DNA of 64,000 nucleotides. Origin: an uncultured virus (IMG/VR IMGVR_UViG_3300020460_001009). Its lineage: Duplodnaviria > Heunggongvirae > Uroviricota > Caudoviricetes. Each line of letters opens with the position of its first letter. Position 1 is the first letter of the stretch. The notes under the pieces were generated by a model. It was given only the letters and a program-made list of their open reading frames with translations, was not told where the DNA came from and did not search any database. The stretch lies in IMG/VR virus record IMGVR_UViG_3300020460_001009. One strand, written 5' to 3'. A program made the position numbers and the translations under genes. Below, one piece after another: positions 1-64,000 of this stretch.

Positions 1-216
1 TTAACCGATTGGGTGCTTGTTCAATGTTTCCAACATTGAATTTGCCGAATCCAATTTCTTGTATTCTTCTTCAATCGTCTCGGTGATAATGGAGTGTTCC
101 CCAATACCAACCATATTGCTTTCGTATACCGCAATATTTGCGAGTGCGGTCTCGGCAATTGCTTCGTATTTTTTTACAAGAGCCGAGTGAACTTGTTTTG
201 CTAATTGTTTGCTCAT
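1..216 (-). CDS. hypothetical protein
   Basis: 71 aa ORF with ATG start, preceded by a TTGACC-N17-TATATT promoter-like sequence. Confidence 0.6.
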   Translation of the reverse strand: MSKQLAKQVHSALVKKYEAIAETALANIAVYESNMVGIGEHSIITETIEEEYKKLDSANSMLETLNKHPIG

Positions 217-265
217 GGTTATTAAATATATATTAGGATTTGTTTTGGGTCAAGGTATTTCAACA

Positions 266-2575
266 TTATTCGTTGTGTCCGACAAGTTTATCCCAGATGA
301 AATTGTATCCATTGCAATCGTAAAGTTCAGCAATATCTGCGTACTTTTCACGGGGTTCATTCAAATCGTCAGACGTATTTAGACCAAACAGACGATATTC
401 AATTCCATCTTCTTCACGAAGAACTTTTACCTTGCTATAAAAATTTGAACTTCTAACATTGTAAAATGGATTGGATTTAGACTGAGTTGAACTAACTTCA
501 TCGATATCATACAGACGGAAAAAACCCACCGCAGGAATCTTAAGAAACTCAGTCATGTGACGTATGCCAGCAAGTATTGCATCCCCTCCCGCATCTTTCA
601 ACGAACACTTACACGAAACACCGATTACAATGTCTTCTTCTCTATTGACAGGTGCTATGTACACATCAACATCAATTTCAAATTCCTCATCTACATTATC
701 CGATTTTCCGGATAAAAAACTTCTGTTTGTTGGGTACTTCTTGAGGTACTTGCGAAGTCTACGATTAACAAACCTCATAATGGAATTGGAAGCTGCATAA
801 TGAACAATATACCTTTCACCCGTTTCTCGTTCGTATTCCTCAACAAGTTCAAGCAAGGCAACTACACTTTCAAACTCAAAGTCTGCTCCGTTTCCATTTG
901 AAACCGATCCACCGTTCTCTTTAATTTCACGTGGGGCAATCGTGGAGTTTAATATTGCGAATTCGTTTCTGACTTTTTTCACCTCAAGTTTTGCGGTGGC
1001 AAGAGTATTGACATAGGTTTCCTTGAAGTCTTCAATTGCCGTCTTCCATGTGTCCGAGTTGGCAAGAAGAACCCTAAACGAATTCGACATGAAAAGTCTT
1101 TCAATGCTATCGTCATCAGTTTTGGCAATGTATTGAAGCATCGTAAAAAACTCGTTGTTCTCCGAATCCGAAACCAACACTTCCTTATTATTTTTACTGA
1201 CAAACATTCTGACCAAACGCCCAAGCAACTGAAGTGGACTGATGGTAATCTTTTCATCAGACGATCCTGAAATTTCCTTTTCTGTTTGACGAAACGAAAT
1301 GAGAGATGTAAGGTTGTTGATCGTGAGTGCCATTCGTCCCTTTTGAACCACTACCATGTGAGTGGCAGGATGAGATGGATCCCGAAGAGCATCCAAAACC
1401 TCGTCTTCTTTCTTTCTTTCAAATGTCTCACCGTCAAGGTCATAGAATCCGGTATACTTTGATGACAACACCGCAACTACTTTTTCAGTTTCGGTTTCAA
1501 AATCATTTTCCGAAACAAGTCGAGATATCATTTCTACCACATACTTGAACTTGTATTGATTATTGGAGTTACCGGTATTAACTTGCCACATCATAACTTG
1601 CTTCATATTCTTCGTTTTAAGCAAATCTTGTATATAGTAGAAATCCGTAAGAAAGTCCATGACCTTTTCTTCTACCTCAAAGTCATCATCTACATTCATA
1701 TAATTGTCAGAACCTCTGTCATCAAACCAAGAACTACGGAAAATGAAATTGATTGAATCAATTATCTCATTTGGGGTTCTGAAAGAAAGATTCACATTGG
1801 GGTTGGAAGGTTCAATTACACCGGTTTGCTCTCGATTTGCAGTTGCCGTAAGACCGAATATGAAAGGGTTGTCACCTGCAATGCCACCGATAAACTCAAA
1901 AAGTTTTGCTCGATACTTCTTGTTATTTGCATTTCCACTTGTATCTTTCATGTTGGTGTAATGCGAGATAAGCCATGTGTGACTCTCATCAATAAAAACG
2001 GCAAACTTTTTTCCTGCTTTGTTAAGTTCAGTAACAAGGTCATTGCCAGTTCCATTTGTGAGTTTTGAATTGGTCATCAAAGCAACAAAGTCTTCATCGT
2101 CTTCAATTGAACGTGACGCTTCCTTGACCGTATCGTCATCAAGACCAATAACATTAAACATACGAATTGTCTTTGTTTTTCCATTGGCCAAGGTTTCCTT
2201 ACGTTTACTTGCCGTAACCCACGACTCCGCATCAACTACCTCAGTTTGAGGAACACCCATAATAATTGCGTCAATTCCCTTTTCGTCAAATAGATACTTG
2301 GCCATTTTATTGATAAGTGTCCAAGTCTTTCCACTTCCCATAGCACCTGTGAAAATTTTCATCTCACCCAAACTACGGTCGAAGTTCAGGGAATCAACTT
2401 CTTCCCTGAACGCATCCCAAAGTGCATTTTTAATCTTCGCATCTTCGTCACGGATTCGTTTCCAAAGAAGGTTATTTGCATCGATTTTGTTCTTTCTCGA
2501 AGTTCTACTCGGAGCTCCGAACGTGCCCGTTTTCTTTTTTCTGGCAACCGATACTCTCACTTTTTTAGTTTTCAT
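266..2575 (-). CDS. SF2 (DExH) helicase with C-terminal PD-(D/E)XK-like nuclease region, restriction (Res)-subunit-like
   Basis: Walker A GAMGSGKT, DESH, motif III GLTAT, motif VI QLLGRLVR; C-terminal GADFE...IDVDV...VSCKCS resembles a restriction-nuclease fold. Confidence 0.7.
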   Translation of the reverse strand: MKTKKVRVSVARKKKTGTFGAPSRTSRKNKIDANNLLWKRIRDEDAKIKNALWDAFREEVDSLNFDRSLGEMKIFTGAMGSGKTWTLINKMAKYLFDEKGIDAIIMGVPQTEVVDAESWVTASKRKETLANGKTKTIRMFNVIGLDDDTVKEASRSIEDDEDFVALMTNSKLTNGTGNDLVTELNKAGKKFAVFIDESHTWLISHYTNMKDTSGNANNKKYRAKLFEFIGGIAGDNPFIFGLTATANREQTGVIEPSNPNVNLSFRTPNEIIDSINFIFRSSWFDDRGSDNYMNVDDDFEVEEKVMDFLTDFYYIQDLLKTKNMKQVMMWQVNTGNSNNQYKFKYVVEMISRLVSENDFETETEKVVAVLSSKYTGFYDLDGETFERKKEDEVLDALRDPSHPATHMVVVQKGRMALTINNLTSLISFRQTEKEISGSSDEKITISPLQLLGRLVRMFVSKNNKEVLVSDSENNEFFTMLQYIAKTDDDSIERLFMSNSFRVLLANSDTWKTAIEDFKETYVNTLATAKLEVKKVRNEFAILNSTIAPREIKENGGSVSNGNGADFEFESVVALLELVEEYERETGERYIVHYAASNSIMRFVNRRLRKYLKKYPTNRSFLSGKSDNVDEEFEIDVDVYIAPVNREEDIVIGVSCKCSLKDAGGDAILAGIRHMTEFLKIPAVGFFRLYDIDEVSSTQSKSNPFYNVRSSNFYSKVKVLREEDGIEYRLFGLNTSDDLNEPREKYADIAELYDCNGYNFIWDKLVGHNE

Positions 2576-2619
2576 TTTTCTATTTTTAAAGTTCTTATTC
2601 CCTCAGTTTCAATACAAGT

Positions 2620-2648
2620 AATCTACCATAGTTTTTATAAAAAGTCAA
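2620..2648 (-). promoter_or_regulatory. sigma70-type early promoter
   Basis: TTGACT-17 bp-TAGATT with TG extension, then ACTTGTATTGA shared with other copies. Confidence 0.75.
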
Positions 2649-2693
2649 ACTTACAATCCAACTATTTACTGCACAATTCTATTAGAATTATTT

Positions 2694-2996
2694 TTACTCG
2701 TAATACTTGTTTTTCTGAAGTTCGTCAAATACCGAACGCATATCTTCATAAGTTTTGGTACGAATGCCATCCGCAACTTCCTTGAGCAAGTCATACAACG
2801 ACAACCTCTGACGAATCCGTTCACTTAGTTCTTCACGGACTTTGGGATTTTCTCTGAAGTAGTCGTCATCGTGTGCATCGCACTTGGCAATTAATTCATC
2901 AAATTCAATTTTGAGTTCCGACATTTTTTTGCGAACACCTTCAAGAAGTTCTTCAGACTCTTTGGTTCGTTTGTCTATTTCATTCAAATCAAACAT
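2694..2996 (-). CDS. hypothetical coiled-coil protein
   Basis: 100 aa charged helical ORF overlapping the upstream gene. Confidence 0.65.
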   Translation of the reverse strand: MFDLNEIDKRTKESEELLEGVRKKMSELKIEFDELIAKCDAHDDDYFRENPKVREELSERIRQRLSLYDLLKEVADGIRTKTYEDMRSVFDELQKNKYYE

Positions 2997-3357
2997 ACAA
3001 AAATATCCATCTGTCGTTTATGCTTGTGTATGCCATATGAGTTGCCTCAGTTGGTGCGGTAGGCATAAACATCGAATTTCGTGATGGATGTTGGTCATTG
3101 CGTTCTTGCCAAATTGAAGGATTGTCATCTTCATAATAAATCCACGGACGAATTGGACGATTCCACGGATCAAGTTTGGTTTCCAATGGATCGGTTCTTC
3201 CAAGATGTGGATTATACTTCATGTACATATGACCTTTATTTACATCATGATACCAACCAGATATTGTCACAGGATACTTTTCAATGAGTTCACACAATTC
3301 ATTGTAATTGTAATGTTCACTTCCGACCATTATTGGTAAGTTGGGTGTGGTTGTCAT
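2989..3357 (-). CDS. DPW-family paralogue 1
   Basis: KYPVT..W, LDPWNRPIRPW, YTSINDRWIFLY; start reassigned to ATG 3357 (ATGA overlap). Confidence 0.75.
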   Translation of the reverse strand: MTTTPNLPIMVGSEHYNYNELCELIEKYPVTISGWYHDVNKGHMYMKYNPHLGRTDPLETKLDPWNRPIRPWIYYEDDNPSIWQERNDQHPSRNSMFMPTAPTEATHMAYTSINDRWIFLYV

Positions 3358-3764
3358 ACGGACCCTCTCGGAATTGATGTTCCAAAACAAACCAAATATA
3401 GTGGAATGCAAACCCCACATATACTCGTCCATGCGTAATAACTTACAGAGTCCGGACATTTGTTGGGGAACATAACTCCACGACTTGGATGCAGTTGTAC
3501 ACGGTCCTGCCAAATAAGTGGATAATCATCACTATAATATTTCCACTTTCGGATTTGTCGTTTCCACGGATCTAGTTCAGATTGCCTCGGGTCATCATCG
3601 CAGAATATATGTTGCGGAAATACAAACATATATGAATTGTGAAATCTCTCCCACCGAGTATCTTCAATTGGATATTTAGAATCAATTTCATCAAACATAT
3701 CCCCGGTCAATGCTTCGTCATAAGAATCCGAGACTATTAAAACTTCATCTACATCACATTGCAT
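3354..3764 (-). CDS. DPW-family paralogue 2
   Basis: KYPIED..W, LDPWKRQIRKW, WTSICGVCIPLY; closest to paralogue 1 (IWQ...HPSR). Confidence 0.75.
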   Translation of the reverse strand: MQCDVDEVLIVSDSYDEALTGDMFDEIDSKYPIEDTRWERFHNSYMFVFPQHIFCDDDPRQSELDPWKRQIRKWKYYSDDYPLIWQDRVQLHPSRGVMFPNKCPDSVSYYAWTSICGVCIPLYLVCFGTSIPRGSV

Positions 3765-3798
3765 ATTCCATATATCGTGTCATATTTTTTATAAAATG

Positions 3799-4155
3799 TC
3801 AAGGTTTTCTTCTCCAAAGTTTTATTCTTTTCTTCTCAATGGTTGTCCACCGAAACTGAAAATCCCAGTTGCTCTCTCGGTCATATACTCTCTCGGTGTC
3901 TGCCCACTTAAATGATAGTTCATCCGTGTCATTCTTCTTCCAAGGAAGCATCCATCGTCCCCACGGGTCTCGATTCTCATGCAAATGATCTGGATCGTGT
4001 AATACAAAAAAACGTTCACTTGCTATGTCATCCATCAACCCAACATTCCACACATGATTGGTTGGTGGATATTTTCTCGTCAATGACCTTTCAGCCCATT
4101 GTCTACCTGAATAAAAGTTTGCATCAACATAAAACTCTTGATTTGCTGACTTCAT
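3799..4155 (-). CDS. DPW-family paralogue 3
   Basis: KYPPTNHVW, RDPWGRWMLPW, FRWTTIEKKRIKLW. Confidence 0.75.
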   Translation of the reverse strand: MKSANQEFYVDANFYSGRQWAERSLTRKYPPTNHVWNVGLMDDIASERFFVLHDPDHLHENRDPWGRWMLPWKKNDTDELSFKWADTERVYDRESNWDFQFRWTTIEKKRIKLWRRKP

Positions 4156-4219
4156 ATTTATATTGTGTTAGACTAAATCAACCATCTCAAGTTACATACA
4201 CACCATCAAATACACACAG

Positions 4220-4552
4220 TCATGATTGTGCAACTTTCGGCAAATACAACTTAATAAGTTTCGTTTGAACCGAGACATACCGATACAAATATTCAGAATG
4301 CTCTGATTCGGTGCAAGGTATCCATTCGTTCTCAGTTTTGCCATCGTCATCCGTCCACTTTAACAAAGGTCTACGCCACGGATCTATAATTGGATATTCC
4401 GTATTTGCCACAAAGAATCTACCAGTTTCTCTATCATTTTCAGTTCTACCATCAACTCCATATCTCCATGCAAAGTGATTTAGTGGAGGGAACTTGGAAA
4501 GCAGTTGATGTCCGTTCCAATACTTAGAATTTTTATTTACTTTTATTGCCAT
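4220..4552 (-). CDS. DPW-family paralogue 4
   Basis: KFPPLNHFAW, IDPWRRPLLKW, YRYVSVQTKLIKLY. Confidence 0.75.
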   Translation of the reverse strand: MAIKVNKNSKYWNGHQLLSKFPPLNHFAWRYGVDGRTENDRETGRFFVANTEYPIIDPWRRPLLKWTDDDGKTENEWIPCTESEHSEYLYRYVSVQTKLIKLYLPKVAQS

Positions 4553-4589
4553 ACTACATTTATACCAAAATTTACATAGTCATGTCAAA

Positions 4590-4955
4590 TCAATAATCGT
4601 ATGCTCTTTTATACAAACGCAAATGTCCACCTTCAATAGTTGTGTATCGTTCGGCAAGTGCATACTTCTTTTTACCTTGTAAAAACATATGAGGTATTGG
4701 CATATCCCACTCTTTGCCTTGTTCAAAATTTCTCCATTTCCACGGAATCATTTTGCGAAACCAAGGATCATATTCCGTATCTGAAATGCAAGTTATTTTT
4801 TTTGCTACATCTGGATCACAATCTTTATCCATTGGATCACATACGTATGCCCAATGTTCATGATTTTGAATTGGATATTTTTTTACAAGTTCAACGGTTC
4901 CCCAGTAATTCCATGCAAAATCTTCAAGGACAATTTCTTCAGGTGTATTACTCAT
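4590..4955 (-). CDS. DPW-family paralogue 5
   Basis: KYPIQNHEHW, YDPWFRKMIPW, RYTTIEGGHLRLY. Confidence 0.75.
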   Translation of the reverse strand: MSNTPEEIVLEDFAWNYWGTVELVKKYPIQNHEHWAYVCDPMDKDCDPDVAKKITCISDTEYDPWFRKMIPWKWRNFEQGKEWDMPIPHMFLQGKKKYALAERYTTIEGGHLRLYKRAYDY

Positions 4956-4958
4956 TAT

Positions 4959-5327
4959 TCAAGATGGTACGCAGACATATTTTGATTCATCGGCATATCT
5001 CCAAAGTGGTATGCACTTGCCTTCAATTGTAGTGTAACGGGTTTCGTATAAAGCAGCGGCAATGTTGCTCGACAGTTGTGTTGTCCATGATTTGCATTCT
5101 ACCAAATGCCCATCCGTATCAAGAAACTGCCATGCTCTCATTTTGCGATTCCACGGATCATAATCATGGTCAAACGGAGAATTTTCCTTTAACAACAGGA
5201 AACCACTATCTTGCAATTCCCAATATTTATTTTCAATCGGATAATTGTTATTTACCAAGTCAAACGCATCCCATTGAATATCGTTGTGTTGTATGTAAAG
5301 TGGAATAATGTCTGCGTAGGAGTTCAT
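4959..5327 (-). CDS. DPW-family paralogue 6
   Basis: NYPIENKYW, YDPWNRKMRAW, RYTTIEGKCIPLW. Confidence 0.75.
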   Translation of the reverse strand: MNSYADIIPLYIQHNDIQWDAFDLVNNNYPIENKYWELQDSGFLLLKENSPFDHDYDPWNRKMRAWQFLDTDGHLVECKSWTTQLSSNIAAALYETRYTTIEGKCIPLWRYADESKYVCVPS

Positions 5328-5719
5328 GACATCGGATGAGGTGACGTGTTAAAATAACTGCAAACTGGGCCGTGCAATCGCACAAGTTTTCCGTCCACCG
5401 TGGTATTCCAAATTTTCATACTTGGAAGTTGCACCCCGTGGTTATTTCCGTGCTTCACTTGATTTCCGTGTTTTGCAGAAAACTTATTATTACCTATTGT
5501 CCAATCGCACATTTCTCTACCCCACGGATCAAACTCAGGATACCACAATTTACAAACCATATTTACTGCAATTTCATTTGGTTTATTTTCGTGATGCATT
5601 TCAAGGAGTTCCCACTCTTTGAAATTTGTTTGTGGATACTTTTCAAGAATATCAAGTATGTAATGTGTTTTCCATTTACCACAAGTTTCTTTATTGATGA
5701 TTAGATGTTTAACAGACAT
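5324..5719 (-). CDS. DPW-family paralogue 7
   Basis: KYPQTNFKEW, FDPWGREMCDW, NTTVDGKLVRL. Confidence 0.75.
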   Translation of the reverse strand: MSVKHLIINKETCGKWKTHYILDILEKYPQTNFKEWELLEMHHENKPNEIAVNMVCKLWYPEFDPWGREMCDWTIGNNKFSAKHGNQVKHGNNHGVQLPSMKIWNTTVDGKLVRLHGPVCSYFNTSPHPMS

Positions 5720-6024
5720 TATATTTGGTAGTTTTTTTGAATAAGGTATATGTCAATTTTTTTGCCATCTACGGTTACCCACCGAAAGTAGGTGTCTTTG
5801 TATGGATCATATTTTTTCCACTTCGTACCATCTTCCCATGCACGATTCCACGGATCACACACAGTATTTTCATTTAAAGTAACAATTTTACTTTTCATAC
5901 CAGGATACCAATACGCATCTCCATAACCAAGTACATAGTTAATTGAATAGTCGTGAGTATTCCTTACGGGATATTTATTCAAAAGTTCCTTTTTGTCCCA
6001 AGTATCCATTACACGCAACTCCAC
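5719..6024 (-). CDS. DPW-family paralogue 8
   Basis: KYPVRN, CDPWNRAW, FRWVTVDGKKIDIY; start may be 6009. Confidence 0.7.
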   Translation of the reverse strand: MELRVMDTWDKKELLNKYPVRNTHDYSINYVLGYGDAYWYPGMKSKIVTLNENTVCDPWNRAWEDGTKWKKYDPYKDTYFRWVTVDGKKIDIYLIQKNYQI

Positions 6025-6248
6025 AATCTAACTGATTTTCCTTCCACCGCAGTTGTTCCGTAAACCAACAATCCCATTTGGTCGATTGTCCAACCTTTCG
6101 TACTGAACTCACGATTCCACGGATCTTTTTCAATATCATTCAATCTCACCTTTGAAGTAATCATTTTTCCAGTGTATTTCCATTCCCAAATATTCTTGAT
6201 TGGATACTTTACAAGCAGTTTATCTATGTCCCATTCTTTCGTTGCCAT
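6009..6248 (-). CDS. DPW-family paralogue 9 (shortest, 79 aa)
   Basis: KYPIKNIWEW, KDPWNREF, TTAVEGKSVRLW. Confidence 0.75.
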   Translation of the reverse strand: MATKEWDIDKLLVKYPIKNIWEWKYTGKMITSKVRLNDIEKDPWNREFSTKGWTIDQMGLLVYGTTAVEGKSVRLWSCV

Positions 6249-6283
6249 TACAATAAATAACTTAATCCATAAATAATATTACG

Positions 6284-6688
6284 TCAACTTTGTTCCGTAG
6301 ATTGCTTTCTTTTTTCCGCACGATTCCAAGGGTCAACCCAATCGGATGTTCTGCGATATAATTTTACCGCAAATCCATTTACTGAAGTAATCGTCATGCA
6401 CTCATCACGATTCATATCATCCAACGGAGGATGTGGCCAACCTACTGGTCCCCACATTTGAGGAGTTTTATTGTCTTCGGTTACATAGGGAAGCATCGGT
6501 CTACCCCACGGGTCAAGTTTTGGATTCGGGACGATTGCAATCAAATGACTACGATAATTGTGTCGTTCAACATATCGCTCCCACTCGTCTTTGTTGGTAA
6601 TCGGAAACGCATCCTCTCCAACAATCTTCGGATAAATATCAAAAAATTGCCACTTCTTGATTCGTATAAAATCGTTGTTTGTTTTCAT
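6284..6688 (-). CDS. DPW-family paralogue 10
   Basis: FPITNKDEW, LDPWGRPMLPY, ITSVNGFAVKLY. Confidence 0.75.
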   Translation of the reverse strand: MKTNNDFIRIKKWQFFDIYPKIVGEDAFPITNKDEWERYVERHNYRSHLIAIVPNPKLDPWGRPMLPYVTEDNKTPQMWGPVGWPHPPLDDMNRDECMTITSVNGFAVKLYRRTSDWVDPWNRAEKRKQSTEQS

Positions 6689-7098
6689 AGATATTTGTAA
6701 AACCTAATTCCTTTGTTTTCTATTGTTGTCCATCTCCAATCAATTCCGTCAAAAGTATCCAACCATTCGTATGGACCAGTTCCGTATTTTCGTGCGAAGT
6801 TGGTGTCTTCGTATACTTTCGTTTCGGGTATCCATTTACGAAGTGGACGATTCCAAGGATCTAAATCGAGGAATTTTTTTTGCCGTTCCGTCAACGCACT
6901 AACATTTGTTTTTGTTGATACGTTAAAACGCATATCGTGTGGAGAATACTCGTACACAGGATTCGTTATAGGATACTCTTTAATAATAAAATCAAGTTCT
7001 TCGTGCCAAGTATAAAAATGCTCTTGATTGCGATTATACACCAATTGACCATAATTGCTCATACGAACATTTCCACGAATTGTAATAGGTTCAATCAT
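6685..7098 (-). CDS. DPW-family paralogue 11
   Basis: EYPITN, LDPWNRPLRKW, WRWTTIENKGIRFY. Confidence 0.75.
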   Translation of the reverse strand: MIEPITIRGNVRMSNYGQLVYNRNQEHFYTWHEELDFIIKEYPITNPVYEYSPHDMRFNVSTKTNVSALTERQKKFLDLDPWNRPLRKWIPETKVYEDTNFARKYGTGPYEWLDTFDGIDWRWTTIENKGIRFYKYL

Positions 7099-7442
7099 TC
7101 ACACCAAAGCATTATATGTTTTCCTTCAATTGTCGTGAACCTATAAAAATACATCTTGTCGGGATTATGGGAATCGGCAATCCAATCATGCGGGCCCCTA
7201 CCTTCTTTCTTTGTCCAAACTTTATCATCCATGCACCATTTGCGAAACGGACGAAACCAAGGGTCACTTTCCAATAGGTTATTTGGAGATATTTCTTTTG
7301 CAATGAAACGTGTTCCCGTAAAAGTCCATTGCTCTGTATTCAGAATCGGATACTTCAGGTTAAGTTCATACGGAGTCCAACTTGCCTTGGATGAGGGTCC
7401 ATGTTGCGTTTTAATTTCCAATGGTTCGGTTGAATGCGTCAT
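7095..7442 (-). CDS. DPW-family paralogue 12
   Basis: KYPILNTEQW, SDPWFRPFRKW, YRFTTIEGKHIMLW. Confidence 0.75.
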   Translation of the reverse strand: MTHSTEPLEIKTQHGPSSKASWTPYELNLKYPILNTEQWTFTGTRFIAKEISPNNLLESDPWFRPFRKWCMDDKVWTKKEGRGPHDWIADSHNPDKMYFYRFTTIEGKHIMLWCE

Positions 7443-7444
7443 GT

Positions 7445-7813
7445 TTATTCGTGTTTAAAAATCAATTTCAGTTTTACGTATTTTCCGTTTATCGTAACAT
7501 ACCGATAAAATTTATGATCCCCGTGTGTTCCGTCACTATCAACTTTCCACTCTTGTGGTCCGTGGTTTTCTTCACCGGGTCGTGCATACGCATAAGTCCA
7601 CGGAATAAGTGGTCTTCCCCACGGATCAGTTTTAATGTCACCAATGGTTTTTAGTTTTGTGTTTTTGCTTGTGTCGGTGCGTACGTGAGTAATCCATTCA
7701 CTTCCCAAACGAAACCATTGTTTGTTGGTTGGGTTATATTCGGATTGTATTTGCAGTCCGTTGCCGGGGCAAAGCAAATCAATATACAAAACTCCGTTTT
7801 TAATCATTGTCAT
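7445..7813 (-). CDS. DPW-family paralogue 13
   Basis: YNPTNKQW, TDPWGRPLIPW, YRYVTINGKYVKL; start reassigned to ATG 7813 (ATGA overlap). Confidence 0.7.
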   Translation of the reverse strand: MTMIKNGVLYIDLLCPGNGLQIQSEYNPTNKQWFRLGSEWITHVRTDTSKNTKLKTIGDIKTDPWGRPLIPWTYAYARPGEENHGPQEWKVDSDGTHGDHKFYRYVTINGKYVKLKLIFKHE

Positions 7814-8148
7814 TTGTACAAAGGGTGTTTGGGTGAAGGATACATCCACAATGCAACTGTTTTTCGCATCACCGATGTTAACCGATAATATGTTCCGTTG
7901 GTTTCGGCATTCAACCAATCATTAATCTCGGTTTGTCCGATCCGATTCCACAAAGTAAGTTTTCTTCCCCACGGATCGGTTTCAGGCTGTTCATCCAAAT
8001 CGTAAAAATATTCAAATGAAACTCCACCATCACTCAACTGCCAACGTTTATTGGTAATCGGAAATTTCTTTATCAAATCGTGCAAAGAATACCAATGAAC
8101 ATTCGGATTAATTTCTCTTACTTTACTTGCCATAACTTTATTGTTCAT
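7810..8148 (-). CDS. DPW-family paralogue 14
   Basis: KFPITNKRW, TDPWGRKLTLW, YRLTSVMRKTVALW; start 8148 by ATGA overlap. Confidence 0.7.
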   Translation of the reverse strand: MNNKVMASKVREINPNVHWYSLHDLIKKFPITNKRWQLSDGGVSFEYFYDLDEQPETDPWGRKLTLWNRIGQTEINDWLNAETNGTYYRLTSVMRKTVALWMYPSPKHPLYK

Positions 8149-8465
8149 GCCTTCTTCATCCAAAGTTTAACCGGAGTTCCCTCAATCGTAGTATAACGAA
8201 ACATCGTATAATCCTTTACAGTCATAGAACCCTTTATCCAATTATACTTGTTTCCGTCACCTTCTCTGAAATTCCACGGAATAGTTGGTCTACCCCACGG
8301 ATCGTTTATAGGATTCGTAACAGTTGAAACAATCATTGGATATTTGTTGCTAACCCTATCTAGTTCCCATTCCTTGATGTTCTCAATGGGATACTTGTTA
8401 AGAAGGTCATCAACTAACCACGAAATGCCACCATCAATCAAAACTTTCTCTACTTTATCACTCAT
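8145..8465 (-). CDS. DPW-family paralogue 15 (promoter-proximal)
   Basis: KYPIENIKEW, NDPWGRPTIPW, FRYTTIEGTPVKLW; ATG 8465 follows the promoter. Confidence 0.75.
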   Translation of the reverse strand: MSDKVEKVLIDGGISWLVDDLLNKYPIENIKEWELDRVSNKYPMIVSTVTNPINDPWGRPTIPWNFREGDGNKYNWIKGSMTVKDYTMFRYTTIEGTPVKLWMKKA

Positions 8466-8478
8466 TCTCAATACAAGT

Positions 8479-8507
8479 ACTCTACCAAGAATATTATAAA
8501 AAGTCAA
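8479..8507 (-). promoter_or_regulatory. sigma70-type early promoter heading the DPW array
   Basis: TTGACT-17 bp-TAGAGT then ACTTGTATTGAGA-ATG. Confidence 0.75.
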
Positions 8508-8526
8508 CCAAAAAATGATTGAAGTG

Positions 8527-8562
8527 AAAAAAAGTTGTTGATGAAATCAACAAGTTTTTTTT
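8527..8562. terminator. probable bidirectional intrinsic terminator
   Basis: A-run, TTGTTGAT-gaa-ATCAACAA hairpin, T-run. Confidence 0.55.
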
Positions 8563-8571
8563 GCGGAAATC

Positions 8572-9045
8572 CTAACTAGTAGGATCTGATTCCCAAGGAA
8601 ATACTATCCACTCATTTCCAACAATGTCGGTGTGATAGTAGTCTGGAACAAAACTTGTACTTCTACGCACAAATAAACTGCAAGTAATTATCTTATTAAT
8701 CTGTTTATTTTTGCCGAAATGATTCATCAAAAACTTAAATGTCTCACCCGTATCGGAAATATCATCAATTACCAAAATATCCCCCACCAAATATGGAGCA
8801 CACGACTGATATAGCACCGACTTCGTTCGTTTGCCAAGACCACTCAATTGATATGAACGGACCCCAACCGTTCGCAACTGACGAACTTGCATTTTCTCTG
8901 CCATGATCGTAGCAGGAATCAACCCCCCACGACTTACACCCACAACCGAATCAAATTTTTCACCCTTTAATCTGATTGCCAGATTTTCGCAAAATCCATG
9001 AATCTGCGAATAATCATAATATGTTTTATTATTCATTCGTCCCAA
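8572..9045 (-). CDS. type I phosphoribosyltransferase (purine PRT-like)
   Basis: VSRGGLIPA, PRPP loop LVIDDISDTGET, C-terminal WIVFPWE. Confidence 0.85.
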   Translation of the reverse strand: MGRMNNKTYYDYSQIHGFCENLAIRLKGEKFDSVVGVSRGGLIPATIMAEKMQVRQLRTVGVRSYQLSGLGKRTKSVLYQSCAPYLVGDILVIDDISDTGETFKFLMNHFGKNKQINKIITCSLFVRRSTSFVPDYYHTDIVGNEWIVFPWESDPTS

Positions 9046-9380
9046 TCCTCATCCTCGTCATCCCAGTATTCTTCATAGTCCTTTTCACCACAAAAAGAAC
9101 CCCTTCCATACTCATCCTCAAATGTTCCGTCTACTTCAATCTCTGAATAAATCTCATGGAGTTGTTCTATCTCGGTTTCAATTGTCATGTTTGAAGCATT
9201 TTCATTTGCCCATGTTGTTGCCTTTGCGTAATAACAATCCGCACCCTTTAATTTGCGTGGTCTAACCACGATGTCAAATCCCCATGATGGTTCTTTTTTA
9301 TCCAACCAATCAATTGCTTCCGTTAGATATTTCTTGTTGTCATGGGAAAATTCCAATTCATAACTTGTATCATTGCTCAT
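9033..9380 (-). CDS. hypothetical acidic protein
   Basis: 115 aa ORF in an overlapping gene run. Confidence 0.6.
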   Translation of the reverse strand: MSNDTSYELEFSHDNKKYLTEAIDWLDKKEPSWGFDIVVRPRKLKGADCYYAKATTWANENASNMTIETEIEQLHEIYSEIEVDGTFEDEYGRGSFCGEKDYEEYWDDEDEDWDE

Positions 9381-9570
9381 TTATATCGTCCTTTTCTATA
9401 GTGTCTTCGTCAAGTTCTGGTTGATCCCCACCCACTGCTTCGTTTATTTCATACCACAACCCAAATGTTTCAAGAAATACAACATAATCCGAAACATCAT
9501 GTTCTGAAAAATTTTTCTTATAAACATCTTTGCCATATTTGATGCTGATGCTAACTTGACGATTTTTCAT
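9370..9570 (-). CDS. hypothetical protein
   Basis: 66 aa ORF in an overlapping gene run. Confidence 0.55.
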   Translation of the reverse strand: MKNRQVSISIKYGKDVYKKNFSEHDVSDYVVFLETFGLWYEINEAVGGDQPELDEDTIEKDDINEQ

Positions 9571-9588
9571 TGGTTAATAATAAACCAA

Positions 9589-9795
9589 TTATTTTTTATC
9601 GTCAAGTCCTTTTATTCTAACTTTCTCCTCAAGTGCATCTTGATATTTGTATGCACACCAACAAAAGAAAGCAACTGCAAGATTTAAGAAACACATCATG
9701 CTTCCCGCAAATGCAAGAATAAACGCTATAACAAGATTAATCCAAAAGAACGCATAGTTAAATTTTTTTCTAGTTTCGTTCGTAAATAAACTCAT
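9589..9795 (-). CDS. small membrane protein
   Basis: two hydrophobic segments; ATGA overlap with upstream gene. Confidence 0.6.
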   Translation of the reverse strand: MSLFTNETRKKFNYAFFWINLVIAFILAFAGSMMCFLNLAVAFFCWCAYKYQDALEEKVRIKGLDDKK

Positions 9796-10031
9796 GGTAG
9801 TATCATACCACCAGACATCTTCGTTTTCAAGGTTTTTGTTGTACTTTTTTGAATTGCAGACTCGGCAGCTGCCTTAGTCATATAATACCCAACAAAACAT
9901 CCCGGACCTGCACCATTGTCAGAACTGAGCATATACACGGTATACGGACATACATCCTTTGGGGCATTCCTCCACTCCTCTACTCGATAAAGGCAATCTC
10001 CCACTTGCCAATTGTACCATGTTCGTTTCAT
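9792..10031 (-). CDS. hypothetical protein
   Basis: ATG at 10031 preceded by a TATTTAT motif. Confidence 0.55.
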   Translation of the reverse strand: MKRTWYNWQVGDCLYRVEEWRNAPKDVCPYTVYMLSSDNGAGPGCFVGYYMTKAAAESAIQKSTTKTLKTKMSGGMILP

Positions 10032-10135
10032 TCTATTATAATAAATATTTTTAAATGAAAAAAAATACAATATAAAATTACAAGTATATATTTATACACA
10101 TATTCTTTACCCAAAGGTTATACTATATTTAATTT

Positions 10136-10210
10136 GGGATGGCCCTCGATCAGTGGTTGGACATCAAACGATGTTGGAGTTAGTGGAAATTGAGGGTCAT
10201 CCTCTTTTTT
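10136..10210 (+). ncRNA. candidate small structured RNA (or long-loop terminator)
   Basis: 14 bp stem GGATGGCCCTCGAT/ATTGAGGGTCATCC fully paired only on + (two G-U), inner hairpin, 3' T-run. Confidence 0.35.
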
Positions 10211-10631
10211 ATTCATCCACAGATCCATCATCTGGGAAAAACTCATCAAAACCATCTTCGTCCGCGAGAGAACCGTCCAACTCAAGTAGCCTCGATTTTA
10301 TGTCAATACCATATGATTTTGCGGCCAGTCGGATGGCATCCAAACTCTCCACTTCAAGTTGAATCTTATCACCGAGTTCTTTACACGCATCGGTTTGCTT
10401 CTTTATTGCCCCCTCAATGCGACTACGGTCGTGGTCAAGTTTCTCACCAGATCCCTTTATTTCCGACCGGCGGTCTGCCAAACGATCTAAAATTTTCAAT
10501 CGTTTCTTAATCTGTTGCTTGCACCAATAAATGGTAGTTACATTGCCTTGGGCAAGCTTGCACAACTCAAGAACTTGATTTCCAAACTCATCATCGGAAT
10601 AACCATTATTATCAATTCTATCATCTCCCAT
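10209..10631 (-). CDS. hypothetical coiled-coil protein
   Basis: 140 aa helical ORF with acidic tail. Confidence 0.6.
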   Translation of the reverse strand: MGDDRIDNNGYSDDEFGNQVLELCKLAQGNVTTIYWCKQQIKKRLKILDRLADRRSEIKGSGEKLDHDRSRIEGAIKKQTDACKELGDKIQLEVESLDAIRLAAKSYGIDIKSRLLELDGSLADEDGFDEFFPDDGSVDE

Positions 10632-10670
10632 TAATTTACCATATCATACAACAATAAATATGGTAAAAAA

Positions 10671-11186
10671 CTAAAAATCATCCGAATAACGTGACGAATT
10701 TGCAGACATATCCTTATACGCATCCATGCGATCCAATTCATCCTGAATATCAGATTCTCCATAAACAAGTTTATCCGAATCCAAGTCTTCCTTTAGAAGT
10801 TTTTCAGGGTCAAAATTCTCAAGTTCAGACTTCCTACCCCTCTTTTTTGGAGTTGCAACGAAGACCTTCTTTCTTCCGTCTGGATGTTGATAAAACGAAA
10901 CTATGTGACGAATGTTTTCAATCCTCTGTGATTCATGGATGGGATTTGGGAACGGAATATCCAACACCTCATCAAGATTTGGTTCTAAAGAAGCAGAGTT
11001 CTTGTTCTTGCTTCCCTTGGGGCGACCACGACCACGTTTCACAACTGGAATGTCGGTGGTCTTGACCTTGTTCTTGCTTCCCTTTGGGCGACCACGACCA
11101 CGTTTCACAACGGGTGAGGTGTTCTTTTTAACTTTATTCTTACTACCTTTGGGTCTACCAGGACCTCGTTTTACTACTTTAGCCAT
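10671..11186 (-). CDS. AT-hook DNA-binding protein
   Basis: three VVKRG(R/P)GRPKGSKNK repeats plus KKRGRK; acidic C-terminus. Confidence 0.8.
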   Translation of the reverse strand: MAKVVKRGPGRPKGSKNKVKKNTSPVVKRGRGRPKGSKNKVKTTDIPVVKRGRGRPKGSKNKNSASLEPNLDEVLDIPFPNPIHESQRIENIRHIVSFYQHPDGRKKVFVATPKKRGRKSELENFDPEKLLKEDLDSDKLVYGESDIQDELDRMDAYKDMSANSSRYSDDF

Positions 11187-11189
11187 AAT

Positions 11190-11375
11190 TTATCTATTAA
11201 TGTTGTTGTCCGAAATTATTTTAGTTCTTATCACCACACATTCATTGGGAGACTGATCCATATACAGATAAGTTGCCAATTGAAGTGCTTGTTCATGTGT
11301 ACATCCCAAGTCTCTGAATCGTTTCTTGAGTTTTTCAAGTAATATTAAATCTTCTGTCAATCCTTTCCAATCCAT
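11190..11375 (-). CDS. hypothetical protein
   Basis: 61 aa ORF in gene run. Confidence 0.5.
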   Translation of the reverse strand: MDWKGLTEDLILLEKLKKRFRDLGCTHEQALQLATYLYMDQSPNECVVIRTKIISDNNINR

Positions 11376-11380
11376 AATAC

Positions 11381-11731
11381 TTAACTATTATTCACAAATC
11401 GTTCCGGGTGTTCGTTCCTAAATGCTTCTTCTATTTCACTTGCAGTCATTCCCGCATAACGATGAGTTCCATCGGCATTGCGATTAATCCTAGCAAATGC
11501 TTGCTCTTGAGTAATCAACGGATTTGGGAGGAGTGAAATTTCATCCTCATCAACGGAGTCAAGTTGACCCCCACCGGATACTGAACTAAACAAGCAATAA
11601 GAAACCTTGGAAACTCCGTTTTCTTCCCACCTTGGTGGAGGAGTCACAATTACGTTTTGAACAATCCAAACACCACCAAAGGATATTTGAACGATATCAC
11701 CTACATTGAATCTTGGTTGTACTTCCGACAT
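11381..11731 (-). CDS. hypothetical protein (SH3-like FxVGDIV start)
   Basis: 116 aa ORF downstream of an early promoter. Confidence 0.6.
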   Translation of the reverse strand: MSEVQPRFNVGDIVQISFGGVWIVQNVIVTPPPRWEENGVSKVSYCLFSSVSGGGQLDSVDEDEISLLPNPLITQEQAFARINRNADGTHRYAGMTASEIEEAFRNEHPERFVNNS

Positions 11732-11778
11732 TTTTTTCTCTTTTTTTAAGTTGTTATTCTCTCAGTTTCAATACGAGT

Positions 11779-11807
11779 AATTTAGCATAATTATTATAAA
11801 AAGTCAA
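11779..11807 (-). promoter_or_regulatory. sigma70-type early promoter
   Basis: TTGACT-17 bp-TAAATT, then ACTCGTATTGAAACTGAG as at 2620. Confidence 0.75.
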
Positions 11808-11825
11808 TACCTAAATGCATCTTTT

Positions 11826-12236
11826 TTATGCGGCCGCAACCATCGGAGAAAACTTGTATCCTCCACCACCGGTCAGATAATCAACTCCGTAAGGACCAAC
11901 ACACGAAAGACCAAAGTCATCGGCAAAAACCGAACCTCTTGAATGCTTTGCAGGTGCCTTCCAAGTTGCAGGCTTCATAATGTCACCAGCAGAATAAGAA
12001 CCCATGCTCTTGGTGTTTCCGTCTACAAGAGCAATGAAGCAATAAACAGACCTCATGTTACCATCGGGGTCGGTGCTTGCAATTCTAAGGAACTTCCGAC
12101 CCGTATCAGCAACAACATACTGATGGTCTTTCGAAGTTCTTGCGTAAGTGGCCGCATAATTAGTTCTATAATGATTATGCATATTTTGGTTTACCAACTG
12201 CATAAAGTTTTCAATTCTCTCGTTTAGATTATTCAT
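11826..12236 (-). CDS. conserved phage hypothetical protein
   Basis: SVYCFI...GDIMKPATWKAPAKHSRG motif, recalled from large-phage early proteins; start reassigned to 12236. Confidence 0.65.
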   Translation of the reverse strand: MNNLNERIENFMQLVNQNMHNHYRTNYAATYARTSKDHQYVVADTGRKFLRIASTDPDGNMRSVYCFIALVDGNTKSMGSYSAGDIMKPATWKAPAKHSRGSVFADDFGLSCVGPYGVDYLTGGGGYKFSPMVAAA

Positions 12237-12273
12237 ATTTTTGTTTTGGTTCTTTCTCACTCTCAATACAAGT

Positions 12274-12302
12274 ACTTTACCAAATTTTTTATAAAAAGTC
12301 AA
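12274..12302 (-). promoter_or_regulatory. sigma70-type early promoter
   Basis: TTGACT-17 bp-TAAAGT then ACTTGTATTGAGA. Confidence 0.75.
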
Positions 12303-12340
12303 GCATTATTTTTATAATAATCACCGAATTGGTAATTTAA

Positions 12341-12429
12341 GCATGATATATCAAGCAGTAGTCGTGATTTACGCACTTGAATAGTATATTTCCACTCGAA
12401 ATCTATCATTGTGCATGATATATCAAGCA
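12341..12429. repeat. two 17 bp direct repeats with palindromic core
   Basis: GCATGATATATCAAGCA at 12341-12357 and 12413-12429. Confidence 0.8.
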
Positions 12430-12435
12430 TGGTTA

Positions 12436-13425
12436 TCAAATTAAGATTGAATTTTGTGTTTTGTGTTCTTGGAGCAGCTGAGAAATTGCGTAATCTTTTG
12501 CTTTCACTTCACATTCCCACTTTATTTCACGTGAAGAAGTCGGAGGAAAGTAGTTGGTTGAAAAATAGTCACGATGAGAACGTGGTTTGTCAGATGTGCC
12601 TTGTGACCAATGAAACACAGGTGTGTGCTTTTTAGGCCATGTCTTCAAACAAAGTTCCATGTTGGTTTCTATGTCGTTTCCACACGTGTTGTTGCACTCG
12701 TCATGCAGATTGTCGTAGCAAATCGGAATGTGAACCTTGTATGTTTTCTTGAGATATTTGTGAAACATAAGAATGTGTTCAACACTAAAAAATCCTTTGT
12801 CTTCGTTTTCTATCGTTAAACGATTGCGAACCGATTCACTGCATTGTTTGAATCCTTCGTAAAAACGGTCACCCAATTCTTTTATTTTCTCGTCAAGTGG
12901 CAACCGAATATGACTCGGACTTGCATTGACATGAATATTCACAGGACAATCCAAATTTTTGGGCAACTTCATGTAATCAAGAATACTACATTGGAAGTTA
13001 AGTTCGTTGATAGTTTTTATTACTGCATCTTTGTTCATAGAAGCAAGAACGTTGAATTGGTCTGGATGACTACCAACGGAAACTTTTGATTTCTTGATTT
13101 GCTTTCCCAACAAATTTAGTTCAAGACTTACATTGTGATAATCATGCAACGACTCAAACTTTAAATTCAACGTTGGGTCTGTAATAAGTGGTAAACTTGC
13201 ACAGGTCAAACGATAATGAGCAATTCCTTTTTGCTCACAATGATCAATAACTAACCCCGTAACTTCTATGTTTGTAAGAATACGGTCGGTAAGTTCTTTG
13301 ATTGCATAATCACGACTATGCAAGTTTGTCAAGTCATTGAATCGTTTGCGTGTCATGGTGCGAAACGCAATATCTTTATTGATGGTTTTCAGTTGTTCTG
13401 AAATACAGACAAGTCCAAGTTTCAT
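12436..13425 (-). CDS. uvsE: UV damage endonuclease
   Basis: KLGLVCIS, SHPDQFNVL, NIHV, RLTIENED, YDNLH, FHWS, HRDY, ECEVKAKD. Confidence 0.9.
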   Translation of the reverse strand: MKLGLVCISEQLKTINKDIAFRTMTRKRFNDLTNLHSRDYAIKELTDRILTNIEVTGLVIDHCEQKGIAHYRLTCASLPLITDPTLNLKFESLHDYHNVSLELNLLGKQIKKSKVSVGSHPDQFNVLASMNKDAVIKTINELNFQCSILDYMKLPKNLDCPVNIHVNASPSHIRLPLDEKIKELGDRFYEGFKQCSESVRNRLTIENEDKGFFSVEHILMFHKYLKKTYKVHIPICYDNLHDECNNTCGNDIETNMELCLKTWPKKHTPVFHWSQGTSDKPRSHRDYFSTNYFPPTSSREIKWECEVKAKDYAISQLLQEHKTQNSILI

Positions 13426-13431
13426 TGTATT

Positions 13432-13460
13432 AATATACTTTAGTTATTATAAAAAGTCAA
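13432..13460 (-). promoter_or_regulatory. sigma70-type promoter, near-leaderless, for uvsE
   Basis: TTGACT-17 bp-TATATT with ATG 6 nt downstream. Confidence 0.7.
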
Positions 13461-13461
13461 T

Positions 13462-13710
13462 TCAGTTTTTGAAAGCATAATAAAATCTTACACTCATATA
13501 CTCATCTGTTTGATCAAGTGCTTCTATTTCTGATACAACGTACCCCATATCTGCCATTCTTGGATATACAATCGGAAAATACTTTTTACTACACCGATAC
13601 AAAATACAATCATCCATATCAATAACATCATATTGCGTTTCCGCAAATTCTTCAAGAAGTGCAATTGCCTTTGAACTCAAGATAATAAAAAGATTGCAAT
13701 GCATCCACAC
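13462..13710 (-). CDS. hypothetical protein
   Basis: ORF filling the gap; start uncertain. Confidence 0.45.
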   Translation of the reverse strand: MWMHCNLFIILSSKAIALLEEFAETQYDVIDMDDCILYRCSKKYFPIVYPRMADMGYVVSEIEALDQTDEYMSVRFYYAFKN

Positions 13711-14042
13711 AACACACCAAGTGCAGGTAAATACTTTGTGATTTTGTCCCTTACACGAAAATGCATATACAAAGCACCCAACATAAAAAATGCCAATGCA
13801 GCTGCCGAAGGTTTCGTTAAAACCGGATAAAAGATTGCAGTCACCAAAGATACCGCAAGCATGGGTTTTACGATGCTAGTTACTGCGTAAACTCGTTTGC
13901 TCAGTCCATATTGCTGAAACTCCTCACTGAGATTTCGTGCAGACGCCCCTCGAAATGGAGTTTCTTTATTTGCACGAAGAAACCATACATTCAAAATGGT
14001 AAGTGCAACAACTATCTGTAAACACACGGTGATTTCAATCAT
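13677..14042 (-). CDS. DoxX-family membrane protein
   Basis: four hydrophobic segments, LNVWFLR, EEFQQYGL, GALYMHFRVRD. Confidence 0.75.
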   Translation of the reverse strand: MIEITVCLQIVVALTILNVWFLRANKETPFRGASARNLSEEFQQYGLSKRVYAVTSIVKPMLAVSLVTAIFYPVLTKPSAAALAFFMLGALYMHFRVRDKITKYLPALGVLCGCIAIFLLS

Positions 14043-14043
14043 A

Positions 14044-14190
14044 TCAACTAAATATAAAACCAAGGATAACGAAAATCAAAATATAGGGAGTTAACCAAAA
14101 GATTGACTCCGTGATACACCGACTCCAAAAGTCAATGTATTCTTCTTGCATTTTCTGAAGTTCTTTTTGTGTAGGTTTTTTCTTTGTCAT
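14044..14190 (-). CDS. small membrane protein (48 aa, below ORF-track cutoff)
   Basis: MTKKKPTQKELQKMQEEYIDFWSRCITESIFWLTPYILIFVILGFIFS, abuts both neighbours. Confidence 0.5.
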   Translation of the reverse strand: MTKKKPTQKELQKMQEEYIDFWSRCITESIFWLTPYILIFVILGFIFS

Positions 14191-14191
14191 T

Positions 14192-14536
14192 TTAATCTTT
14201 GAATGTAGTACGAACTTCTGTCATCAACTCTTCCATTTTTGCCTCAGGAAGAACTATTGTAGGATCAGTATCCGAATCCATGCAGCTGCTGAGACTTACC
14301 AGGGTTTCAACCAAATCAATTGAATCCGACAACTCAGATTCCGTTTGTTGTGTTATATTACATGACGCACCTGAGTTGTGGATGCCTGGGTTGGCAATCA
14401 CCTTTTTACCGAACTTCTGTTCTTTGGAATCACTCAAATCGGAAATTGAATTTCGAATAGTTTCACGAAGTTCACTTTCCGTAAAATAATCAGAGTTATA
14501 TGAGACTTCAACATCAAATTTACATTTATTAATCAT
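14192..14536 (-). CDS. hypothetical protein
   Basis: 114 aa ORF. Confidence 0.6.
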   Translation of the reverse strand: MINKCKFDVEVSYNSDYFTESELRETIRNSISDLSDSKEQKFGKKVIANPGIHNSGASCNITQQTESELSDSIDLVETLVSLSSCMDSDTDPTIVLPEAKMEELMTEVRTTFKD

Positions 14537-14559
14537 AACTCATTAATTTAATCAAATAG

Positions 14560-14853
14560 TCAATATTTGTCAACAACTTTAATACACGTTACTCTATCCG
14601 ATGAAATATTGTCACCATACTTCCATTGGTCTTTCGTTGGAAGTTCCGTCAAATGCAAATCCGAACAATCAACCTCATATACATACCACCTTCCCGTATC
14701 GGAATACTTCAAATAATGATTCTCAATGTAATCCAATGTACCCAAAAAAACAAATCTGCTAAACTTCTCATAATAATTATGAAGGGTTTTGACGTTAACC
14801 GCAAGACCCCTATCATCCAAATCTGAAATTGGTGAGACGTGATAGATACACAT
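14560..14853 (-). CDS. hypothetical protein, possibly ADP-ribosyltransferase-like fold
   Basis: YHVSP...GL...FVFL...VYEVD pattern; weak. Confidence 0.4.
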   Translation of the reverse strand: MCIYHVSPISDLDDRGLAVNVKTLHNYYEKFSRFVFLGTLDYIENHYLKYSDTGRWYVYEVDCSDLHLTELPTKDQWKYGDNISSDRVTCIKVVDKY

Positions 14854-14859
14854 AAATGT

Positions 14860-15177
14860 TTACGAATTACCCCTTTCGTGGATTTCCAAACCCTTTTCAG
14901 AAATGTTATTCGTTATAAACTTAGACAATCCATCCCATGTGATGATTTCTCCATTTGCAAGAATTTCAAATTCTCCATAATCACGAACCATTGGATTTCC
15001 ATTTTTATCATATCCAGAATAAACCATCGTTCGTCCAGTTACTCCACCATCTTCCGCATAAACGTCAATTTCAAAACACATATTGGTGTTTTCTTCTCCA
15101 ACGAAATCATCATCATCTTCGAAGTCCGAAAAGTGTTCTGAAAATGCTTGTAAAGTTGCTTTGACTTGAGGACTCAT
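14860..15177 (-). CDS. hypothetical acidic protein
   Basis: ATGA overlap with upstream gene at 15174-15177. Confidence 0.6.
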   Translation of the reverse strand: MSPQVKATLQAFSEHFSDFEDDDDFVGEENTNMCFEIDVYAEDGGVTGRTMVYSGYDKNGNPMVRDYGEFEILANGEIITWDGLSKFITNNISEKGLEIHERGNS

Positions 15178-15545
15178 GGAACTTCCTCCACGCAATCGGC
15201 ATAATCTTCTTCTGCCAAGAAAAATCCTTGGTCACTTGCCGAGTTACTTTGACCTTGAAATCCAGGTTCACCATTCTTCTCATAACACCGAGTGTGATAA
15301 AAAGTTGCCTGATGTTCATTGTTAAGGCAGATGTCTTCTGCGTTTTCATCTATATCCCAATTACTACCATATGCATGATCGTCACTCCGATTATAGATAT
15401 GACCGTATCCGTCATATTCACCTTGAACAACTTCACCGGTTTTTAGAACCATCGTAATCTTGTTCATCCAATCAATTTCCTTGGGTGAATAAGGTGACAC
15501 GATGCTCTTGTTACAACACTTGCAGTTCCAACTAAAAAATCCCAT
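15174..15545 (-). CDS. conserved phage hypothetical protein (MGFFSW-CxxC)
   Basis: GGAG RBS; MGFFSWNCKCC...YDGYG...HTRC...DQGFF. Confidence 0.65.
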   Translation of the reverse strand: MGFFSWNCKCCNKSIVSPYSPKEIDWMNKITMVLKTGEVVQGEYDGYGHIYNRSDDHAYGSNWDIDENAEDICLNNEHQATFYHTRCYEKNGEPGFQGQSNSASDQGFFLAEEDYADCVEEVP

Positions 15546-15561
15546 TTTATCTATCTCCTAT

Positions 15562-16032
15562 TTATGCGTTCCTCAATTCATCGGAAAGACGTCCAATGAT
15601 TTCGGATTGGTGTGGTTCGTAAATCGTGTAATAATCCAACTCGGCACGTAGTGCGTAAAGTTCGTTTGCCTTATAGTTCTTAAAAACAAGCAAAGGTTCA
15701 TCAAGCAATTCCGCACGTTTCGTAACTGCTTCACTAATGAACTCTGCCATTGCTTCAAATGCCTCATCGGACGAATCCCTGACATGACTCCAATCCCAAA
15801 GCATATCCTTGATGGTTTCTACATCGTGATTGCTTTCCGACAAATTTCCAAAACCATCGGCATGGAGATACCTAGCATCTGCATCAATCGTATTGTTGAT
15901 GTGCTTGGTGTTCTCGCCGGTATAATGAAGGAACGACACAACATAATTCCGTGCCAACCTTGATCCTACATACTCATCTACTTCACTCATAATCTCTCTT
16001 TCGTTTGAATTTTTAATTTGGATATCACTCAT
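15562..16032 (-). CDS. hypothetical protein
   Basis: ATG 16032 immediately after the early promoter. Confidence 0.65.
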   Translation of the reverse strand: MSDIQIKNSNEREIMSEVDEYVGSRLARNYVVSFLHYTGENTKHINNTIDADARYLHADGFGNLSESNHDVETIKDMLWDWSHVRDSSDEAFEAMAEFISEAVTKRAELLDEPLLVFKNYKANELYALRAELDYYTIYEPHQSEIIGRLSDELRNA

Positions 16033-16045
16033 TCTCAATACAAGT

Positions 16046-16074
16046 ACTTTACCAAAATTATTATAAAAAGTCAA
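16046..16074 (-). promoter_or_regulatory. sigma70-type early promoter
   Basis: TTGACT-17 bp-TAAAGT then ACTTGTATTGAGA-ATG. Confidence 0.75.
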
Positions 16075-16077
16075 GCA

Positions 16078-16776
16078 TTATTTTAATTTCCTTTCCAAAT
16101 CGGTATGCACCCACCACCTTGCCACAAGGAATCCAAACAACCCACCACCCAAGTGAGCAAAATGTGCAATGTTATCCGCAGGATTTACCACAAATGCCAA
16201 ATATGCCTCGACTGCAACATACGCAATAACCAACCACTTTGCCCTGATGGAAATTGGTAAAAGTAAAAACGAAAGTCGTGCAGTTGGAAACAAATATGCA
16301 AATGCAACCAAAATACCAAACACTACTCCAGATGCACCGACCATACTACCAAAGTATATACTCAATGCCTCTCGGGGCAGTGTAGTTGATTCACCCATTG
16401 CCCAATTTGCCAATTCCAGTGTATCATTGACTACAGGAAACACCAAACTTGTAAGTTGATATAACTGATACATCATATATCCCGTGTGGAGTGATGCCGC
16501 TCCGACTGCAACTATCACATAAAACTTAAGCATTCGTTTAAATCCCCATACCTTCTCAAGAGCATTACCAAACATAACAATAATAAACACATTAAAAAAC
16601 AGATGCCATATATCTCCGTGCATCAATGAATATGTGAACAATTGATATGGTCTAAAATTATCTGCTCCGACATACGACAACTGGAACATAAGATTGAATT
16701 CTGGCCAGTAAATACCTTGCAGAGCAAACACCAATACGTTTACCCACGCAAAAAGTCTGATTGCCGGAGTCATCAT
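16078..16776 (-). CDS. rhomboid intramembrane serine protease
   Basis: HGDIWHLFFN, GASG (catalytic Ser), AHFAHLGG (catalytic His). Confidence 0.9.
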   Translation of the reverse strand: MMTPAIRLFAWVNVLVFALQGIYWPEFNLMFQLSYVGADNFRPYQLFTYSLMHGDIWHLFFNVFIIVMFGNALEKVWGFKRMLKFYVIVAVGAASLHTGYMMYQLYQLTSLVFPVVNDTLELANWAMGESTTLPREALSIYFGSMVGASGVVFGILVAFAYLFPTARLSFLLLPISIRAKWLVIAYVAVEAYLAFVVNPADNIAHFAHLGGGLFGFLVARWWVHTDLERKLK

Positions 16777-16991
16777 GATTGGTAATAATATGTGTTGGGA
16801 CCCACTATCGTAAAACTGAAATTCCGTGCGTTGTCTTTGTATTCACGTGCTTCGTACATATACTTAAATGCCTCACCCTCGGTATCAAGGGTTTTCTTTA
16901 TGACCAAAGCACCCGTCTCCTTGACCTTGATTGTCAATGTATGAGGTTGGTTTGTTAGATTCGTATAATTATTCATAATCAAGGTTTCCAC
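16773..16991 (-). CDS. hypothetical protein
   Basis: 72 aa ORF, ATGA overlap with the rhomboid gene. Confidence 0.55.
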   Translation of the reverse strand: METLIMNNYTNLTNQPHTLTIKVKETGALVIKKTLDTEGEAFKYMYEAREYKDNARNFSFTIVGPNTYYYQS

Positions 16992-17048
16992 ATAATAATC
17001 ATCATTGCGAGTAAAATCAACAATATTAATCCCCAGTTAGCACTTTTT

Positions 17049-17417
17049 TCATTCATATCTTATTCTTGTTAGTATTTGTATCAGTTTGTATAAAATTCCT
17101 CCGCAGATTAGACCACTCCACCCTGCAACCACGTCATCAAATCCGAAATAACGATTCGGCAAAAAATATTGAGCAGTTTCTTCAATTGCCAATATCACCA
17201 TCAATACTGCTAGGATTTTCCACCAAGAAAACTTGTGGGAAAACGACATCATTGAAAGCAACGACAATACGAATGCAAGCACAAGATGAAGCACCTTGTC
17301 ACCACCCACCCAAACTTCAAGTTGGTTGGTAAAGTCACCACCCAAGATTTTGGATATCGCAAGATACCCAACAAAGGCAACGAAACCGACCAACAGGGTC
17401 AATGGTATTTTCTGCAT
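17049..17417 (-). CDS. VanZ-like membrane protein
   Basis: DKVLH...EETAQYFLPNR.F.FDDVVA signature. Confidence 0.75.
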   Translation of the reverse strand: MQKIPLTLLVGFVAFVGYLAISKILGGDFTNQLEVWVGGDKVLHLVLAFVLSLLSMMSFSHKFSWWKILAVLMVILAIEETAQYFLPNRYFGFDDVVAGWSGLICGGILYKLIQILTRIRYE

Positions 17418-17732
17418 TACTTAGTTTAAAATTGATTTAAGTTTGAAGGCAAGACTTTCAAGAAAAGTCTTTTGTTGTGGTTGTCTAATTGTCATTGTGA
17501 CGGAATTAAACGACACCGTTCCACCCTTCCGCAGAAGCACCCTGTACAGCCGTGGATTTCGTTCTTTTGTGATTACGATAATTTTCTTCTCTTTCTGCAC
17601 GGTTCGTCTTCATAAGTTGATTGATTGTTGTCACACATTCGTTTCCGAATATGGGTTGATGATTTCTCAACAACACTATATTAAATATATATCAAGTCGC
17701 ATCAATTTGCAAGACTTATTTTAATGTTTTAT

Positions 17733-17765
17733 AGAAAAAGAACCACCCCAATGGAGTGGTTCTTC
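17733..17765 (-). terminator. intrinsic terminator
   Basis: AAGAACCACTCC-att-GGGGTGGTTCTT hairpin followed by T-run. Confidence 0.7.
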
Positions 17766-17790
17766 ATCAACTTACCAACATTGATTACAT

Positions 17791-18087
17791 CTATTCGCAA
17801 TCACTTTCGTCATACTCTTCTTCGTCATCAAATTCTCCAAATGCTTCTCGCATATAAGGTGAAACTGCACCCATGTCGTATGTATTTTCATCATACTCGT
17901 CATAATCAACCTCGTCCTCTTCTTCAAGAACAGAATCAAGTTGTTCATATTCTTCCTGAACATCTTTCTTCGTTGGTTGAATAACATAATCTGTTGCAGA
18001 ACCTTCCTCCACATCTTTCTCTGCCTTTAATTCCGCAAATAATTTTTGATATGCGATTGGTAAATCTTTAATTTGTCTAGGTATCAT
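17791..18087 (-). CDS. highly acidic hypothetical protein
   Basis: 98 aa, D/E-rich C-terminal half. Confidence 0.6.
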   Translation of the reverse strand: MIPRQIKDLPIAYQKLFAELKAEKDVEEGSATDYVIQPTKKDVQEEYEQLDSVLEEEDEVDYDEYDENTYDMGAVSPYMREAFGEFDDEEEYDESDCE

Positions 18088-18105
18088 GTCAATAAAACGT
18101 ATCTC

Positions 18106-18708
18106 TTAATTATATAGTTGAGGGTGGGACTCGGGAGTGTAACCCTTGGCACGAAGCAGACGTTCACGTGCTTGACGTTCACGTTCACGATATTCCTCAA
18201 GCAACCTACGACGTTCCTCGATTTGACGTTGCCTTTCAAGTTCTGCTTGAAGTTCCCGTTCTGCACGTTCCGCACGAAGTCGTGCGGCCAGAAGTTGCTT
18301 TTCTTCATGACTCATGTAAGTATAATCCGTTCCAACACGACCACCATGTACAGGTGAATCTGGATTGGTATGAACCACTTGACGAGAACGCATCCGTTCT
18401 TGTTCACGTCGTTGAAGTTCTCGTTGATGTGCTTGCTCACGTGCAATTTGCTCCTGTCGTTGACGTTCGTTACGAGCATCCGCACCCTTTCCACTCTGAT
18501 TTCCGATGATCATTCCAAGGACAGAACCAATGATGATTCCTTCCTTTTGCTTACCATGTTGGTGACCGATGATTCCACCGACCGTTGCTCCACCAAGAAC
18601 ACCACCAATAGTACGGGATGTTTGCTTTTGACCCCAACCATCTCCTGCGGACAAAGTTCCACCCGTGAGAGTCGTTGCGATTGCGATTAGTAGTAGTGTA
18701 TTTCTCAT
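18106..18708 (-). CDS. secreted glycine-zipper protein with R/E/Q coiled coil
   Basis: signal peptide, GGVLGGATVGGIIG...GIIIGSVLGMIIG zipper. Confidence 0.75.
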   Translation of the reverse strand: MRNTLLLIAIATTLTGGTLSAGDGWGQKQTSRTIGGVLGGATVGGIIGHQHGKQKEGIIIGSVLGMIIGNQSGKGADARNERQRQEQIAREQAHQRELQRREQERMRSRQVVHTNPDSPVHGGRVGTDYTYMSHEEKQLLAARLRAERAERELQAELERQRQIEERRRLLEEYRERERQARERLLRAKGYTPESHPQLYN

Positions 18709-18804
18709 TTCTATTTTTTTTCTATTGTTCGTAATTAATTTTACCCCTTTACATTAGCAAATATGTCACCCAAAGTCAACCCTAAAATTATAAAAACTCC
18801 AACT

Positions 18805-19674
18805 TTATTTTGTGGACTTTTCAATTAAATCAATGACCTCTTCCATTGAAATTTTTTCGTGAGTCTTTGCCACAAATCCATTCTTGTGAGCAAAAAGAAC
18901 TCGGTCATCATTCTCAATCTGAGAAAAGTCAATCTTGGGACTATCGTTCAAACGGAACAAGCATAGTCCGTCACCTCTGTCATCGTTGGTAATGGTAACG
19001 ACTGCATTTGGATGTTTCTCCTCCACATAAGCACTCAGTGCAAATGCAGGATCTTCATTGCCTTGGATTTCCACCGAAAAGACAACTTCATTTCCAAGTG
19101 CCTTGGAAGAAACTACCGTCTTGGAAAGTTCTTCCCACCTATTGGTAAACAACTCAAGTGTATTCAATAACTCAGAACCAATTGAAGTCATGAGTTCAAT
19201 CATCGTTTCGTTGAGTTCGGTGAGTTTTGAAAACATATGAAGTATCGTTTCTTCAATCGGGGAAAACGTTACGTCTGAAATCTTGTTCCACTCAACTCCG
19301 ATTTCGTTTGCCACGAAAAACGGACCCTTGCTATCAAACTTCTCGGTGGAATCCAACCAACGGAATCCACGCAAGGATTCTTCGTAGATGGTCATATCCT
19401 TGAGCAAAAGAGTCAATGCACACGTCGGAGCATGGTCACGATCAAACTGATGGTGGTCGAAGTTTGAAAGTTCCGGTTCGTGTCGTTCTCCTACGTCACC
19501 CACTACCACGTATGGATTCCTCAATTCTTCTTCGGTTGGGTCACGTCGGTGAACCACGGGTACTACACCCTGTTCCTTGCACATGGCAAGAACGAAGCAC
19601 ACAAACAAGAAGTCATCACGATGAGCACCTCCGGGATGAACTACTATTTTTCCTACTTTTCTAAAATCTATCAT
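18805..19674 (-). CDS. MYG1-family metal-dependent hydrolase/exonuclease
   Basis: HPGGAHRDD, RRDP, DVG, FDHHQ, FAHKNGF motifs. Confidence 0.85.
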   Translation of the reverse strand: MIDFRKVGKIVVHPGGAHRDDFLFVCFVLAMCKEQGVVPVVHRRDPTEEELRNPYVVVGDVGERHEPELSNFDHHQFDRDHAPTCALTLLLKDMTIYEESLRGFRWLDSTEKFDSKGPFFVANEIGVEWNKISDVTFSPIEETILHMFSKLTELNETMIELMTSIGSELLNTLELFTNRWEELSKTVVSSKALGNEVVFSVEIQGNEDPAFALSAYVEEKHPNAVVTITNDDRGDGLCLFRLNDSPKIDFSQIENDDRVLFAHKNGFVAKTHEKISMEEVIDLIEKSTK

Positions 19675-19688
19675 ATCAGTTTCTTTCG

Positions 19689-19919
<231 letters not shown>

Positions 19920-20010
19920 AATATCAAATATACGCATTAAAGATTTACCAAATCAGTGAGGGCTATCATCCTCGTTCTTAAGGTTAGTGTGAACAATGCG
20001 TGAAAAGTGT

Positions 20011-20172
20011 TCAAGTGGTTAATGCGGGTTCGGATTCTACTTCCTCCGTAAGTTCTTCATCTGCTTCTTCCGCAAGCAAACGATTCAACTCCTCCAATCC
20101 AAGGAACTCGTCCTCAAACTCCTCAGGAGTGACTTTGGCAAAAAAATTAACTTCATTATCTCTCATTGTCAT
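20011..20172 (-). CDS. small acidic protein (53 aa)
   Basis: MTMRDNEVNFFAKVTPEEFEDEFLGLEELNRLLAEEADEELTEEVESEPALTT directly after a promoter. Confidence 0.55.
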   Translation of the reverse strand: MTMRDNEVNFFAKVTPEEFEDEFLGLEELNRLLAEEADEELTEEVESEPALTT

Positions 20173-20178
20173 ACGTGT

Positions 20179-20207
20179 ACTCTACCCTATTTTCTATAAA
20201 AAGTCAA
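20179..20207 (-). promoter_or_regulatory. sigma70-type early promoter
   Basis: TTGACT-17 bp-TAGAGT with ATG 6 nt downstream. Confidence 0.7.
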
Positions 20208-20226
20208 CAAAAAAGAGCCTCTTTAT

Positions 20227-20263
20227 AAAGAAAGATGGACGGAAAACTCAATTTCCGTCCATC
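20227..20263 (-). terminator. intrinsic terminator after the cys/galE operon
   Basis: GATGGACGGAAA-ttgagt-TTTCCGTCCATC followed by TTTCTTT. Confidence 0.75.
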
Positions 20264-20304
20264 CCATGTGACCAATTCGTGGTAGCGAACTTGTCTAAAG
20301 TTTA

Positions 20305-20505
20305 CTAAGAAGAACCATTACCAGAATCTTGCTCCCACAGATACCAATAAAAATCGGTATAGTTTTTGTCAAGTTCTTCCATTGTTTTCTCAAATCGTTT
20401 CAAAAGTCGTTCCGTCACTAAGTCAGGTTCATTCCTATGCTCATTGGCAACTTCACTTTCAATGTTCATATCATGCTTTCTTGTTTTTATGTCCGCAACA
20501 TCCAC
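20305..20505 (-). CDS. hypothetical protein
   Basis: 66 aa ORF with GGAGG RBS overlapping the end of galE. Confidence 0.5.
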   Translation of the reverse strand: MDVADIKTRKHDMNIESEVANEHRNEPDLVTERLLKRFEKTMEELDKNYTDFYWYLWEQDSGNGSS

Positions 20506-21529
20506 CTCCGCAACATTTGCTTGAAATTGCTTTTTGCCATTTCCATACTGATGTTACCATTTCTTTCAATCCAAGTTGTGCTTTCCAACCCAATAACTTG
20601 TAGGCATAACTAGGGTCAGCATAAATTGCTTCAACGTCACCCTTTCTACGATTTCCGTAATGAGTGTTTACTTTAATGTCGTTTTCCTTTTCAAATGCGT
20701 CAAGAACCTCCTTGACTGAATATCCTTTGCCAGTTCCTAAGTTCACGGGTTCTCCTTTCAAATTCTTTTTTACCGAAACTTCCAATGCTACGACGTGTGC
20801 CTTTGCCAAATCCACGACATGAATATAATCACGAACACAAGTTCCGTCTTTGGTGTCGTAGTCATCACCAAACACAGTAAACAAATCTCGTTTTCCGATT
20901 GCGGTCTCGGCGACGTATGGCAAAAGATTATCAGGAGTTCCGTTTGGAAGTTCTCCGATTAAAGCAGTTTCGTGTGCGCCGATTGGATTAAAGTAACGAA
21001 GAAGCACCGAATTGAAATCATGTTCACGATGCATATCTTTTATCATTTGTTCGTTGATTTGCTTGGTGCGACCATAAACACTTTCCGCAGGTTTCTGTGG
21101 AGTTTGTTCGGTAACTGGCAAATCATCTGCTTCACCATAAACAGTACAACTGCTACTGAAAATCAAATTACCGACATTGTATCGTTTCATTGCCATCAGC
21201 AAATTGTTTGTACCTGCTACGTTGTTGTCGTAATACTTGCTTGGGTATTTCATGCTTTCTCCGACACTTTTGCAAGCAGCGAAATGAATCACACCAACGA
21301 TGCTTTGCTGATAATAACCAATCGCACTTTCAAGTTTATCATAGTCACGCAAGTCCACGTCAAAGAAATGAACACTCTTTTTTGTTATCGCACGAATGCC
21401 ATCAATTACCTTTTCCGAGGAATTTGAAAGATTGTCCAATACAACAACTTCATATCCTTCGTTTAAAAGTTCCACAACGGTATGACTACCGATGTATCCA
21501 AGACCACCAGTTACAATTACAGTTTTCAC
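20471..21529 (-). CDS. galE: UDP-glucose 4-epimerase
   Basis: GGLGYIGSHT, HFAA.KSVGES, FSSSCTVYG, YGRTK, LRYFNPIGAH, DGTCVRDYIHV. Confidence 0.95.
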   Translation of the reverse strand: MKTVIVTGGLGYIGSHTVVELLNEGYEVVVLDNLSNSSEKVIDGIRAITKKSVHFFDVDLRDYDKLESAIGYYQQSIVGVIHFAACKSVGESMKYPSKYYDNNVAGTNNLLMAMKRYNVGNLIFSSSCTVYGEADDLPVTEQTPQKPAESVYGRTKQINEQMIKDMHREHDFNSVLLRYFNPIGAHETALIGELPNGTPDNLLPYVAETAIGKRDLFTVFGDDYDTKDGTCVRDYIHVVDLAKAHVVALEVSVKKNLKGEPVNLGTGKGYSVKEVLDAFEKENDIKVNTHYGNRRKGDVEAIYADPSYAYKLLGWKAQLGLKEMVTSVWKWQKAISSKCCGGGCCGHKNKKA

Positions 21530-22860
21530 TTTATCATTCCAGCTGCAATCGTTTCGTTGGTTTGTGTATCAATTAAAATGAAACTTCCGTTTGCACGATT
21601 ACCTTCAAAGTCATCTAAGTTTATTGGTTTGCTTGTTTTGATGCTGATTCTCGCAATGTCATTTAAACCAATTTGCAATGATTGATCGTCTGCTTTGCTG
21701 AAAGTGTTTACGTCCAAGGTATAAACCTTTTTGGTGATCATTGCGGTTACTTCGTTGCTTCCGTGTTTCAAAAGATATTTTTTGCGTGGAAGCATAACGT
21801 CTTCGGACATCCAACAAATCATTGCGTCAAAGTTTTGCGATGATTTAGGCAAATTGTCTACACGGGCAATCATATCACCACGACCTGCATCTATATCATC
21901 TTCAAGTTGCATAACAATGCTTGCGGGTGTACACGCCTCAGTAAGTTCGTCTTTGTATATTCGCATATCTTTGATGCGAGTTTCAAATCCACTTGGAAGC
22001 ACTTGAACCTTATGACCGACTTCAAAACGACCACTTATGATCTTACCTGCGTATCCACGAAAGTCATGCCACTTGTCACTGTGAGGACGAATTACAGTTT
22101 GAATATCAAATCGTGCGTCCACCAAATTGTTGTCCGAGAAAATTTCAATGTTTTCAAGCATACCAAGCAAGTGGCCACCTTTGTACCAAGATGTTTTTTG
22201 TGATTTGGTTGTAACGTTATCTCCTTTTAATGCTGATATGGGAATGAAACGAATATCGTTGCAACGAAGTTTTGCACTAAATTCTTTAAGTTGATTACGG
22301 ATTTTATTGAATTGTTGTTCATCGTAATCAATCAAGTCCATTTTATTTACCGCATAAATAACATGAGGTATTTTCAAAAGACTTGCAATAAACGAATGTC
22401 GTCTTGTTTGTTCGGAAATTCCGTTTCGGGCATCCACCAAAATAATAGCAACATTACTTTTGCTTGCACCTGTAATCATATTGCGTGTGTACTGAACATG
22501 TCCAGGAGTATCTGAAATAATGAACTTGCGATTCGCAGTATTGAAGTAACGATATGCTACGTCAATCGTGATTCCTTGTTCACGTTCACTTTTAAGTCCG
22601 TCCGTCAAATAAGCAAGATTCACATCTTCCTCACCCTTCTTCTTGGAAGTGGCACGAACAGCTTCGTATTGATCCTTCATCACACTTTTGGTGTCATAAA
22701 GCAAACGACCAATCAAAGTGCTTTTGCCATCGTCAACACTACCCGCAGTTGAAAGACGAAGAAGTTCGTTGTTCTGCAACTTATCAACGTTCTTCTTTGG
22801 TTCTTCTTTTTTGTTTCCCGCAGGTTTCTTATTCTGATTCTTTTTATTGTTCTTTGCCAT
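21526..22860 (-). CDS. cysN: sulfate adenylyltransferase subunit 1 (GTPase)
   Basis: TAGSVDDGKSTLIGRLL, EREQGITIDVAYRYF, DTPGH, NKMD; start reassigned to 22860. Confidence 0.95.
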   Translation of the reverse strand: MAKNNKKNQNKKPAGNKKEEPKKNVDKLQNNELLRLSTAGSVDDGKSTLIGRLLYDTKSVMKDQYEAVRATSKKKGEEDVNLAYLTDGLKSEREQGITIDVAYRYFNTANRKFIISDTPGHVQYTRNMITGASKSNVAIILVDARNGISEQTRRHSFIASLLKIPHVIYAVNKMDLIDYDEQQFNKIRNQLKEFSAKLRCNDIRFIPISALKGDNVTTKSQKTSWYKGGHLLGMLENIEIFSDNNLVDARFDIQTVIRPHSDKWHDFRGYAGKIISGRFEVGHKVQVLPSGFETRIKDMRIYKDELTEACTPASIVMQLEDDIDAGRGDMIARVDNLPKSSQNFDAMICWMSEDVMLPRKKYLLKHGSNEVTAMITKKVYTLDVNTFSKADDQSLQIGLNDIARISIKTSKPINLDDFEGNRANGSFILIDTQTNETIAAGMIK

Positions 22861-22861
22861 C

Positions 22862-23767
22862 TTAGAAATATCCTTGTTGCTTACGGTCTTCCATACTTGT
22901 TTCGGATTTCTTATCGTCTCCTCTTGTTCCTCGTTCGGTTGTAGTTGCACTTGCTACTTCCGCAATAATATCATCAATGTTATCTGCTTTACTTTCACAC
23001 GCACCTGTACAAGTTACGTCACCGATTGAACGAAAACGAACCACTTTATCTACAAGTTTTTCACCTTTTTTAAGTTGAACGTAATCAGCATGACCATACC
23101 AAACTCCGTCACGTTGATAGCATTTTCTTTTGTGCGAAAAGTAAAGTGACGGCAATGGAATGTTCTCTTGTTTCAAGTATGTCCATACGTCAAGTTCCGT
23201 CCAATTGCTGATTGGAAATACTCTAAAATGTTCACCTTGATTTTTCTTTCCGTTAAACGCATCCCAAATTTCTGGTCGTTGATTCTTTGGGTCCCATTGG
23301 CCGAAATCATCACGATGCGAAAAGAATCTTTCTTTTGCTCTTGCTTTTTCTTCGTCTCGTCTTGCTCCTCCCAAACAAGCATCAAACTTGTGATGCTCAA
23401 TCGCATCAAGAAGCACAGGTATTTGCAATTCGTTACGAGTTGCACCGATACCAGTTTCATCATGAACAAGGCCTTCTTTAATTGCATCCTCAACTTTACG
23501 GTCAAACAACTTCATTTTGTATTGCTCAAGAACCTCGTCTCGGAACTTCATAACTTCTGGGAAGTTGTGTCCTGTGTCAACGTGCAACGCGACAAAGGGT
23601 GAGTTTGCAGGGTAAAATGCTTTTGCAATAAGGTGCAGACAGACCAAACTATCTTTACCACCACTGAAAAGCAATGCCGAACTTGAAAACTGAGCCGCAG
23701 CCTCTCGCAATACATGAATGCTCTCTGCTTCAAGTTCCTCTAAGTGTGTTAAATTACATTTTTTCAT
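22862..23767 (-). CDS. cysD: sulfate adenylyltransferase subunit 2
   Basis: LEAESIH, FSGGKDS, GGARRDEEKARAKER, SMEDRKQQGYF. Confidence 0.95.
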   Translation of the reverse strand: MKKCNLTHLEELEAESIHVLREAAAQFSSSALLFSGGKDSLVCLHLIAKAFYPANSPFVALHVDTGHNFPEVMKFRDEVLEQYKMKLFDRKVEDAIKEGLVHDETGIGATRNELQIPVLLDAIEHHKFDACLGGARRDEEKARAKERFFSHRDDFGQWDPKNQRPEIWDAFNGKKNQGEHFRVFPISNWTELDVWTYLKQENIPLPSLYFSHKRKCYQRDGVWYGHADYVQLKKGEKLVDKVVRFRSIGDVTCTGACESKADNIDDIIAEVASATTTERGTRGDDKKSETSMEDRKQQGYF

Positions 23768-23783
23768 CTCGTATCTATAAATA

Positions 23784-24365
23784 TCAAATGGGTTGATTTA
23801 ATATAAAATTAAATAATATATTTGCGGAATAATCTATGGTTCTTCCGGTGGTGTCTATAGTCAAATCTGGGTCACTTGGTGCTACAAACATATTCAAGGA
23901 TTTGTTCATACTTTCCGCATTATCTTTATATAATCCCTTGACGTCTCGTTTTTTAACTTCTTCATGCGATGCTTTGATATAAATCAAACGAAAACGTTCA
24001 CCGATAATTTTTCTTGCTTGCTCACGACTTTCCTCAAACGGTGAAATGAAGCAATTAATTGTAGTTGTTCCGTTATCCAAAAACATCTTGGATATTTCAG
24101 CACTTCTGCGTATGTTTTCTACACGGGATTCCGTGGACATATCCAAATCTGAGTTGATTGTATCTCGCATATTGTCTCCGTCCAAACACTTTACCCAATA
24201 TTCATGCTCCATGAGCATTTTTTCTACGGTTTTAGCAAGTGTGCTTTTACCACTTCCACTGTTTCCTACCAACCAAAATGCCCATGCCTTTCTACCACAT
24301 TTTTCTTCAAAATAGTCAGCCGACAAATAATTGGTCGGGAATATTATATCACCTCCGTTACCCAT
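23784..24365 (-). CDS. cysC: adenylyl-sulfate kinase
   Basis: GNSGSGKST, LDGDNMR, RVENIRR, FISP, RDVKGLY. Confidence 0.9.
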   Translation of the reverse strand: MGNGGDIIFPTNYLSADYFEEKCGRKAWAFWLVGNSGSGKSTLAKTVEKMLMEHEYWVKCLDGDNMRDTINSDLDMSTESRVENIRRSAEISKMFLDNGTTTINCFISPFEESREQARKIIGERFRLIYIKASHEEVKKRDVKGLYKDNAESMNKSLNMFVAPSDPDLTIDTTGRTIDYSANILFNFILNQPI

Positions 24366-24406
24366 ATCAATAAATATGGAAGTATAACAACTTTTATAAT
24401 AACTAA

Positions 24407-25681
24407 TTACCTATTTGTATCATGTTGATATTTCTTGTCCCAGTTTATATCACCATTCTCATCAAAATATGGTGGTTCTGGAATATCAACTTTATTATTC
24501 ATTACCAGTGCAATTCCTACTATTGCAATAACCGCAACCACTCCAAGAACAATCCATAAAGTATTTTTCTTAGGAGACTTTACAGGTTCTTCCACAGGTG
24601 GTGGAGAAGGTGGTTCTTCTTCCACTGGGTCTTCCACGGGTGGTGGAGGTGGTGGAGAAGGTGGTTTTGGCAATGGTGGTTCTTCTTCAACGGGTGGTTC
24701 TTCTTCAACAGGGTCTTTAACGGGTGGTTCTTCTTCAACAGGATCTTCGTTATATGGATCATCACCAATTCTAATAAGTTTCTCTACGTCAATGATTCCA
24801 TACCCCCACGAATTATCACGTCCCATTGCACCTTTATCCTTGGTATATTTAAGCAAATGTTCACGAATTTGTTCGACCGTTTTACAATCGTTCATACCAG
24901 TTGATTCTTCTTGCTTTTTGTGCTTTGAAAGCATCAGACAAATAACACCTGTGATAAATGGACATGCCATCGAAGTTCCACTCAAACTTGCATATCCGTT
25001 GTTAAGAAAGGTACTATAAATGTTAACACCTGGAGCAGCCCATTCCACTTTGTCTCCCTTTGAAGAAAAGTGTGCCACGTTTCCGTATTTGTCATACGCC
25101 GCAATTGCGATTGTTTCATCGTAAGCTGCTGGCCAGTTAACTCCTCCATCTCCAGTATTTCCTGCAGCGCACACCACAGGAATATTCATTTCATAAAGTT
25201 TCTTAATACGGGACTCAAGAATTGGTGAAGGTGCTGAACCACCCAAACTCATGCTCACTACATCCGGTTTCATTTCAATCGCATAATCAAGTGCGTCTGC
25301 CAATCCCTGATAACTTCCACTTCCGTTCTTTGCGAGTGCTTTTACCGAGATGCATTTTGCTTCAGGAGCAACTCCGACCATTCCCGTTTCGTTGTGCTTG
25401 GCACAAATGATACCAGTACAATGGGTGTGATGTCCGTTTTCATCTTCAAGTGGTTCACCTGGAATGCAGTTCTTTCCTTCTATTGCATTATCACCGATGT
25501 CCGAATGAATTGGGTGACCAGTATCAATCACCATTGCAGTTATTCCGTCACCCTTGGTTATTGACCAAGTTGCAGGAACATTAAGTTGTTTAAGACCCCA
25601 ATCAATTCTTTGACTCAGTGAACCAAGTTCTTCGTTCTTCTCGTAATATGGCAATTTTGTTTTTTCGTCCATCGCAATCAA
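24407..25681 (-). CDS. S8 subtilisin-family protease with Pro/Glu stalk and C-terminal TM segment
   Basis: triad VIDTG / GHHTHCTG / SGTSMACP; PVEEEPP repeats; hydrophobic LWIVLGVVAVIAIVGIALV. Confidence 0.9.
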   Translation of the reverse strand: MIAMDEKTKLPYYEKNEELGSLSQRIDWGLKQLNVPATWSITKGDGITAMVIDTGHPIHSDIGDNAIEGKNCIPGEPLEDENGHHTHCTGIICAKHNETGMVGVAPEAKCISVKALAKNGSGSYQGLADALDYAIEMKPDVVSMSLGGSAPSPILESRIKKLYEMNIPVVCAAGNTGDGGVNWPAAYDETIAIAAYDKYGNVAHFSSKGDKVEWAAPGVNIYSTFLNNGYASLSGTSMACPFITGVICLMLSKHKKQEESTGMNDCKTVEQIREHLLKYTKDKGAMGRDNSWGYGIIDVEKLIRIGDDPYNEDPVEEEPPVKDPVEEEPPVEEEPPLPKPPSPPPPPPVEDPVEEEPPSPPPVEEPVKSPKKNTLWIVLGVVAVIAIVGIALVMNNKVDIPEPPYFDENGDINWDKKYQHDTNR

Positions 25682-26106
25682 ACTCCCTGTGAATATTCTA
25701 ATCTTGGTACCTGTACCTCAGTTCTGTTCACCATTACACCAGTTGCGGTTGTCGTTCCGAGAGTATTCTCAACTACTCTAAAACTTTTATCTCTACTACT
25801 GAACTTTACCTTAAATCTGCTCTTGCCATTTTTACCCAAGAATACTATTTCCGAAAATCCATCCAGTTTATGGTGAGTTACCTCAATGTCATGTGTTTTT
25901 ACTTGTGTAACTACCACACCATTGTTAAGCAAGTTGAAATTTTTCAAATCCACCACAACAGAAGACTTGCCATATTCAACATATACCTTGTCAACATACT
26001 CATGCGGTGGACTCATGTCGGATAACATATGCAACTCATAGTTAATGGTTGCGTTGCCAAGAGGAGAATAGTTCTCATAGGCCTTTATATAACTAATGTC
26101 CACCAA
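25678..26106 (-). CDS. hypothetical beta-rich protein; candidate vWD-like domain lacking its first strand
   Basis: 142 aa, TTG/GTG start; alternating beta-strand pattern; the vWD link is inference. Confidence 0.55.
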   Translation of the reverse strand: MVDISYIKAYENYSPLGNATINYELHMLSDMSPPHEYVDKVYVEYGKSSVVVDLKNFNLLNNGVVVTQVKTHDIEVTHHKLDGFSEIVFLGKNGKSRFKVKFSSRDKSFRVVENTLGTTTATGVMVNRTEVQVPRLEYSQGV

Positions 26107-26111
26107 AAATC

Positions 26112-26603
26112 CTACTTCTTTTGCTTTTTGCCTTTTTGGGATGCTTCTTCGTAAAGTTCACGAACCTTGTCTTTGATATCTTCAATCAACTCTCTAGAAT
26201 ACTTTTTCTTCTTTGGCAATTCCCAATAAATAATCTTGTCCGCATGGTCGGCAAACTTTTCTTCAAGAAACTCACGATGCTCATCCGAGTTCATAACGAT
26301 GATGTAATCACACCAAGCAAAATCTTCCGAGGTTAATTTTCTGTGAAACTCATCATAGCAATGAGTTGGAAGCATCAGGTGTTCCTTGCACGCCTTTTCG
26401 GACTTCTTGTTAAGTTTCTTGGTACTCTTCTTCAGGTCTGCACCCGAATTATACGCACATGGATATCGTGAACTTGGATATCGTCCCATTCCGTGTGTGT
26501 TTAACATAAATAGGCATTCCAACTTACCGAGGTTATTGAAGAATGCCTCTGCAAACTTACCTCTGTAAGACTTGCCACTCCCAATAAAAAGTACCTTCTT
26601 CAT
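26112..26603 (-). CDS. low-molecular-weight PTP/ArsC-like protein lacking the catalytic Cys
   Basis: KKVLFIGSGKSYRGKFAEA vs canonical VLFVCxGNxCRSxxAEA; LT.EDF...DYIIVM. Confidence 0.7.
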   Translation of the reverse strand: MKKVLFIGSGKSYRGKFAEAFFNNLGKLECLFMLNTHGMGRYPSSRYPCAYNSGADLKKSTKKLNKKSEKACKEHLMLPTHCYDEFHRKLTSEDFAWCDYIIVMNSDEHREFLEEKFADHADKIIYWELPKKKKYSRELIEDIKDKVRELYEEASQKGKKQKK

Positions 26604-26640
26604 ATTATAATAACTATATTATATACTCAATTTTTTAATA

Positions 26641-26670
26641 GAAAAAAAAGGAGTCAAACTCCTTTTTTTC
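26641..26670. terminator. bidirectional intrinsic terminator
   Basis: AAAAAAAGGAG-tcaaa-CTCCTTTTTTT. Confidence 0.7.
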
Positions 26671-26691
26671 AAAGTTAAGTAGTGTACAAAC

Positions 26692-29600
26692 TTACATTTC
26701 ATATTTATCACCGAAGAATGTGCATATATGAGGATCATCACAACAGAAAGAAGTCCCTTCGATCCCATCGTATGATACAATAATATCATGATCAGATGAT
26801 TCAACAGGATCTCCGAATTTTCTATAACAATGCCCTTCATATGTAATAAACTTGGCAAAGGATTTGGATTTGGACGCAGGACCAATATAAATCACTGGAT
26901 CTGCACTCCCCGCATCACCTTCTTCTGGGAACTCACACATTTCATACCCTTGATATACCTCAGGACAACACGATAATTCCTGTATGGAGGATGACTCGGA
27001 TTCACCATTCGCACACTCCGCACAACACTCACACTCATCGTGAAAATGACTTGAGTCATAATCCAATATTGATGCAGTTTCTTCAGGTGCAATTGTTGTT
27101 GGATATATTGCCACACACATCCGTTCTCCTAAATCAACTTCACCAGGGTTGTCCGCAAAATATCCTGCCCATACATCTTTTTGAAGTCCTGTGGAAAACA
27201 ACGTAGACAGTGATCTAATTTGGGGCGAGTCTGGAAAATAACCTCCTTCACTATGTTCCGAAAGACAATCAACTAATTGATATACATTGTAAATTTCAAC
27301 GGAATGTGTTCCTGTTGCGGACGTTCCTCCATTTACGTCACTACTATTAGTGAGGTATGCTTGTACTTCCAACGTAAGTGTACCACCACGTATATCCTCA
27401 TATGCAAAGTCCGAAGTATAAGTTGGTTCAGTAACGTCCGACCATTCACTCCACTGACCAGGTGTATCTGGCAAGTCGGACTTAACTCTAACTTGCCACT
27501 CACTGGAACCCTGCGGGTCCCATGCCCATGTCGGATTATCGTACAACGGACTGGTTGAATCTGGATCAGGTGCAGGTACCAATAAATTATCAGTTGTATG
27601 GACCTGTGTTCCAAGAAGCGCACCAAGTTTCCCGTCTGAAAACTCGTAATAGTTACCATCATCATGATTACCTACATTCTCATATATATTCATGGTAATC
27701 GTAACAGTCTTTGAAACCAAACGTTCGGCCAGGACTTCTTTGGTCATCTCATTGAGTTCAGTCTGTGTGGAGAATGCCAACTCATTCGACCTGAACACCG
27801 GTGTCCAATCACTAATGTCTTCCACAGTATTTTCCACAAGAAGATCATTCTTCTCCTGACCATATCTGGTACCCCCACGAATGGGACTTCCATCATTAAG
27901 TTCGGTGATTTCGGACAAAGTGGCATTACCATCGGCATATGTCTTTTTTGTTTCATACTTAGTATAAAATACCTGACCTTTGTTGTGAGGACATGGTCCT
28001 GCCGATACATAAAACTGAGCCGTGGATCGGATATCTCCATCGGTCAAACCGGCAGTTATGATTGAATCAATTTCCAAACCAGACCCACACACCGGACTCG
28101 TATTAAGACCCGAGTCATTAGAATCCCACCACCACTCTTTACAAGTTCGTTCTGCATATGCCTCACTACTATCACATTCGGATTTTCTGCCGAAGCAACA
28201 TGTGTCAAAATTCGCATCAACTGCATTGAAATTCGCATCAAGATCGGTATATCGAGGTGCATTATTTTTCATATCGGACGAATCAGGACATAAATCGAAT
28301 CCAGATGGGTAAAACTCACCCTCAATGACGGGATTCGTCTCTGGAGCCATTGTATGATCAATATCAACCGGGTCAATGCGAACATATCTAAATTTGCGAC
28401 ACGGATGGTGGAGGTGTTCGTCCACGTCATCCGGTTTCGGGAAAGTGGATGTGCATTTTGAAAGTGAATCTGACATTACTGGAAACTCTTCCAATATGGA
28501 ATCAACTTGATCCCCAGTGAAAAGATAATAGTTGGAAGGTGTTGCTCCATCTTCATACCAATTGAATCGGTGGCCACCTGCATATAAACCAGACTCAGGA
28601 ATTGAAATTAATTCACCATTCTCAGCACCGCAGACGTCATTCTCAAATTCGTATCTTGCAATTGCAATCTGATCACCACACTCTTCTTGGTTTTGACACA
28701 CACACCCACCATCTGTAAAATAATCATGCGGTTTTGGTAAAATATTCGAAGAGTTTCTTGCATATTTCTCGGAAATATAGTATGCGTCATCAATGTTTCC
28801 AGACTCTGTGTATTTCTTGCCGAATATTGCCGACTCAACATGATACTCAATTGTGTCACCGGGTGGGGAACTTGGTACTTCAGGATTTTTTTGAGTCACT
28901 GAAAAACTATGCAACTTGTCGTGATCATATCGGGGTTTGTGGGAATCGATTTGCTCATCCCACATAACCTCACCATCGAGAACAAACCGCAAAACTACAT
29001 CTGCGTCATCCGATCCACCAACCGACAGGGTGAACTTCTTATTGTCATTATCCAAGGGGGTTATATTTCCGGTAACCGGAGCAGACAACCCGGAGATTTC
29101 ACTAGTCAGCATATCAATTTCATACTCACCTGGTGCAAGAGTAACAGTTGTTTGAATTGACTGGTCTTCATTCAATGGATACAACCATCCGTTTTCCTTG
29201 TAGAGTTGACCATCACGTGAGACATACTTAACAACGTCACCTTGTCCGATATTGGTTACGATATCGTTGGAAATCGTGGTCACAGTCACAATGTCAGAAG
29301 AGTCATCTGAATACTTCCAGGTGGCACCAGTTCCTATGGTCTGAACGTCTTTCGCATAGTCTTCATCAATGGCTGCCCAAAATAGTTCCTCAAGTTCCTC
29401 GGAAGGAGTTACGAGTATAACCGATCTGGACTGGGTAGTAATACCGAACGGGACCGTCAAGTTCATCGGAGTCAATAGGGCAGATGCGGTACCTGATCCG
29501 TGGGTTTCCGATGCTACGTACTCGGACGCACTTTCAATAGTTTCTGCAATCGCAAGACAATCACCGAGATTCACTCCACTGGCAGTATATGGTGAGGCCT

Positions 29601-30006
29601 CATTTTTCGCATCGTCTCTATCTATATAAAACACAAATTTTTCTCTACCCTCTTTGAGCTCATGATCGGGAGCATTTGCAACTTTTACATTTAGTGTAAC
29701 ATCTGGAAATTCACCCTCAGGGACCTCATCAACAGATGAAATTGCTTGACAATATAAATTAGCATCTCCGAAGTTATCAAAGTATTGTGGTATCTGTCCT
29801 GTGCCGAGAGCCGTCCGATCAACGAAATCGAAAAGGTTTCCGTGAGTTCCGTTTATATGAACATCATCTCCGTTGTATAAATATCGTACATCGAATGTCT
29901 TGGACGCACTTCCGTCAATTAAGACACAATCTGTACGACAAACCCGAATCTGCATGGAAATAAATTTTCCAGCATTGTCATTTTGTATTTCCGATTTTTC
30001 ACCCAT
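26692..30006 (-). CDS. large acidic Cys-rich protein with DPH-YEM tail (putative virion surface protein)
   Basis: ~1100 aa; ends CCDDPHICTFFGDKYEM; GGGAGA RBS before ATG 30006. Confidence 0.75.
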   Translation of the reverse strand: MGEKSEIQNDNAGKFISMQIRVCRTDCVLIDGSASKTFDVRYLYNGDDVHINGTHGNLFDFVDRTALGTGQIPQYFDNFGDANLYCQAISSVDEVPEGEFPDVTLNVKVANAPDHELKEGREKFVFYIDRDDAKNEASPYTASGVNLGDCLAIAETIESASEYVASETHGSGTASALLTPMNLTVPFGITTQSRSVILVTPSEELEELFWAAIDEDYAKDVQTIGTGATWKYSDDSSDIVTVTTISNDIVTNIGQGDVVKYVSRDGQLYKENGWLYPLNEDQSIQTTVTLAPGEYEIDMLTSEISGLSAPVTGNITPLDNDNKKFTLSVGGSDDADVVLRFVLDGEVMWDEQIDSHKPRYDHDKLHSFSVTQKNPEVPSSPPGDTIEYHVESAIFGKKYTESGNIDDAYYISEKYARNSSNILPKPHDYFTDGGCVCQNQEECGDQIAIARYEFENDVCGAENGELISIPESGLYAGGHRFNWYEDGATPSNYYLFTGDQVDSILEEFPVMSDSLSKCTSTFPKPDDVDEHLHHPCRKFRYVRIDPVDIDHTMAPETNPVIEGEFYPSGFDLCPDSSDMKNNAPRYTDLDANFNAVDANFDTCCFGRKSECDSSEAYAERTCKEWWWDSNDSGLNTSPVCGSGLEIDSIITAGLTDGDIRSTAQFYVSAGPCPHNKGQVFYTKYETKKTYADGNATLSEITELNDGSPIRGGTRYGQEKNDLLVENTVEDISDWTPVFRSNELAFSTQTELNEMTKEVLAERLVSKTVTITMNIYENVGNHDDGNYYEFSDGKLGALLGTQVHTTDNLLVPAPDPDSTSPLYDNPTWAWDPQGSSEWQVRVKSDLPDTPGQWSEWSDVTEPTYTSDFAYEDIRGGTLTLEVQAYLTNSSDVNGGTSATGTHSVEIYNVYQLVDCLSEHSEGGYFPDSPQIRSLSTLFSTGLQKDVWAGYFADNPGEVDLGERMCVAIYPTTIAPEETASILDYDSSHFHDECECCAECANGESESSSIQELSCCPEVYQGYEMCEFPEEGDAGSADPVIYIGPASKSKSFAKFITYEGHCYRKFGDPVESSDHDIIVSYDGIEGTSFCCDDPHICTFFGDKYEM

Positions 30007-30036
30007 CTTTTTCAATCTCCCAAGTATTTCATTAAC

Positions 30037-30084
30037 GTGGATTTCCCACTTATTATAATTATTCTATATACAGAGTTTTTATAA
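30037..30084 (-). promoter_or_regulatory. shared upstream element, copy 1
   Basis: TTATAAAAACTCTGTATATAGAATAATTATAATAAGTGGGAAATCCAC, repeated at 50505 and 52216. Confidence 0.8.
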
Positions 30085-30333
30085 TCTCAGCAAGAAAAGA
30101 AGTTCAAATAGAGAATCAAATGCCCGTATAGTCACCATATACACCGACAGAACATACCAAAACCCAAACGCAATTGTTACTATCAGCACCGAAAGTCCAA
30201 AAAACTTCAAAGTTTCTATCATATCAAATTTCATGTCAAGTCAACAAATAAACAAATATTCCCAACACACAGGATATGATAATCACACTGCCCAGCAACA
30301 TATAGGCATTGAATATCATCTCGTATAACTTTC

Positions 30334-30870
30334 TCATAAATTTCTAAGTCTCACTCTGGCCATATCCACGACAATGTTTTTCGTATTAAGAAATTCTTCC
30401 AACGAAATCATCATCCATTTTCTGCGGTAAATCATATGATTGACAAAGTAAGTGCTTGGGCATATTCCGTCATCGGTTTTGATGATTCTGTAATCAAACA
30501 CAACATACGAACCAATATAACTGAACTTGGCAATTATCATTGGCAATCGTTTTGCCAACTCTGCGTCTTTTTCAGCTGCTTCTATCCAACTATCCAAGTC
30601 TTTGTTTTCTCCGTTCAGCATATGTGAAAACTTAAAGTCATCGTAATGCTTTGCTTCAATGGTAAACGGAAAGTCTTTTGGTGTTATGATGTCACCCGTG
30701 AGTATTTCAACGACGTCTGATCGTTCACCTTCTGCGTTTTCCGCATTTTCTCCACCGAACATGGCACCTGAACGAGGTGTTCTGCTAAACTTGCCCTCAA
30801 AGTTCTCTTCAAGGATTTTAGCAACCTCCAACTCCCATGCGGTCCCTTTGTCTTTTGACGATTTTCCCAC
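30334..30870 (-). CDS. Holliday junction resolvase-like PD-(D/E)XK nuclease
   Basis: SKDKG..WE.EVA, RTPRSGA, GDII, TIEAK. Confidence 0.8.
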   Translation of the reverse strand: MGKSSKDKGTAWELEVAKILEENFEGKFSRTPRSGAMFGGENAENAEGERSDVVEILTGDIITPKDFPFTIEAKHYDDFKFSHMLNGENKDLDSWIEAAEKDAELAKRLPMIIAKFSYIGSYVVFDYRIIKTDDGICPSTYFVNHMIYRRKWMMISLEEFLNTKNIVVDMARVRLRNL

Positions 30871-30897
30871 AAATATAAATATGCAGAAACAGAGTTT

Positions 30898-31647
30898 TTA
30901 TAATAATTCACCCCATGAAGTATTGGAGTTTGCAACAAAGACTCGGTTTGCCAAATTTTCTTCACAGAGTTGAAAGTTCTCATAGTTGGTGGAGTTCCCC
31001 ATTCTAGTAAACGGGTGGTCACTTGGCAACTTTCGCACCAGACCTGGTTCGTAGTTTGAAAATCGTTCCACATTGTCATGTGTAATCTTATCAAGGTATC
31101 TATTGGGTATACCATGCACAATTGCTCCAGTTTTTTCCAACCTCTTCCAAAAATCAATTTCCTCGTATCCCCAACCGGACATCTGCTCATCATATCCACC
31201 AATCTTCAAAAAATCTTTCTTTCTACAAACGATTCTTCCACAAGTTCCTGCGGTGGACTCCGACCAATCCACCTTCAATACCGAATTCGTTTCTCTGGTG
31301 TACATTTCCTCAACATACTGAACAAACCCATTCTTGGTAATGTTATCGGCATCTAACCAACAAAGTATGCCTCCAGTTGCATTCTTTCCAAGAATGTTCT
31401 TTGTCTTGGACATATGAAAATACTTAGGGTTGGTTGTCTTGAGATACTTAAACTCAACTGGAAGATTTTTCAGTTGAGTTTCCAGAGTTTCCACCCATGT
31501 GTCAATATCATCCGTTGAATTATAGTTCAACAAAACGAACTCAACCTTGCACCCGGCCGTTGACAAACTATTCTTAATGTTCTTTAAGTAAGTCTGCTTC
31601 AAATGATGAAGGCGATTCATTGAACTTGTTAAAAACGACAACTTCAT
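30898..31647 (-). CDS. glycosyltransferase (GT2/GT7-like)
   Basis: MNRLHHL, LDADN (DxD), IGGYDEQMSGWGYEE. Confidence 0.85.
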   Translation of the reverse strand: MKLSFLTSSMNRLHHLKQTYLKNIKNSLSTAGCKVEFVLLNYNSTDDIDTWVETLETQLKNLPVEFKYLKTTNPKYFHMSKTKNILGKNATGGILCWLDADNITKNGFVQYVEEMYTRETNSVLKVDWSESTAGTCGRIVCRKKDFLKIGGYDEQMSGWGYEEIDFWKRLEKTGAIVHGIPNRYLDKITHDNVERFSNYEPGLVRKLPSDHPFTRMGNSTNYENFQLCEENLANRVFVANSNTSWGELL

Positions 31648-32480
31648 GACAAAATTTGATTAACCGAAACATATTTTCCACGTTTCCAGTATTCATAATA
31701 CTCCGATGACATCAATTCTATCAACTGACTCTCCGTTGATTGGGCCCACGGTGGAAACTTGGTAGTCATGATGTCGGATTCTGAAGTTTCCTTGCATAAC
31801 CCAATTTTCGGTTCAAACTTTATTGATAGACGTTTATTCGGCAATAGTTTCGGATTTGAACAAAATCCAACAAACTTATCAACTGCACATGATATTACGT
31901 TTGGTCGTGTCCAATGTTGAGTTCTTTCTCGGTTGAACATAGAATATTCCAACAACTTTGCCTCACCAAACCGTCTGTCTGGTACGGCACGAACAACTCC
32001 CTCAAAATGACTTCTGTTGTGAGTAGATTGTACCAAAATATCAGCACCTCTCCGTGTAACCAAATAACTCTCCAATCCGTCAAAATTTCTAAAATATCCA
32101 GAGTCGTGATATCTCATGTTCAACTGACATACATCGTGTCCTTGCATCAGAGGTCTGTCCGATTGTAAATATTTCTTCACATCACTATATTTGACGTCAT
32201 CCTCCAATATCAACGCACACCCAATATCTCTCTTAATTATATCTTTCCAAATTAAATAGTGACTTAAATATGCACCCACCGCACCAGTTGTCTGTGAAAA
32301 ATACAACTTGCTTGCCAGACCCACGGGATCCAATTCCAGACCATATTTCTTACATATACGATAATCACTTCTGGAATCTATTGCAGAAAATCTGCGGATG
32401 CGACTGTCCAAATTCTTAAATACATCCCACCGAGAAATTTTATCTTCCAAATTTATGAAATATATTTTCTCAATATTCAT
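31644..32480 (-). CDS. glycosyltransferase family 25
   Basis: IYFINL, RFSAID, GAYLSH..IW, LILEDD, YLVTRRGA; start reassigned to 32480. Confidence 0.85.
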   Translation of the reverse strand: MNIEKIYFINLEDKISRWDVFKNLDSRIRRFSAIDSRSDYRICKKYGLELDPVGLASKLYFSQTTGAVGAYLSHYLIWKDIIKRDIGCALILEDDVKYSDVKKYLQSDRPLMQGHDVCQLNMRYHDSGYFRNFDGLESYLVTRRGADILVQSTHNRSHFEGVVRAVPDRRFGEAKLLEYSMFNRERTQHWTRPNVISCAVDKFVGFCSNPKLLPNKRLSIKFEPKIGLCKETSESDIMTTKFPPWAQSTESQLIELMSSEYYEYWKRGKYVSVNQILS

Positions 32481-33138
32481 ATCCAAAATACTCAATGTCC
32501 TTTGCGTATTTTTCCGCAACAATTTGCCTTGTCTCATCATCGTAGTATTCGGTGTAATGTTTGTGTTTTGATTTGTTTACGTATGGAAGTTGTTGTTTTG
32601 GAATTCCAATTTTGTCGCAGATGGTGTTGAAGTCTTCTTGGAGATTTTCAACCTTTCCAACAAAATCAATTATTTTATTATCACACAAATCATACGCATA
32701 TTGATATTGCTCTCGTTCAAACGCACCATATTGTTCCAATAATCTACGCAAAGAAATAAGTTCCCCGGAACTATCACACAACGACAAACAATGTTCAATC
32801 CACATATCAGGGACTTCCATATACACCCCCCGAACCGATTTATGACTCTTCCACATATGAAGTGTCTTTTTACGATAATTGTATGCAGAGATTACACGAT
32901 CCCAGGGGTTCCTGACAAATGCGAACTTAAAATATTCCTCCCACGGCCATCCATTGTCTTCAAAAACTCCCTTTAGACGGGGAGCATTTATATGGACTCC
33001 ATAATCACCTTGGAAATCTTCACTTATCTTTTTCAAGTAATCACCACCAAGTGAACTTTGCAAAACATCACTTACACTTGAACTTGCAGTCTTAGTAGTT
33101 GCCAAAAAAACAAACTTTTTTTTATGTGATAAGATCAC
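32470..33138 (-). CDS. sulfotransferase (Sulfotransfer_2 family)
   Basis: 5'-PSB TTKTASSS, 3'-PB FVRNPWDRVIS, DFVGKVENL. Confidence 0.85.
   Translation of the reverse strand: MILSHKKKFVFLATTKTASSSVSDVLQSSLGGDYLKKISEDFQGDYGVHINAPRLKGVFEDNGWPWEEYFKFAFVRNPWDRVISAYNYRKKTLHMWKSHKSVRGVYMEVPDMWIEHCLSLCDSSGELISLRRLLEQYGAFEREQYQYAYDLCDNKIIDFVGKVENLQEDFNTICDKIGIPKQQLPYVNKSKHKHYTEYYDDETRQIVAEKYAKDIEYFGYEY
32485..32613. repeat. 129 bp direct repeat, copy 1 (sulfotransferase 3' end)
   Basis: matches 58141-58269 with one mismatch. Confidence 0.9.
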
Positions 33139-33896
33139 TTTTCATACCCCCAGTGCTTAAAGTCAATATCATACAGAAGACCTATTAGTTTCTTTGTGTC
33201 GTTCGTATAATAAGATGACCAATGGTCATGCTTACTTTTATTTATTTTTGGAAGTTTTTTACTTTTTATATTTATAGACTTGCATATAAAATCACAACTC
33301 TGTTGCAACTCCTCGGACTTTCCAACAAAGTTCATTTTTTTATGCGTGTAATTCCACGCAAATGAAGTAAACGCAATTTGTCTGAGAAAAAAGGATTCAA
33401 CCAAGTCCAATTCGTAAAATTTATGAACATAATCCTCAAAACAATCTACATTATTAAAATACTTTTTCATGTAGTTATGCTCTTCGGTCGGCTTATCCAA
33501 ATATAGGTTGTTTTGATAACCACCCAAGTGTGTATTCTTTTGTTTAAATTCCAATAACTCTTGTTTTGTACCAGTCCATTTATCTATTAGTTTTTTTCCA
33601 TATGGAGTGGATTGATGCTTCTCCCAACACTCCATAACATACAAGCAATAAAAATAATGAGAAACAAATCTTGAATACGGATTTCTAACCACCGTGCAAA
33701 AAAATATATCCTCGGTCAAACAACTTGATTTAATATCCCAAATACTTGGATGAAATGAACAATCCTCATGTCGTGTCTCGATACAATCATCCCCTTCGTG
33801 GTCAAATACTTTTTGTAAATGACTTGTAATAGTAGTCGATCCAGTTTTAGGAATCGCAACATATAATAATTTATTGGGAATATAATACATCTTCAA
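33135..33896 (-). CDS. sulfotransferase (Sulfotransfer_2 family)
   Basis: IPKTGSTTI, VVRNPYSRFVS. Confidence 0.85.
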   Translation of the reverse strand: MKMYYIPNKLLYVAIPKTGSTTITSHLQKVFDHEGDDCIETRHEDCSFHPSIWDIKSSCLTEDIFFCTVVRNPYSRFVSHYFYCLYVMECWEKHQSTPYGKKLIDKWTGTKQELLEFKQKNTHLGGYQNNLYLDKPTEEHNYMKKYFNNVDCFEDYVHKFYELDLVESFFLRQIAFTSFAWNYTHKKMNFVGKSEELQQSCDFICKSINIKSKKLPKINKSKHDHWSSYYTNDTKKLIGLLYDIDFKHWGYEK

Positions 33897-34522
33897 TCTC
33901 CAAATTTATATCCAAACTGCTCAATATCCTCCGCATATTTTTCCGCAACAAGTTGACGAGTTTCATCATCATAATACCTAGTATAATGTTTTCGTTCTGT
34001 TTTATGCACATGAACATATTTTTTATTAACAATTCCAATCTCATCACAGACATATTCAAAGTCTTTACGAAAATTCTCAAGCCTCCCAATAAAAACAAAT
34101 TCAGAATAATTTCGTGGTAAGAAATCAACAATCGGTTTCCAATGTCCGTCCGTATCTGCAAATGAATCCACTATCTTAAATATAAATTCACGAAAAGAAA
34201 AATTATTATCTATCATAAAATGAATCTCGTCGGATTGCCTATTAGTGTGAGACCAAACTCTGTGATTTAACACCTTGTCTGCCCAGCAACTAACCAATCT
34301 CTCATATGGATTCCTGACAAACGCAAAATTAAAAAAATTCATATGCTCACTGCGGTACTGCATTGACCCCCACGGATACGAAGTATCATCACGGGACGTG
34401 TGCATATCCAAGTGATCAGATATTGTACATGACGCACATTTTGGAATCTTAAACCAACAATACTTTGATTCAGTTGATATATGCAGTGGAAATGTTTTCT
34501 TTAATACAGCATCACCCATCAA
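33893..34522 (-). CDS. sulfotransferase (Sulfotransfer_2 family)
   Basis: IPKCASCTI, FVRNPYERLVS, DGHW.P, FIGRLENF. Confidence 0.85.
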   Translation of the reverse strand: MMGDAVLKKTFPLHISTESKYCWFKIPKCASCTISDHLDMHTSRDDTSYPWGSMQYRSEHMNFFNFAFVRNPYERLVSCWADKVLNHRVWSHTNRQSDEIHFMIDNNFSFREFIFKIVDSFADTDGHWKPIVDFLPRNYSEFVFIGRLENFRKDFEYVCDEIGIVNKKYVHVHKTERKHYTRYYDDETRQLVAEKYAEDIEQFGYKFGD

Positions 34523-36333
34523 TATAATCTCCTGACAATTCTCATAATTTCCTTTGGTAAGTTAATTCGTTCTTTCAGTTTATCGGCCGAAACATACCAC
34601 CGTGTACTATTGTTTTTCACAAATTCATCAAACTTAAACATAAACCAAGGTTCGAGTGAAAGTATACAATTATTCGGTGCAACATCATCAGAACCAACTA
34701 ACCATATCCAACTATCCATATACTGATATTTTGTTAGTTCTTTAAGAAACACTTTATATTTCTTCAACCACCAAATATTATCGTAGGTCGCATCAAAATA
34801 CGCAACTACATTTATAAAATTGTTTCTTAACCATGTGTGCAAATCTTCATCAAGTGACAATAGTGCAAGACCATCAGCCGCAGTATTTGTATGTATGTGT
34901 TTCATAACGTGGTCTGGAAGTGTTTCATAGTCAAATATCACACGACACTTCTCATGCAAATCTACAACATCTTTTTGAAATTTATCCAAACTATACTTTC
35001 CGGTATGTTTTACAATAAATAAACAGTGCGTTGCCTCCACGAACGATTCCGTTTCAAAAACTTTTTTAATCCTACCCATACTCAACTTCTCGACATCAAT
35101 GTAAACCACCAAAGCATCAAGTGATTGTCTATATATTCCTGGATGTTTAAGATATTCCAAACTATATTCAACAAGTTTTTGTCTGTGATGTTCACTGTGA
35201 GTAAATTTTCGTTCATTAATCAACTCAAGATATCTCCTAATACCAAGTTTCTCATCAAGAAGTTTAGGATGTAGTTCTTTGCATCCTGATTGTAGTTCTG
35301 CTAACTGCGTGGGGTTTGTTAACAACGCAGAAACCTTGTCAACCATATCACCGGGACTTTTACACAACACCCCAGTCACACCTCCCTCAATCGTTTCACT
35401 TAAACCAAGACTATACTTCAAACACACCACAGGTACGGAATGAGAAAATGACTCAATAACCGCATTACTCGTTCCCTCGTATGTAGCAGTAGTTACCATC
35501 AGGTCGGAAGCTGCGTAGTAGTCATGTATATTGTCAACCGAACCGTGTATTTCAATATGCTTGGAAATTTTTGGATTATTTGCAATCACCGAATCAAATT
35601 CAACTCGCATCTTTGAACTTTCGTCACCAAGTATATGTAGTTTAAAATCAAGATTGGCATCCACCAATTTGGTCATTTGTGCTACGAATGGAATTATACT
35701 CTTCCTCGGTTCACGAAGTCCATTTACGTTTATCAAATTATACTTACTTGAAAATTTCTTCTTTTGAAAATCAGGAAGAGTTACGGTGTTGTAAAAACTA
35801 ATTATTTTGTTTCTGGACTGCTCTGGAATATATTTATCAAAATTTTCATTCTCAAGTCGTATAACATCCACCGACTCACATAGTTGAGAAAATGTTATAC
35901 CCACTCCATAATTTTTAGTCTTAAACCAAGATTGTATTACAGACGGATGGTTCGTATCAAAATTTATCCAATGCATATTGTTCCGCAACAAAGCACTACA
36001 TATAGCAAAAAATCTGTGTGAATTTGAATCCAAAAAACTAATCAATGTTGGGTTCGTCTGCATATCCACGTGATTCTTAAGTTGCTCCGCAAGTTGAGGT
36101 CTCCAGTGATTATTCTCCGACAACATTATATAGGTCAGTGGAATCACATTACCATCATCGTCAATATTCAGATTAAGTTTTGTATTTATATAAGAAAGAA
36201 CCACGATATTGAATCCACCTTCTTTATGCAATAACATAACAAGGTCACGAACAATCTTAAAACACCCTCCACCGGTCAGTGAACCCCGATATATGTAAAT
36301 CGTTTTTTTCATGACATCACATCTTAAAATCAT
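34519..36333 (-). CDS. glycosyltransferase family 4 (GT-B) with C-terminal extension
   Basis: YYAASDL...YEGTSNAVIES...PVV (ExxxxxxxE), TGVL. Confidence 0.8.
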   Translation of the reverse strand: MILRCDVMKKTIYIYRGSLTGGGCFKIVRDLVMLLHKEGGFNIVVLSYINTKLNLNIDDDGNVIPLTYIMLSENNHWRPQLAEQLKNHVDMQTNPTLISFLDSNSHRFFAICSALLRNNMHWINFDTNHPSVIQSWFKTKNYGVGITFSQLCESVDVIRLENENFDKYIPEQSRNKIISFYNTVTLPDFQKKKFSSKYNLINVNGLREPRKSIIPFVAQMTKLVDANLDFKLHILGDESSKMRVEFDSVIANNPKISKHIEIHGSVDNIHDYYAASDLMVTTATYEGTSNAVIESFSHSVPVVCLKYSLGLSETIEGGVTGVLCKSPGDMVDKVSALLTNPTQLAELQSGCKELHPKLLDEKLGIRRYLELINERKFTHSEHHRQKLVEYSLEYLKHPGIYRQSLDALVVYIDVEKLSMGRIKKVFETESFVEATHCLFIVKHTGKYSLDKFQKDVVDLHEKCRVIFDYETLPDHVMKHIHTNTAADGLALLSLDEDLHTWLRNNFINVVAYFDATYDNIWWLKKYKVFLKELTKYQYMDSWIWLVGSDDVAPNNCILSLEPWFMFKFDEFVKNNSTRWYVSADKLKERINLPKEIMRIVRRLY

Positions 36334-37252
36334 TCAACATCCAAAACGCAAGTAATTTTGCAACCTTGAGTTTTTCAGAAAATTCTCCAGGAGTTTTACT
36401 TTCCCTGAACAATAAGTGCATACTTTCCTTTATAAACTCCCCACCCGGCTTATTGTTCGACCAATATCCTGGATTTTCAAGATATGAAACGTTTGTCATT
36501 ACATCTGTCGCAGCCTGCCAAGACACTCGTTTTACAAACCAAGACTGAGTTAATCTGCTTGGTTGTACTATGTGGTCTACCACACACCGAGGAGAATACA
36601 TTATCGTATGTGAATCTTTAAGTGCATATATCAATTCCATTTCCTCTGCACCAAGCAATCCACCATGCGAACCGTTGCGTCCCAGATTTGTTGAAAATCC
36701 CCCACAATTCTCAAGAACTTTTTTTCTAAAACATATGTTTGCTCCTGCCAACCACATTCCCTCCGACTCACCATAAATAAGTTCGGAAGAACCTAAATCA
36801 AGCATTGACAAATATCCAAGTGCATCATCAGACAACCAAGTTGGTCGTGGTGACTGACTCCAGTTTGGAAGCACCTTCCCACCCATCACCGACAAATTTA
36901 TATTTCCGGAAAAACAACCAATCGCATTTTCAACCAAATCAACATGAGCAAGTGCGTCATCGTCAATAAAATGTATCAACTCCGTTTTGCACTCGGTTAC
37001 GCACATATTCCTGGCATCCGATAATCCAGTGGCAGGTCGTGTGATATACTTAAAATTTCCTTGCCGGCTTGCAAATAACTTACATTTATCATAGAGGGGA
37101 TGTGTTAACTTGGTTGAATTATCAAGAATAATAACATCATATAACTCACTGGAAACAGATTGTTTTACAAGAGACTGCATAGAATCATACAACATACAAT
37201 GATTGTTGTATGTGCAGATACATACTGTAATATATTTCTCACGGGTTCCCAT
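36317..37252 (-). CDS. glycosyltransferase family 2
   Basis: VCICTYN, LDNST, GLSDARN, FIDDDA, GANICFR, GGF...LGR. Confidence 0.9.
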   Translation of the reverse strand: MGTREKYITVCICTYNNHCMLYDSMQSLVKQSVSSELYDVIILDNSTKLTHPLYDKCKLFASRQGNFKYITRPATGLSDARNMCVTECKTELIHFIDDDALAHVDLVENAIGCFSGNINLSVMGGKVLPNWSQSPRPTWLSDDALGYLSMLDLGSSELIYGESEGMWLAGANICFRKKVLENCGGFSTNLGRNGSHGGLLGAEEMELIYALKDSHTIMYSPRCVVDHIVQPSRLTQSWFVKRVSWQAATDVMTNVSYLENPGYWSNNKPGGEFIKESMHLLFRESKTPGEFSEKLKVAKLLAFWMLNDFKM

Positions 37253-37326
37253 CTAAATGTGTTTATTATTCCTCTATTATAAATAGAGAAATTAAATAGT
37301 TTTTATAGTAACCAACGTGGTACAAT

Positions 37327-37773
37327 TTACATCGTTACTTCCCAAGAATCATCAGTTGATCCCCAGTCACGATATTTTTCCTTGCCACCTCTTGCTGACC
37401 AATCACTATCAATAACCAAACGACTACTGATTCCACCTCTTGGATTGCTTTTCAAAACCAACCGCAGACGGTCAGGAGCATACACTTCCATTAAATGATC
37501 ATATACAACATTGATAAGTCGTTCATACGATACAACGATGTTACGCAACTGATAAGTGTATTGCTTTAAACTTTTAAGTTCAATGATTTTCTTGGTTGGA
37601 TAAATTGTGATGTAAAGCACACCGAAATCTGGTTGTTCGTTTACACCAAGAAATGTAAACTCAGGAACTTTTACTTTTATTTCGTAAGGTTCTTTGCTTG
37701 GATTTGGAATGCTTTTTAAGATGCTTGAATCAATCGCATCGTACAATAATACTTTTTCTTTTTCGTCTGCCAT
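37327..37773 (-). CDS. queF: QueF-like T-fold protein lacking the catalytic Cys
   Basis: PEFT..., QPDF, ELKSLKQY, PRGGI; PEFTFLGV in place of PEFTSLCP. Confidence 0.75.
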   Translation of the reverse strand: MADEKEKVLLYDAIDSSILKSIPNPSKEPYEIKVKVPEFTFLGVNEQPDFGVLYITIYPTKKIIELKSLKQYTYQLRNIVVSYERLINVVYDHLMEVYAPDRLRLVLKSNPRGGISSRLVIDSDWSARGGKEKYRDWGSTDDSWEVTM

Positions 37774-37785
37774 AATAGATTTCCT

Positions 37786-38550
37786 TTACCTATAATTAGG
37801 AATTTTTGGAGTGCTGATTAGTCTGCCGAGATCATCGTAATGATATAAAATATTAATAATAAGTATTTCCTCTGCACTTAATATGAATGGTACATTATTT
37901 AATAATGTTTTATCTCTTAATAATTTATTATTCATAATATCAGAAATGTTTTGATAAACATTAGTAATTTTTAAAAAGTTTTCTGCATTCATAATTAAAA
38001 GATTATCATTTATTTTTGAGGTTTCAGGACGACAAGAAGATGTATAAATCTTAGAATCGTCTAACTGATGTAAAAAATCACAGTCAATTCGTTTTCTAAA
38101 ATCATATCTACAAGTAATGATAAATTCATAATCAAGATTTTGCTCTTCAACAATTTTACATAAACGAGAACGTGAATAAAATTGTGACATACAATTTTTA
38201 ATATTGTAATAAATTCTTTTATTAAATTTTTTAGTGGTTTTTCCAATAATAGAATATTTGACATCGTCTAAATCACCATCGAATGGTGCATCAACTTCTA
38301 ACTTTATAGGATTATATAGTTTAGATATTTTAGTGTGTACATCCCTTACAATCTCTGCGTTTTTTCCGTCTCCCTTTCTCCAGGGTGAATGCTCATATTT
38401 TTCAAAATCTGTACCATATTCATAAGAATGACAATAAAAATCTATATCAAAATCACATTCTGCAACTGATTTTGTTAGATTGGCATGGCCTTGCTCTAGA
38501 AAACGAGGTTGACCATACAATGCACAGGCTATTTTCTTTTTATTTGACAT
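37786..38550 (-). CDS. hypothetical glycosylation-cluster protein
   Basis: KIACA..GQPR, DFYCH, SQFYS, YEFII.CRYD pattern; AT-rich. Confidence 0.6.
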
Positions 38551-39719
38551 TTTATTTTCCTATTTTCTGGTAATTCCGCAAAAATTTGCTTTTTATTTTC
38601 ATCAACCATTTCCCACGAAACATCGTTACGACCAAAATGTCCGTGATAAGAAGTTTTGCGATAAATAGGTTTTCTTAATCCAAGGAAGTCAATGATTCCA
38701 CTTGGAGTTAAATTAAAATTCTCAGTTACTGCATTTTCAATGTTGGACTCGACGATTTTGCCTGTTCCGAACGTATCAACACGAACACTTACGGGTTCTG
38801 CAACTCCGATAGCATAAGCAAGTTGAACTTCGCATTTGTCTGCTACACCACTTGCTACAATTGTTTTAGCAACGTGTCGTGCCATGTAAGCCGCACTTCT
38901 ATCTACTTTTGTAGGGTCTTTACCACTAAATGCTCCACCTCCATGTCGTGCCATTCCTCCGTAAGTATCAACGATGATTTTACGACCTGTAAGACCTGTA
39001 TCTCCGTGTGGTCCACCGATAATGAATTGACCCGTTGGATTGATATGAAATTTGGTGTCTATTAAATACTTTTCATCTACAACTTCACGAATAAGTGCTT
39101 CAATATCCTTTTTGATTGTTTCTTGCGTTACGTCTTCATCGTGTTGAGTTGATAGCACAATTGTATCTACACGAATTGGTTTGTCGTTTTCATCGTATTC
39201 CACCGTAACTTGTGACTTGGCATCTGGACGAAGATACGGGATACTCTTTGAATGTCGTGCTTCTTCTACCTTCTGAATAATTTGATGCGACAACATAATA
39301 GGCAATGGCATTAGTTCGGGTGTTTCGTTGCAAGCATATCCAAACATAAGTCCTTGGTCACCTGCTCCTGCTTCTTTATGCTCCCCTTCACCTTCATTGA
39401 CTCCCAATGCAATATCAGCACTTTGACGATCAACTGTAAACAACACAGAACATCCGTTTGCACTTATTCCGTATTTTTCATCGGTGTATCCAATGTCTGA
39501 TAAAACTTTTCGTGCAATTTCTTGAAAGTTTACCCAACCATCTGCGGTAATTTCACCACCAACAACAACGAGTCCTGTTGTCGCAAATGTTTCGCAAGCA
39601 ACCCTTGCATTTGGATCTTGTGCCAAAAACGCATCAAGTACTGCGTCTGATATTTGATCACAGACTTTATCTGGGTGGCCACTTGACACACTCTCTGATG
39701 TAAATAGTTTTTTGTTCAT
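38529..39719 (-). CDS. metK: S-adenosylmethionine synthetase
   Basis: [42 protein letters not shown]. Confidence 0.97.
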
Positions 39720-39725
39720 ACAATG

Positions 39726-40397
39726 TTAGTTTCCGAATTCGTAATCAAAGTGGTTGATGTCATCGGCATATCTTTCCGCAACTTTATCAATCATCCATTG
39801 TTCGTCATATGCCTCTGTATAAGGACGATGATTACTTTTGTTTGAATGAACGAGGTTTGGTTCGGGTAAACCAATTTGCTTGAAAGCATACTTTATATCA
39901 TTATCTAAATTTTCCACTTTTCCTACAAAGTCTAACATATTATTTCCATCGTTGTCAAGAACCCAATCAATTTGACGATTTCTTTTTTTGTTTGGTTTGC
40001 AATACTTTTTCAGATACTGTTTAAAATTAGCACACTCTGCATCAATTCGCAATACTTTTTCTACAAACCAAGTCGGGTCCCATCCCATATCAGATTTTTT
40101 AAATTCCTTTGCCCTTCTCTTTAAATAAGAAAATGTAGATAACTTTCTGTCCCAAGGATTTCTTACTATAGTGAATTTAAACCATTTATCCCATTCCCAA
40201 TCTTTTTTATTTGCTTTATAGTATCGTTCGGCAAAATAATATTTCATTTTTTTAGCGGGAATATGATGATAACAAATTGTTTTTCTTTCAGCACATGATG
40301 TAATATCTGCATACGGGTCTAGAAGTTCTCTTACGGATGTACTTGCAGTTTTGTGTATTGAAATATACACAAATTTATGTTTCCACGACAATCTCAC
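39726..40397 (-). CDS. sulfotransferase (Sulfotransfer_2 family)
   Basis: IHKTASTSV, IVRNPWDRKLS, DFVGKVENL. Confidence 0.85.
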   Translation of the reverse strand: MRLSWKHKFVYISIHKTASTSVRELLDPYADITSCAERKTICYHHIPAKKMKYYFAERYYKANKKDWEWDKWFKFTIVRNPWDRKLSTFSYLKRRAKEFKKSDMGWDPTWFVEKVLRIDAECANFKQYLKKYCKPNKKRNRQIDWVLDNDGNNMLDFVGKVENLDNDIKYAFKQIGLPEPNLVHSNKSNHRPYTEAYDEQWMIDKVAERYADDINHFDYEFGN

Positions 40398-41162
40398 TTA
40401 AAAATGAAGTTTGTAATACTTCGTTAAGTTTTCAATCAGAAAGTCTTTTGCAGTTTCCACGTCATCTACAATCTTGAACAAATCCAAGTCTTTTTTGCTG
40501 ATTGTTCCTGCTTCAATAAACTTGTCCCAACCAACTATGTTTTCCCAAAAGTCTTTTCCGTATAAAATTGTTGGAACAGGTTTCTCGATTTTCTGACATT
40601 GAATCAAAGTTAATGCTTCAAATAATTCATCCATTGTACCGAATCCACCAGGAAACACAACCAATGCTTTTGCTTGATAAAGAAACCAATACTTGCGTGT
40701 AAAGAAATAATGATAAACGAAATCCATTTCAGGAGTCACATACTCATTATTGGTTTGTTCAAATGGTAACTTGATTCCAAGACCAACTGATTTTCCTCCT
40801 GCATCATACGCACCCTTATTCGCAGCTTCCATGATTCCTGGTCCAGCACCACTGCTGATATAAAACTTGTTTTTGCGTTCCGAGAAGGTTTTCTCCGACC
40901 ACTCTGTCAATTGCTTGCTGAGTTCGTATGCTTCAGTATAATATCGGTCATATCCGTTTTTCTTAAATTGCTCGGATTCTTCATTGATTCTTGCACTTCC
41001 TTGAAAAACAATTGTATGTCTAATTCCAGTTTTTTTCATTCTAGCCTCTGTTTCCATCAATTCCGCAAGAACCCTCAACCATCGTGCTTCACGACTATTC
41101 ATGAACGTCATGTTTTCGTGTGCTTCTTTGGTACTCTTTCGTTTCTTTGGATTATACTTCAT
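40398..41162 (-). CDS. LOG-family nucleotide phosphoribohydrolase
   Basis: GSAR, GPGIMEAANKG, LPFEQ, YFFTRK, PGGFGTMDE. Confidence 0.9.
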   Translation of the reverse strand: MKYNPKKRKSTKEAHENMTFMNSREARWLRVLAELMETEARMKKTGIRHTIVFQGSARINEESEQFKKNGYDRYYTEAYELSKQLTEWSEKTFSERKNKFYISSGAGPGIMEAANKGAYDAGGKSVGLGIKLPFEQTNNEYVTPEMDFVYHYFFTRKYWFLYQAKALVVFPGGFGTMDELFEALTLIQCQKIEKPVPTILYGKDFWENIVGWDKFIEAGTISKKDLDLFKIVDDVETAKDFLIENLTKYYKLHF

Positions 41163-41200
41163 ATATTATAAATAGAAGTTTCCGATGAAATTATAAAAAG

Positions 41201-42424
41201 TTAATTGGAGTTTGAATAACATCGGAACTCAGACATATATCTGGAAGCATCGGACACATCAACATCAACATACTTTGAGTTATACCCATTGACATCGGTA
41301 AAATAGTCATCGGAGTTTCTATCGATTTCAGCAACTTGGTCCTTGATCAATTTTGCACCTATAACAGTATTGTCAACCGTGGAAACATTTACATACTCAG
41401 AACGAAACCCACAAACAGACTTAATATCATCCCGAAGGTTATAAATATGACGTTCAATAGAAGTTAGTGAATCTACATTCAACGAATTACCCAAGTCTTC
41501 GTGGTGAAGAATATTATAAATAATTCCGACGTTATCTGGAGAAAATGCTTCTTCCCATCTAGGTGAAGCACCCGGTGCATTATGCACTCCGTTTCCTGCA
41601 CCTGCAAGGTTTTTCCATCCTGCACTATATAATGTACCAAGTACACTTGGCATCTCAGAAATATCAAATCCAACGGGTGCCACTTTTGTCTCATCATCCG
41701 AAAACTTACCATTTGTTGCAATAGTACCAAGTGCCCAATAATCGATTGTCTTACGCAAATATGCAAATATCATCTTGGCACTATTCTTGGGATCAACTAT
41801 ATGATTAAACAAAGCAGTAAGTTGAGTTTGATTAGTTAAGTCTCCACTAAATCCAGCAACCTCATTGTAATAACCATCACTTATTAGAACCGATAATGTA
41901 TTTGGAGTAAATTGTGCAGGTCCATACGAATTATCTGCTCCATACGGTCCAGTTTGGTCTTGCAACCAATCTATTATATCATGCTGTCGCAACTCGTCTA
42001 GTAATATCAATGCAATTGTCGTTGTCTCCACATCGGTGGCAGGATTATCAACATAATAATATATGTCCTGACCTTTACACTTCTTGTATATCAAATATTC
42101 TCTGGATTCATGTACAACTTCCTCGGTACATTCACATTCATATTTTTTTAATCTAATCCAATATGCACCCGATGTGTGTATATCATCCGCAAGGTCCTTT
42201 GAAATGATATATTGTCCATAAAATCCCTGTGAACCTAGTTCTCCGGAAACTTCAAGATATGGAGGTGTATGTCCATGATATACGTTAGCACTGGAAAGTG
42301 CCACTTCAACACATACATCACACTCAACACTCTGTTGCCGAACTGGAAACGATTGTAGCACATTTTTAGTTACCGTATCAAAAAGTTCGATCTTAAAATT
42401 TGGTGTACATTTGCTCACTATCAA
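41201..42424 (-). CDS. hypothetical protein, possible lysozyme-like domain
   Basis: ILLDE...SYGPAQ...DPKNS..AYL...LGTLY pattern resembles lytic transglycosylase motifs. Confidence 0.5.
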   Translation of the reverse strand: MIVSKCTPNFKIELFDTVTKNVLQSFPVRQQSVECDVCVEVALSSANVYHGHTPPYLEVSGELGSQGFYGQYIISKDLADDIHTSGAYWIRLKKYECECTEEVVHESREYLIYKKCKGQDIYYYVDNPATDVETTTIALILLDELRQHDIIDWLQDQTGPYGADNSYGPAQFTPNTLSVLISDGYYNEVAGFSGDLTNQTQLTALFNHIVDPKNSAKMIFAYLRKTIDYWALGTIATNGKFSDDETKVAPVGFDISEMPSVLGTLYSAGWKNLAGAGNGVHNAPGASPRWEEAFSPDNVGIIYNILHHEDLGNSLNVDSLTSIERHIYNLRDDIKSVCGFRSEYVNVSTVDNTVIGAKLIKDQVAEIDRNSDDYFTDVNGYNSKYVDVDVSDASRYMSEFRCYSNSN

Positions 42425-42433
42425 CTGCCAACG

Positions 42434-43549
42434 TTAGGGTGTATCCTTGATTGTGGGATAAATTATTACACCTGAGTTGTTTTTAATCCACTTTGTAGAA
42501 CTCTGCAAAGGTTTTGCATAGTCTATCGGGTTCTCAAAATATTGGTCTTGATATGGTGTTACCGTCTCCTTGCCAACTACCTTGTAGATTTCAGTCCACT
42601 CCTCGATATGTGATTTGTAAACATTTCCCTCTCCATCTTCTTCATCGATAACCGTCCTCCTATAATGAAATGTCATAAGTTTTCCGTCCTCAAGGTCGTG
42701 TCCCTTCCATTGCTTTCCTGGTTCAACATATACTTTTGAACCCGTGAAACATTGTGTTTGCTCATCTCGTTTTGCCATAACACTTGCAGGTTGAATTACC
42801 CACCATTCTTCGTCGGCAAGTTTAATCGGTGGCCAGCTTGCAAGTTTCCAAGTCGCGAGATCCTTGTTATACAACTCTTGGGCCCAATGTTCTGACCATC
42901 GGTAACCCGCAGGATCACGCTTGGTATATGCTGATGGATTTGTTTCCCACCAAGATTTTTCTTCATGGTACGTATACGCCCCTTTGTACCTTTCATCATG
43001 TGGACTTGGTTTGGCATCAAGTTTTGCTTGCAGTTCAAGGTTTTCGAGGTCAGTCATTGGTTGCTCAGTGGGTATAAAAGATAATTTTACCTTTAGTGGT
43101 CTTGTTCCAGGAATGTCCACAAAATCCGAATCGGAACTTGCAGAAAAGGATGCCATTGCTTGATTTATTTGAGCCACTTCTGCCTCGGTAAGAAACGCAG
43201 GTTCCACACCCGCAGTCACCTCAGAACACTCATCCACTGGAGATAATGCAGATGAAACTGACATACACTCATCCGTCCCATGTTCAGAAATTGTACCCGA
43301 TAGGCATATTGAGTCTGTTGGTAGGTGTTTAATTTCTATATTGCTACATCCGGAAGTTCGTACAATCTTAGCACTAAACTCGTTTTTTACGGAATTTGGG
43401 TGACATACATCACATCCGTCCATGTACGGATACGGAAACTCACCCGAAGATATTGTCTCACCATCCCCGTCAATTATATCATATGCAACAAAGCATACAT
43501 CCTCAGTTGTTGTTCCAGTTGGTACAGGATTATCAGTTTCATCACTCAT
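42434..43549 (-). CDS. hypothetical protein (Cys-containing acidic N-terminus)
   Basis: 371 aa ORF, GGAGA RBS. Confidence 0.65.
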   Translation of the reverse strand: MSDETDNPVPTGTTTEDVCFVAYDIIDGDGETISSGEFPYPYMDGCDVCHPNSVKNEFSAKIVRTSGCSNIEIKHLPTDSICLSGTISEHGTDECMSVSSALSPVDECSEVTAGVEPAFLTEAEVAQINQAMASFSASSDSDFVDIPGTRPLKVKLSFIPTEQPMTDLENLELQAKLDAKPSPHDERYKGAYTYHEEKSWWETNPSAYTKRDPAGYRWSEHWAQELYNKDLATWKLASWPPIKLADEEWWVIQPASVMAKRDEQTQCFTGSKVYVEPGKQWKGHDLEDGKLMTFHYRRTVIDEEDGEGNVYKSHIEEWTEIYKVVGKETVTPYQDQYFENPIDYAKPLQSSTKWIKNNSGVIIYPTIKDTP

Positions 43550-43576
43550 TTTTAACTCTCCTATTTAATTTTTATA

Positions 43577-44134
43577 TCATATACAATCTCGGAATGCATC
43601 TTCAACATGAGCAATACACTTCTCAAGTGCATCATCCCCATACCAATTCCACTCAACCAAGCAATCTGCATTTTTTCTAAGAAGAGGATCGTTCTCCCGT
43701 TCATAATCGTTCGCAGGTTTGTTTCCTACCATCGTCAAGTGAATAATCTTTCCACCTATCTTATGTATGTATTCAATTTCGTTTGGAAATCTGATGTCGG
43801 TGACTATTGACACCGTGTTGTTCTTTTGATTTTCAACGATTACTTCCTCAACCTTTTTCACCCAGTGCAGATCATCTTTCTTCCGCATAATTTCAGTTCC
43901 CCATGTCGTAAGCATGGGACGAATGATTTCCTTTTCCTCGGTTACTTCCGTGAATGCAGATATGCCAAGTTTCTCCATCAAGAATGCATCTACGTCTTTT
44001 TTAAGTTCGTCCGCAAAGGCAAGTCTCTGTGATTCATAGTTATGTGATTTTAGATATTGCCGTGCATATTTGCAGAATGTATCCTTTCCACATCGGGCAA
44101 GACCCGTTAGACCGATTATCATTGGTACTTCCAT
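43577..44134 (-). CDS. deoxynucleoside monophosphate kinase
   Basis: IIGLTG..RCGKDT, AFADELK, WGTE..R, TDIRFPNE. Confidence 0.85.
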   Translation of the reverse strand: MEVPMIIGLTGLARCGKDTFCKYARQYLKSHNYESQRLAFADELKKDVDAFLMEKLGISAFTEVTEEKEIIRPMLTTWGTEIMRKKDDLHWVKKVEEVIVENQKNNTVSIVTDIRFPNEIEYIHKIGGKIIHLTMVGNKPANDYERENDPLLRKNADCLVEWNWYGDDALEKCIAHVEDAFRDCI

Positions 44135-44173
44135 TATGTTAAATAACTATAAACTATACTTGGTTTTATATAC

Positions 44174-47100
44174 TCACCTCCATATAAGATCAGAGTGTTT
44201 ATATATGCGTAATCCACCTATTCGTGGACGAGTATTCTCTATCCAAATCTCAATCGTATCCGGACGATTCCAGTTTTCACCAGTAGTCGTAAACGTGGCA
44301 CTATTTACAATATTCACATCTTTTCGTTTCGTGTTCATTTGACTCCCGTCCACCTCGTTCCAAACAACATTACAATTTTTATCACCAGATTTTCTCAAGA
44401 ATCGCATGGAGATTTTTGTAGATTTAATATTGTCAATAACAATAGTATACTTGGTATTGGCATCCAAACGATCAATTGTCTTGCGAAGTTTCATGACACT
44501 CTGGTCGGTGGACCTCCTAACCACATCATACTCAAGTGGTTTTTGATCGAACCAGGCCGACTTCAGGGTAACACCTCCGTGAGTCCAATCTTCCGGAACT
44601 CCGGAGTCATCCGATTTCGAGAAAGTCTCCAAGACAACCGCATTGCAACCCACCTCAACAATAGATGCCGATGCAATTTTATGATATGATTTCATAGCAA
44701 TTTCAATTGTGTCTGGAGTTGCCCAGTCCTCATCAGAAATTTCAAACTTGGCAGTTTTCTTAATACGAACTGAACTTGATTTAAATTTCGTGTCCAATTG
44801 AACCTCACCATCAATCGAAGTCCACTTAATTGGGGCAGACTTTGTTCCACCTTTTCGCAAAAACTGCACAGGAACTGGTTTATCTTTATAAACATTTAAG
44901 TTAATGACATACTCAACTCCGGCACGAAACTCATGTTCAAATCCACCGTTAAGTATAATCGGTGCTTTACCATGTACAAATCCATTGGACAATGCCATCG
45001 ACTTCAACATATCGGTTTCTAAATTTTGCGTATCTTTGGACTCACTAGCCCCACTGTGAGTGGCAGTTTTCCAATCGGATATTTTCCCCGATTCAATTAT
45101 ACCAAAGTATGAATTCTTAATATAATCCGCACATCTAGGTGGAATTGGACAATGACTTACGTTCAAACTACCAGATGTTTCATTAGGATTCCCCCACTGC
45201 AACTCAAGTGGACATGAAATTCCATAACTGGCATCAATAGGAAATGACGAATGATCCGGAAGAATCTCCTCTCCACCAAGTTCATTACTGATGATCCACG
45301 AAGTTGGTAGATAACTCATCTGTTCACCCATCCAGTTCCAATAAATGTATCTGCGAGTTCCCTTGAAATCTTTACCAAGTGTGCTTTTCCAATATCTTCT
45401 TGGATATCCAGAACCATCATCATAGGTTCCAGGTGAAAAATACTCACCATTTACATGTTCGTCTGCGGAACCAGTTATGCAGATATTAGTCCCACCGCAC
45501 TCTCCTGGCCACGGATGTGGTGCGGGAGTCGGTGATTGCATTGCAGGCAACATAAACGTAGTCACAAAAACCGCATCTTGATATACAACTGGTTCTGATT
45601 CGTATTGACTTTGTGCAGGATATAATTTCAATTCAACGGGAAGTTCCTCCTCTTGTGACATATTATACATGGAGGGCAGATTAATCGTGAGAGTTTGATC
45701 AGACACATATTGAATGCCCTGATGTGGCCAACCTTCTCCCAAATAATCAACTTCCCACGCCCACATATCAACTCCATCACCGGCAACTTCATCAATGAGT
45801 ATCACAACATCAGTACCATCAACCGTAACTGAATCCAGTTTAATATACGGGGCAACTATGCAATTACTACTAGTTATTTGCAAATCACCTGCATTGGTGT
45901 GTGACGTGCCATTTGTTATATAATTTCTCCAAGTTCTATCAGTTGGACAATCTCCTCCTGGGGCATCTGCCTTACCAAGTTCCGCAAGTACCGTGTTTGA
46001 AAAGGAATATGGATTATAACCATTTCGGTTCTTTACAATTGCCCACCAACCTTCGTGGTTTTCCAATTCTCCATATGATTCGGTGGTGAATGTGGATTCA
46101 CCATACCCAACAGTAACCACGGGTTGCATGGTATATACAAGTGAATAATAACCATTGGAATAAATACTTTTATCATTCAATGTATATTGAGTTTTTGTAT
46201 ACTCACCACTAACATCTGAATGTTGACTAGTATACGATGCAGGATGTTTACACATATAAATTGAGTTCAAATCACATCCATCCGTAGTAACCGGTGGTTC
46301 GGTTGAACTTCCACTTGGTGGTGGTTCGGTTGAACTTTCACTTGGTGGTGAAGCTTGCGTTACTTGGATTCCACTTGGCCAAACTGACTGAAATGGACAT
46401 ACACCATACGAAACATATGATGCGGAGACCGCAATTTCAGAACCATAACTCAACTTCCAATTACAATTGTACCAACATAACTGAATACCATTGTTCAGTC
46501 CCCATTTTGGCATACCAGCTGAGTCCAATCCCATGTAGTCAAGTATAAAACCTCCACCCAAAGAACTATCATTTAGTAACTCACCCCCGACTTGTATCTG
46601 TGGGTTGGAGTATCTGCACAATTGTGCCTCGGCAACTCCTCCACGGACCGTGAGTTCCTGACAATCCAGTGTGGACTCCGCACCAGTTGCGGTAGCACTG
46701 GCAGGAATAACATCATCACAATCACCAATTGTTATAGTTCCACCATAATTCGTGGAAACTCCGTCTCCATATGGATTTTCGTCAACCAGATTAACCTTAA
46801 TGAATCGGTTAGTTTGATGATCTCCTGCCCAGGAAATTCTATATCCAGTATAATCTGTTCCCTCAAAATACTCCAGTTGATGAGTTCCGGAGTTCACAGG
46901 AATCGTATGCGTCCAGTAGGGTTTGTTATCAACTCCATTACCTTGATACTCATATACTCCATTGAGAGTATTGGAACTGGGTTTGGGATACATATAGTCT
47001 TCGTTTGAATTTGGCATATTGGCCGTTGAAATTCCATGTACACATATGGTTGGTGGTGAACCAACACTGGGACACTCCGGAAATTCACAATTATTATTTG

Positions 47101-47608
47101 GGTCTCTACCAACGGTTGTTCCGTCTGGACAATGGTGCACATCTGCCGGACAAACCACCGCAGACTCTTTCAATGATATTTCAGAAAGTTTAGTAAACTT
47201 GTTATTAAACTGAATCTCAATCGTATCCACATCTCCATTGTAGTCGGCTAATGTTGTAAACTTTGCCGATGTTTTCACAATTTGAACCGCACCGGTGATC
47301 GTTGGAGTAAATCCGTCAATACCATCCACCTCTTTCCAGTGAACCTTGGCATTCTTCGCACCGTCTTTTCTTTTGAATTTAATTCGAACTTCTTTACCGT
47401 CAGATGCCGGTTCAGGTGATATGTTTATGACATAGTCAACTTCCCTGGATAGTTTTGAGAACGATTGTTTGATAATCACACTACCATCACTATCGGTTCG
47501 TTGCACAATGCCTTTATTAAGTTTTGTTGCATTAAATTTTTCTTGATTAAGTTGCCAGCTGACAAATCCATCATTGAAATTTCCATTGGTTATCAATTCA
47601 TCTCCCAT
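44174..47608 (-). CDS. large modular surface/fibre-like protein with three repeated jelly-roll-like domains
   Basis: F.RK.G.K....W...DG...DTIEI three times; CPDG..VGRDP..CEF..CP module; Pro/Ser linkers. Confidence 0.7.
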   Translation of the reverse strand: MGDELITNGNFNDGFVSWQLNQEKFNATKLNKGIVQRTDSDGSVIIKQSFSKLSREVDYVINISPEPASDGKEVRIKFKRKDGAKNAKVHWKEVDGIDGFTPTITGAVQIVKTSAKFTTLADYNGDVDTIEIQFNNKFTKLSEISLKESAVVCPADVHHCPDGTTVGRDPNNNCEFPECPSVGSPPTICVHGISTANMPNSNEDYMYPKPSSNTLNGVYEYQGNGVDNKPYWTHTIPVNSGTHQLEYFEGTDYTGYRISWAGDHQTNRFIKVNLVDENPYGDGVSTNYGGTITIGDCDDVIPASATATGAESTLDCQELTVRGGVAEAQLCRYSNPQIQVGGELLNDSSLGGGFILDYMGLDSAGMPKWGLNNGIQLCWYNCNWKLSYGSEIAVSASYVSYGVCPFQSVWPSGIQVTQASPPSESSTEPPPSGSSTEPPVTTDGCDLNSIYMCKHPASYTSQHSDVSGEYTKTQYTLNDKSIYSNGYYSLVYTMQPVVTVGYGESTFTTESYGELENHEGWWAIVKNRNGYNPYSFSNTVLAELGKADAPGGDCPTDRTWRNYITNGTSHTNAGDLQITSSNCIVAPYIKLDSVTVDGTDVVILIDEVAGDGVDMWAWEVDYLGEGWPHQGIQYVSDQTLTINLPSMYNMSQEEELPVELKLYPAQSQYESEPVVYQDAVFVTTFMLPAMQSPTPAPHPWPGECGGTNICITGSADEHVNGEYFSPGTYDDGSGYPRRYWKSTLGKDFKGTRRYIYWNWMGEQMSYLPTSWIISNELGGEEILPDHSSFPIDASYGISCPLELQWGNPNETSGSLNVSHCPIPPRCADYIKNSYFGIIESGKISDWKTATHSGASESKDTQNLETDMLKSMALSNGFVHGKAPIILNGGFEHEFRAGVEYVINLNVYKDKPVPVQFLRKGGTKSAPIKWTSIDGEVQLDTKFKSSSVRIKKTAKFEISDEDWATPDTIEIAMKSYHKIASASIVEVGCNAVVLETFSKSDDSGVPEDWTHGGVTLKSAWFDQKPLEYDVVRRSTDQSVMKLRKTIDRLDANTKYTIVIDNIKSTKISMRFLRKSGDKNCNVVWNEVDGSQMNTKRKDVNIVNSATFTTTGENWNRPDTIEIWIENTRPRIGGLRIYKHSDLIWR

Positions 47609-47638
47609 AATATATCTCCGTATTCAATATTTTCAAAT

Positions 47639-49141
47639 TTACATTTCGTAAGTTTCACCGAAAAAGGTGCATATGTGTGGGTCGCATCCCGCACTTGCCC
47701 AACCGTGACTATTCTTGGGACACTCACACAGGTCATCAGGATCCCCCACACAATGTCCAGTTCCATTACCCTTTGCCGGGCCCGACACCTCCTCTCCAGT
47801 ACACGCATCGATGCACGTTTCACAACAACTGGATTGGTCTTCCTGAAGTGCCTGTGTAGTTTCGTCACACACCTCACACGCACAACAATTTTCTGGCCAC
47901 AAATCTGAATTTGAATGTATATCTGCCGACGTATGCAATTGATCTTCGGGAGGAAGAAAACCATTCTGCACCGGTTTATTTTTTATAGTATGTAAATTGA
48001 ATACACCCCAATTGGCATTTGCATCATCCTTCCATGCTTCCATCGCATAATCATTGCCATAGTACATCGTATATACAAAACAATCCCCATCCTGGTTTGG
48101 TAAATATGCAAAATTCAACTTCGTTCCCCGATCATTCGTTTGGTTTTTTTGTGCGTCTCCCCATGTAGGTAGAAATGTAGTTAGTTTTTCTATATAGTCT
48201 TGCAGTGACACTCCTTCCAAAATTCCCCATTCCTGAACTTCAGGTTCCAAAGTCCACGGATGTCCATCGACACATGTATGAATTTTATGTTTTATCCACA
48301 ATAGATTCAACTTGGATGCACATCCATCCCCTGAATTACAATCATCATGGGAATTTGCCCAGAGATTATGTGCCGAACCACTTGTAAAGTCTGCCCCACC
48401 GGGAACAAAATCCAACCGTGTACATCCATCATCCTGACACTCATACGAATGATAACATTTATCCGCATCACACTGTGGGTTGTCTGTATTTTCTTCCGCA
48501 CTAGTTTTACAACAAACATCACCACCCTTTTCAGGAGTAGTCCATATTTGAAAACACGGACTTGTGGTTTCATGCAAAGCAGGTCCGAAGTCATGACACT
48601 CCGCAACAATTCCACACGCACCCGGTACACGAATTGCATCGTAGGAGTCATCATACCACTGTTCTGGTACAAGAAGATCGTTGTAGTTGGATTCATCAGT
48701 TCCTGCAGGATTGTATGTAATAGAACCATCTGCCGACTGAGTGAATGCCCTTGGTTTCTCTCCAGTCAGACCCGCAAATCTTACTTGACACGGTCCGTGG
48801 ACCGGATGTTGAAAATAGTAGAACTTTTTTGTATCAATCTTGTTACCAGGTACATTAAGTTTAACATAAAGGGTATCCACCTGTTGGCCAATTGTAATGT
48901 ATGGAAAGGTATTGTCCGTCCGGTTAGACCAGTCGTCTGTCGTCGATGGAGCCGCATGGAGAGTGTTTGGACCAAGCTTGTACTCTTCAGGTTTATCATC
49001 CAATGCCGAGTCGGTACGGTCTCGATCCACATACATAACAGAGCCAGAATCATTGTCTGGACAAGTGAAAGAATATGGTTTTACAATCCCGGCCTGGTAA
49101 GAGTTTCCTGTACTTTGTTGTTTGCTTTGTTCATTTTTCAT
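47639..49141 (-). CDS. Cys-rich protein with DPH-YEM tail
   Basis: 500 aa; ends GCDPHICTFFGETYEM. Confidence 0.75.
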   Translation of the reverse strand: MKNEQSKQQSTGNSYQAGIVKPYSFTCPDNDSGSVMYVDRDRTDSALDDKPEEYKLGPNTLHAAPSTTDDWSNRTDNTFPYITIGQQVDTLYVKLNVPGNKIDTKKFYYFQHPVHGPCQVRFAGLTGEKPRAFTQSADGSITYNPAGTDESNYNDLLVPEQWYDDSYDAIRVPGACGIVAECHDFGPALHETTSPCFQIWTTPEKGGDVCCKTSAEENTDNPQCDADKCYHSYECQDDGCTRLDFVPGGADFTSGSAHNLWANSHDDCNSGDGCASKLNLLWIKHKIHTCVDGHPWTLEPEVQEWGILEGVSLQDYIEKLTTFLPTWGDAQKNQTNDRGTKLNFAYLPNQDGDCFVYTMYYGNDYAMEAWKDDANANWGVFNLHTIKNKPVQNGFLPPEDQLHTSADIHSNSDLWPENCCACEVCDETTQALQEDQSSCCETCIDACTGEEVSGPAKGNGTGHCVGDPDDLCECPKNSHGWASAGCDPHICTFFGETYEM

Positions 49142-49181
49142 ATTAATACGTTCCCTATTTTAATTTCAATTGTTTACACGT

Positions 49182-50474
49182 TCACATTTCGTAAGTTTCA
49201 CCGAAGAACGTACATATGTGTGGGTCGCATCCCCCACTTGCAAATCCAGGACTTGTTTTGGGACAGTCACAGGGTTCCGCGGACATGGCCTCAGGGCAAA
49301 GTTCGATTTCACCGGTCTTGTGCCCCTCCTTTGCCTTATCACTTGGATTGCATGGATCATAACAGTCCTCTGGTGGTGGTGGTTCGGGTGGTGGTGGTCC
49401 CTGACACTGTATAACCTGACCACACAAATCTTCCGTTTCCGTGGAAGTGGGTACCGTCATTTGGCACACCGGCATACTTGATGCCAAGTTTATTTCAGGC
49501 AATCCCATTACAAATCGGGCGATATTCAAATCTTCAGTTGCAGATGTAGTTGGTATTGGATAAAGCACATCCTCTCCACATCCGACCCCCAGTGGGTCCA
49601 ACTCATGGTCGATAGGAATCTGAGTCTCAGTTGACTCACCCAACGAAGGTAACTCTGGTGTTGTTTCACAAGTTGGGTTTGGCCAGCAACAACCATATGG
49701 GTCTAGATATGAAGTTCCATATTTTGCAGCCAAAACATACCCATTCGAATCATATGCTCCTATGGCTTCAAGTAGGCCTACATTTGGGCCTTCTTCTTCA
49801 TATCTACCATTATTCCACAATGCTTCCAAAATTTTCCTCTGGTCTCCACATGACCACGAATACTGACTTAGCCCCTTCATTTGAGTTGGGCAATCAGGTA
49901 CACATCTTGGTTCAAGGTCAGTTTCCACAGGGTCTCCATGAGATTCACACTCAGTTGCGTCATCACCACCCGTGAACTGTTCACTCGTTTTCATGAATGT
50001 CGCACATTTTCCTGTTGTTATATCTATATAATTTTTGCGTGGACAACAATCCCAAACACTCAGATTTCCATCCTCCGTGGTCTCGTAATATGGTTCAGTG
50101 TCATCATCATGTGGAGTCAAGTCAATTTCTCCAAATTTGTGAGTAACCCCGTGGTCATCATCCCATGTATATCTTGGCCATGGGTGACTGCCATCAGTAT
50201 ATGGGTCATCTAGGTCTGTAATGGTTTTGGACTCTACGGAAGTTATATGAATCTTAAAGCATTGTCCTTTAATATCAGTAGGAAATGGAGAAAACGCAGA
50301 AGTTTCTATATCATACCGTTCACTTCCAGCTGCTCGATAAGTTCCGGGTGAAAACTCGTCTGTTGATACCCATGTAGTGTCTACCCCCTCAGTATTCCAA
50401 GTGGGTTTCCGTTCACCACATTTTTCAATCGTATAGATTGTAATACTATGTGTATAATAAGTTATATCTGCCAT
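49182..50474 (-). CDS. Cys-rich protein with DPH-YEM tail
   Basis: 430 aa; ends GCDPHICTFFGETYEM; GGGAGA RBS. Confidence 0.75.
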   Translation of the reverse strand: MADITYYTHSITIYTIEKCGERKPTWNTEGVDTTWVSTDEFSPGTYRAAGSERYDIETSAFSPFPTDIKGQCFKIHITSVESKTITDLDDPYTDGSHPWPRYTWDDDHGVTHKFGEIDLTPHDDDTEPYYETTEDGNLSVWDCCPRKNYIDITTGKCATFMKTSEQFTGGDDATECESHGDPVETDLEPRCVPDCPTQMKGLSQYSWSCGDQRKILEALWNNGRYEEEGPNVGLLEAIGAYDSNGYVLAAKYGTSYLDPYGCCWPNPTCETTPELPSLGESTETQIPIDHELDPLGVGCGEDVLYPIPTTSATEDLNIARFVMGLPEINLASSMPVCQMTVPTSTETEDLCGQVIQCQGPPPPEPPPPEDCYDPCNPSDKAKEGHKTGEIELCPEAMSAEPCDCPKTSPGFASGGCDPHICTFFGETYEM

Positions 50475-50504
50475 ATTTTAATCTCCCATTTATTTCATCA
50501 TCAA

Positions 50505-50552
50505 GTGGATTTCCCACTTATTATAAATACTCTATATACAAAGTTTTTATAA
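50505..50552 (-). promoter_or_regulatory. shared upstream element, copy 2
   Basis: TTATAAAAACTTTGTATATAGAGTATTTATAATAAGTGGGAAATCCAC. Confidence 0.8.
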
Positions 50553-50555
50553 AAA

Positions 50556-52187
50556 TTACATTTCATATTTTTCACCGAAGAAGGTGCATACGTGTGGGTC
50601 ACCACAACATTCCCCAAGGTTATTGGTCATTGAATCTTTCACATCATCATAAACATACTCTTCCCAATCGTTTTCGTTTGTTTGACTTTGTTCGTCGTAA
50701 TTTTCAAAACAACAATCTTCATTCCTCGGATAAAACGATGGCAAAAGTTCGTCAGCAGATGCTTTTATCAGAATAATACGTGGACCACACTCGTCTTCCG
50801 ACTGATTATCACATAATTTATATGTGTGGTATACTTGGTCTGCCGGCTCGAACAATACCGATGATGTGCCGAAGGTTGCTGGTTTATCAATTTCCACCAG
50901 TACCACATTCGGTGAATCACCATCTTGTATCCCTATCTCTCCCGCAGGATTATCCGAACCAGAGGTAACCGAGACAACGGTTCGGTTCTCGGATATATTT
51001 GTATATGGTGACAATATTGCAGTTGCACCCTCGATTGCTCCGTCTGGAATAGACTCTGATGTAAAACTCATGGTGGTGCTTCCTGCTTCAACAATTTTAG
51101 CTCCATCAAGGACTAGTGTTGAAATCGGTGAACAATCACACGCAGACGGATTCCATGTGCTACCGGGACCACAATCTATTTGTCCTGAATAAGCATTTGC
51201 GAAACACTCACATTCACACGTAGACTCGTTCCACATGGAAGAATCCTTTCGGTTGCAGTTATATATTTCCCAATTTGAGTTCGGACACTCACAAGAACAT
51301 TGTCCAGGAACATCTGGGTTGGTGACCATCTTCTTGACGTCACCACACGCAACATCATTACACTCACATTGACAAGTTTCTTCATTAAAGGTCTGTGGAC
51401 TTGGGCAAGTTGTTCCCGAGTTCATACAAATACCCTCACAAGTATCCGCATTCCACCGACCCATATCCAACGATGTCCACTTCTCCGCCTCTTCTTGGTC
51501 TGGACATAGACATAAACACTGACCATTTTCGGTTAGAGTTGTGACTCGATTTCCGGTACATTCCAAGTCTTTACATACACAATCGCACTCCTCGTTGATT
51601 TCCATCATTCCGTTGTTACACGTCCAATTTGAGTCATGCTCAAGGGATATACAATCACACGAACACGTGCCCGGAATAAAATATTTTCCTTCATGTTGGG
51701 ATTCACACTCATCAATAGCAACTGACATCAGTTTGCCACCACATCCACATCCACATCCATCTTCTCCTTGAACTGCGGTTTGGTCGTCAGTGCATTCCAA
51801 CGCATCTTCGTCACATACGCATTTACAGGTGTCGGGGTCTTGTCCATCATACCCATTTTTCATATTAGGTGGGCATTTATCCGTGTCACCAGGAGACCCC
51901 AACATACATTCACAGGTACAAGTTTCCTCATCCCAATGTGTTATAGACTCTGCATCGCCTCCAGTTGCACACTTGGTTGCAAGGTCTGAGTCTGGACACG
52001 CACATATACATCCACCTGAATCACCGTGCATCCACGTTTCAACTCTTGGTTGATTGCATCCTTGTGTCGCACAGTGACACGAACATTCACCTTCGTTCGT
52101 ATTTGTTCCCTCGGGACATTCGTCCACGGTTTTTCCATATAAAGTGTAAGACGTACAGCCTTCGTTCAGTGTTTCAGAATCATCCAT
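50556..52187 (-). CDS. CXCXC-repeat Cys-rich protein with DPH-YEM tail
   Basis: about 13 CxCxC units; ends CCGDPHVCTFFGEKYEM; GGGAGA RBS before ATG 52187. Confidence 0.8.
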   Translation of the reverse strand: MDDSETLNEGCTSYTLYGKTVDECPEGTNTNEGECSCHCATQGCNQPRVETWMHGDSGGCICACPDSDLATKCATGGDAESITHWDEETCTCECMLGSPGDTDKCPPNMKNGYDGQDPDTCKCVCDEDALECTDDQTAVQGEDGCGCGCGGKLMSVAIDECESQHEGKYFIPGTCSCDCISLEHDSNWTCNNGMMEINEECDCVCKDLECTGNRVTTLTENGQCLCLCPDQEEAEKWTSLDMGRWNADTCEGICMNSGTTCPSPQTFNEETCQCECNDVACGDVKKMVTNPDVPGQCSCECPNSNWEIYNCNRKDSSMWNESTCECECFANAYSGQIDCGPGSTWNPSACDCSPISTLVLDGAKIVEAGSTTMSFTSESIPDGAIEGATAILSPYTNISENRTVVSVTSGSDNPAGEIGIQDGDSPNVVLVEIDKPATFGTSSVLFEPADQVYHTYKLCDNQSEDECGPRIILIKASADELLPSFYPRNEDCCFENYDEQSQTNENDWEEYVYDDVKDSMTNNLGECCGDPHVCTFFGEKYEM

Positions 52188-52215
52188 TTTCAAATCTCCC
52201 ATTACCATTAAATTC

Positions 52216-52265
52216 GTGAGAATCTCCCACTTATTATAACTATTCTATATACAGAGTTTTTATAA
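52216..52265 (-). promoter_or_regulatory. shared upstream element, copy 3
   Basis: TTATAAAAACTCTGTATATAGAATAGTTATAATAAGTGGGAGATTCTCAC. Confidence 0.8.
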
Positions 52266-52319
52266 CAATTAGAAATTCATCAAGTTCAGATAATCAGATG
52301 AAATCTGGTCTGTGATATC

Positions 52320-52739
52320 TCAAAAGAAATCACGATATTTAGGTACGTCAACATCCTCAACATCAAATTCCTGCGATGTACCATCGTCCCCATTTACGGA
52401 TATTGTATTTGGCATCTCCAACGGGTCTACGTCCTTCGCAGACGCATATTGTTGCCATGTCGGTGGAATTTTAAGTTTTTCTTGAGCAGACCTTCTGTAA
52501 ATCCCAGGATCTAAATTAAATGAAGTCAAGTCATCGAAATTACCACCCCATATATCATCTGCTTGTGGAAATTGTGTCTGCTCATATCCTCCACTAGTAA
52601 ACCACGCATCGGCATATCCTGCTCGTTCCACTCCAAGTTTTCTTACCTTACCCGCACTCAAAAAATTTCCGAAATCGGGTTCGGTGTCGGTTGACGAAGA
52701 AACTCCGGCACTACTAACTTCATTTATAGATACACTCAC
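52320..52739 (-). CDS. hypothetical protein
   Basis: 139 aa, GTG start directly after TATTTAT. Confidence 0.6.
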   Translation of the reverse strand: MSVSINEVSSAGVSSSTDTEPDFGNFLSAGKVRKLGVERAGYADAWFTSGGYEQTQFPQADDIWGGNFDDLTSFNLDPGIYRRSAQEKLKIPPTWQQYASAKDVDPLEMPNTISVNGDDGTSQEFDVEDVDVPKYRDFF

Positions 52740-52750
52740 ATAAATATATA

Positions 52751-54412
52751 TTACTCTGACCCATAAATACCACGAACATTCGACCGAATTCCATAGTATC
52801 CACCATTTGCTTTGTGCTTTTTACGATATAAATTGTGATGACACTTGAGTTTATTGATACGATTCATCTCAACCCAACCCATTTCCTTGTGCTCATCTTT
52901 TTGATTTGCCATGCTCAATTCCTTGCCACCTTCGTTTGCAATTGCTTGATTGAAGTCCGCATCAGTTGGATTGACATACTCACAACCCGTTGCTTCCGCA
53001 CGTTTTATGATGTCCCAATCCTGATATCCCATCGGTAGCAACGATTGGTCATAACCTCCAATTTCATTGAACTTTTCCTTGGTCAACGCAATTCTTCCGA
53101 AGTTTCCGTTCTGTGGATTCCAATCAAATTGATGAACCACACAGTTGTAGTCGGCCTGCTCAAACTGAGTAATAACAAATCTTCCTCCACGATATCCCGT
53201 GAAGTTGTCGCAGTCCAACGTCACCACAATTCTACCAGTTGCTTGGTGCGTTGCGGTGTTTTTGCCGATACTGGCGTGCCATTGGTCAAGTGTATCCGTT
53301 TCAAAATAACGCAGATAACCGCATTTGGTATATTTTTCAAGGTCTTGTTCACGAATCCACTCACGAAATCCGTCTTTGCTATTCACGTCCATCAATACGA
53401 ACTCTACATCATCTCGGTCTTCCCAATTATCCTCAAGATTCTTTATCAAAGTTTGTTCAATCTGATGTTTTCTGTTCATTAATGCCATGACGAAAGTCAA
53501 TTTCTTGTCACCACAGGAAACATTTTCAATATCCTTCGTTGGTTCTATAAAATAGTCATAATCCGAAATCGGATCGTATACCGCATCACCGTTCAATTCG
53601 ATAGTTTGCATAAAATTAGGCAAGTCTTCCCTAGTTCGTTCATATACCTTAATAGATACATCTGGATCATTCTTTTTATCTGCATATAAATGTGTGTATT
53701 TTATATCACTTGCATCTAAAGCAAACACTTCTTTATTTTGCATATCAAGTTTTGCCCCACAATACCACAAATCAAATATTTTATGCGTATTTCCATATCT
53801 AAGTTCCGCATCTTCTTTGTTGAATAACTTCAAGTTATCTTCATTTTCCACCATACGAATCACCTCAGTGGCATGTTCAGTAATGAACTTCAAATCATTT
53901 CCACCATATATTCCCTTGCTTGGTATTTCAAATTTACCTTTGTTTGCAAAACGGTACCAACGAGGTCGTACAACCATGCTATCGGAATCCATGTGGCCAA
54001 TCTCGTCCAAATATTGCGGTGGTGTTGTATGCATACCCTCCACAATCACATCTGCGTTTAAAAACGCATCAGTAGGTGAGTCCCATAAATAAAAATCATT
54101 TTCCATGAGTACAAATGGTTCTTCCATTTTTTCACAAGCAACTGCCTTGGCAACCGACCAAAAATAAGAAGGTATGTTTTTTTCATTCAATTGCTCAATG
54201 TCATCTCGGACATCATCAAATTCAACAACTCCGCATATTTGTGAAATTGCTTCGTGGTCACCATAAAATACAATTTTGTCAAAATATTTTTTTGATTGCT
54301 CCACCGCAAGTTTCATCGACACACGCAAATCATTCTTTCGTTGAAAATTACTATAAGAGTCCTTTTCCAAAAAAGGCCTCGCCCAATAAGCATACACCGC
54401 AGTTCTAATCAT
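52751..54412 (-). CDS. two-domain glycosyltransferase-like protein (N-terminal GT-A-like, C-terminal GT2/GT7-like)
   Basis: FWSVAK...EPFVLMEND; LMNR, LDCDN, IGGYDQ..MGYQD. Confidence 0.8.
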   Translation of the reverse strand: MIRTAVYAYWARPFLEKDSYSNFQRKNDLRVSMKLAVEQSKKYFDKIVFYGDHEAISQICGVVEFDDVRDDIEQLNEKNIPSYFWSVAKAVACEKMEEPFVLMENDFYLWDSPTDAFLNADVIVEGMHTTPPQYLDEIGHMDSDSMVVRPRWYRFANKGKFEIPSKGIYGGNDLKFITEHATEVIRMVENEDNLKLFNKEDAELRYGNTHKIFDLWYCGAKLDMQNKEVFALDASDIKYTHLYADKKNDPDVSIKVYERTREDLPNFMQTIELNGDAVYDPISDYDYFIEPTKDIENVSCGDKKLTFVMALMNRKHQIEQTLIKNLEDNWEDRDDVEFVLMDVNSKDGFREWIREQDLEKYTKCGYLRYFETDTLDQWHASIGKNTATHQATGRIVVTLDCDNFTGYRGGRFVITQFEQADYNCVVHQFDWNPQNGNFGRIALTKEKFNEIGGYDQSLLPMGYQDWDIIKRAEATGCEYVNPTDADFNQAIANEGGKELSMANQKDEHKEMGWVEMNRINKLKCHHNLYRKKHKANGGYYGIRSNVRGIYGSE

Positions 54413-54432
54413 CGCAATTATAAATATAATAA

Positions 54433-55110
54433 TTAAAGAGTTTTTTCAAGATTACGAAGTCCAAGAAAGTGTTTTTTGAAATGCCCCTGAAATCCACTTA
54501 CATCCCTACAACGTGTTGGTAAAGTTTTCCAATTCTCACGATAACTTTTCTTAGGATGTGTTGGTTTAAACGAATCCATGAAACTCGTATCATCATCCGC
54601 ACCTGTTACCGATTGCTCATCGTACCATCTTCTTTTATCCGAGTGCCACATTTGAAAGTACCCAATTGCACCCATTTCACCAATCTGCTGAATAATTTTC
54701 TTACCAGTTATTTTATTTGTAATGGTTTTTTGCAGTTTTTGTACTAACAAGTTTCCGTCATTGGTTTCTCTATACATTCCGTATAAAGCATTCTTGTTAT
54801 CACAAAAAAAATTAACTTCTTCATTGAAATTATCAGCAAGTTTAATATCAGCATCTATATGAACCAACCAATCGTCTTTGTCGCATAATTTAAGTGCATC
54901 ATTGATTGCTCTGCCTTTTGCAAAACTCGCATCGGCAAATACCCGTTCACTGCATACATACTCAATGCCGTTGTCTTCACACAATTTTATTGTATCTAAA
55001 TCAGTTTCGTGTGTTGCTATTATCCAACGATCAAATTTATTTTTATTACTTAATACCCGTTTCAGATAATGTGAATAATCAATTGATACAGTTACTGCTT
55101 CTATTTTCAT
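54433..55110 (-). CDS. glycosyltransferase (GT-A fold)
   Basis: FAKGRAIN, WLVHIDADI, IGYFQMW. Confidence 0.7.
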   Translation of the reverse strand: MKIEAVTVSIDYSHYLKRVLSNKNKFDRWIIATHETDLDTIKLCEDNGIEYVCSERVFADASFAKGRAINDALKLCDKDDWLVHIDADIKLADNFNEEVNFFCDNKNALYGMYRETNDGNLLVQKLQKTITNKITGKKIIQQIGEMGAIGYFQMWHSDKRRWYDEQSVTGADDDTSFMDSFKPTHPKKSYRENWKTLPTRCRDVSGFQGHFKKHFLGLRNLEKTL

Positions 55111-55927
55111 TTTTAAATTCTCTAACTTTATTTGAATCTGCGAGGTTATTACGTGCCAACCAATTAAACATACTTTGATTGCATATTAGTGAAGAGCATT
55201 GTGATAATAAATACATATCCACATATGCTTCGTATAATAAATCAACAGAATCAACACTATCATGAAATTCAATTGAATTTGATTTCGGTATATGTCTTAT
55301 GTGACCCGGACCACATCCCTCGGGCATATGTATGCGTTCCATAGTTTTTACACGATTTCCAAACTCAGTCGTACATCTGTCTATAAATTTCTTTGAATCC
55401 GAACTGATAAAAAAATTCACATTCTTTCGTTGCCCCATCTCATCAACAAAACAATTTTCATCAACAATTCTGTATTTTATACTTGTAGGAAGATCGTGGA
55501 GTTTTCTAGTCTGCTCTCCATTGCCAAGTCTTGCGTGTATCCCCACACATTCACCGATTTCGTAATTTAACTTTGGAGGATTTTTTAATTTCATTAACAA
55601 ATATGGTTCAACATTACCCCACCAAGGAAATTTTTTACCAGGATTCCTTTTCTTCCAAATGTCGGCCAAAAAATTGGTATTAATGATATACCTGCACCTA
55701 TTTTCTTTAACTATTAAATCAATTTCATGTGGGTCGACTATTGTCTGTGGATGAAACTCAAATAAACTTGATATTTTTCGAAAATTAAAATCATTGTTAT
55801 TTCTGAAAAACTGCCATTTTCTAATATCAAATATAAACCTATCATCCAATCCTTGGCCGATGACACCCTTGGCAAACAATGCCATCTGCGTTCCAAGTCC
55901 ATCTTTTCGTTGTATATTGTATATCAT
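55079..55927 (-). CDS. NodZ/GT23-like fucosyltransferase
   Basis: DGLG, VGIHARLGNGE, FISSDS, AYVDMYLLSQC...SMF. Confidence 0.7.
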   Translation of the reverse strand: MIYNIQRKDGLGTQMALFAKGVIGQGLDDRFIFDIRKWQFFRNNNDFNFRKISSLFEFHPQTIVDPHEIDLIVKENRCRYIINTNFLADIWKKRNPGKKFPWWGNVEPYLLMKLKNPPKLNYEIGECVGIHARLGNGEQTRKLHDLPTSIKYRIVDENCFVDEMGQRKNVNFFISSDSKKFIDRCTTEFGNRVKTMERIHMPEGCGPGHIRHIPKSNSIEFHDSVDSVDLLYEAYVDMYLLSQCSSLICNQSMFNWLARNNLADSNKVREFKNENRSSNCIN

Positions 55928-56604
55928 CGCAATTCGTTAATCACTTTATGATTGTGGTGTATGATGACCGAATCAGTTCTTCTATAGTTCCGGTGGTTAT
56001 ATTTGTTAGGTAATTCGTAAAATCTTAAATTTGAAAAATATAACAGATAACGAAATGCTCCTTGATCCCTGTGACTTTTATATTTGCTCAAATAAAACTT
56101 CAACCATGATTTAAAGAAAACTTTTGTTTTTTCATTTTTTCTAAAGTACAAAACTCCGGTATTTATCTCAGAAAAATCGTCAGGTATGTTTTGCAATGTA
56201 CTTATGGTTTTGATTTCAAGTGAACTCTCTGCGAGATGGACTCCACACCTCACCGCAAGTATATCGAAATAGTCTAACATTTGAAATGGTATTTGAAATG
56301 CTTCTTGTTTTAAAACCAATGTATCATTATCCAAAAATAAAAATTTTTCATAATCCAACTCTTCCATTGCCTTTATCATACCCACAAGTTTAAATTCATG
56401 ATCCTTTTCGTTCTTATGTTCATCTATAATTATTTTTTTTACGAAAGACAAATCCACATCACACTTCCGATCCGTATGAAAAATTAAATCAAAGTTCTTT
56501 GGCATAATTTTTGCGAGATTTCTCATACTTTTTATTGCATCTTTAATATGCTTCTCTTTGTATGCCGAATATATTATACAATTTTTATTCAAAACAACCT
56601 CCAA
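55924..56604 (-). CDS. nucleotide-diphospho-sugar transferase (GT8/GT77-like)
   Basis: LFLDNDT, INTGVLYF, RDQGAFR, LP..YN. Confidence 0.75.
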   Translation of the reverse strand: MEVVLNKNCIIYSAYKEKHIKDAIKSMRNLAKIMPKNFDLIFHTDRKCDVDLSFVKKIIIDEHKNEKDHEFKLVGMIKAMEELDYEKFLFLDNDTLVLKQEAFQIPFQMLDYFDILAVRCGVHLAESSLEIKTISTLQNIPDDFSEINTGVLYFRKNEKTKVFFKSWLKFYLSKYKSHRDQGAFRYLLYFSNLRFYELPNKYNHRNYRRTDSVIIHHNHKVINELR

Positions 56605-57343
56605 CTCTTACATCTGAAATCATTTTGCCAAACCCACTTGCCTTAAAACCATCCTCAAAAATTAGATTGTCTGATTTACACAATTTCAGAAAATCTTCAT
56701 CAACGATTTCAAAAGAATAGTCATCAATTTCATCACACCGTTCTGCACTCGAATTCACCTCCAAATCAACCGAGATACCTGGAAACTTTTCTTGTATTTT
56801 TCTATACAAGACTCCCATTAACTCGTAGTTAGTTAGTTCGTCCTGTTGATTGTACATCCAATCGTTGTTCCATGCAGTGTTGCCAAAATGCATAGCAGTG
56901 ATGAAACTTATTTTTTTTATCATACTATTCTTTTTAAGAAACTCTTCGATCTTAGATATTAACATTTTATGATTAAATAAATATAGGCCTTCCAATCTTG
57001 CACCGACTTCATGTATTCTATCACTTTTTGCTCTATGTATCTGTATTTGAACTATGTCACCAGTTCTAATATTAATATACAACGTATCACTCCTTGATTC
57101 GATTTCCGATTTTTTTTCCATAAAGTCATTTACAACTTCACGGAATAGTTTCCTATCGTAGTTATTTTTTTGCATTGGGTTTTTTAAATTACTAAAATAA
57201 GAGTTGAGTAGTGATCCACTAAATCGTGGGTCGTTGAGAATATGCTTTCTACAGTGTTTGACATTTCCCGAAACCGCATCACCATATCTATAATAATAAT
57301 TCGAGTGCAACACATTTATTTTAAATGGAAATATTTCTTTCAT
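56585..57343 (-). CDS. hypothetical, possible fucosyltransferase-like GT-B
   Basis: YRYGD, INIRTGD, DEDF..LC.S...SGF. Confidence 0.5.
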   Translation of the reverse strand: MKEIFPFKINVLHSNYYYRYGDAVSGNVKHCRKHILNDPRFSGSLLNSYFSNLKNPMQKNNYDRKLFREVVNDFMEKKSEIESRSDTLYINIRTGDIVQIQIHRAKSDRIHEVGARLEGLYLFNHKMLISKIEEFLKKNSMIKKISFITAMHFGNTAWNNDWMYNQQDELTNYELMGVLYRKIQEKFPGISVDLEVNSSAERCDEIDDYSFEIVDEDFLKLCKSDNLIFEDGFKASGFGKMISDVRVGGCFE

Positions 57344-57365
57344 AATTTATCACTCATTGATTCCA

Positions 57366-58136
57366 TTACCTTCGTCGAAAAGGCCAATGGCTTGAAATAT
57401 AATCAAATTGGTATCTGCTTAAATCCGATATTCCCGACAACTTAAAATGACCACCCTGCTTCCACTCTAATTTCCTGAGTTTTATTCGTTTTCTGTGATA
57501 TATCATCATATAATTAAAATACATTTCGTATTCCGATGCTCCACTTTTTAACTTCGGATTTACACTTTCGAGAAACATTGTGTAAAATTTTTTATTAAAT
57601 TTACTCTCGACCTTATTTATTATCTCTTTAACGTATTTTGTTTCAAACATCATATGGTGACATATTCCAGATATTTTTTCATCAAATCTTTTCAACCCTA
57701 TTTCAAACTTTTCCAAAAACACAAAGTACTCATCGTAATATTGAGTTCCAGTATTATACAAACAAGTATCATTTTCTATAAAATTAGTTGGTTTTAAGAA
57801 AAAGGTATCGGCATCAATTACCAAGTATCTTTCAAGAATATTTGGAATGTAAATACCAGCATATAATTTAAGTAATTGTTGCAAATACCATCCGTGACGA
57901 TTTCGTTTTCCCTGAAACAAATTATACTTCATTATGTCATGTATAGTAAATGGGAACACATTCTCGTGTATTGTAGTACACCCCTTAATTTTTAAACTCT
58001 CACAACGTGTTACCAAGTAAATATTTCGGTATCCTATAATATTTTTTTTTGTACAGATAACTTGCTCCTTTATGATTTCCATGTCATTTGGACCTACATT
58101 AATTACCACGTCAAATTTTTTATTCTGCGAATTCAT
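57366..58136 (-). CDS. glycosyltransferase-like protein
   Basis: GWYLQQLLKL, YLVIDADT, SEYEMY; start reassigned to 58136. Confidence 0.7.
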   Translation of the reverse strand: MNSQNKKFDVVINVGPNDMEIIKEQVICTKKNIIGYRNIYLVTRCESLKIKGCTTIHENVFPFTIHDIMKYNLFQGKRNRHGWYLQQLLKLYAGIYIPNILERYLVIDADTFFLKPTNFIENDTCLYNTGTQYYDEYFVFLEKFEIGLKRFDEKISGICHHMMFETKYVKEIINKVESKFNKKFYTMFLESVNPKLKSGASEYEMYFNYMMIYHRKRIKLRKLEWKQGGHFKLSGISDLSRYQFDYISSHWPFRRR

Positions 58137-58752
58137 AATTAAAATACTCAATGTCTTTTGCGTATTTTTCCGCAACAATTTGCCTTGTCTCATCATCGTA
58201 GTATTCGGTGTAATGTTTGTGTTTTGATTTGTTTACGTATGGAAGTTGTTGTTTTGGAATTCCAATTTTATCACAAACTACATCAAAGTCTTGTTGTAGA
58301 TTTTCAAACCTTATGTAAAAATCAAATGCCAAGGAATTGTTATTATCAACAAAATAATTGTAAAACGAGTTTAATGGTTTATCTCCGATGAACTTTAAAA
58401 ACTTTGTTTTTGAAAATAGAGCATTTCGTCCACATTTCCAAAAATAGTATGAGATCGCACGATCCCACGGATTTCTAATATTGCCGAATTTAAAATAATC
58501 GTCCATGTCTCCAAGGCAACTCACCCACATTCTACCATAATCACGAAACATGGTATGTTTTGTGACTTTAAAACCCTTTAGTTTAAAGGGAACTGCGTTT
58601 GCGATTGGACCATCCATCAAATCTTTATTTTTCGTATCAAGTTGCTCTTTCGTAGCATTGTTTGAAGAAAATGGAATTAAAGCCCCCTCTATACTTGTAC
58701 CGGCAGTCTTCGGAGCATGAATAAAAATAAATTTATGTTTCTGACTTATCAT
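58120..58752 (-). CDS. sulfotransferase (Sulfotransfer_2 family)
   Basis: HAPKTAGTSI, IRNPWDRAIS, IRFENL. Confidence 0.85.
   Translation of the reverse strand: MISQKHKFIFIHAPKTAGTSIEGALIPFSSNNATKEQLDTKNKDLMDGPIANAVPFKLKGFKVTKHTMFRDYGRMWVSCLGDMDDYFKFGNIRNPWDRAISYYFWKCGRNALFSKTKFLKFIGDKPLNSFYNYFVDNNNSLAFDFYIRFENLQQDFDVVCDKIGIPKQQLPYVNKSKHKHYTEYYDDETRQIVAEKYAKDIEYFNYEFAE
58141..58269. repeat. 129 bp direct repeat, copy 2
   Basis: matches 32485-32613 with one mismatch. Confidence 0.9.
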
Positions 58753-58755
58753 TCT

Positions 58756-59319
58756 TCATTCTCCGAATTCATATTTTTTTATTTGAATATCCCGTCTACA
58801 TACACGGGCAACCAGTTCTTTAACTTCATCATTATAATACTCAGTATAATGTTTATGGTTTGTAGCATTTTTGTGTGGAAGTTTTTGTCGTTGAATTTTA
58901 ATTTTGTCGCAAATGGTATCAAAGTCTGCTTGAAGATTTTCAAATCTTCCGATGAAATCAAGAAGGTTTTTATTATTTCTATCGTATATCCAATTAAACT
59001 GATGTAGTACATAAGGTAGAGTTTTGTTTATTCGTCCAGGATTAATATTATGCTCTCCTTCAATGTATGCCAACCGAGATATTAATCTGTCGTAAGGATT
59101 TCTTACAAAAGCAAATTTAAAATACTCATTCCAATTCCACCCCATTTTATTAAAATAATTTTTTGTTTCACTTGCAGTCGGATGATTTCTTCTACCAGGT
59201 TTGAGTATGTTAAGAGGATCTATATCTTCCGTGACTTTATCCAAAGTTTGGTTAATACTTTTCGTACCCGTTTTTGGAATTGCGATAAATACAAACTTAT
59301 GTTTATGTGATATTCTCAC
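58756..59319 (-). CDS. sulfotransferase (Sulfotransfer_2 family)
   Basis: IPKTGTKSI, FVRNPYDRLIS, DFIGRFENL. Confidence 0.85.
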   Translation of the reverse strand: MRISHKHKFVFIAIPKTGTKSINQTLDKVTEDIDPLNILKPGRRNHPTASETKNYFNKMGWNWNEYFKFAFVRNPYDRLISRLAYIEGEHNINPGRINKTLPYVLHQFNWIYDRNNKNLLDFIGRFENLQADFDTICDKIKIQRQKLPHKNATNHKHYTEYYNDEVKELVARVCRRDIQIKKYEFGE

Positions 59320-60659
59320 TTAGATACTTTCCACTCATCGATTTCATATCCCAAAAACTCAAACAATCTTTCGTTGTATGGTGCATATATCGCAGAAAGT
59401 CTTTCTTTGCAATATTCACCAATTGGTTCATCATATTTTCTACGATGACTATAACCATACACAAGTTGTTTCGGTTTCACATCCAAAAAACTAAAAATTT
59501 CATCATAGATTTCTTCAGGATTCACATACATTTTTTCCTGAATGACGATGTGTATCTGGTTCCTATTATAATATTTCAACAAATACTTCAATTTATCAAC
59601 ATAAAACCCCATACCAACCATGCCCTTAACAAATCCAAGAGATTCTTCCGCACTTATATTTTCATCAAATGACTCACCTGGACGCAACCACCCCGTGTGC
59701 TTTCGTGACTTACTTAAATTCTGCATATAGTGATTGTATGCTGAGTATGCTCTGTCAACTGGATTGCGAATGCTTACAATAAATTTTACATCTGGTATCA
59801 CGTCTTTCATCCGTTCAACATACTTCTCTTCCCGGTCCAAGTAATTGGGACTAGCATCTCCCCATAAATTTCCATCATTTTTAAAATGACCCGCATACCA
59901 TCCGTTACCACGATTATATGTTTCAGTATTACTAAAGAAATTTATTTCTTTTTTACCTACCATAGAAAGTTGAGGATGTTTATTTAAATTCGTCCACAGT
60001 GCAGTCGTACCACACTTTTGAAATCCGGGTATAATGAAATCAGGAAGTTTATGTGGTGCATCCGAAGTAGTTGGTTTCTTGTTCGGTGGTTTGGAATGTT
60101 GTATTCGTTCAAACCTATAACCAAACCGTTTAATGTCATCTGTGCAAGTTTCCGAAACTTTATTTACAAGATGTTCACTTTCATAATACTCGGAATAATG
60201 TTTAGTTCGTATAGTTTTAAAAATCTTCAATCGTTTTTTTGGAATTCCTATTTTATTACACACAAAATCAAAATCATTTTGCAAATTCTCATATCTACAA
60301 ACCAAATCAACGAGTTGCTCACCACCCGAGTCCACCCACCAATGTTGCTGATTCACATACGGCAACTTATACTCAACCCGTTCATCAAATTCGTCACTTG
60401 GTTGCAACTCAAAATGTCTATACACCACCCGTTCCCACGGGTTCCTGACTACTACGAATTTAAAATAATCGTTCCAGTTCCACGATTGTGTTTTAAAATA
60501 ACTTTTTAATTTAACTGGAGTGGTGTGATAATAAAACGGTGATGTGCGGTCATGATTGCCAAGTACATCCGAATGTCCAGATAGTGCGGCCACCAATTGA
60601 TCACATCCTGTAAATGGAGTATTAATAAAAACAAACTTGTGCGTGTGTGATATTAACAT
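59316..60659 (-). CDS. double sulfotransferase (degenerate Sulfotransfer_2 + Sulfotransfer_1)
   Basis: N-domain TPFTG, VRNPWER; C-domain LPDFIIPGFQKCGTT, KEINFF, DASPNY, RNPVDRAYS. Confidence 0.85.
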   Translation of the reverse strand: MLISHTHKFVFINTPFTGCDQLVAALSGHSDVLGNHDRTSPFYYHTTPVKLKSYFKTQSWNWNDYFKFVVVRNPWERVVYRHFELQPSDEFDERVEYKLPYVNQQHWWVDSGGEQLVDLVCRYENLQNDFDFVCNKIGIPKKRLKIFKTIRTKHYSEYYESEHLVNKVSETCTDDIKRFGYRFERIQHSKPPNKKPTTSDAPHKLPDFIIPGFQKCGTTALWTNLNKHPQLSMVGKKEINFFSNTETYNRGNGWYAGHFKNDGNLWGDASPNYLDREEKYVERMKDVIPDVKFIVSIRNPVDRAYSAYNHYMQNLSKSRKHTGWLRPGESFDENISAEESLGFVKGMVGMGFYVDKLKYLLKYYNRNQIHIVIQEKMYVNPEEIYDEIFSFLDVKPKQLVYGYSHRRKYDEPIGEYCKERLSAIYAPYNERLFEFLGYEIDEWKVSK

Positions 60660-60662
60660 TCC

Positions 60663-61277
60663 TCATTCTCCAAATTCATAACCAAAATACTCAATGTCCT
60701 TGGCATATTTTTCCGCAACGATTTCCCTCGTTTCATCATCGTAGTATTCGGTATAGTGTTTATGATTAGTTTTGTTTTTGTGTGGAAGTTCTTGATGTGG
60801 AATTCCGATTTTGTCGCAGATTGTATTAAAGTCTTCTTGGAAATTTTCAATTTTACCGATGAAATCTGTTACAAGTTTTTCATTGAAATCACATAACCAA
60901 TTATATTGCAAAGCATTGGTATTTCGGTTGGAAATTGTATCAACTTTCCATTTCTTGACATTATGTTTAATAAATTGTTTAACATCAATTGACATATAGT
61001 TGCCGGCGGTCCTTCGTCTATAATAAAATACCGAAACAAGTTTATCCCACGGATTTCTTACGAATGAAAACTTGAAGTAATCTTTAGTTTTATCGTTTAT
61101 CATCTGCCTCATATTTTGATGCTTTGTTTGATTTAATGTCTTGTATAATTTGTTAACCCCTACATCGGTGTGATCTTCCGAAAATTTATCACAATATTTC
61201 ACAAGCATCGTGTCAATGGTAGTCCCCCCACACTTATTAATGTGACTAAACAAGAATTTATGTTTATGACTAATCAT
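60663..61277 (-). CDS. sulfotransferase (Sulfotransfer_2 family)
   Basis: HINKCGGTTI, FVRNPWDKLVS. Confidence 0.85.
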   Translation of the reverse strand: MISHKHKFLFSHINKCGGTTIDTMLVKYCDKFSEDHTDVGVNKLYKTLNQTKHQNMRQMINDKTKDYFKFSFVRNPWDKLVSVFYYRRRTAGNYMSIDVKQFIKHNVKKWKVDTISNRNTNALQYNWLCDFNEKLVTDFIGKIENFQEDFNTICDKIGIPHQELPHKNKTNHKHYTEYYDDETREIVAEKYAKDIEYFGYEFGE

Positions 61278-61903
61278 TCTCCAAATTCATAATTAAAATA
61301 CTCAATGTCCTTTGCGTATTTTTCCGCAACGATTTGCTTTGTTTCATCGTCGTAATATTCGGTATAGTGTTTGTGTTTACTTTTGTTTTTATGTGGAAGT
61401 TGTTGTCGTGGGATTCCAATTTTGTCGCAGATGGTGTTAAAGTCTTGTTGTAGGTTTTCACATCTTCCGATGAAATCAACAATTTGTTTTCCATTTGCAT
61501 CAGTTAGATAAGATAACTGAAGGTTTGTTGACATAGTTTTATGAATACCCACTTCGTTTTTCCCCAAAATATAATCCTCAAATGTAGATTTTTTCCACTT
61601 CACATACTTCTCGGGTTTCTCATCCTTCCATTTTTTGGTTACATTAAGTTTATAAAAAAAATTAGAAACTAATTTAGCCCACGGATTTCGGACAAATGCA
61701 AAACTAAAATACTCGTTCCAATTCCAATTTTTTTCATTAAAATGTTTTTTCAGATCAAATGCAGTTGTATGCCAGTAATATGGAGATGTATTATCCCCCA
61801 CACTTTTTATGTCAGAATACTCGTCCAAGCAATTTCTTATAGTAGTACTTCCGGTCTTTGGGGTCGCAATAAATACGAATTTATGTTTGTGTGATATTCT
61901 CAT
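61274..61903 (-). CDS. sulfotransferase (Sulfotransfer_2 family)
   Basis: TPKTGSTTI, FVRNPWAKLVS. Confidence 0.85.
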   Translation of the reverse strand: MRISHKHKFVFIATPKTGSTTIRNCLDEYSDIKSVGDNTSPYYWHTTAFDLKKHFNEKNWNWNEYFSFAFVRNPWAKLVSNFFYKLNVTKKWKDEKPEKYVKWKKSTFEDYILGKNEVGIHKTMSTNLQLSYLTDANGKQIVDFIGRCENLQQDFNTICDKIGIPRQQLPHKNKSKHKHYTEYYDDETKQIVAEKYAKDIEYFNYEFGE

Positions 61904-61906
61904 TTT

Positions 61907-62536
61907 TTATTCCCCAAACTCATATCCGAATGTTTCAATATCCTTTGCATACTTCTTAGCAACAAGTTCACGTGTTTCGTCATCGTAGTAATCTGTGTAG
62001 TGCGTGTGTTTTGTTTTATTAAGATGAGGTAATTTTATATGCGGAACTCCAAGTGTCTTGCACATATCGTCAAATCCTTGTTTTAAATTTTCAAATCTAA
62101 TGATATTTTCCACAACAATTTCATTGTTCAAAGTTATCCAATCATAGCATGGAAGTTTCCACCTTTCTCGGTTATCAAATGTAGATTTAACATCTTCGGT
62201 AAAAGATATGGACAGATCAATTAAGTTATGTTTTCTGCAATAAAAGTAATCAGATACAACACGTTCATACGGATTTCTGACAACAGTAAAAGTAAGATAA
62301 TCGTCCCAATAATTTTTTATATTCTCCAATTTCTCGTAATTCTGATGTGTGATTCTCCGGCCGTTTAACCAACCATCCCAAACATCATATTGTGCATCTG
62401 CTCGTAGTGATGCTTCGTTTGAGAACAACAAACTTGCAGACATATGAACCTGTAGCATATTCAGTGCCTTTACGATGCTACTTCCACCGGTTTTGTTAAT
62501 ATGAACAAATATACATTTCAAATCATGTCGTATCAT
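61907..62536 (-). CDS. sulfotransferase (Sulfotransfer_2 family)
   Basis: HINKTGGSSI, VVRNPYERVVS. Confidence 0.85.
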   Translation of the reverse strand: MIRHDLKCIFVHINKTGGSSIVKALNMLQVHMSASLLFSNEASLRADAQYDVWDGWLNGRRITHQNYEKLENIKNYWDDYLTFTVVRNPYERVVSDYFYCRKHNLIDLSISFTEDVKSTFDNRERWKLPCYDWITLNNEIVVENIIRFENLKQGFDDMCKTLGVPHIKLPHLNKTKHTHYTDYYDDETRELVAKKYAKDIETFGYEFGE

Positions 62537-63792
62537 ATAATATTCTCCTTGACTCCATCTTTAAATAATAAACCACGGTCGGTTACAATCAACCTTTCAA
62601 ATTCAGTATATGTTTTTTTCAACTCAGATATATGTACTGGTACATTGTGTGTCGTTTGCATCAGATTATATATCTCACCATACTTACCAGAATTTACCAT
62701 TTCATAATACAATAGATCAGACATCTTTTTCAAAATCCACAATTCGTGGTTAAGCATATGAAATTTTGACCTATATTGATTATAGTCAAAATACTTCACC
62801 TCCGCAATTGTATGATCAGTTATCCACGGACATTCACTTGGAACTCCATCCGCATTTCTTGGCCAACACTGAATCATCTTAGTGTCGGTGAGCTCGCACA
62901 ATCTCCTGGCAATCCTAAAAGACTCCAATTGATCATCCAGATTTCCAAATGAACAGATCATCATCACCTGACTCGTTGCAGTCAAGTTTTGCATAAATCG
63001 GTCAACTCCAATACCCGCAAATCCACCCCTGTCGTCCAAATGTTCACATAATACCGAGGACTCCACACAAACCCTAAGTCCAAATTCTCGGATTTTTTGA
63101 CACAAATATCCATCCGGACCCAAAATAGTCGACTCTTTGATTATCGTCTCAAGTGGCAAACATTTGTAAACTATATCCCGCTTCCACATAGTTATTCCAG
63201 TTCCTACAAATCCAGAGTCAACCACACCACGACCCCAATAATCATCTATCATTGCAGGATGCCAATGATCTTCACGAATGGATGCCACCACGGTTCGTTT
63301 CAGTTCCTCTGTGGTTCTCCACGGATTTTCCGTATTCCACCCCATGTGGTTAAAATATAATCCTGCGGCCGCACCAACGTCCTGTTGCATGATTACCGAT
63401 AGTAATTTTTTAAACGCATCGGGTGGAGGAATAGTATCATCATCCAATGTATATACTATATCAGACTTACACAAAGAAAATCCCAGTGTAAATGACTCGC
63501 CGGTGCTCCTGTGCTTGCCGACGCATACGTCACTTTCTCTCCAATCCCGGCCGGGAGGTGGAACAAACTTTCCAGGACCATCTACATTTACAATATTCTT
63601 AAACTTCTCAACAAGTTTCCGTGATTCAATGCCAGACTTGAGTAATTCGGCATATTCAGGATCACCAGAATTATCTATAATTATCCATGTTGCATCACAA
63701 TGCAAGTGAAATGGAATGGTTGCAATATAATCCAACCATGCCGACAAACACTTCCGTTTTCCACATAAGATTGTTAATAAATCCATCTCCAT
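62533..63792 (-). CDS. glycosyltransferase family 2-like
   Basis: IIDNS, TLDDDTIPP, GFVGTG, GPDG..C, CEH; TATTTAT motif just upstream. Confidence 0.7.
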   Translation of the reverse strand: MEMDLLTILCGKRKCLSAWLDYIATIPFHLHCDATWIIIDNSGDPEYAELLKSGIESRKLVEKFKNIVNVDGPGKFVPPPGRDWRESDVCVGKHRSTGESFTLGFSLCKSDIVYTLDDDTIPPPDAFKKLLSVIMQQDVGAAAGLYFNHMGWNTENPWRTTEELKRTVVASIREDHWHPAMIDDYWGRGVVDSGFVGTGITMWKRDIVYKCLPLETIIKESTILGPDGYLCQKIREFGLRVCVESSVLCEHLDDRGGFAGIGVDRFMQNLTATSQVMMICSFGNLDDQLESFRIARRLCELTDTKMIQCWPRNADGVPSECPWITDHTIAEVKYFDYNQYRSKFHMLNHELWILKKMSDLLYYEMVNSGKYGEIYNLMQTTHNVPVHISELKKTYTEFERLIVTDRGLLFKDGVKENII

Positions 63793-63943
63793 TTTTATAA
63801 ATATCAAACACCACAAATATTATACCCACAAACATCAACCACAATGTAATTTGAAAAGTTTTTATTGTACAACAAAATTCACTCATTCAATTTCGCATCC
63901 AATAAAGTCACTTGATTACCAAAAAGACAAATTATTATGATAC

Positions 63944-64000
63944 TTACCAACCATAGAAATCATATGTCCACTTGATCGTTTCCTGCAACTTTCCTTCAAA
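63944..64000 (-). CDS. partial CDS, possibly the C-terminus of an NAD-dependent epimerase
   Basis: ...FEGKLQETIKWTYDFYGW*; only 18 aa visible. Confidence 0.3.
   Translation of the reverse strand, partial: FEGKLQETIKWTYDFYGW

What the first reader, a model, noticed from the sequence alone, without database searches (positions are those of the whole stretch)
26692..52187. Four unrelated large Cys-rich proteins end in the same vWD-like 'DPH...YEM-stop' tail: a candidate C-terminal docking/autocleavage tag
Seen: ORFs 26692-30006, 47639-49141, 49182-50474 and 50556-52187 have different bodies. They end in CCDDPHICTFFGDKYEM, GCDPHICTFFGETYEM (twice) and CCGDPHVCTFFGEKYEM, each followed at once by a stop. 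The DNA differs at synonymous sites, so the conservation is at the peptide level. Known: C..GDPH..TF.G..Y is the first strand of von Willebrand factor type D domains, and its Asp-Pro bond autocleaves in mucins and RGM proteins; Asp-Pro cleavage can give a reactive anhydride that cross-links. Inference: this isolated ~15 aa strand cannot fold alone, so it may be a sorting tag that docks interchangeable cargo proteins onto a shared partner (strand complementation, then cleavage or covalent attachment). I know of no described phage system like this.
Basis: partly seen in the sequence, partly recalled or inferred. Interest (0 to 1): 0.92.

Follow-up and report, generated by a model that had tools for sequence, protein, structure and literature searches.

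The report
Shared mucin-like end tag on virus proteins
A very large marine virus-like genome gives many unrelated acidic, cysteine-rich proteins the same 15-residue ending, which copies the self-cutting GDPH site of mucin-type (von Willebrand D) domains and stops right after it, so it is probably a common handle for docking or attaching these proteins, though what it binds is unknown.

Summary
Four minus-strand genes in the window end in DPH[IV]CTFFG[DE][KT]YEM followed by a stop.

- **Spread:** the same ending closes 34 non-redundant proteins from 13 marine metagenome contigs and a 1.84-billion-protein library. In all 28 DNA-distinct cases the stop follows at once.
- **Selection:** D, P, H, T, F, F and M never change, although their codons do.
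- **Bodies:** without the tail the proteins fall into 21 unrelated groups. Subsets, including the window's four, also share 60-90-residue Cys-rich modules just before the tail.
- **Nearest known sequence:** the tail's best match among solved structures is the GDPH autocleavage site of FCGBP VWD domains (E 0.014). No VWD body follows it.
- **New context:** a conserved ~77-nt promoter/leader cassette occurs only in front of tail genes. The genes sit inside a sulfated-glycan island (10 sulfotransferases, a PAPS pathway, at least 7 glycosyltransferases). A DUF1501 gene on related contigs points to a Verrucomicrobiota/PVC host.
- **Structure:** AlphaFold folds the preceding module but leaves the tail disordered.

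My reading is a trans-recognised C-terminal handle, possibly cleaved at Asp-Pro. No partner was found, and neither cleavage nor binding is shown. It is absent from IMG/VR, GTDB genomes, GenBank phages and the searched literature.

The parts
26692..30006 (-). Tail-bearing gene A (1104 aa, acidic, 30 Cys). The tail DPHICTFFGDKYEM plus stop is at 26692-26736.
   Evidence: no Pfam or PHROG family; no match in GenBank phages
30007..30083 (-). Promoter/leader cassette: TATAAAAACTCTGTATATAG, then TTATAATAAGTGGGA, a short hairpin-like GTGGGA..CCAC, and TGGGAGATT (Shine-Dalgarno) before the ATG of gene A.
   Evidence: family D10
50556..52187 (-). Tail-bearing gene B (543 aa from ATG 52187; about 10% Cys, CXCXC repeat). 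The tail is at 50556-50600.
52188..52264 (-). Promoter/leader cassette in front of gene B.
49182..50474 (-). Tail-bearing gene C (430 aa). The tail is at 49182-49226.
   Evidence: relative P0007 also ends in the tail
50475..50551 (-). Promoter/leader cassette in front of gene C, starting 5 nt after gene B's stop.
47639..49141 (-). Tail-bearing gene D (500 aa). The tail is at 47639-47683. It has no cassette of its own and lies 40 nt after gene C.
   Evidence: relatives P0002 and P0003 end in the tail
44174..47608 (-). Tail-less 1144-aa protein, 30 nt downstream of gene D, with three carbohydrate-binding-module-like jelly-roll repeats. Its orthologue follows the tail genes in L008 too.
   Evidence: pLDDT 81.7; Foldseek: CBM16/32/35, hyaluronan-binding and porphyran-binding modules, E 2e-4 to 1e-2, TM 0.3-0.48
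20471..24365 (-). Context: sugar epimerase/dehydratase, CysN-like GTPase, CysD-like PAPS_reduct-fold protein and APS kinase, which together activate sulfate to PAPS.
24407..26106 (-). Context: S8 subtilase with a Pro/Glu-rich linker, a C-terminal membrane helix and no signal peptide. It overlaps an upstream 142-aa all-beta ORF by 4 nt. The arrangement is conserved next to a tail gene in L026.
30898..40397 (-). Context: 4 glycosyltransferases, 4 Sulfotransfer_2 genes, SAM synthetase and a QueF-like gene.
52751..63816 (-). Context: at least 3 glycosyltransferases and 6 sulfotransferase genes.

Best explanation
The tail [G/S/C/D]-DPH-[V/I]-x-TFF-G-E-K-[Y/F]-[D/E]-M-COOH is a short C-terminal handle that works on its own. 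It derives from the GDPH site and the two strands that follow it in a von Willebrand D-type domain, and it ends where that hairpin ends.

A lineage of very large marine virus-like genomes puts this handle on a co-regulated set of proteins. The likely host is a Verrucomicrobiota/PVC bacterium. There are at least 8 such genes in this genome or its 99.9%-identical strain. The proteins are acidic, poor in Lys and Arg, rich in Cys, lack signal peptides, and have interchangeable bodies.

I infer that a common partner recognises the tail in trans, by strand addition and/or through the free C-terminal Met. That would bring all these bodies to one place, such as the virion surface or a glycan/protein scaffold made by the surrounding sulfated-glycan genes. 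The invariant Asp-Pro-His makes cleavage at Asp|Pro after docking a real possibility.

Shown: the anatomy, the strict terminal position, purifying selection, the VWD-site likeness, the shared promoter cassette and the genomic context. Inferred: recognition in trans, the partner, any cleavage, and the location.
For: **Position**
- 28 of 28 DNA-distinct tails are followed at once by a stop, and the search pattern did not demand one.
- 13 of 15 profile hits among 1.84e9 proteins lie at the extreme C-terminus. The other two are a junk repeat and a dinoflagellate protein.

**Selection**
- Invariant residues carry 2-4 synonymous codons each.

**Independence from the body**
- There are 21 body clusters among 34 proteins.
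- In 6 of 34 the 20 residues before the tail are at least 55% P/T/S/G with 0-1 Cys.
- AF2 folds the preceding module (pLDDT 72-83) but leaves the tail at pLDDT 42 with no secondary structure.

**Origin**
- The best PDB hits of the tail profile are FCGBP VWD GDPH sites (E 0.014 and 0.19).
- The only protein with the motif internal (P0012, named by its source as Durusdinium trenchii) continues into a domain that the Atlas places with VWD: score 0.91, TM 0.54-0.58.
- In VWD, D and H are needed for cleavage. Both are invariant here.

**Regulon**
- The cassette occurs 3 times in the window against 0.13 expected, each time before a tail gene.
- Of 12 non-redundant occurrences, 7 precede complete tail genes and 2 precede cut ORFs whose N-termini match tail families.

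**Composition**
- Cys 4.4% against 1.7%, and K+R 5.8% against 12.5%, compared with neighbouring ORFs.
- 0 of 36 have a signal-peptide-like N-terminus.
Against: - No partner was identified.
- No VWD-like or other receiver appeared in the roughly 110 kb readable: phmmer with P0012 found only the tails, and Pfam at E<=5 on 18 unknown neighbours gave no VWD.
- In many members Cys-Cys directly precedes the tail and a Cys sits inside it, which could tie it to the protein's own Cys-rich module.
- The AF2 alignment had only 8 rows, so a disordered tail is weak evidence.
- The residue before Asp is Gly in only 17 of 34, and the VWD residues around the site are missing. VWD-style autocleavage cannot simply be assumed.
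- Virus status and host are inferred. No capsid, portal or terminase gene lies in the DNA I could read.
Confidence: 0.45

Rival explanations
1. Self-cleaving coupling handle of the inter-alpha-inhibitor heavy-chain type. After docking to a receiver, or after an acid or metal trigger, the Asp-Pro bond breaks through an Asp anhydride. The 13-residue PH...M peptide leaves, and the new C-terminal Asp is esterified or amidated to a glycan or protein. This would load many cargo proteins onto the sulfated polysaccharide encoded around them.
For: - D, P and H are invariant. D-to-A/N and H-to-N mutations block VWD cleavage (PMC10880436 section 2.4).
- ITI heavy chains lose a C-terminal pro-domain and become ester-linked through their C-terminus to GalNAc of chondroitin sulfate (PMC7170535 introduction).
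- ITIH3/5/6 carry GDPH in a VWD-like sandwich.
- The tail genes are embedded among 10 Sulfotransfer_2 genes, PAPS synthesis and at least 7 glycosyltransferases.
- They are followed by a protein with three CBM-like modules.
- A bacterial disordered domain (MIIA/DUF1521) also cuts itself at GDPH on Ca2+ binding (PMC6506597 passages).
Against: - Only 13 residues follow the cut site, against 239-244 in ITI heavy chains and a whole sandwich in VWD.
- Gly before Asp is not conserved (17 of 34).
- There is no VWA, DUF1521 or VWD Pfam hit in 26 tail proteins scanned.
- Gene neighbourhood within one viral lineage is not independent evidence.
- There is no chemistry data.
Confidence: 0.15
2. Cis element. 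The tail is simply the last beta-hairpin of each protein's own fold. It would pack on the Cys-rich C-terminal module or clasp with the N-terminal strand, stabilised by disulfides, with no partner and no cleavage.
For: - The window's four proteins and many relatives share 60-90-residue Cys-rich modules that run straight into the tail, with CC or C just before DPH.
- Many N-termini share a loose 'MA..Y.h.h...C' pattern: MA start in 14 of 36 against 7 of 155, and a first Cys within 30 residues in 29 of 36 against 69 of 155.
Against: - The tail is far more conserved than any module, and it sits on at least three different module types or on bare PTS linkers.
- AF2 does not pack it.
- The Cys inside the tail and the CC before it do not co-vary (table, by inspection).
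Confidence: 0.2
3. Oligomerisation or polymerisation tag. The hairpin would drive trimer formation like the T4 fibritin foldon, or disulfide-linked multimers as VWD assemblies do in mucins. Either would build fibres or a mesh.
For: - The sequence shape is hairpin-like (HVCTFF-GE-KYDM).
- Cysteines flank it.
- Secreted thioredoxin-like genes lie directly downstream of tail genes in L009 and L024.
- The foldon comparison is recalled, not tested.
Against: - Only 15 conserved residues.
- The tail Cys is replaced by T, R, N, S or A in about half the tails (13 of 28).
- The thioredoxins carry signal peptides, whereas the tail proteins do not.
Confidence: 0.12
4. C-terminal export, degradation or peptide-release signal. 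The free ...Y[D/E]M-COOH would be read by a transporter or protease (for example the adjacent membrane-anchored S8 subtilase), or the released 13-mer would itself be the product.
For: - The terminal Met and the strict end position are invariant.
- The proteins have no N-terminal signal peptide yet an extracellular-looking composition.
- An S8 subtilase is conserved beside one tail gene in the window and in L026.
Against: - No known secretion signal looks like this.
- The S8 gene accompanies only one of the tail loci.
- Precursors of known signalling peptides are small and carry Sec signals (recalled).
Confidence: 0.08

Closest known systems
GDPH autocleavage site of von Willebrand D domains (FCGBP, MUC2/MUC5AC, RGM family)
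   Same: The sequence matches: GDPH-[Y/V]-x-TF-[D/F]-G-x-x-Y-D-M. FCGBP is the top PDB hit of the tail profile. D and H are essential in VWD and invariant here. The proteins are Cys-rich and some carry mucin-like PTS stretches.
   Different: The VWD domain continues for about 150 residues after the motif. Here the protein stops 11 residues after the Pro. There is no Pfam VWD hit. Gly is not conserved. There is no signal peptide. The genome is viral or bacterial in style, not animal.
Inter-alpha-inhibitor heavy chains (ITIH1-3)
   Same: A large protein whose C-terminal Asp-Pro-His site is cut, after which the new C-terminus is ester-linked to a sulfated glycosaminoglycan. Here the tail genes lie inside a sulfated-glycan gene island.
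   Different: The ITIH leaving group is a folded pro-domain of 239-244 residues; here it would be 13 residues. ITIH has a VWA domain. No coupling is shown here.
MIIA/DUF1521 domain of NopE1 and VIC_001052
   Same: It is a bacterial, intrinsically disordered region that cuts itself at GDPH when Ca2+ binds. The tail here is also predicted disordered.
   Different: MIIA is an internal domain of about 170 residues. There is no DUF1521 Pfam hit here, and the flanking sequence differs.
C-terminal sorting or docking tags on variable cargo (T9SS CTD, PEP-CTERM, LPXTG; poxvirus ankyrin PRANC/F-box tails) - recalled
   Same: One conserved C-terminal element sits on many different bodies encoded by paralogous genes.
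   Different: Those cargo proteins have N-terminal signal peptides and/or a membrane helix in the tag, or a helical F-box. None of these features is present here (sequences).

Membership tests
von Willebrand factor type D domain (Pfam PF00094) | GDPH-type motif followed by x-x-TF-x-G-x-x-Y | tested here: met
   The tail profile A5 against PDB sequences gives FCGBP VWD sites as the top hits, E 0.014 and 0.19. Gly is present in only 17 of 34 tails.
von Willebrand factor type D domain (Pfam PF00094) | Complete beta-sandwich of about 150 residues after the motif | tested here: not met
   A stop codon lies 11 residues after the Pro in 28 of 28 DNA-distinct tails.
von Willebrand factor type D domain (Pfam PF00094) | Match to the Pfam model at or above its cut-off | tested here: not met
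   There is no VWD hit in 26 tail proteins, nor in 18 unknown neighbours at E<=5.
von Willebrand factor type D domain (Pfam PF00094) | Autocatalytic Asp-Pro cleavage | not testable with these tools
   This needs protein chemistry.
Inter-alpha-inhibitor heavy chain type glycan coupling | Folded C-terminal pro-domain (239-244 aa) after the D|PH site | tested here: not met
   Only 13 residues follow the Asp. The pro-domain size is from PMC7170535.
Inter-alpha-inhibitor heavy chain type glycan coupling | Ester bond from the C-terminal Asp to a glycosaminoglycan sugar | not testable with these tools
   Only the context is available: sulfotransferases, PAPS genes and glycosyltransferases.
MIIA / DUF1521 | Match to Pfam DUF1521 | tested here: not met
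   No such hit appeared.
Sec-dependent C-terminal sorting tags (T9SS CTD, PEP-CTERM, LPXTG) | N-terminal signal peptide on the cargo | tested here: not met
   0 of 36 tail proteins have a signal-peptide-like N-terminus by a crude hydrophobic-run test, against 10 of 155 other ORFs.
Sec-dependent C-terminal sorting tags (T9SS CTD, PEP-CTERM, LPXTG) | Hydrophobic helix plus basic end, or a beta-sandwich CTD of about 80 residues | tested here: not met
   The tail is 15 residues, acidic, and ends in Y[D/E]M.
Foldon-like trimerisation tag | Self-association of the C-terminal piece | tested here: inconclusive
   The three-copy complex job gave no verdict.

The most novel reading that the evidence does not exclude
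A natural 'tag and catcher' or ITI-heavy-chain-like ligation system in a giant bacterial virus. The 13 residues after Asp would be a disposable leaving group. On docking, the Asp-Pro bond breaks through an anhydride, and each of at least 8 interchangeable cargo proteins becomes covalently tied by its new C-terminal Asp to a virus-made sulfated polysaccharide or to a receiver protein. The result would be a viral proteoglycan-like coat that could mimic the sulfated glycans on which PVC hosts feed.
Probability: 0.12. Interest if true: 0.92.

Novelty: new variant of a known kind. Interest (0 to 1): 0.72.

Why it matters
**If the tail is a portable 15-residue docking or self-cleaving ligation handle,** it would be:
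- the first stand-alone use of the mucin/VWD GDPH chemistry;
- the first such system in a bacterial virus;
- a possible compact protein-coupling tool.

**Other reasons it matters**
- It marks a whole regulon, with its own promoter cassette, of unknown acidic Cys-rich proteins.
- That regulon sits inside a virus-encoded pathway for sulfated glycans, which is itself unusual.
- It gives a concrete entry point (peptide, promoter, gene set) into the biology of an undescribed lineage of roughly 0.5-Mb marine viruses of PVC bacteria.
- This lineage is missing from IMG/VR and from cultured phages.

Tried and rejected
**Searches that found nothing**
- The whole genome was not available, so about 385 kb of the 495-kb contig (length) was not examined for a receiver or for capsid genes.
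- Tail DNA patterns in IMG/VR: 0 hits. The cassette in IMG/VR: 0 hits. The tail pattern in 185,579 GTDB species genomes: 0 hits.
- Megablast of 12 kb against GenBank phages found no match. tblastn of gene A found no match. tblastn of the 769-aa helicase gave only a 21.6% hit to a cyanophage.
- PHROGs gave nothing for the tail proteins.
- The first 4-sequence tail profile against PDB found no hit. P0012 against PDB sequences found no hit.
- phmmer of P0012 against all ORFs of the window and loci matched only the tails, so no VWD body was found.

**Searches of limited yield**
- The word-based search for more tails returned only 4 candidates. A search for relatives of P0012 returned only itself.
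- The Atlas gave nothing usable for gene D (pLDDT 0.30).
- Foldseek with the C-terminal module model found nothing at E<=0.001.
- Sigma-70 and terminator scans were at chance level.

**Jobs without a verdict**
- Complex prediction of three copies of the C-terminal module plus tail gave no verdict: score 0.00, controls not run. It counts neither for nor against self-association.

**Weak or withheld evidence**
- Laying runs: a seawater RNA library holds contigs of 90-95%-alike relatives of genes B and D. Contigs cannot show transcription, so this is only a weak hint of expression.
- Small-share runs were not used for habitat claims.

**Ideas considered and dropped**
- Read-through or frameshift past the stop: the downstream DNA is not conserved, and the next gene starts 30-80 nt on.
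- RiPP-like core peptide: no radical-SAM or other maturase was seen.
- Recombination cassette: the repeats are only 58 nt at 66-86% identity (family D11).
- A eukaryotic giant virus: Shine-Dalgarno leaders, 4-nt gene overlaps, and a Tat-like N-terminal motif and lipobox-like N-termini in ORFs on related contigs (read by eye) argue for a bacterial host.


Full report
**1.

On the minus strand, ORFs 26692-30006, 47639-49141, 49182-50474 and 50556-52187 end in ...CCDDPHICTFFGDKYEM...GCDPHICTFFGETYEM (twice) and ...CCGDPHVCTFFGEKYEM, each followed directly by a stop. A six-frame regex finds these four places in the 64 kb and no others. The DNA of the four tails differs at synonymous sites, and the sequence after the stop is not conserved between them.

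**2. The bodies are only partly unrelated**

BLAST among the four proteins shows that p26692 and p50556 share about 96 residues before the end (31% identity, E 3e-10). p47639 and p49182 share about 64 residues (50% identity, E 5e-15). Everything further upstream is unrelated.

With relatives added, two recurrent Cys-rich C-terminal modules appear. A third arrangement has the tail hanging on a Pro/Thr/Ser/Gly-rich linker.

**3. Where the window comes from**

- The window is 100% identical to part of a 131-kb marine metagenome contig.
- The protein index records the same proteins on a contig of 495,094 bp.
- No whole genome is held for the window.

**4. How widespread and how strict the tail is**

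A degenerate DNA pattern covering D-P-H...M, without a stop codon, found 13 metagenome contigs. It found nothing in IMG/VR and nothing in 185,579 prokaryote species genomes.

In the fetched DNA every instance is followed at once by a stop:
- 25 of 25.
- 28 of 28 DNA-distinct entries. One gene is counted twice because two contigs are 99.9% identical.
- Stop codons are TAA 22, TAG 3 and TGA 3.

D, P, H, T, F, F and M are invariant while their codons vary.

A profile of the four tails against 1.84 billion representative proteins gave 15 hits at E<=0.001.
- Thirteen are at the extreme C-terminus. Three of these are the window's own proteins.
- One is a low-complexity repeat.
- One is P0012, where the motif is internal four times.

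In all I have 34 non-redundant tail proteins. With the last 16 residues removed they form 21 BLAST clusters, 15 of them singletons.

The genome of the window, or its near-identical strain, carries at least 8 tail genes: four in the window, two in L024, one in L018 and one more in L001.

Of 26 tail proteins scanned against Pfam, one has a family above its cut-off, the CXCXC repeat in p50556. PHROGs gave nothing.

**5. What the tail resembles**

A 26-sequence, 20-column profile searched against all PDB chain sequences returns as its two best hits the IgG-Fc-binding protein FCGBP, at its VWD GDPH sites. GDPHYTTFDGRRYDM aligns with the consensus GDPHVCTFFGEKYDM (E 0.014 and 0.19). The third hit is only a 5-residue 'DPH[IV]' coincidence.

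P0012 is named by its source as a Durusdinium trenchii protein. Each of its internal motifs begins a domain of about 170 residues.
- The ESM Atlas places that domain with VWD clusters by features (0.91; 18 of 30 hits).
- It also does so by structure (TM 0.54-0.58).
- Pfam and PDB sequence searches do not reach it.

I read sections 2.3, 2.4 and 2.7 of PMC10880436. In VWD domains:
- GDPH lies between strands 1 and 2.
- The piece lost on cleavage carries strand 1.
- D-to-A/N and H-to-N mutations abolish cleavage.
- The Gly-Asp bond is cis.

So the tail corresponds to the cut site plus the hairpin after it, not to 'the first strand'. Here Gly precedes Asp in only 17 of 34 tails.

**6. New features found here**

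*(a) A promoter/leader cassette.* The sequence is TATAAAAACTC[C/T]GTATATAG-N-ATA-N-TTATAATAAGTGGGA...TGGGAGATT-N5-ATG.
- It occurs three times in the window against 0.13 expected, at 30007-30083, 50475-50551 and 52188-52264. Each copy is directly upstream of a tail gene.
- Gene D follows gene C without a cassette of its own.
- Across the window and loci there are 12 non-redundant occurrences:
  - 7 precede complete tail genes.
  - 2 precede ORFs cut by a contig end whose N-termini match tail families.
  - 1 is at a contig end.
  - 2 precede other genes: an LMW-phosphatase-like gene in L026 and a 2OG-Fe(II) oxygenase in L007.
- A different, sigma-70-like repeated promoter/leader occurs six times at 2.6-20.2 kb (families D3 and D5). 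The tail genes therefore form their own expression class.

*(b) Composition.*
- Tail proteins have 4.4% Cys against 1.7% in neighbouring ORFs.
- D+E is 16.7% against 13.4%.
- K+R is 5.8% against 12.5%.
- None of 36 has a signal-peptide-like N-terminus.

*(c) Context: an island for sulfated glycans.*
- It holds ten Sulfotransfer_2-type genes, CysN/CysD/APS-kinase homologues, a sugar epimerase/dehydratase and at least seven glycosyltransferases.
- Gene D is followed after 30 nt by a 1144-aa tail-less protein with three repeats. These fold confidently (pLDDT 81.7) as CBM-like jelly rolls. The protein has an orthologue in the same position in L008.
- In other loci the tail genes are followed by two or three secreted thioredoxin-like proteins (L009, L024). 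In L015 they are followed by a lectin-like protein, a formylglycine-generating enzyme and a nuclease, and these ORFs begin with signal-peptide-like hydrophobic N-termini read by eye.

*(d) Host.*
- A DUF1501 protein (Tat-like motif at its N-terminus, read by eye) and DUF1549/1553 genes lie on the related contigs.
- The DUF1501 protein's best 80 relatives in GTDB genomes are about 72 Verrucomicrobiota-labelled and 6 Planctomycetota-labelled, with identity up to 56%.
- Together with Shine-Dalgarno leaders and 4-nt gene overlaps, this argues for a bacterial (PVC) host.
- Virus status rests on PHROG hits, a T4-type dNMP kinase, a phage PDDEXK nuclease, one-strand gene arrays and absence from cellular genomes. 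No capsid or terminase gene lies in what I could read.

**7. Structure tests**

- AF2 on the last 100 residues of gene A, with 8 aligned relatives, gives a small beta module at pLDDT 72-83. The last 12 residues have pLDDT 42 and no secondary structure.
- Foldseek finds no solved relative of the module.
- The three-copy complex job gave no verdict.

**8. Reading**

The tail is the best conserved element of these proteins, yet it is detachable from any particular body. It is tethered by flexible linkers in some members, it is not packed by AF2, and it is always terminal with an invariant last residue. That is the signature of a short linear handle read in trans.

The invariant Asp-Pro-His is the triad needed for VWD cleavage. 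GDPH self-cleavage also occurs in a disordered bacterial domain on Ca2+ binding (PMC6506597 passages). Cleavage after docking is therefore plausible.

The closest functional analogue is the inter-alpha-inhibitor heavy chain. It loses a C-terminal pro-domain and becomes ester-linked through its C-terminus to chondroitin sulfate (PMC7170535 introduction). ITIH3/5/6 carry GDPH in a VWD-like sandwich. The sulfated-glycan island makes this analogy attractive. However, the leaving group here is 13 residues rather than about 240, and no receiver was found.

I therefore put 0.45 on a trans-recognised docking or attachment handle. The rivals are:
- covalent ITI-like coupling, 0.15;
- a purely cis element, 0.20;
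- an oligomerisation tag, 0.12;
- an export, degradation or peptide-release signal, 0.08.

**9. Novelty**

- Full-text searches for six tail peptide words found 0 papers.
- Searches on GDPH with virus, and on jumbo phages with sulfotransferases, found nothing describing this.
- The moraphage paper (abstract read) concerns a different lineage, with genomes up to 307 kb and Bacteroidota hosts.
- PVC bacteria that make sulfated glycosaminoglycan-like polymers are on record (PMC7356697, search listing only).
- Earlier notes of this scan record bacterial VWD domains with GDPH in other genomes. These give a plausible source for the motif. I did not re-test them.

Noticed in passing
window 2583-2672, 8442-8531, 11742-11831, 12237-12326, 16009-16098, 20171-20224 (minus strand): A second repeated intergenic element has six copies. 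On the coding strand it reads TTGACTTTTTATAA...GTACTTGTATTGAGA. It looks like a sigma-70-type promoter with a conserved leader and differs from the tail-gene cassette. Its translation produced the recurring pseudo-ORF 'LTFYKKFGRVxVLRMRK' seen in several loci.
   Followed up: partly
window 32470-34522, 39726-40397, 58120-62536: Ten paralogous Sulfotransfer_2-type genes lie here (DNA repeat families D1, D2, D4, D6-D8, D12). They sit beside CysN, CysD and APS kinase at 21526-24365. Together this is a full route to PAPS plus many carbohydrate sulfotransferases in a virus-like genome.
   Followed up: partly
window 24407-26106: An S8 subtilase has no signal peptide or propeptide, a (P/E/V)-rich repeat linker and a C-terminal membrane helix. 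Its start overlaps by 4 nt the stop of a 142-aa all-beta ORF, which may be a separate chaperone or inhibitor.
   Followed up: no
window 26112-26603 and L026:2633-3142: An LMW-phosphatase-like protein whose P-loop region reads FIGSGKSYRGK, with Gly where the catalytic Cys would be (by eye). In L026 it carries the tail-gene cassette 14 nt upstream.
   Followed up: no
L009:11191-12725, L024:10121-11113: Two or three tandem thioredoxin-like (Thioredoxin_8/TlpA-type) genes, with signal-peptide-like N-termini (by eye), lie directly downstream of tail-gene clusters. This is notable because the tail proteins are Cys-rich but lack signal peptides.
   Followed up: partly
L015:3834-7666; L014:13327-16040: Next to tail genes lie several other ORFs: a lectin-like protein, a formylglycine-generating enzyme and an EEP nuclease with a lipobox-like N-terminus. 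There is also a DUF1501 protein with a Tat-like N-terminal motif and DUF1549/1553 genes. The N-terminal signals were read by eye. The closest relatives of the DUF1501 protein are Verrucomicrobiota.
   Followed up: partly
L007:745-1500: A 2OG-Fe(II) oxygenase (prolyl-hydroxylase-like family) sits behind the same cassette as the tail genes. Several tail proteins have poly-Pro/Thr linkers that could be its substrates.
   Followed up: no
window 3160-8312: Repeat families D9 and D16 share a ...CCCCACGGATC... core and recur inside a run of small minus-strand ORFs. They are probably a paralogous small-gene family.
   Followed up: no
window 11001-11132: A tandem 66-nt duplication (82% identity) lies inside ORF 10671-11186.
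   Followed up: no
window 19694-19769: A single tRNA-Met (CAT) gene on the minus strand.
   Followed up: no
L001, L016, L018 just after tail-gene stops: A second conserved motif, TTAATATAATTGATTGATATTTAA, follows the stop of another subset of tail genes. It also appears as loose ends of related strains' contigs at window 50550.
   Followed up: no
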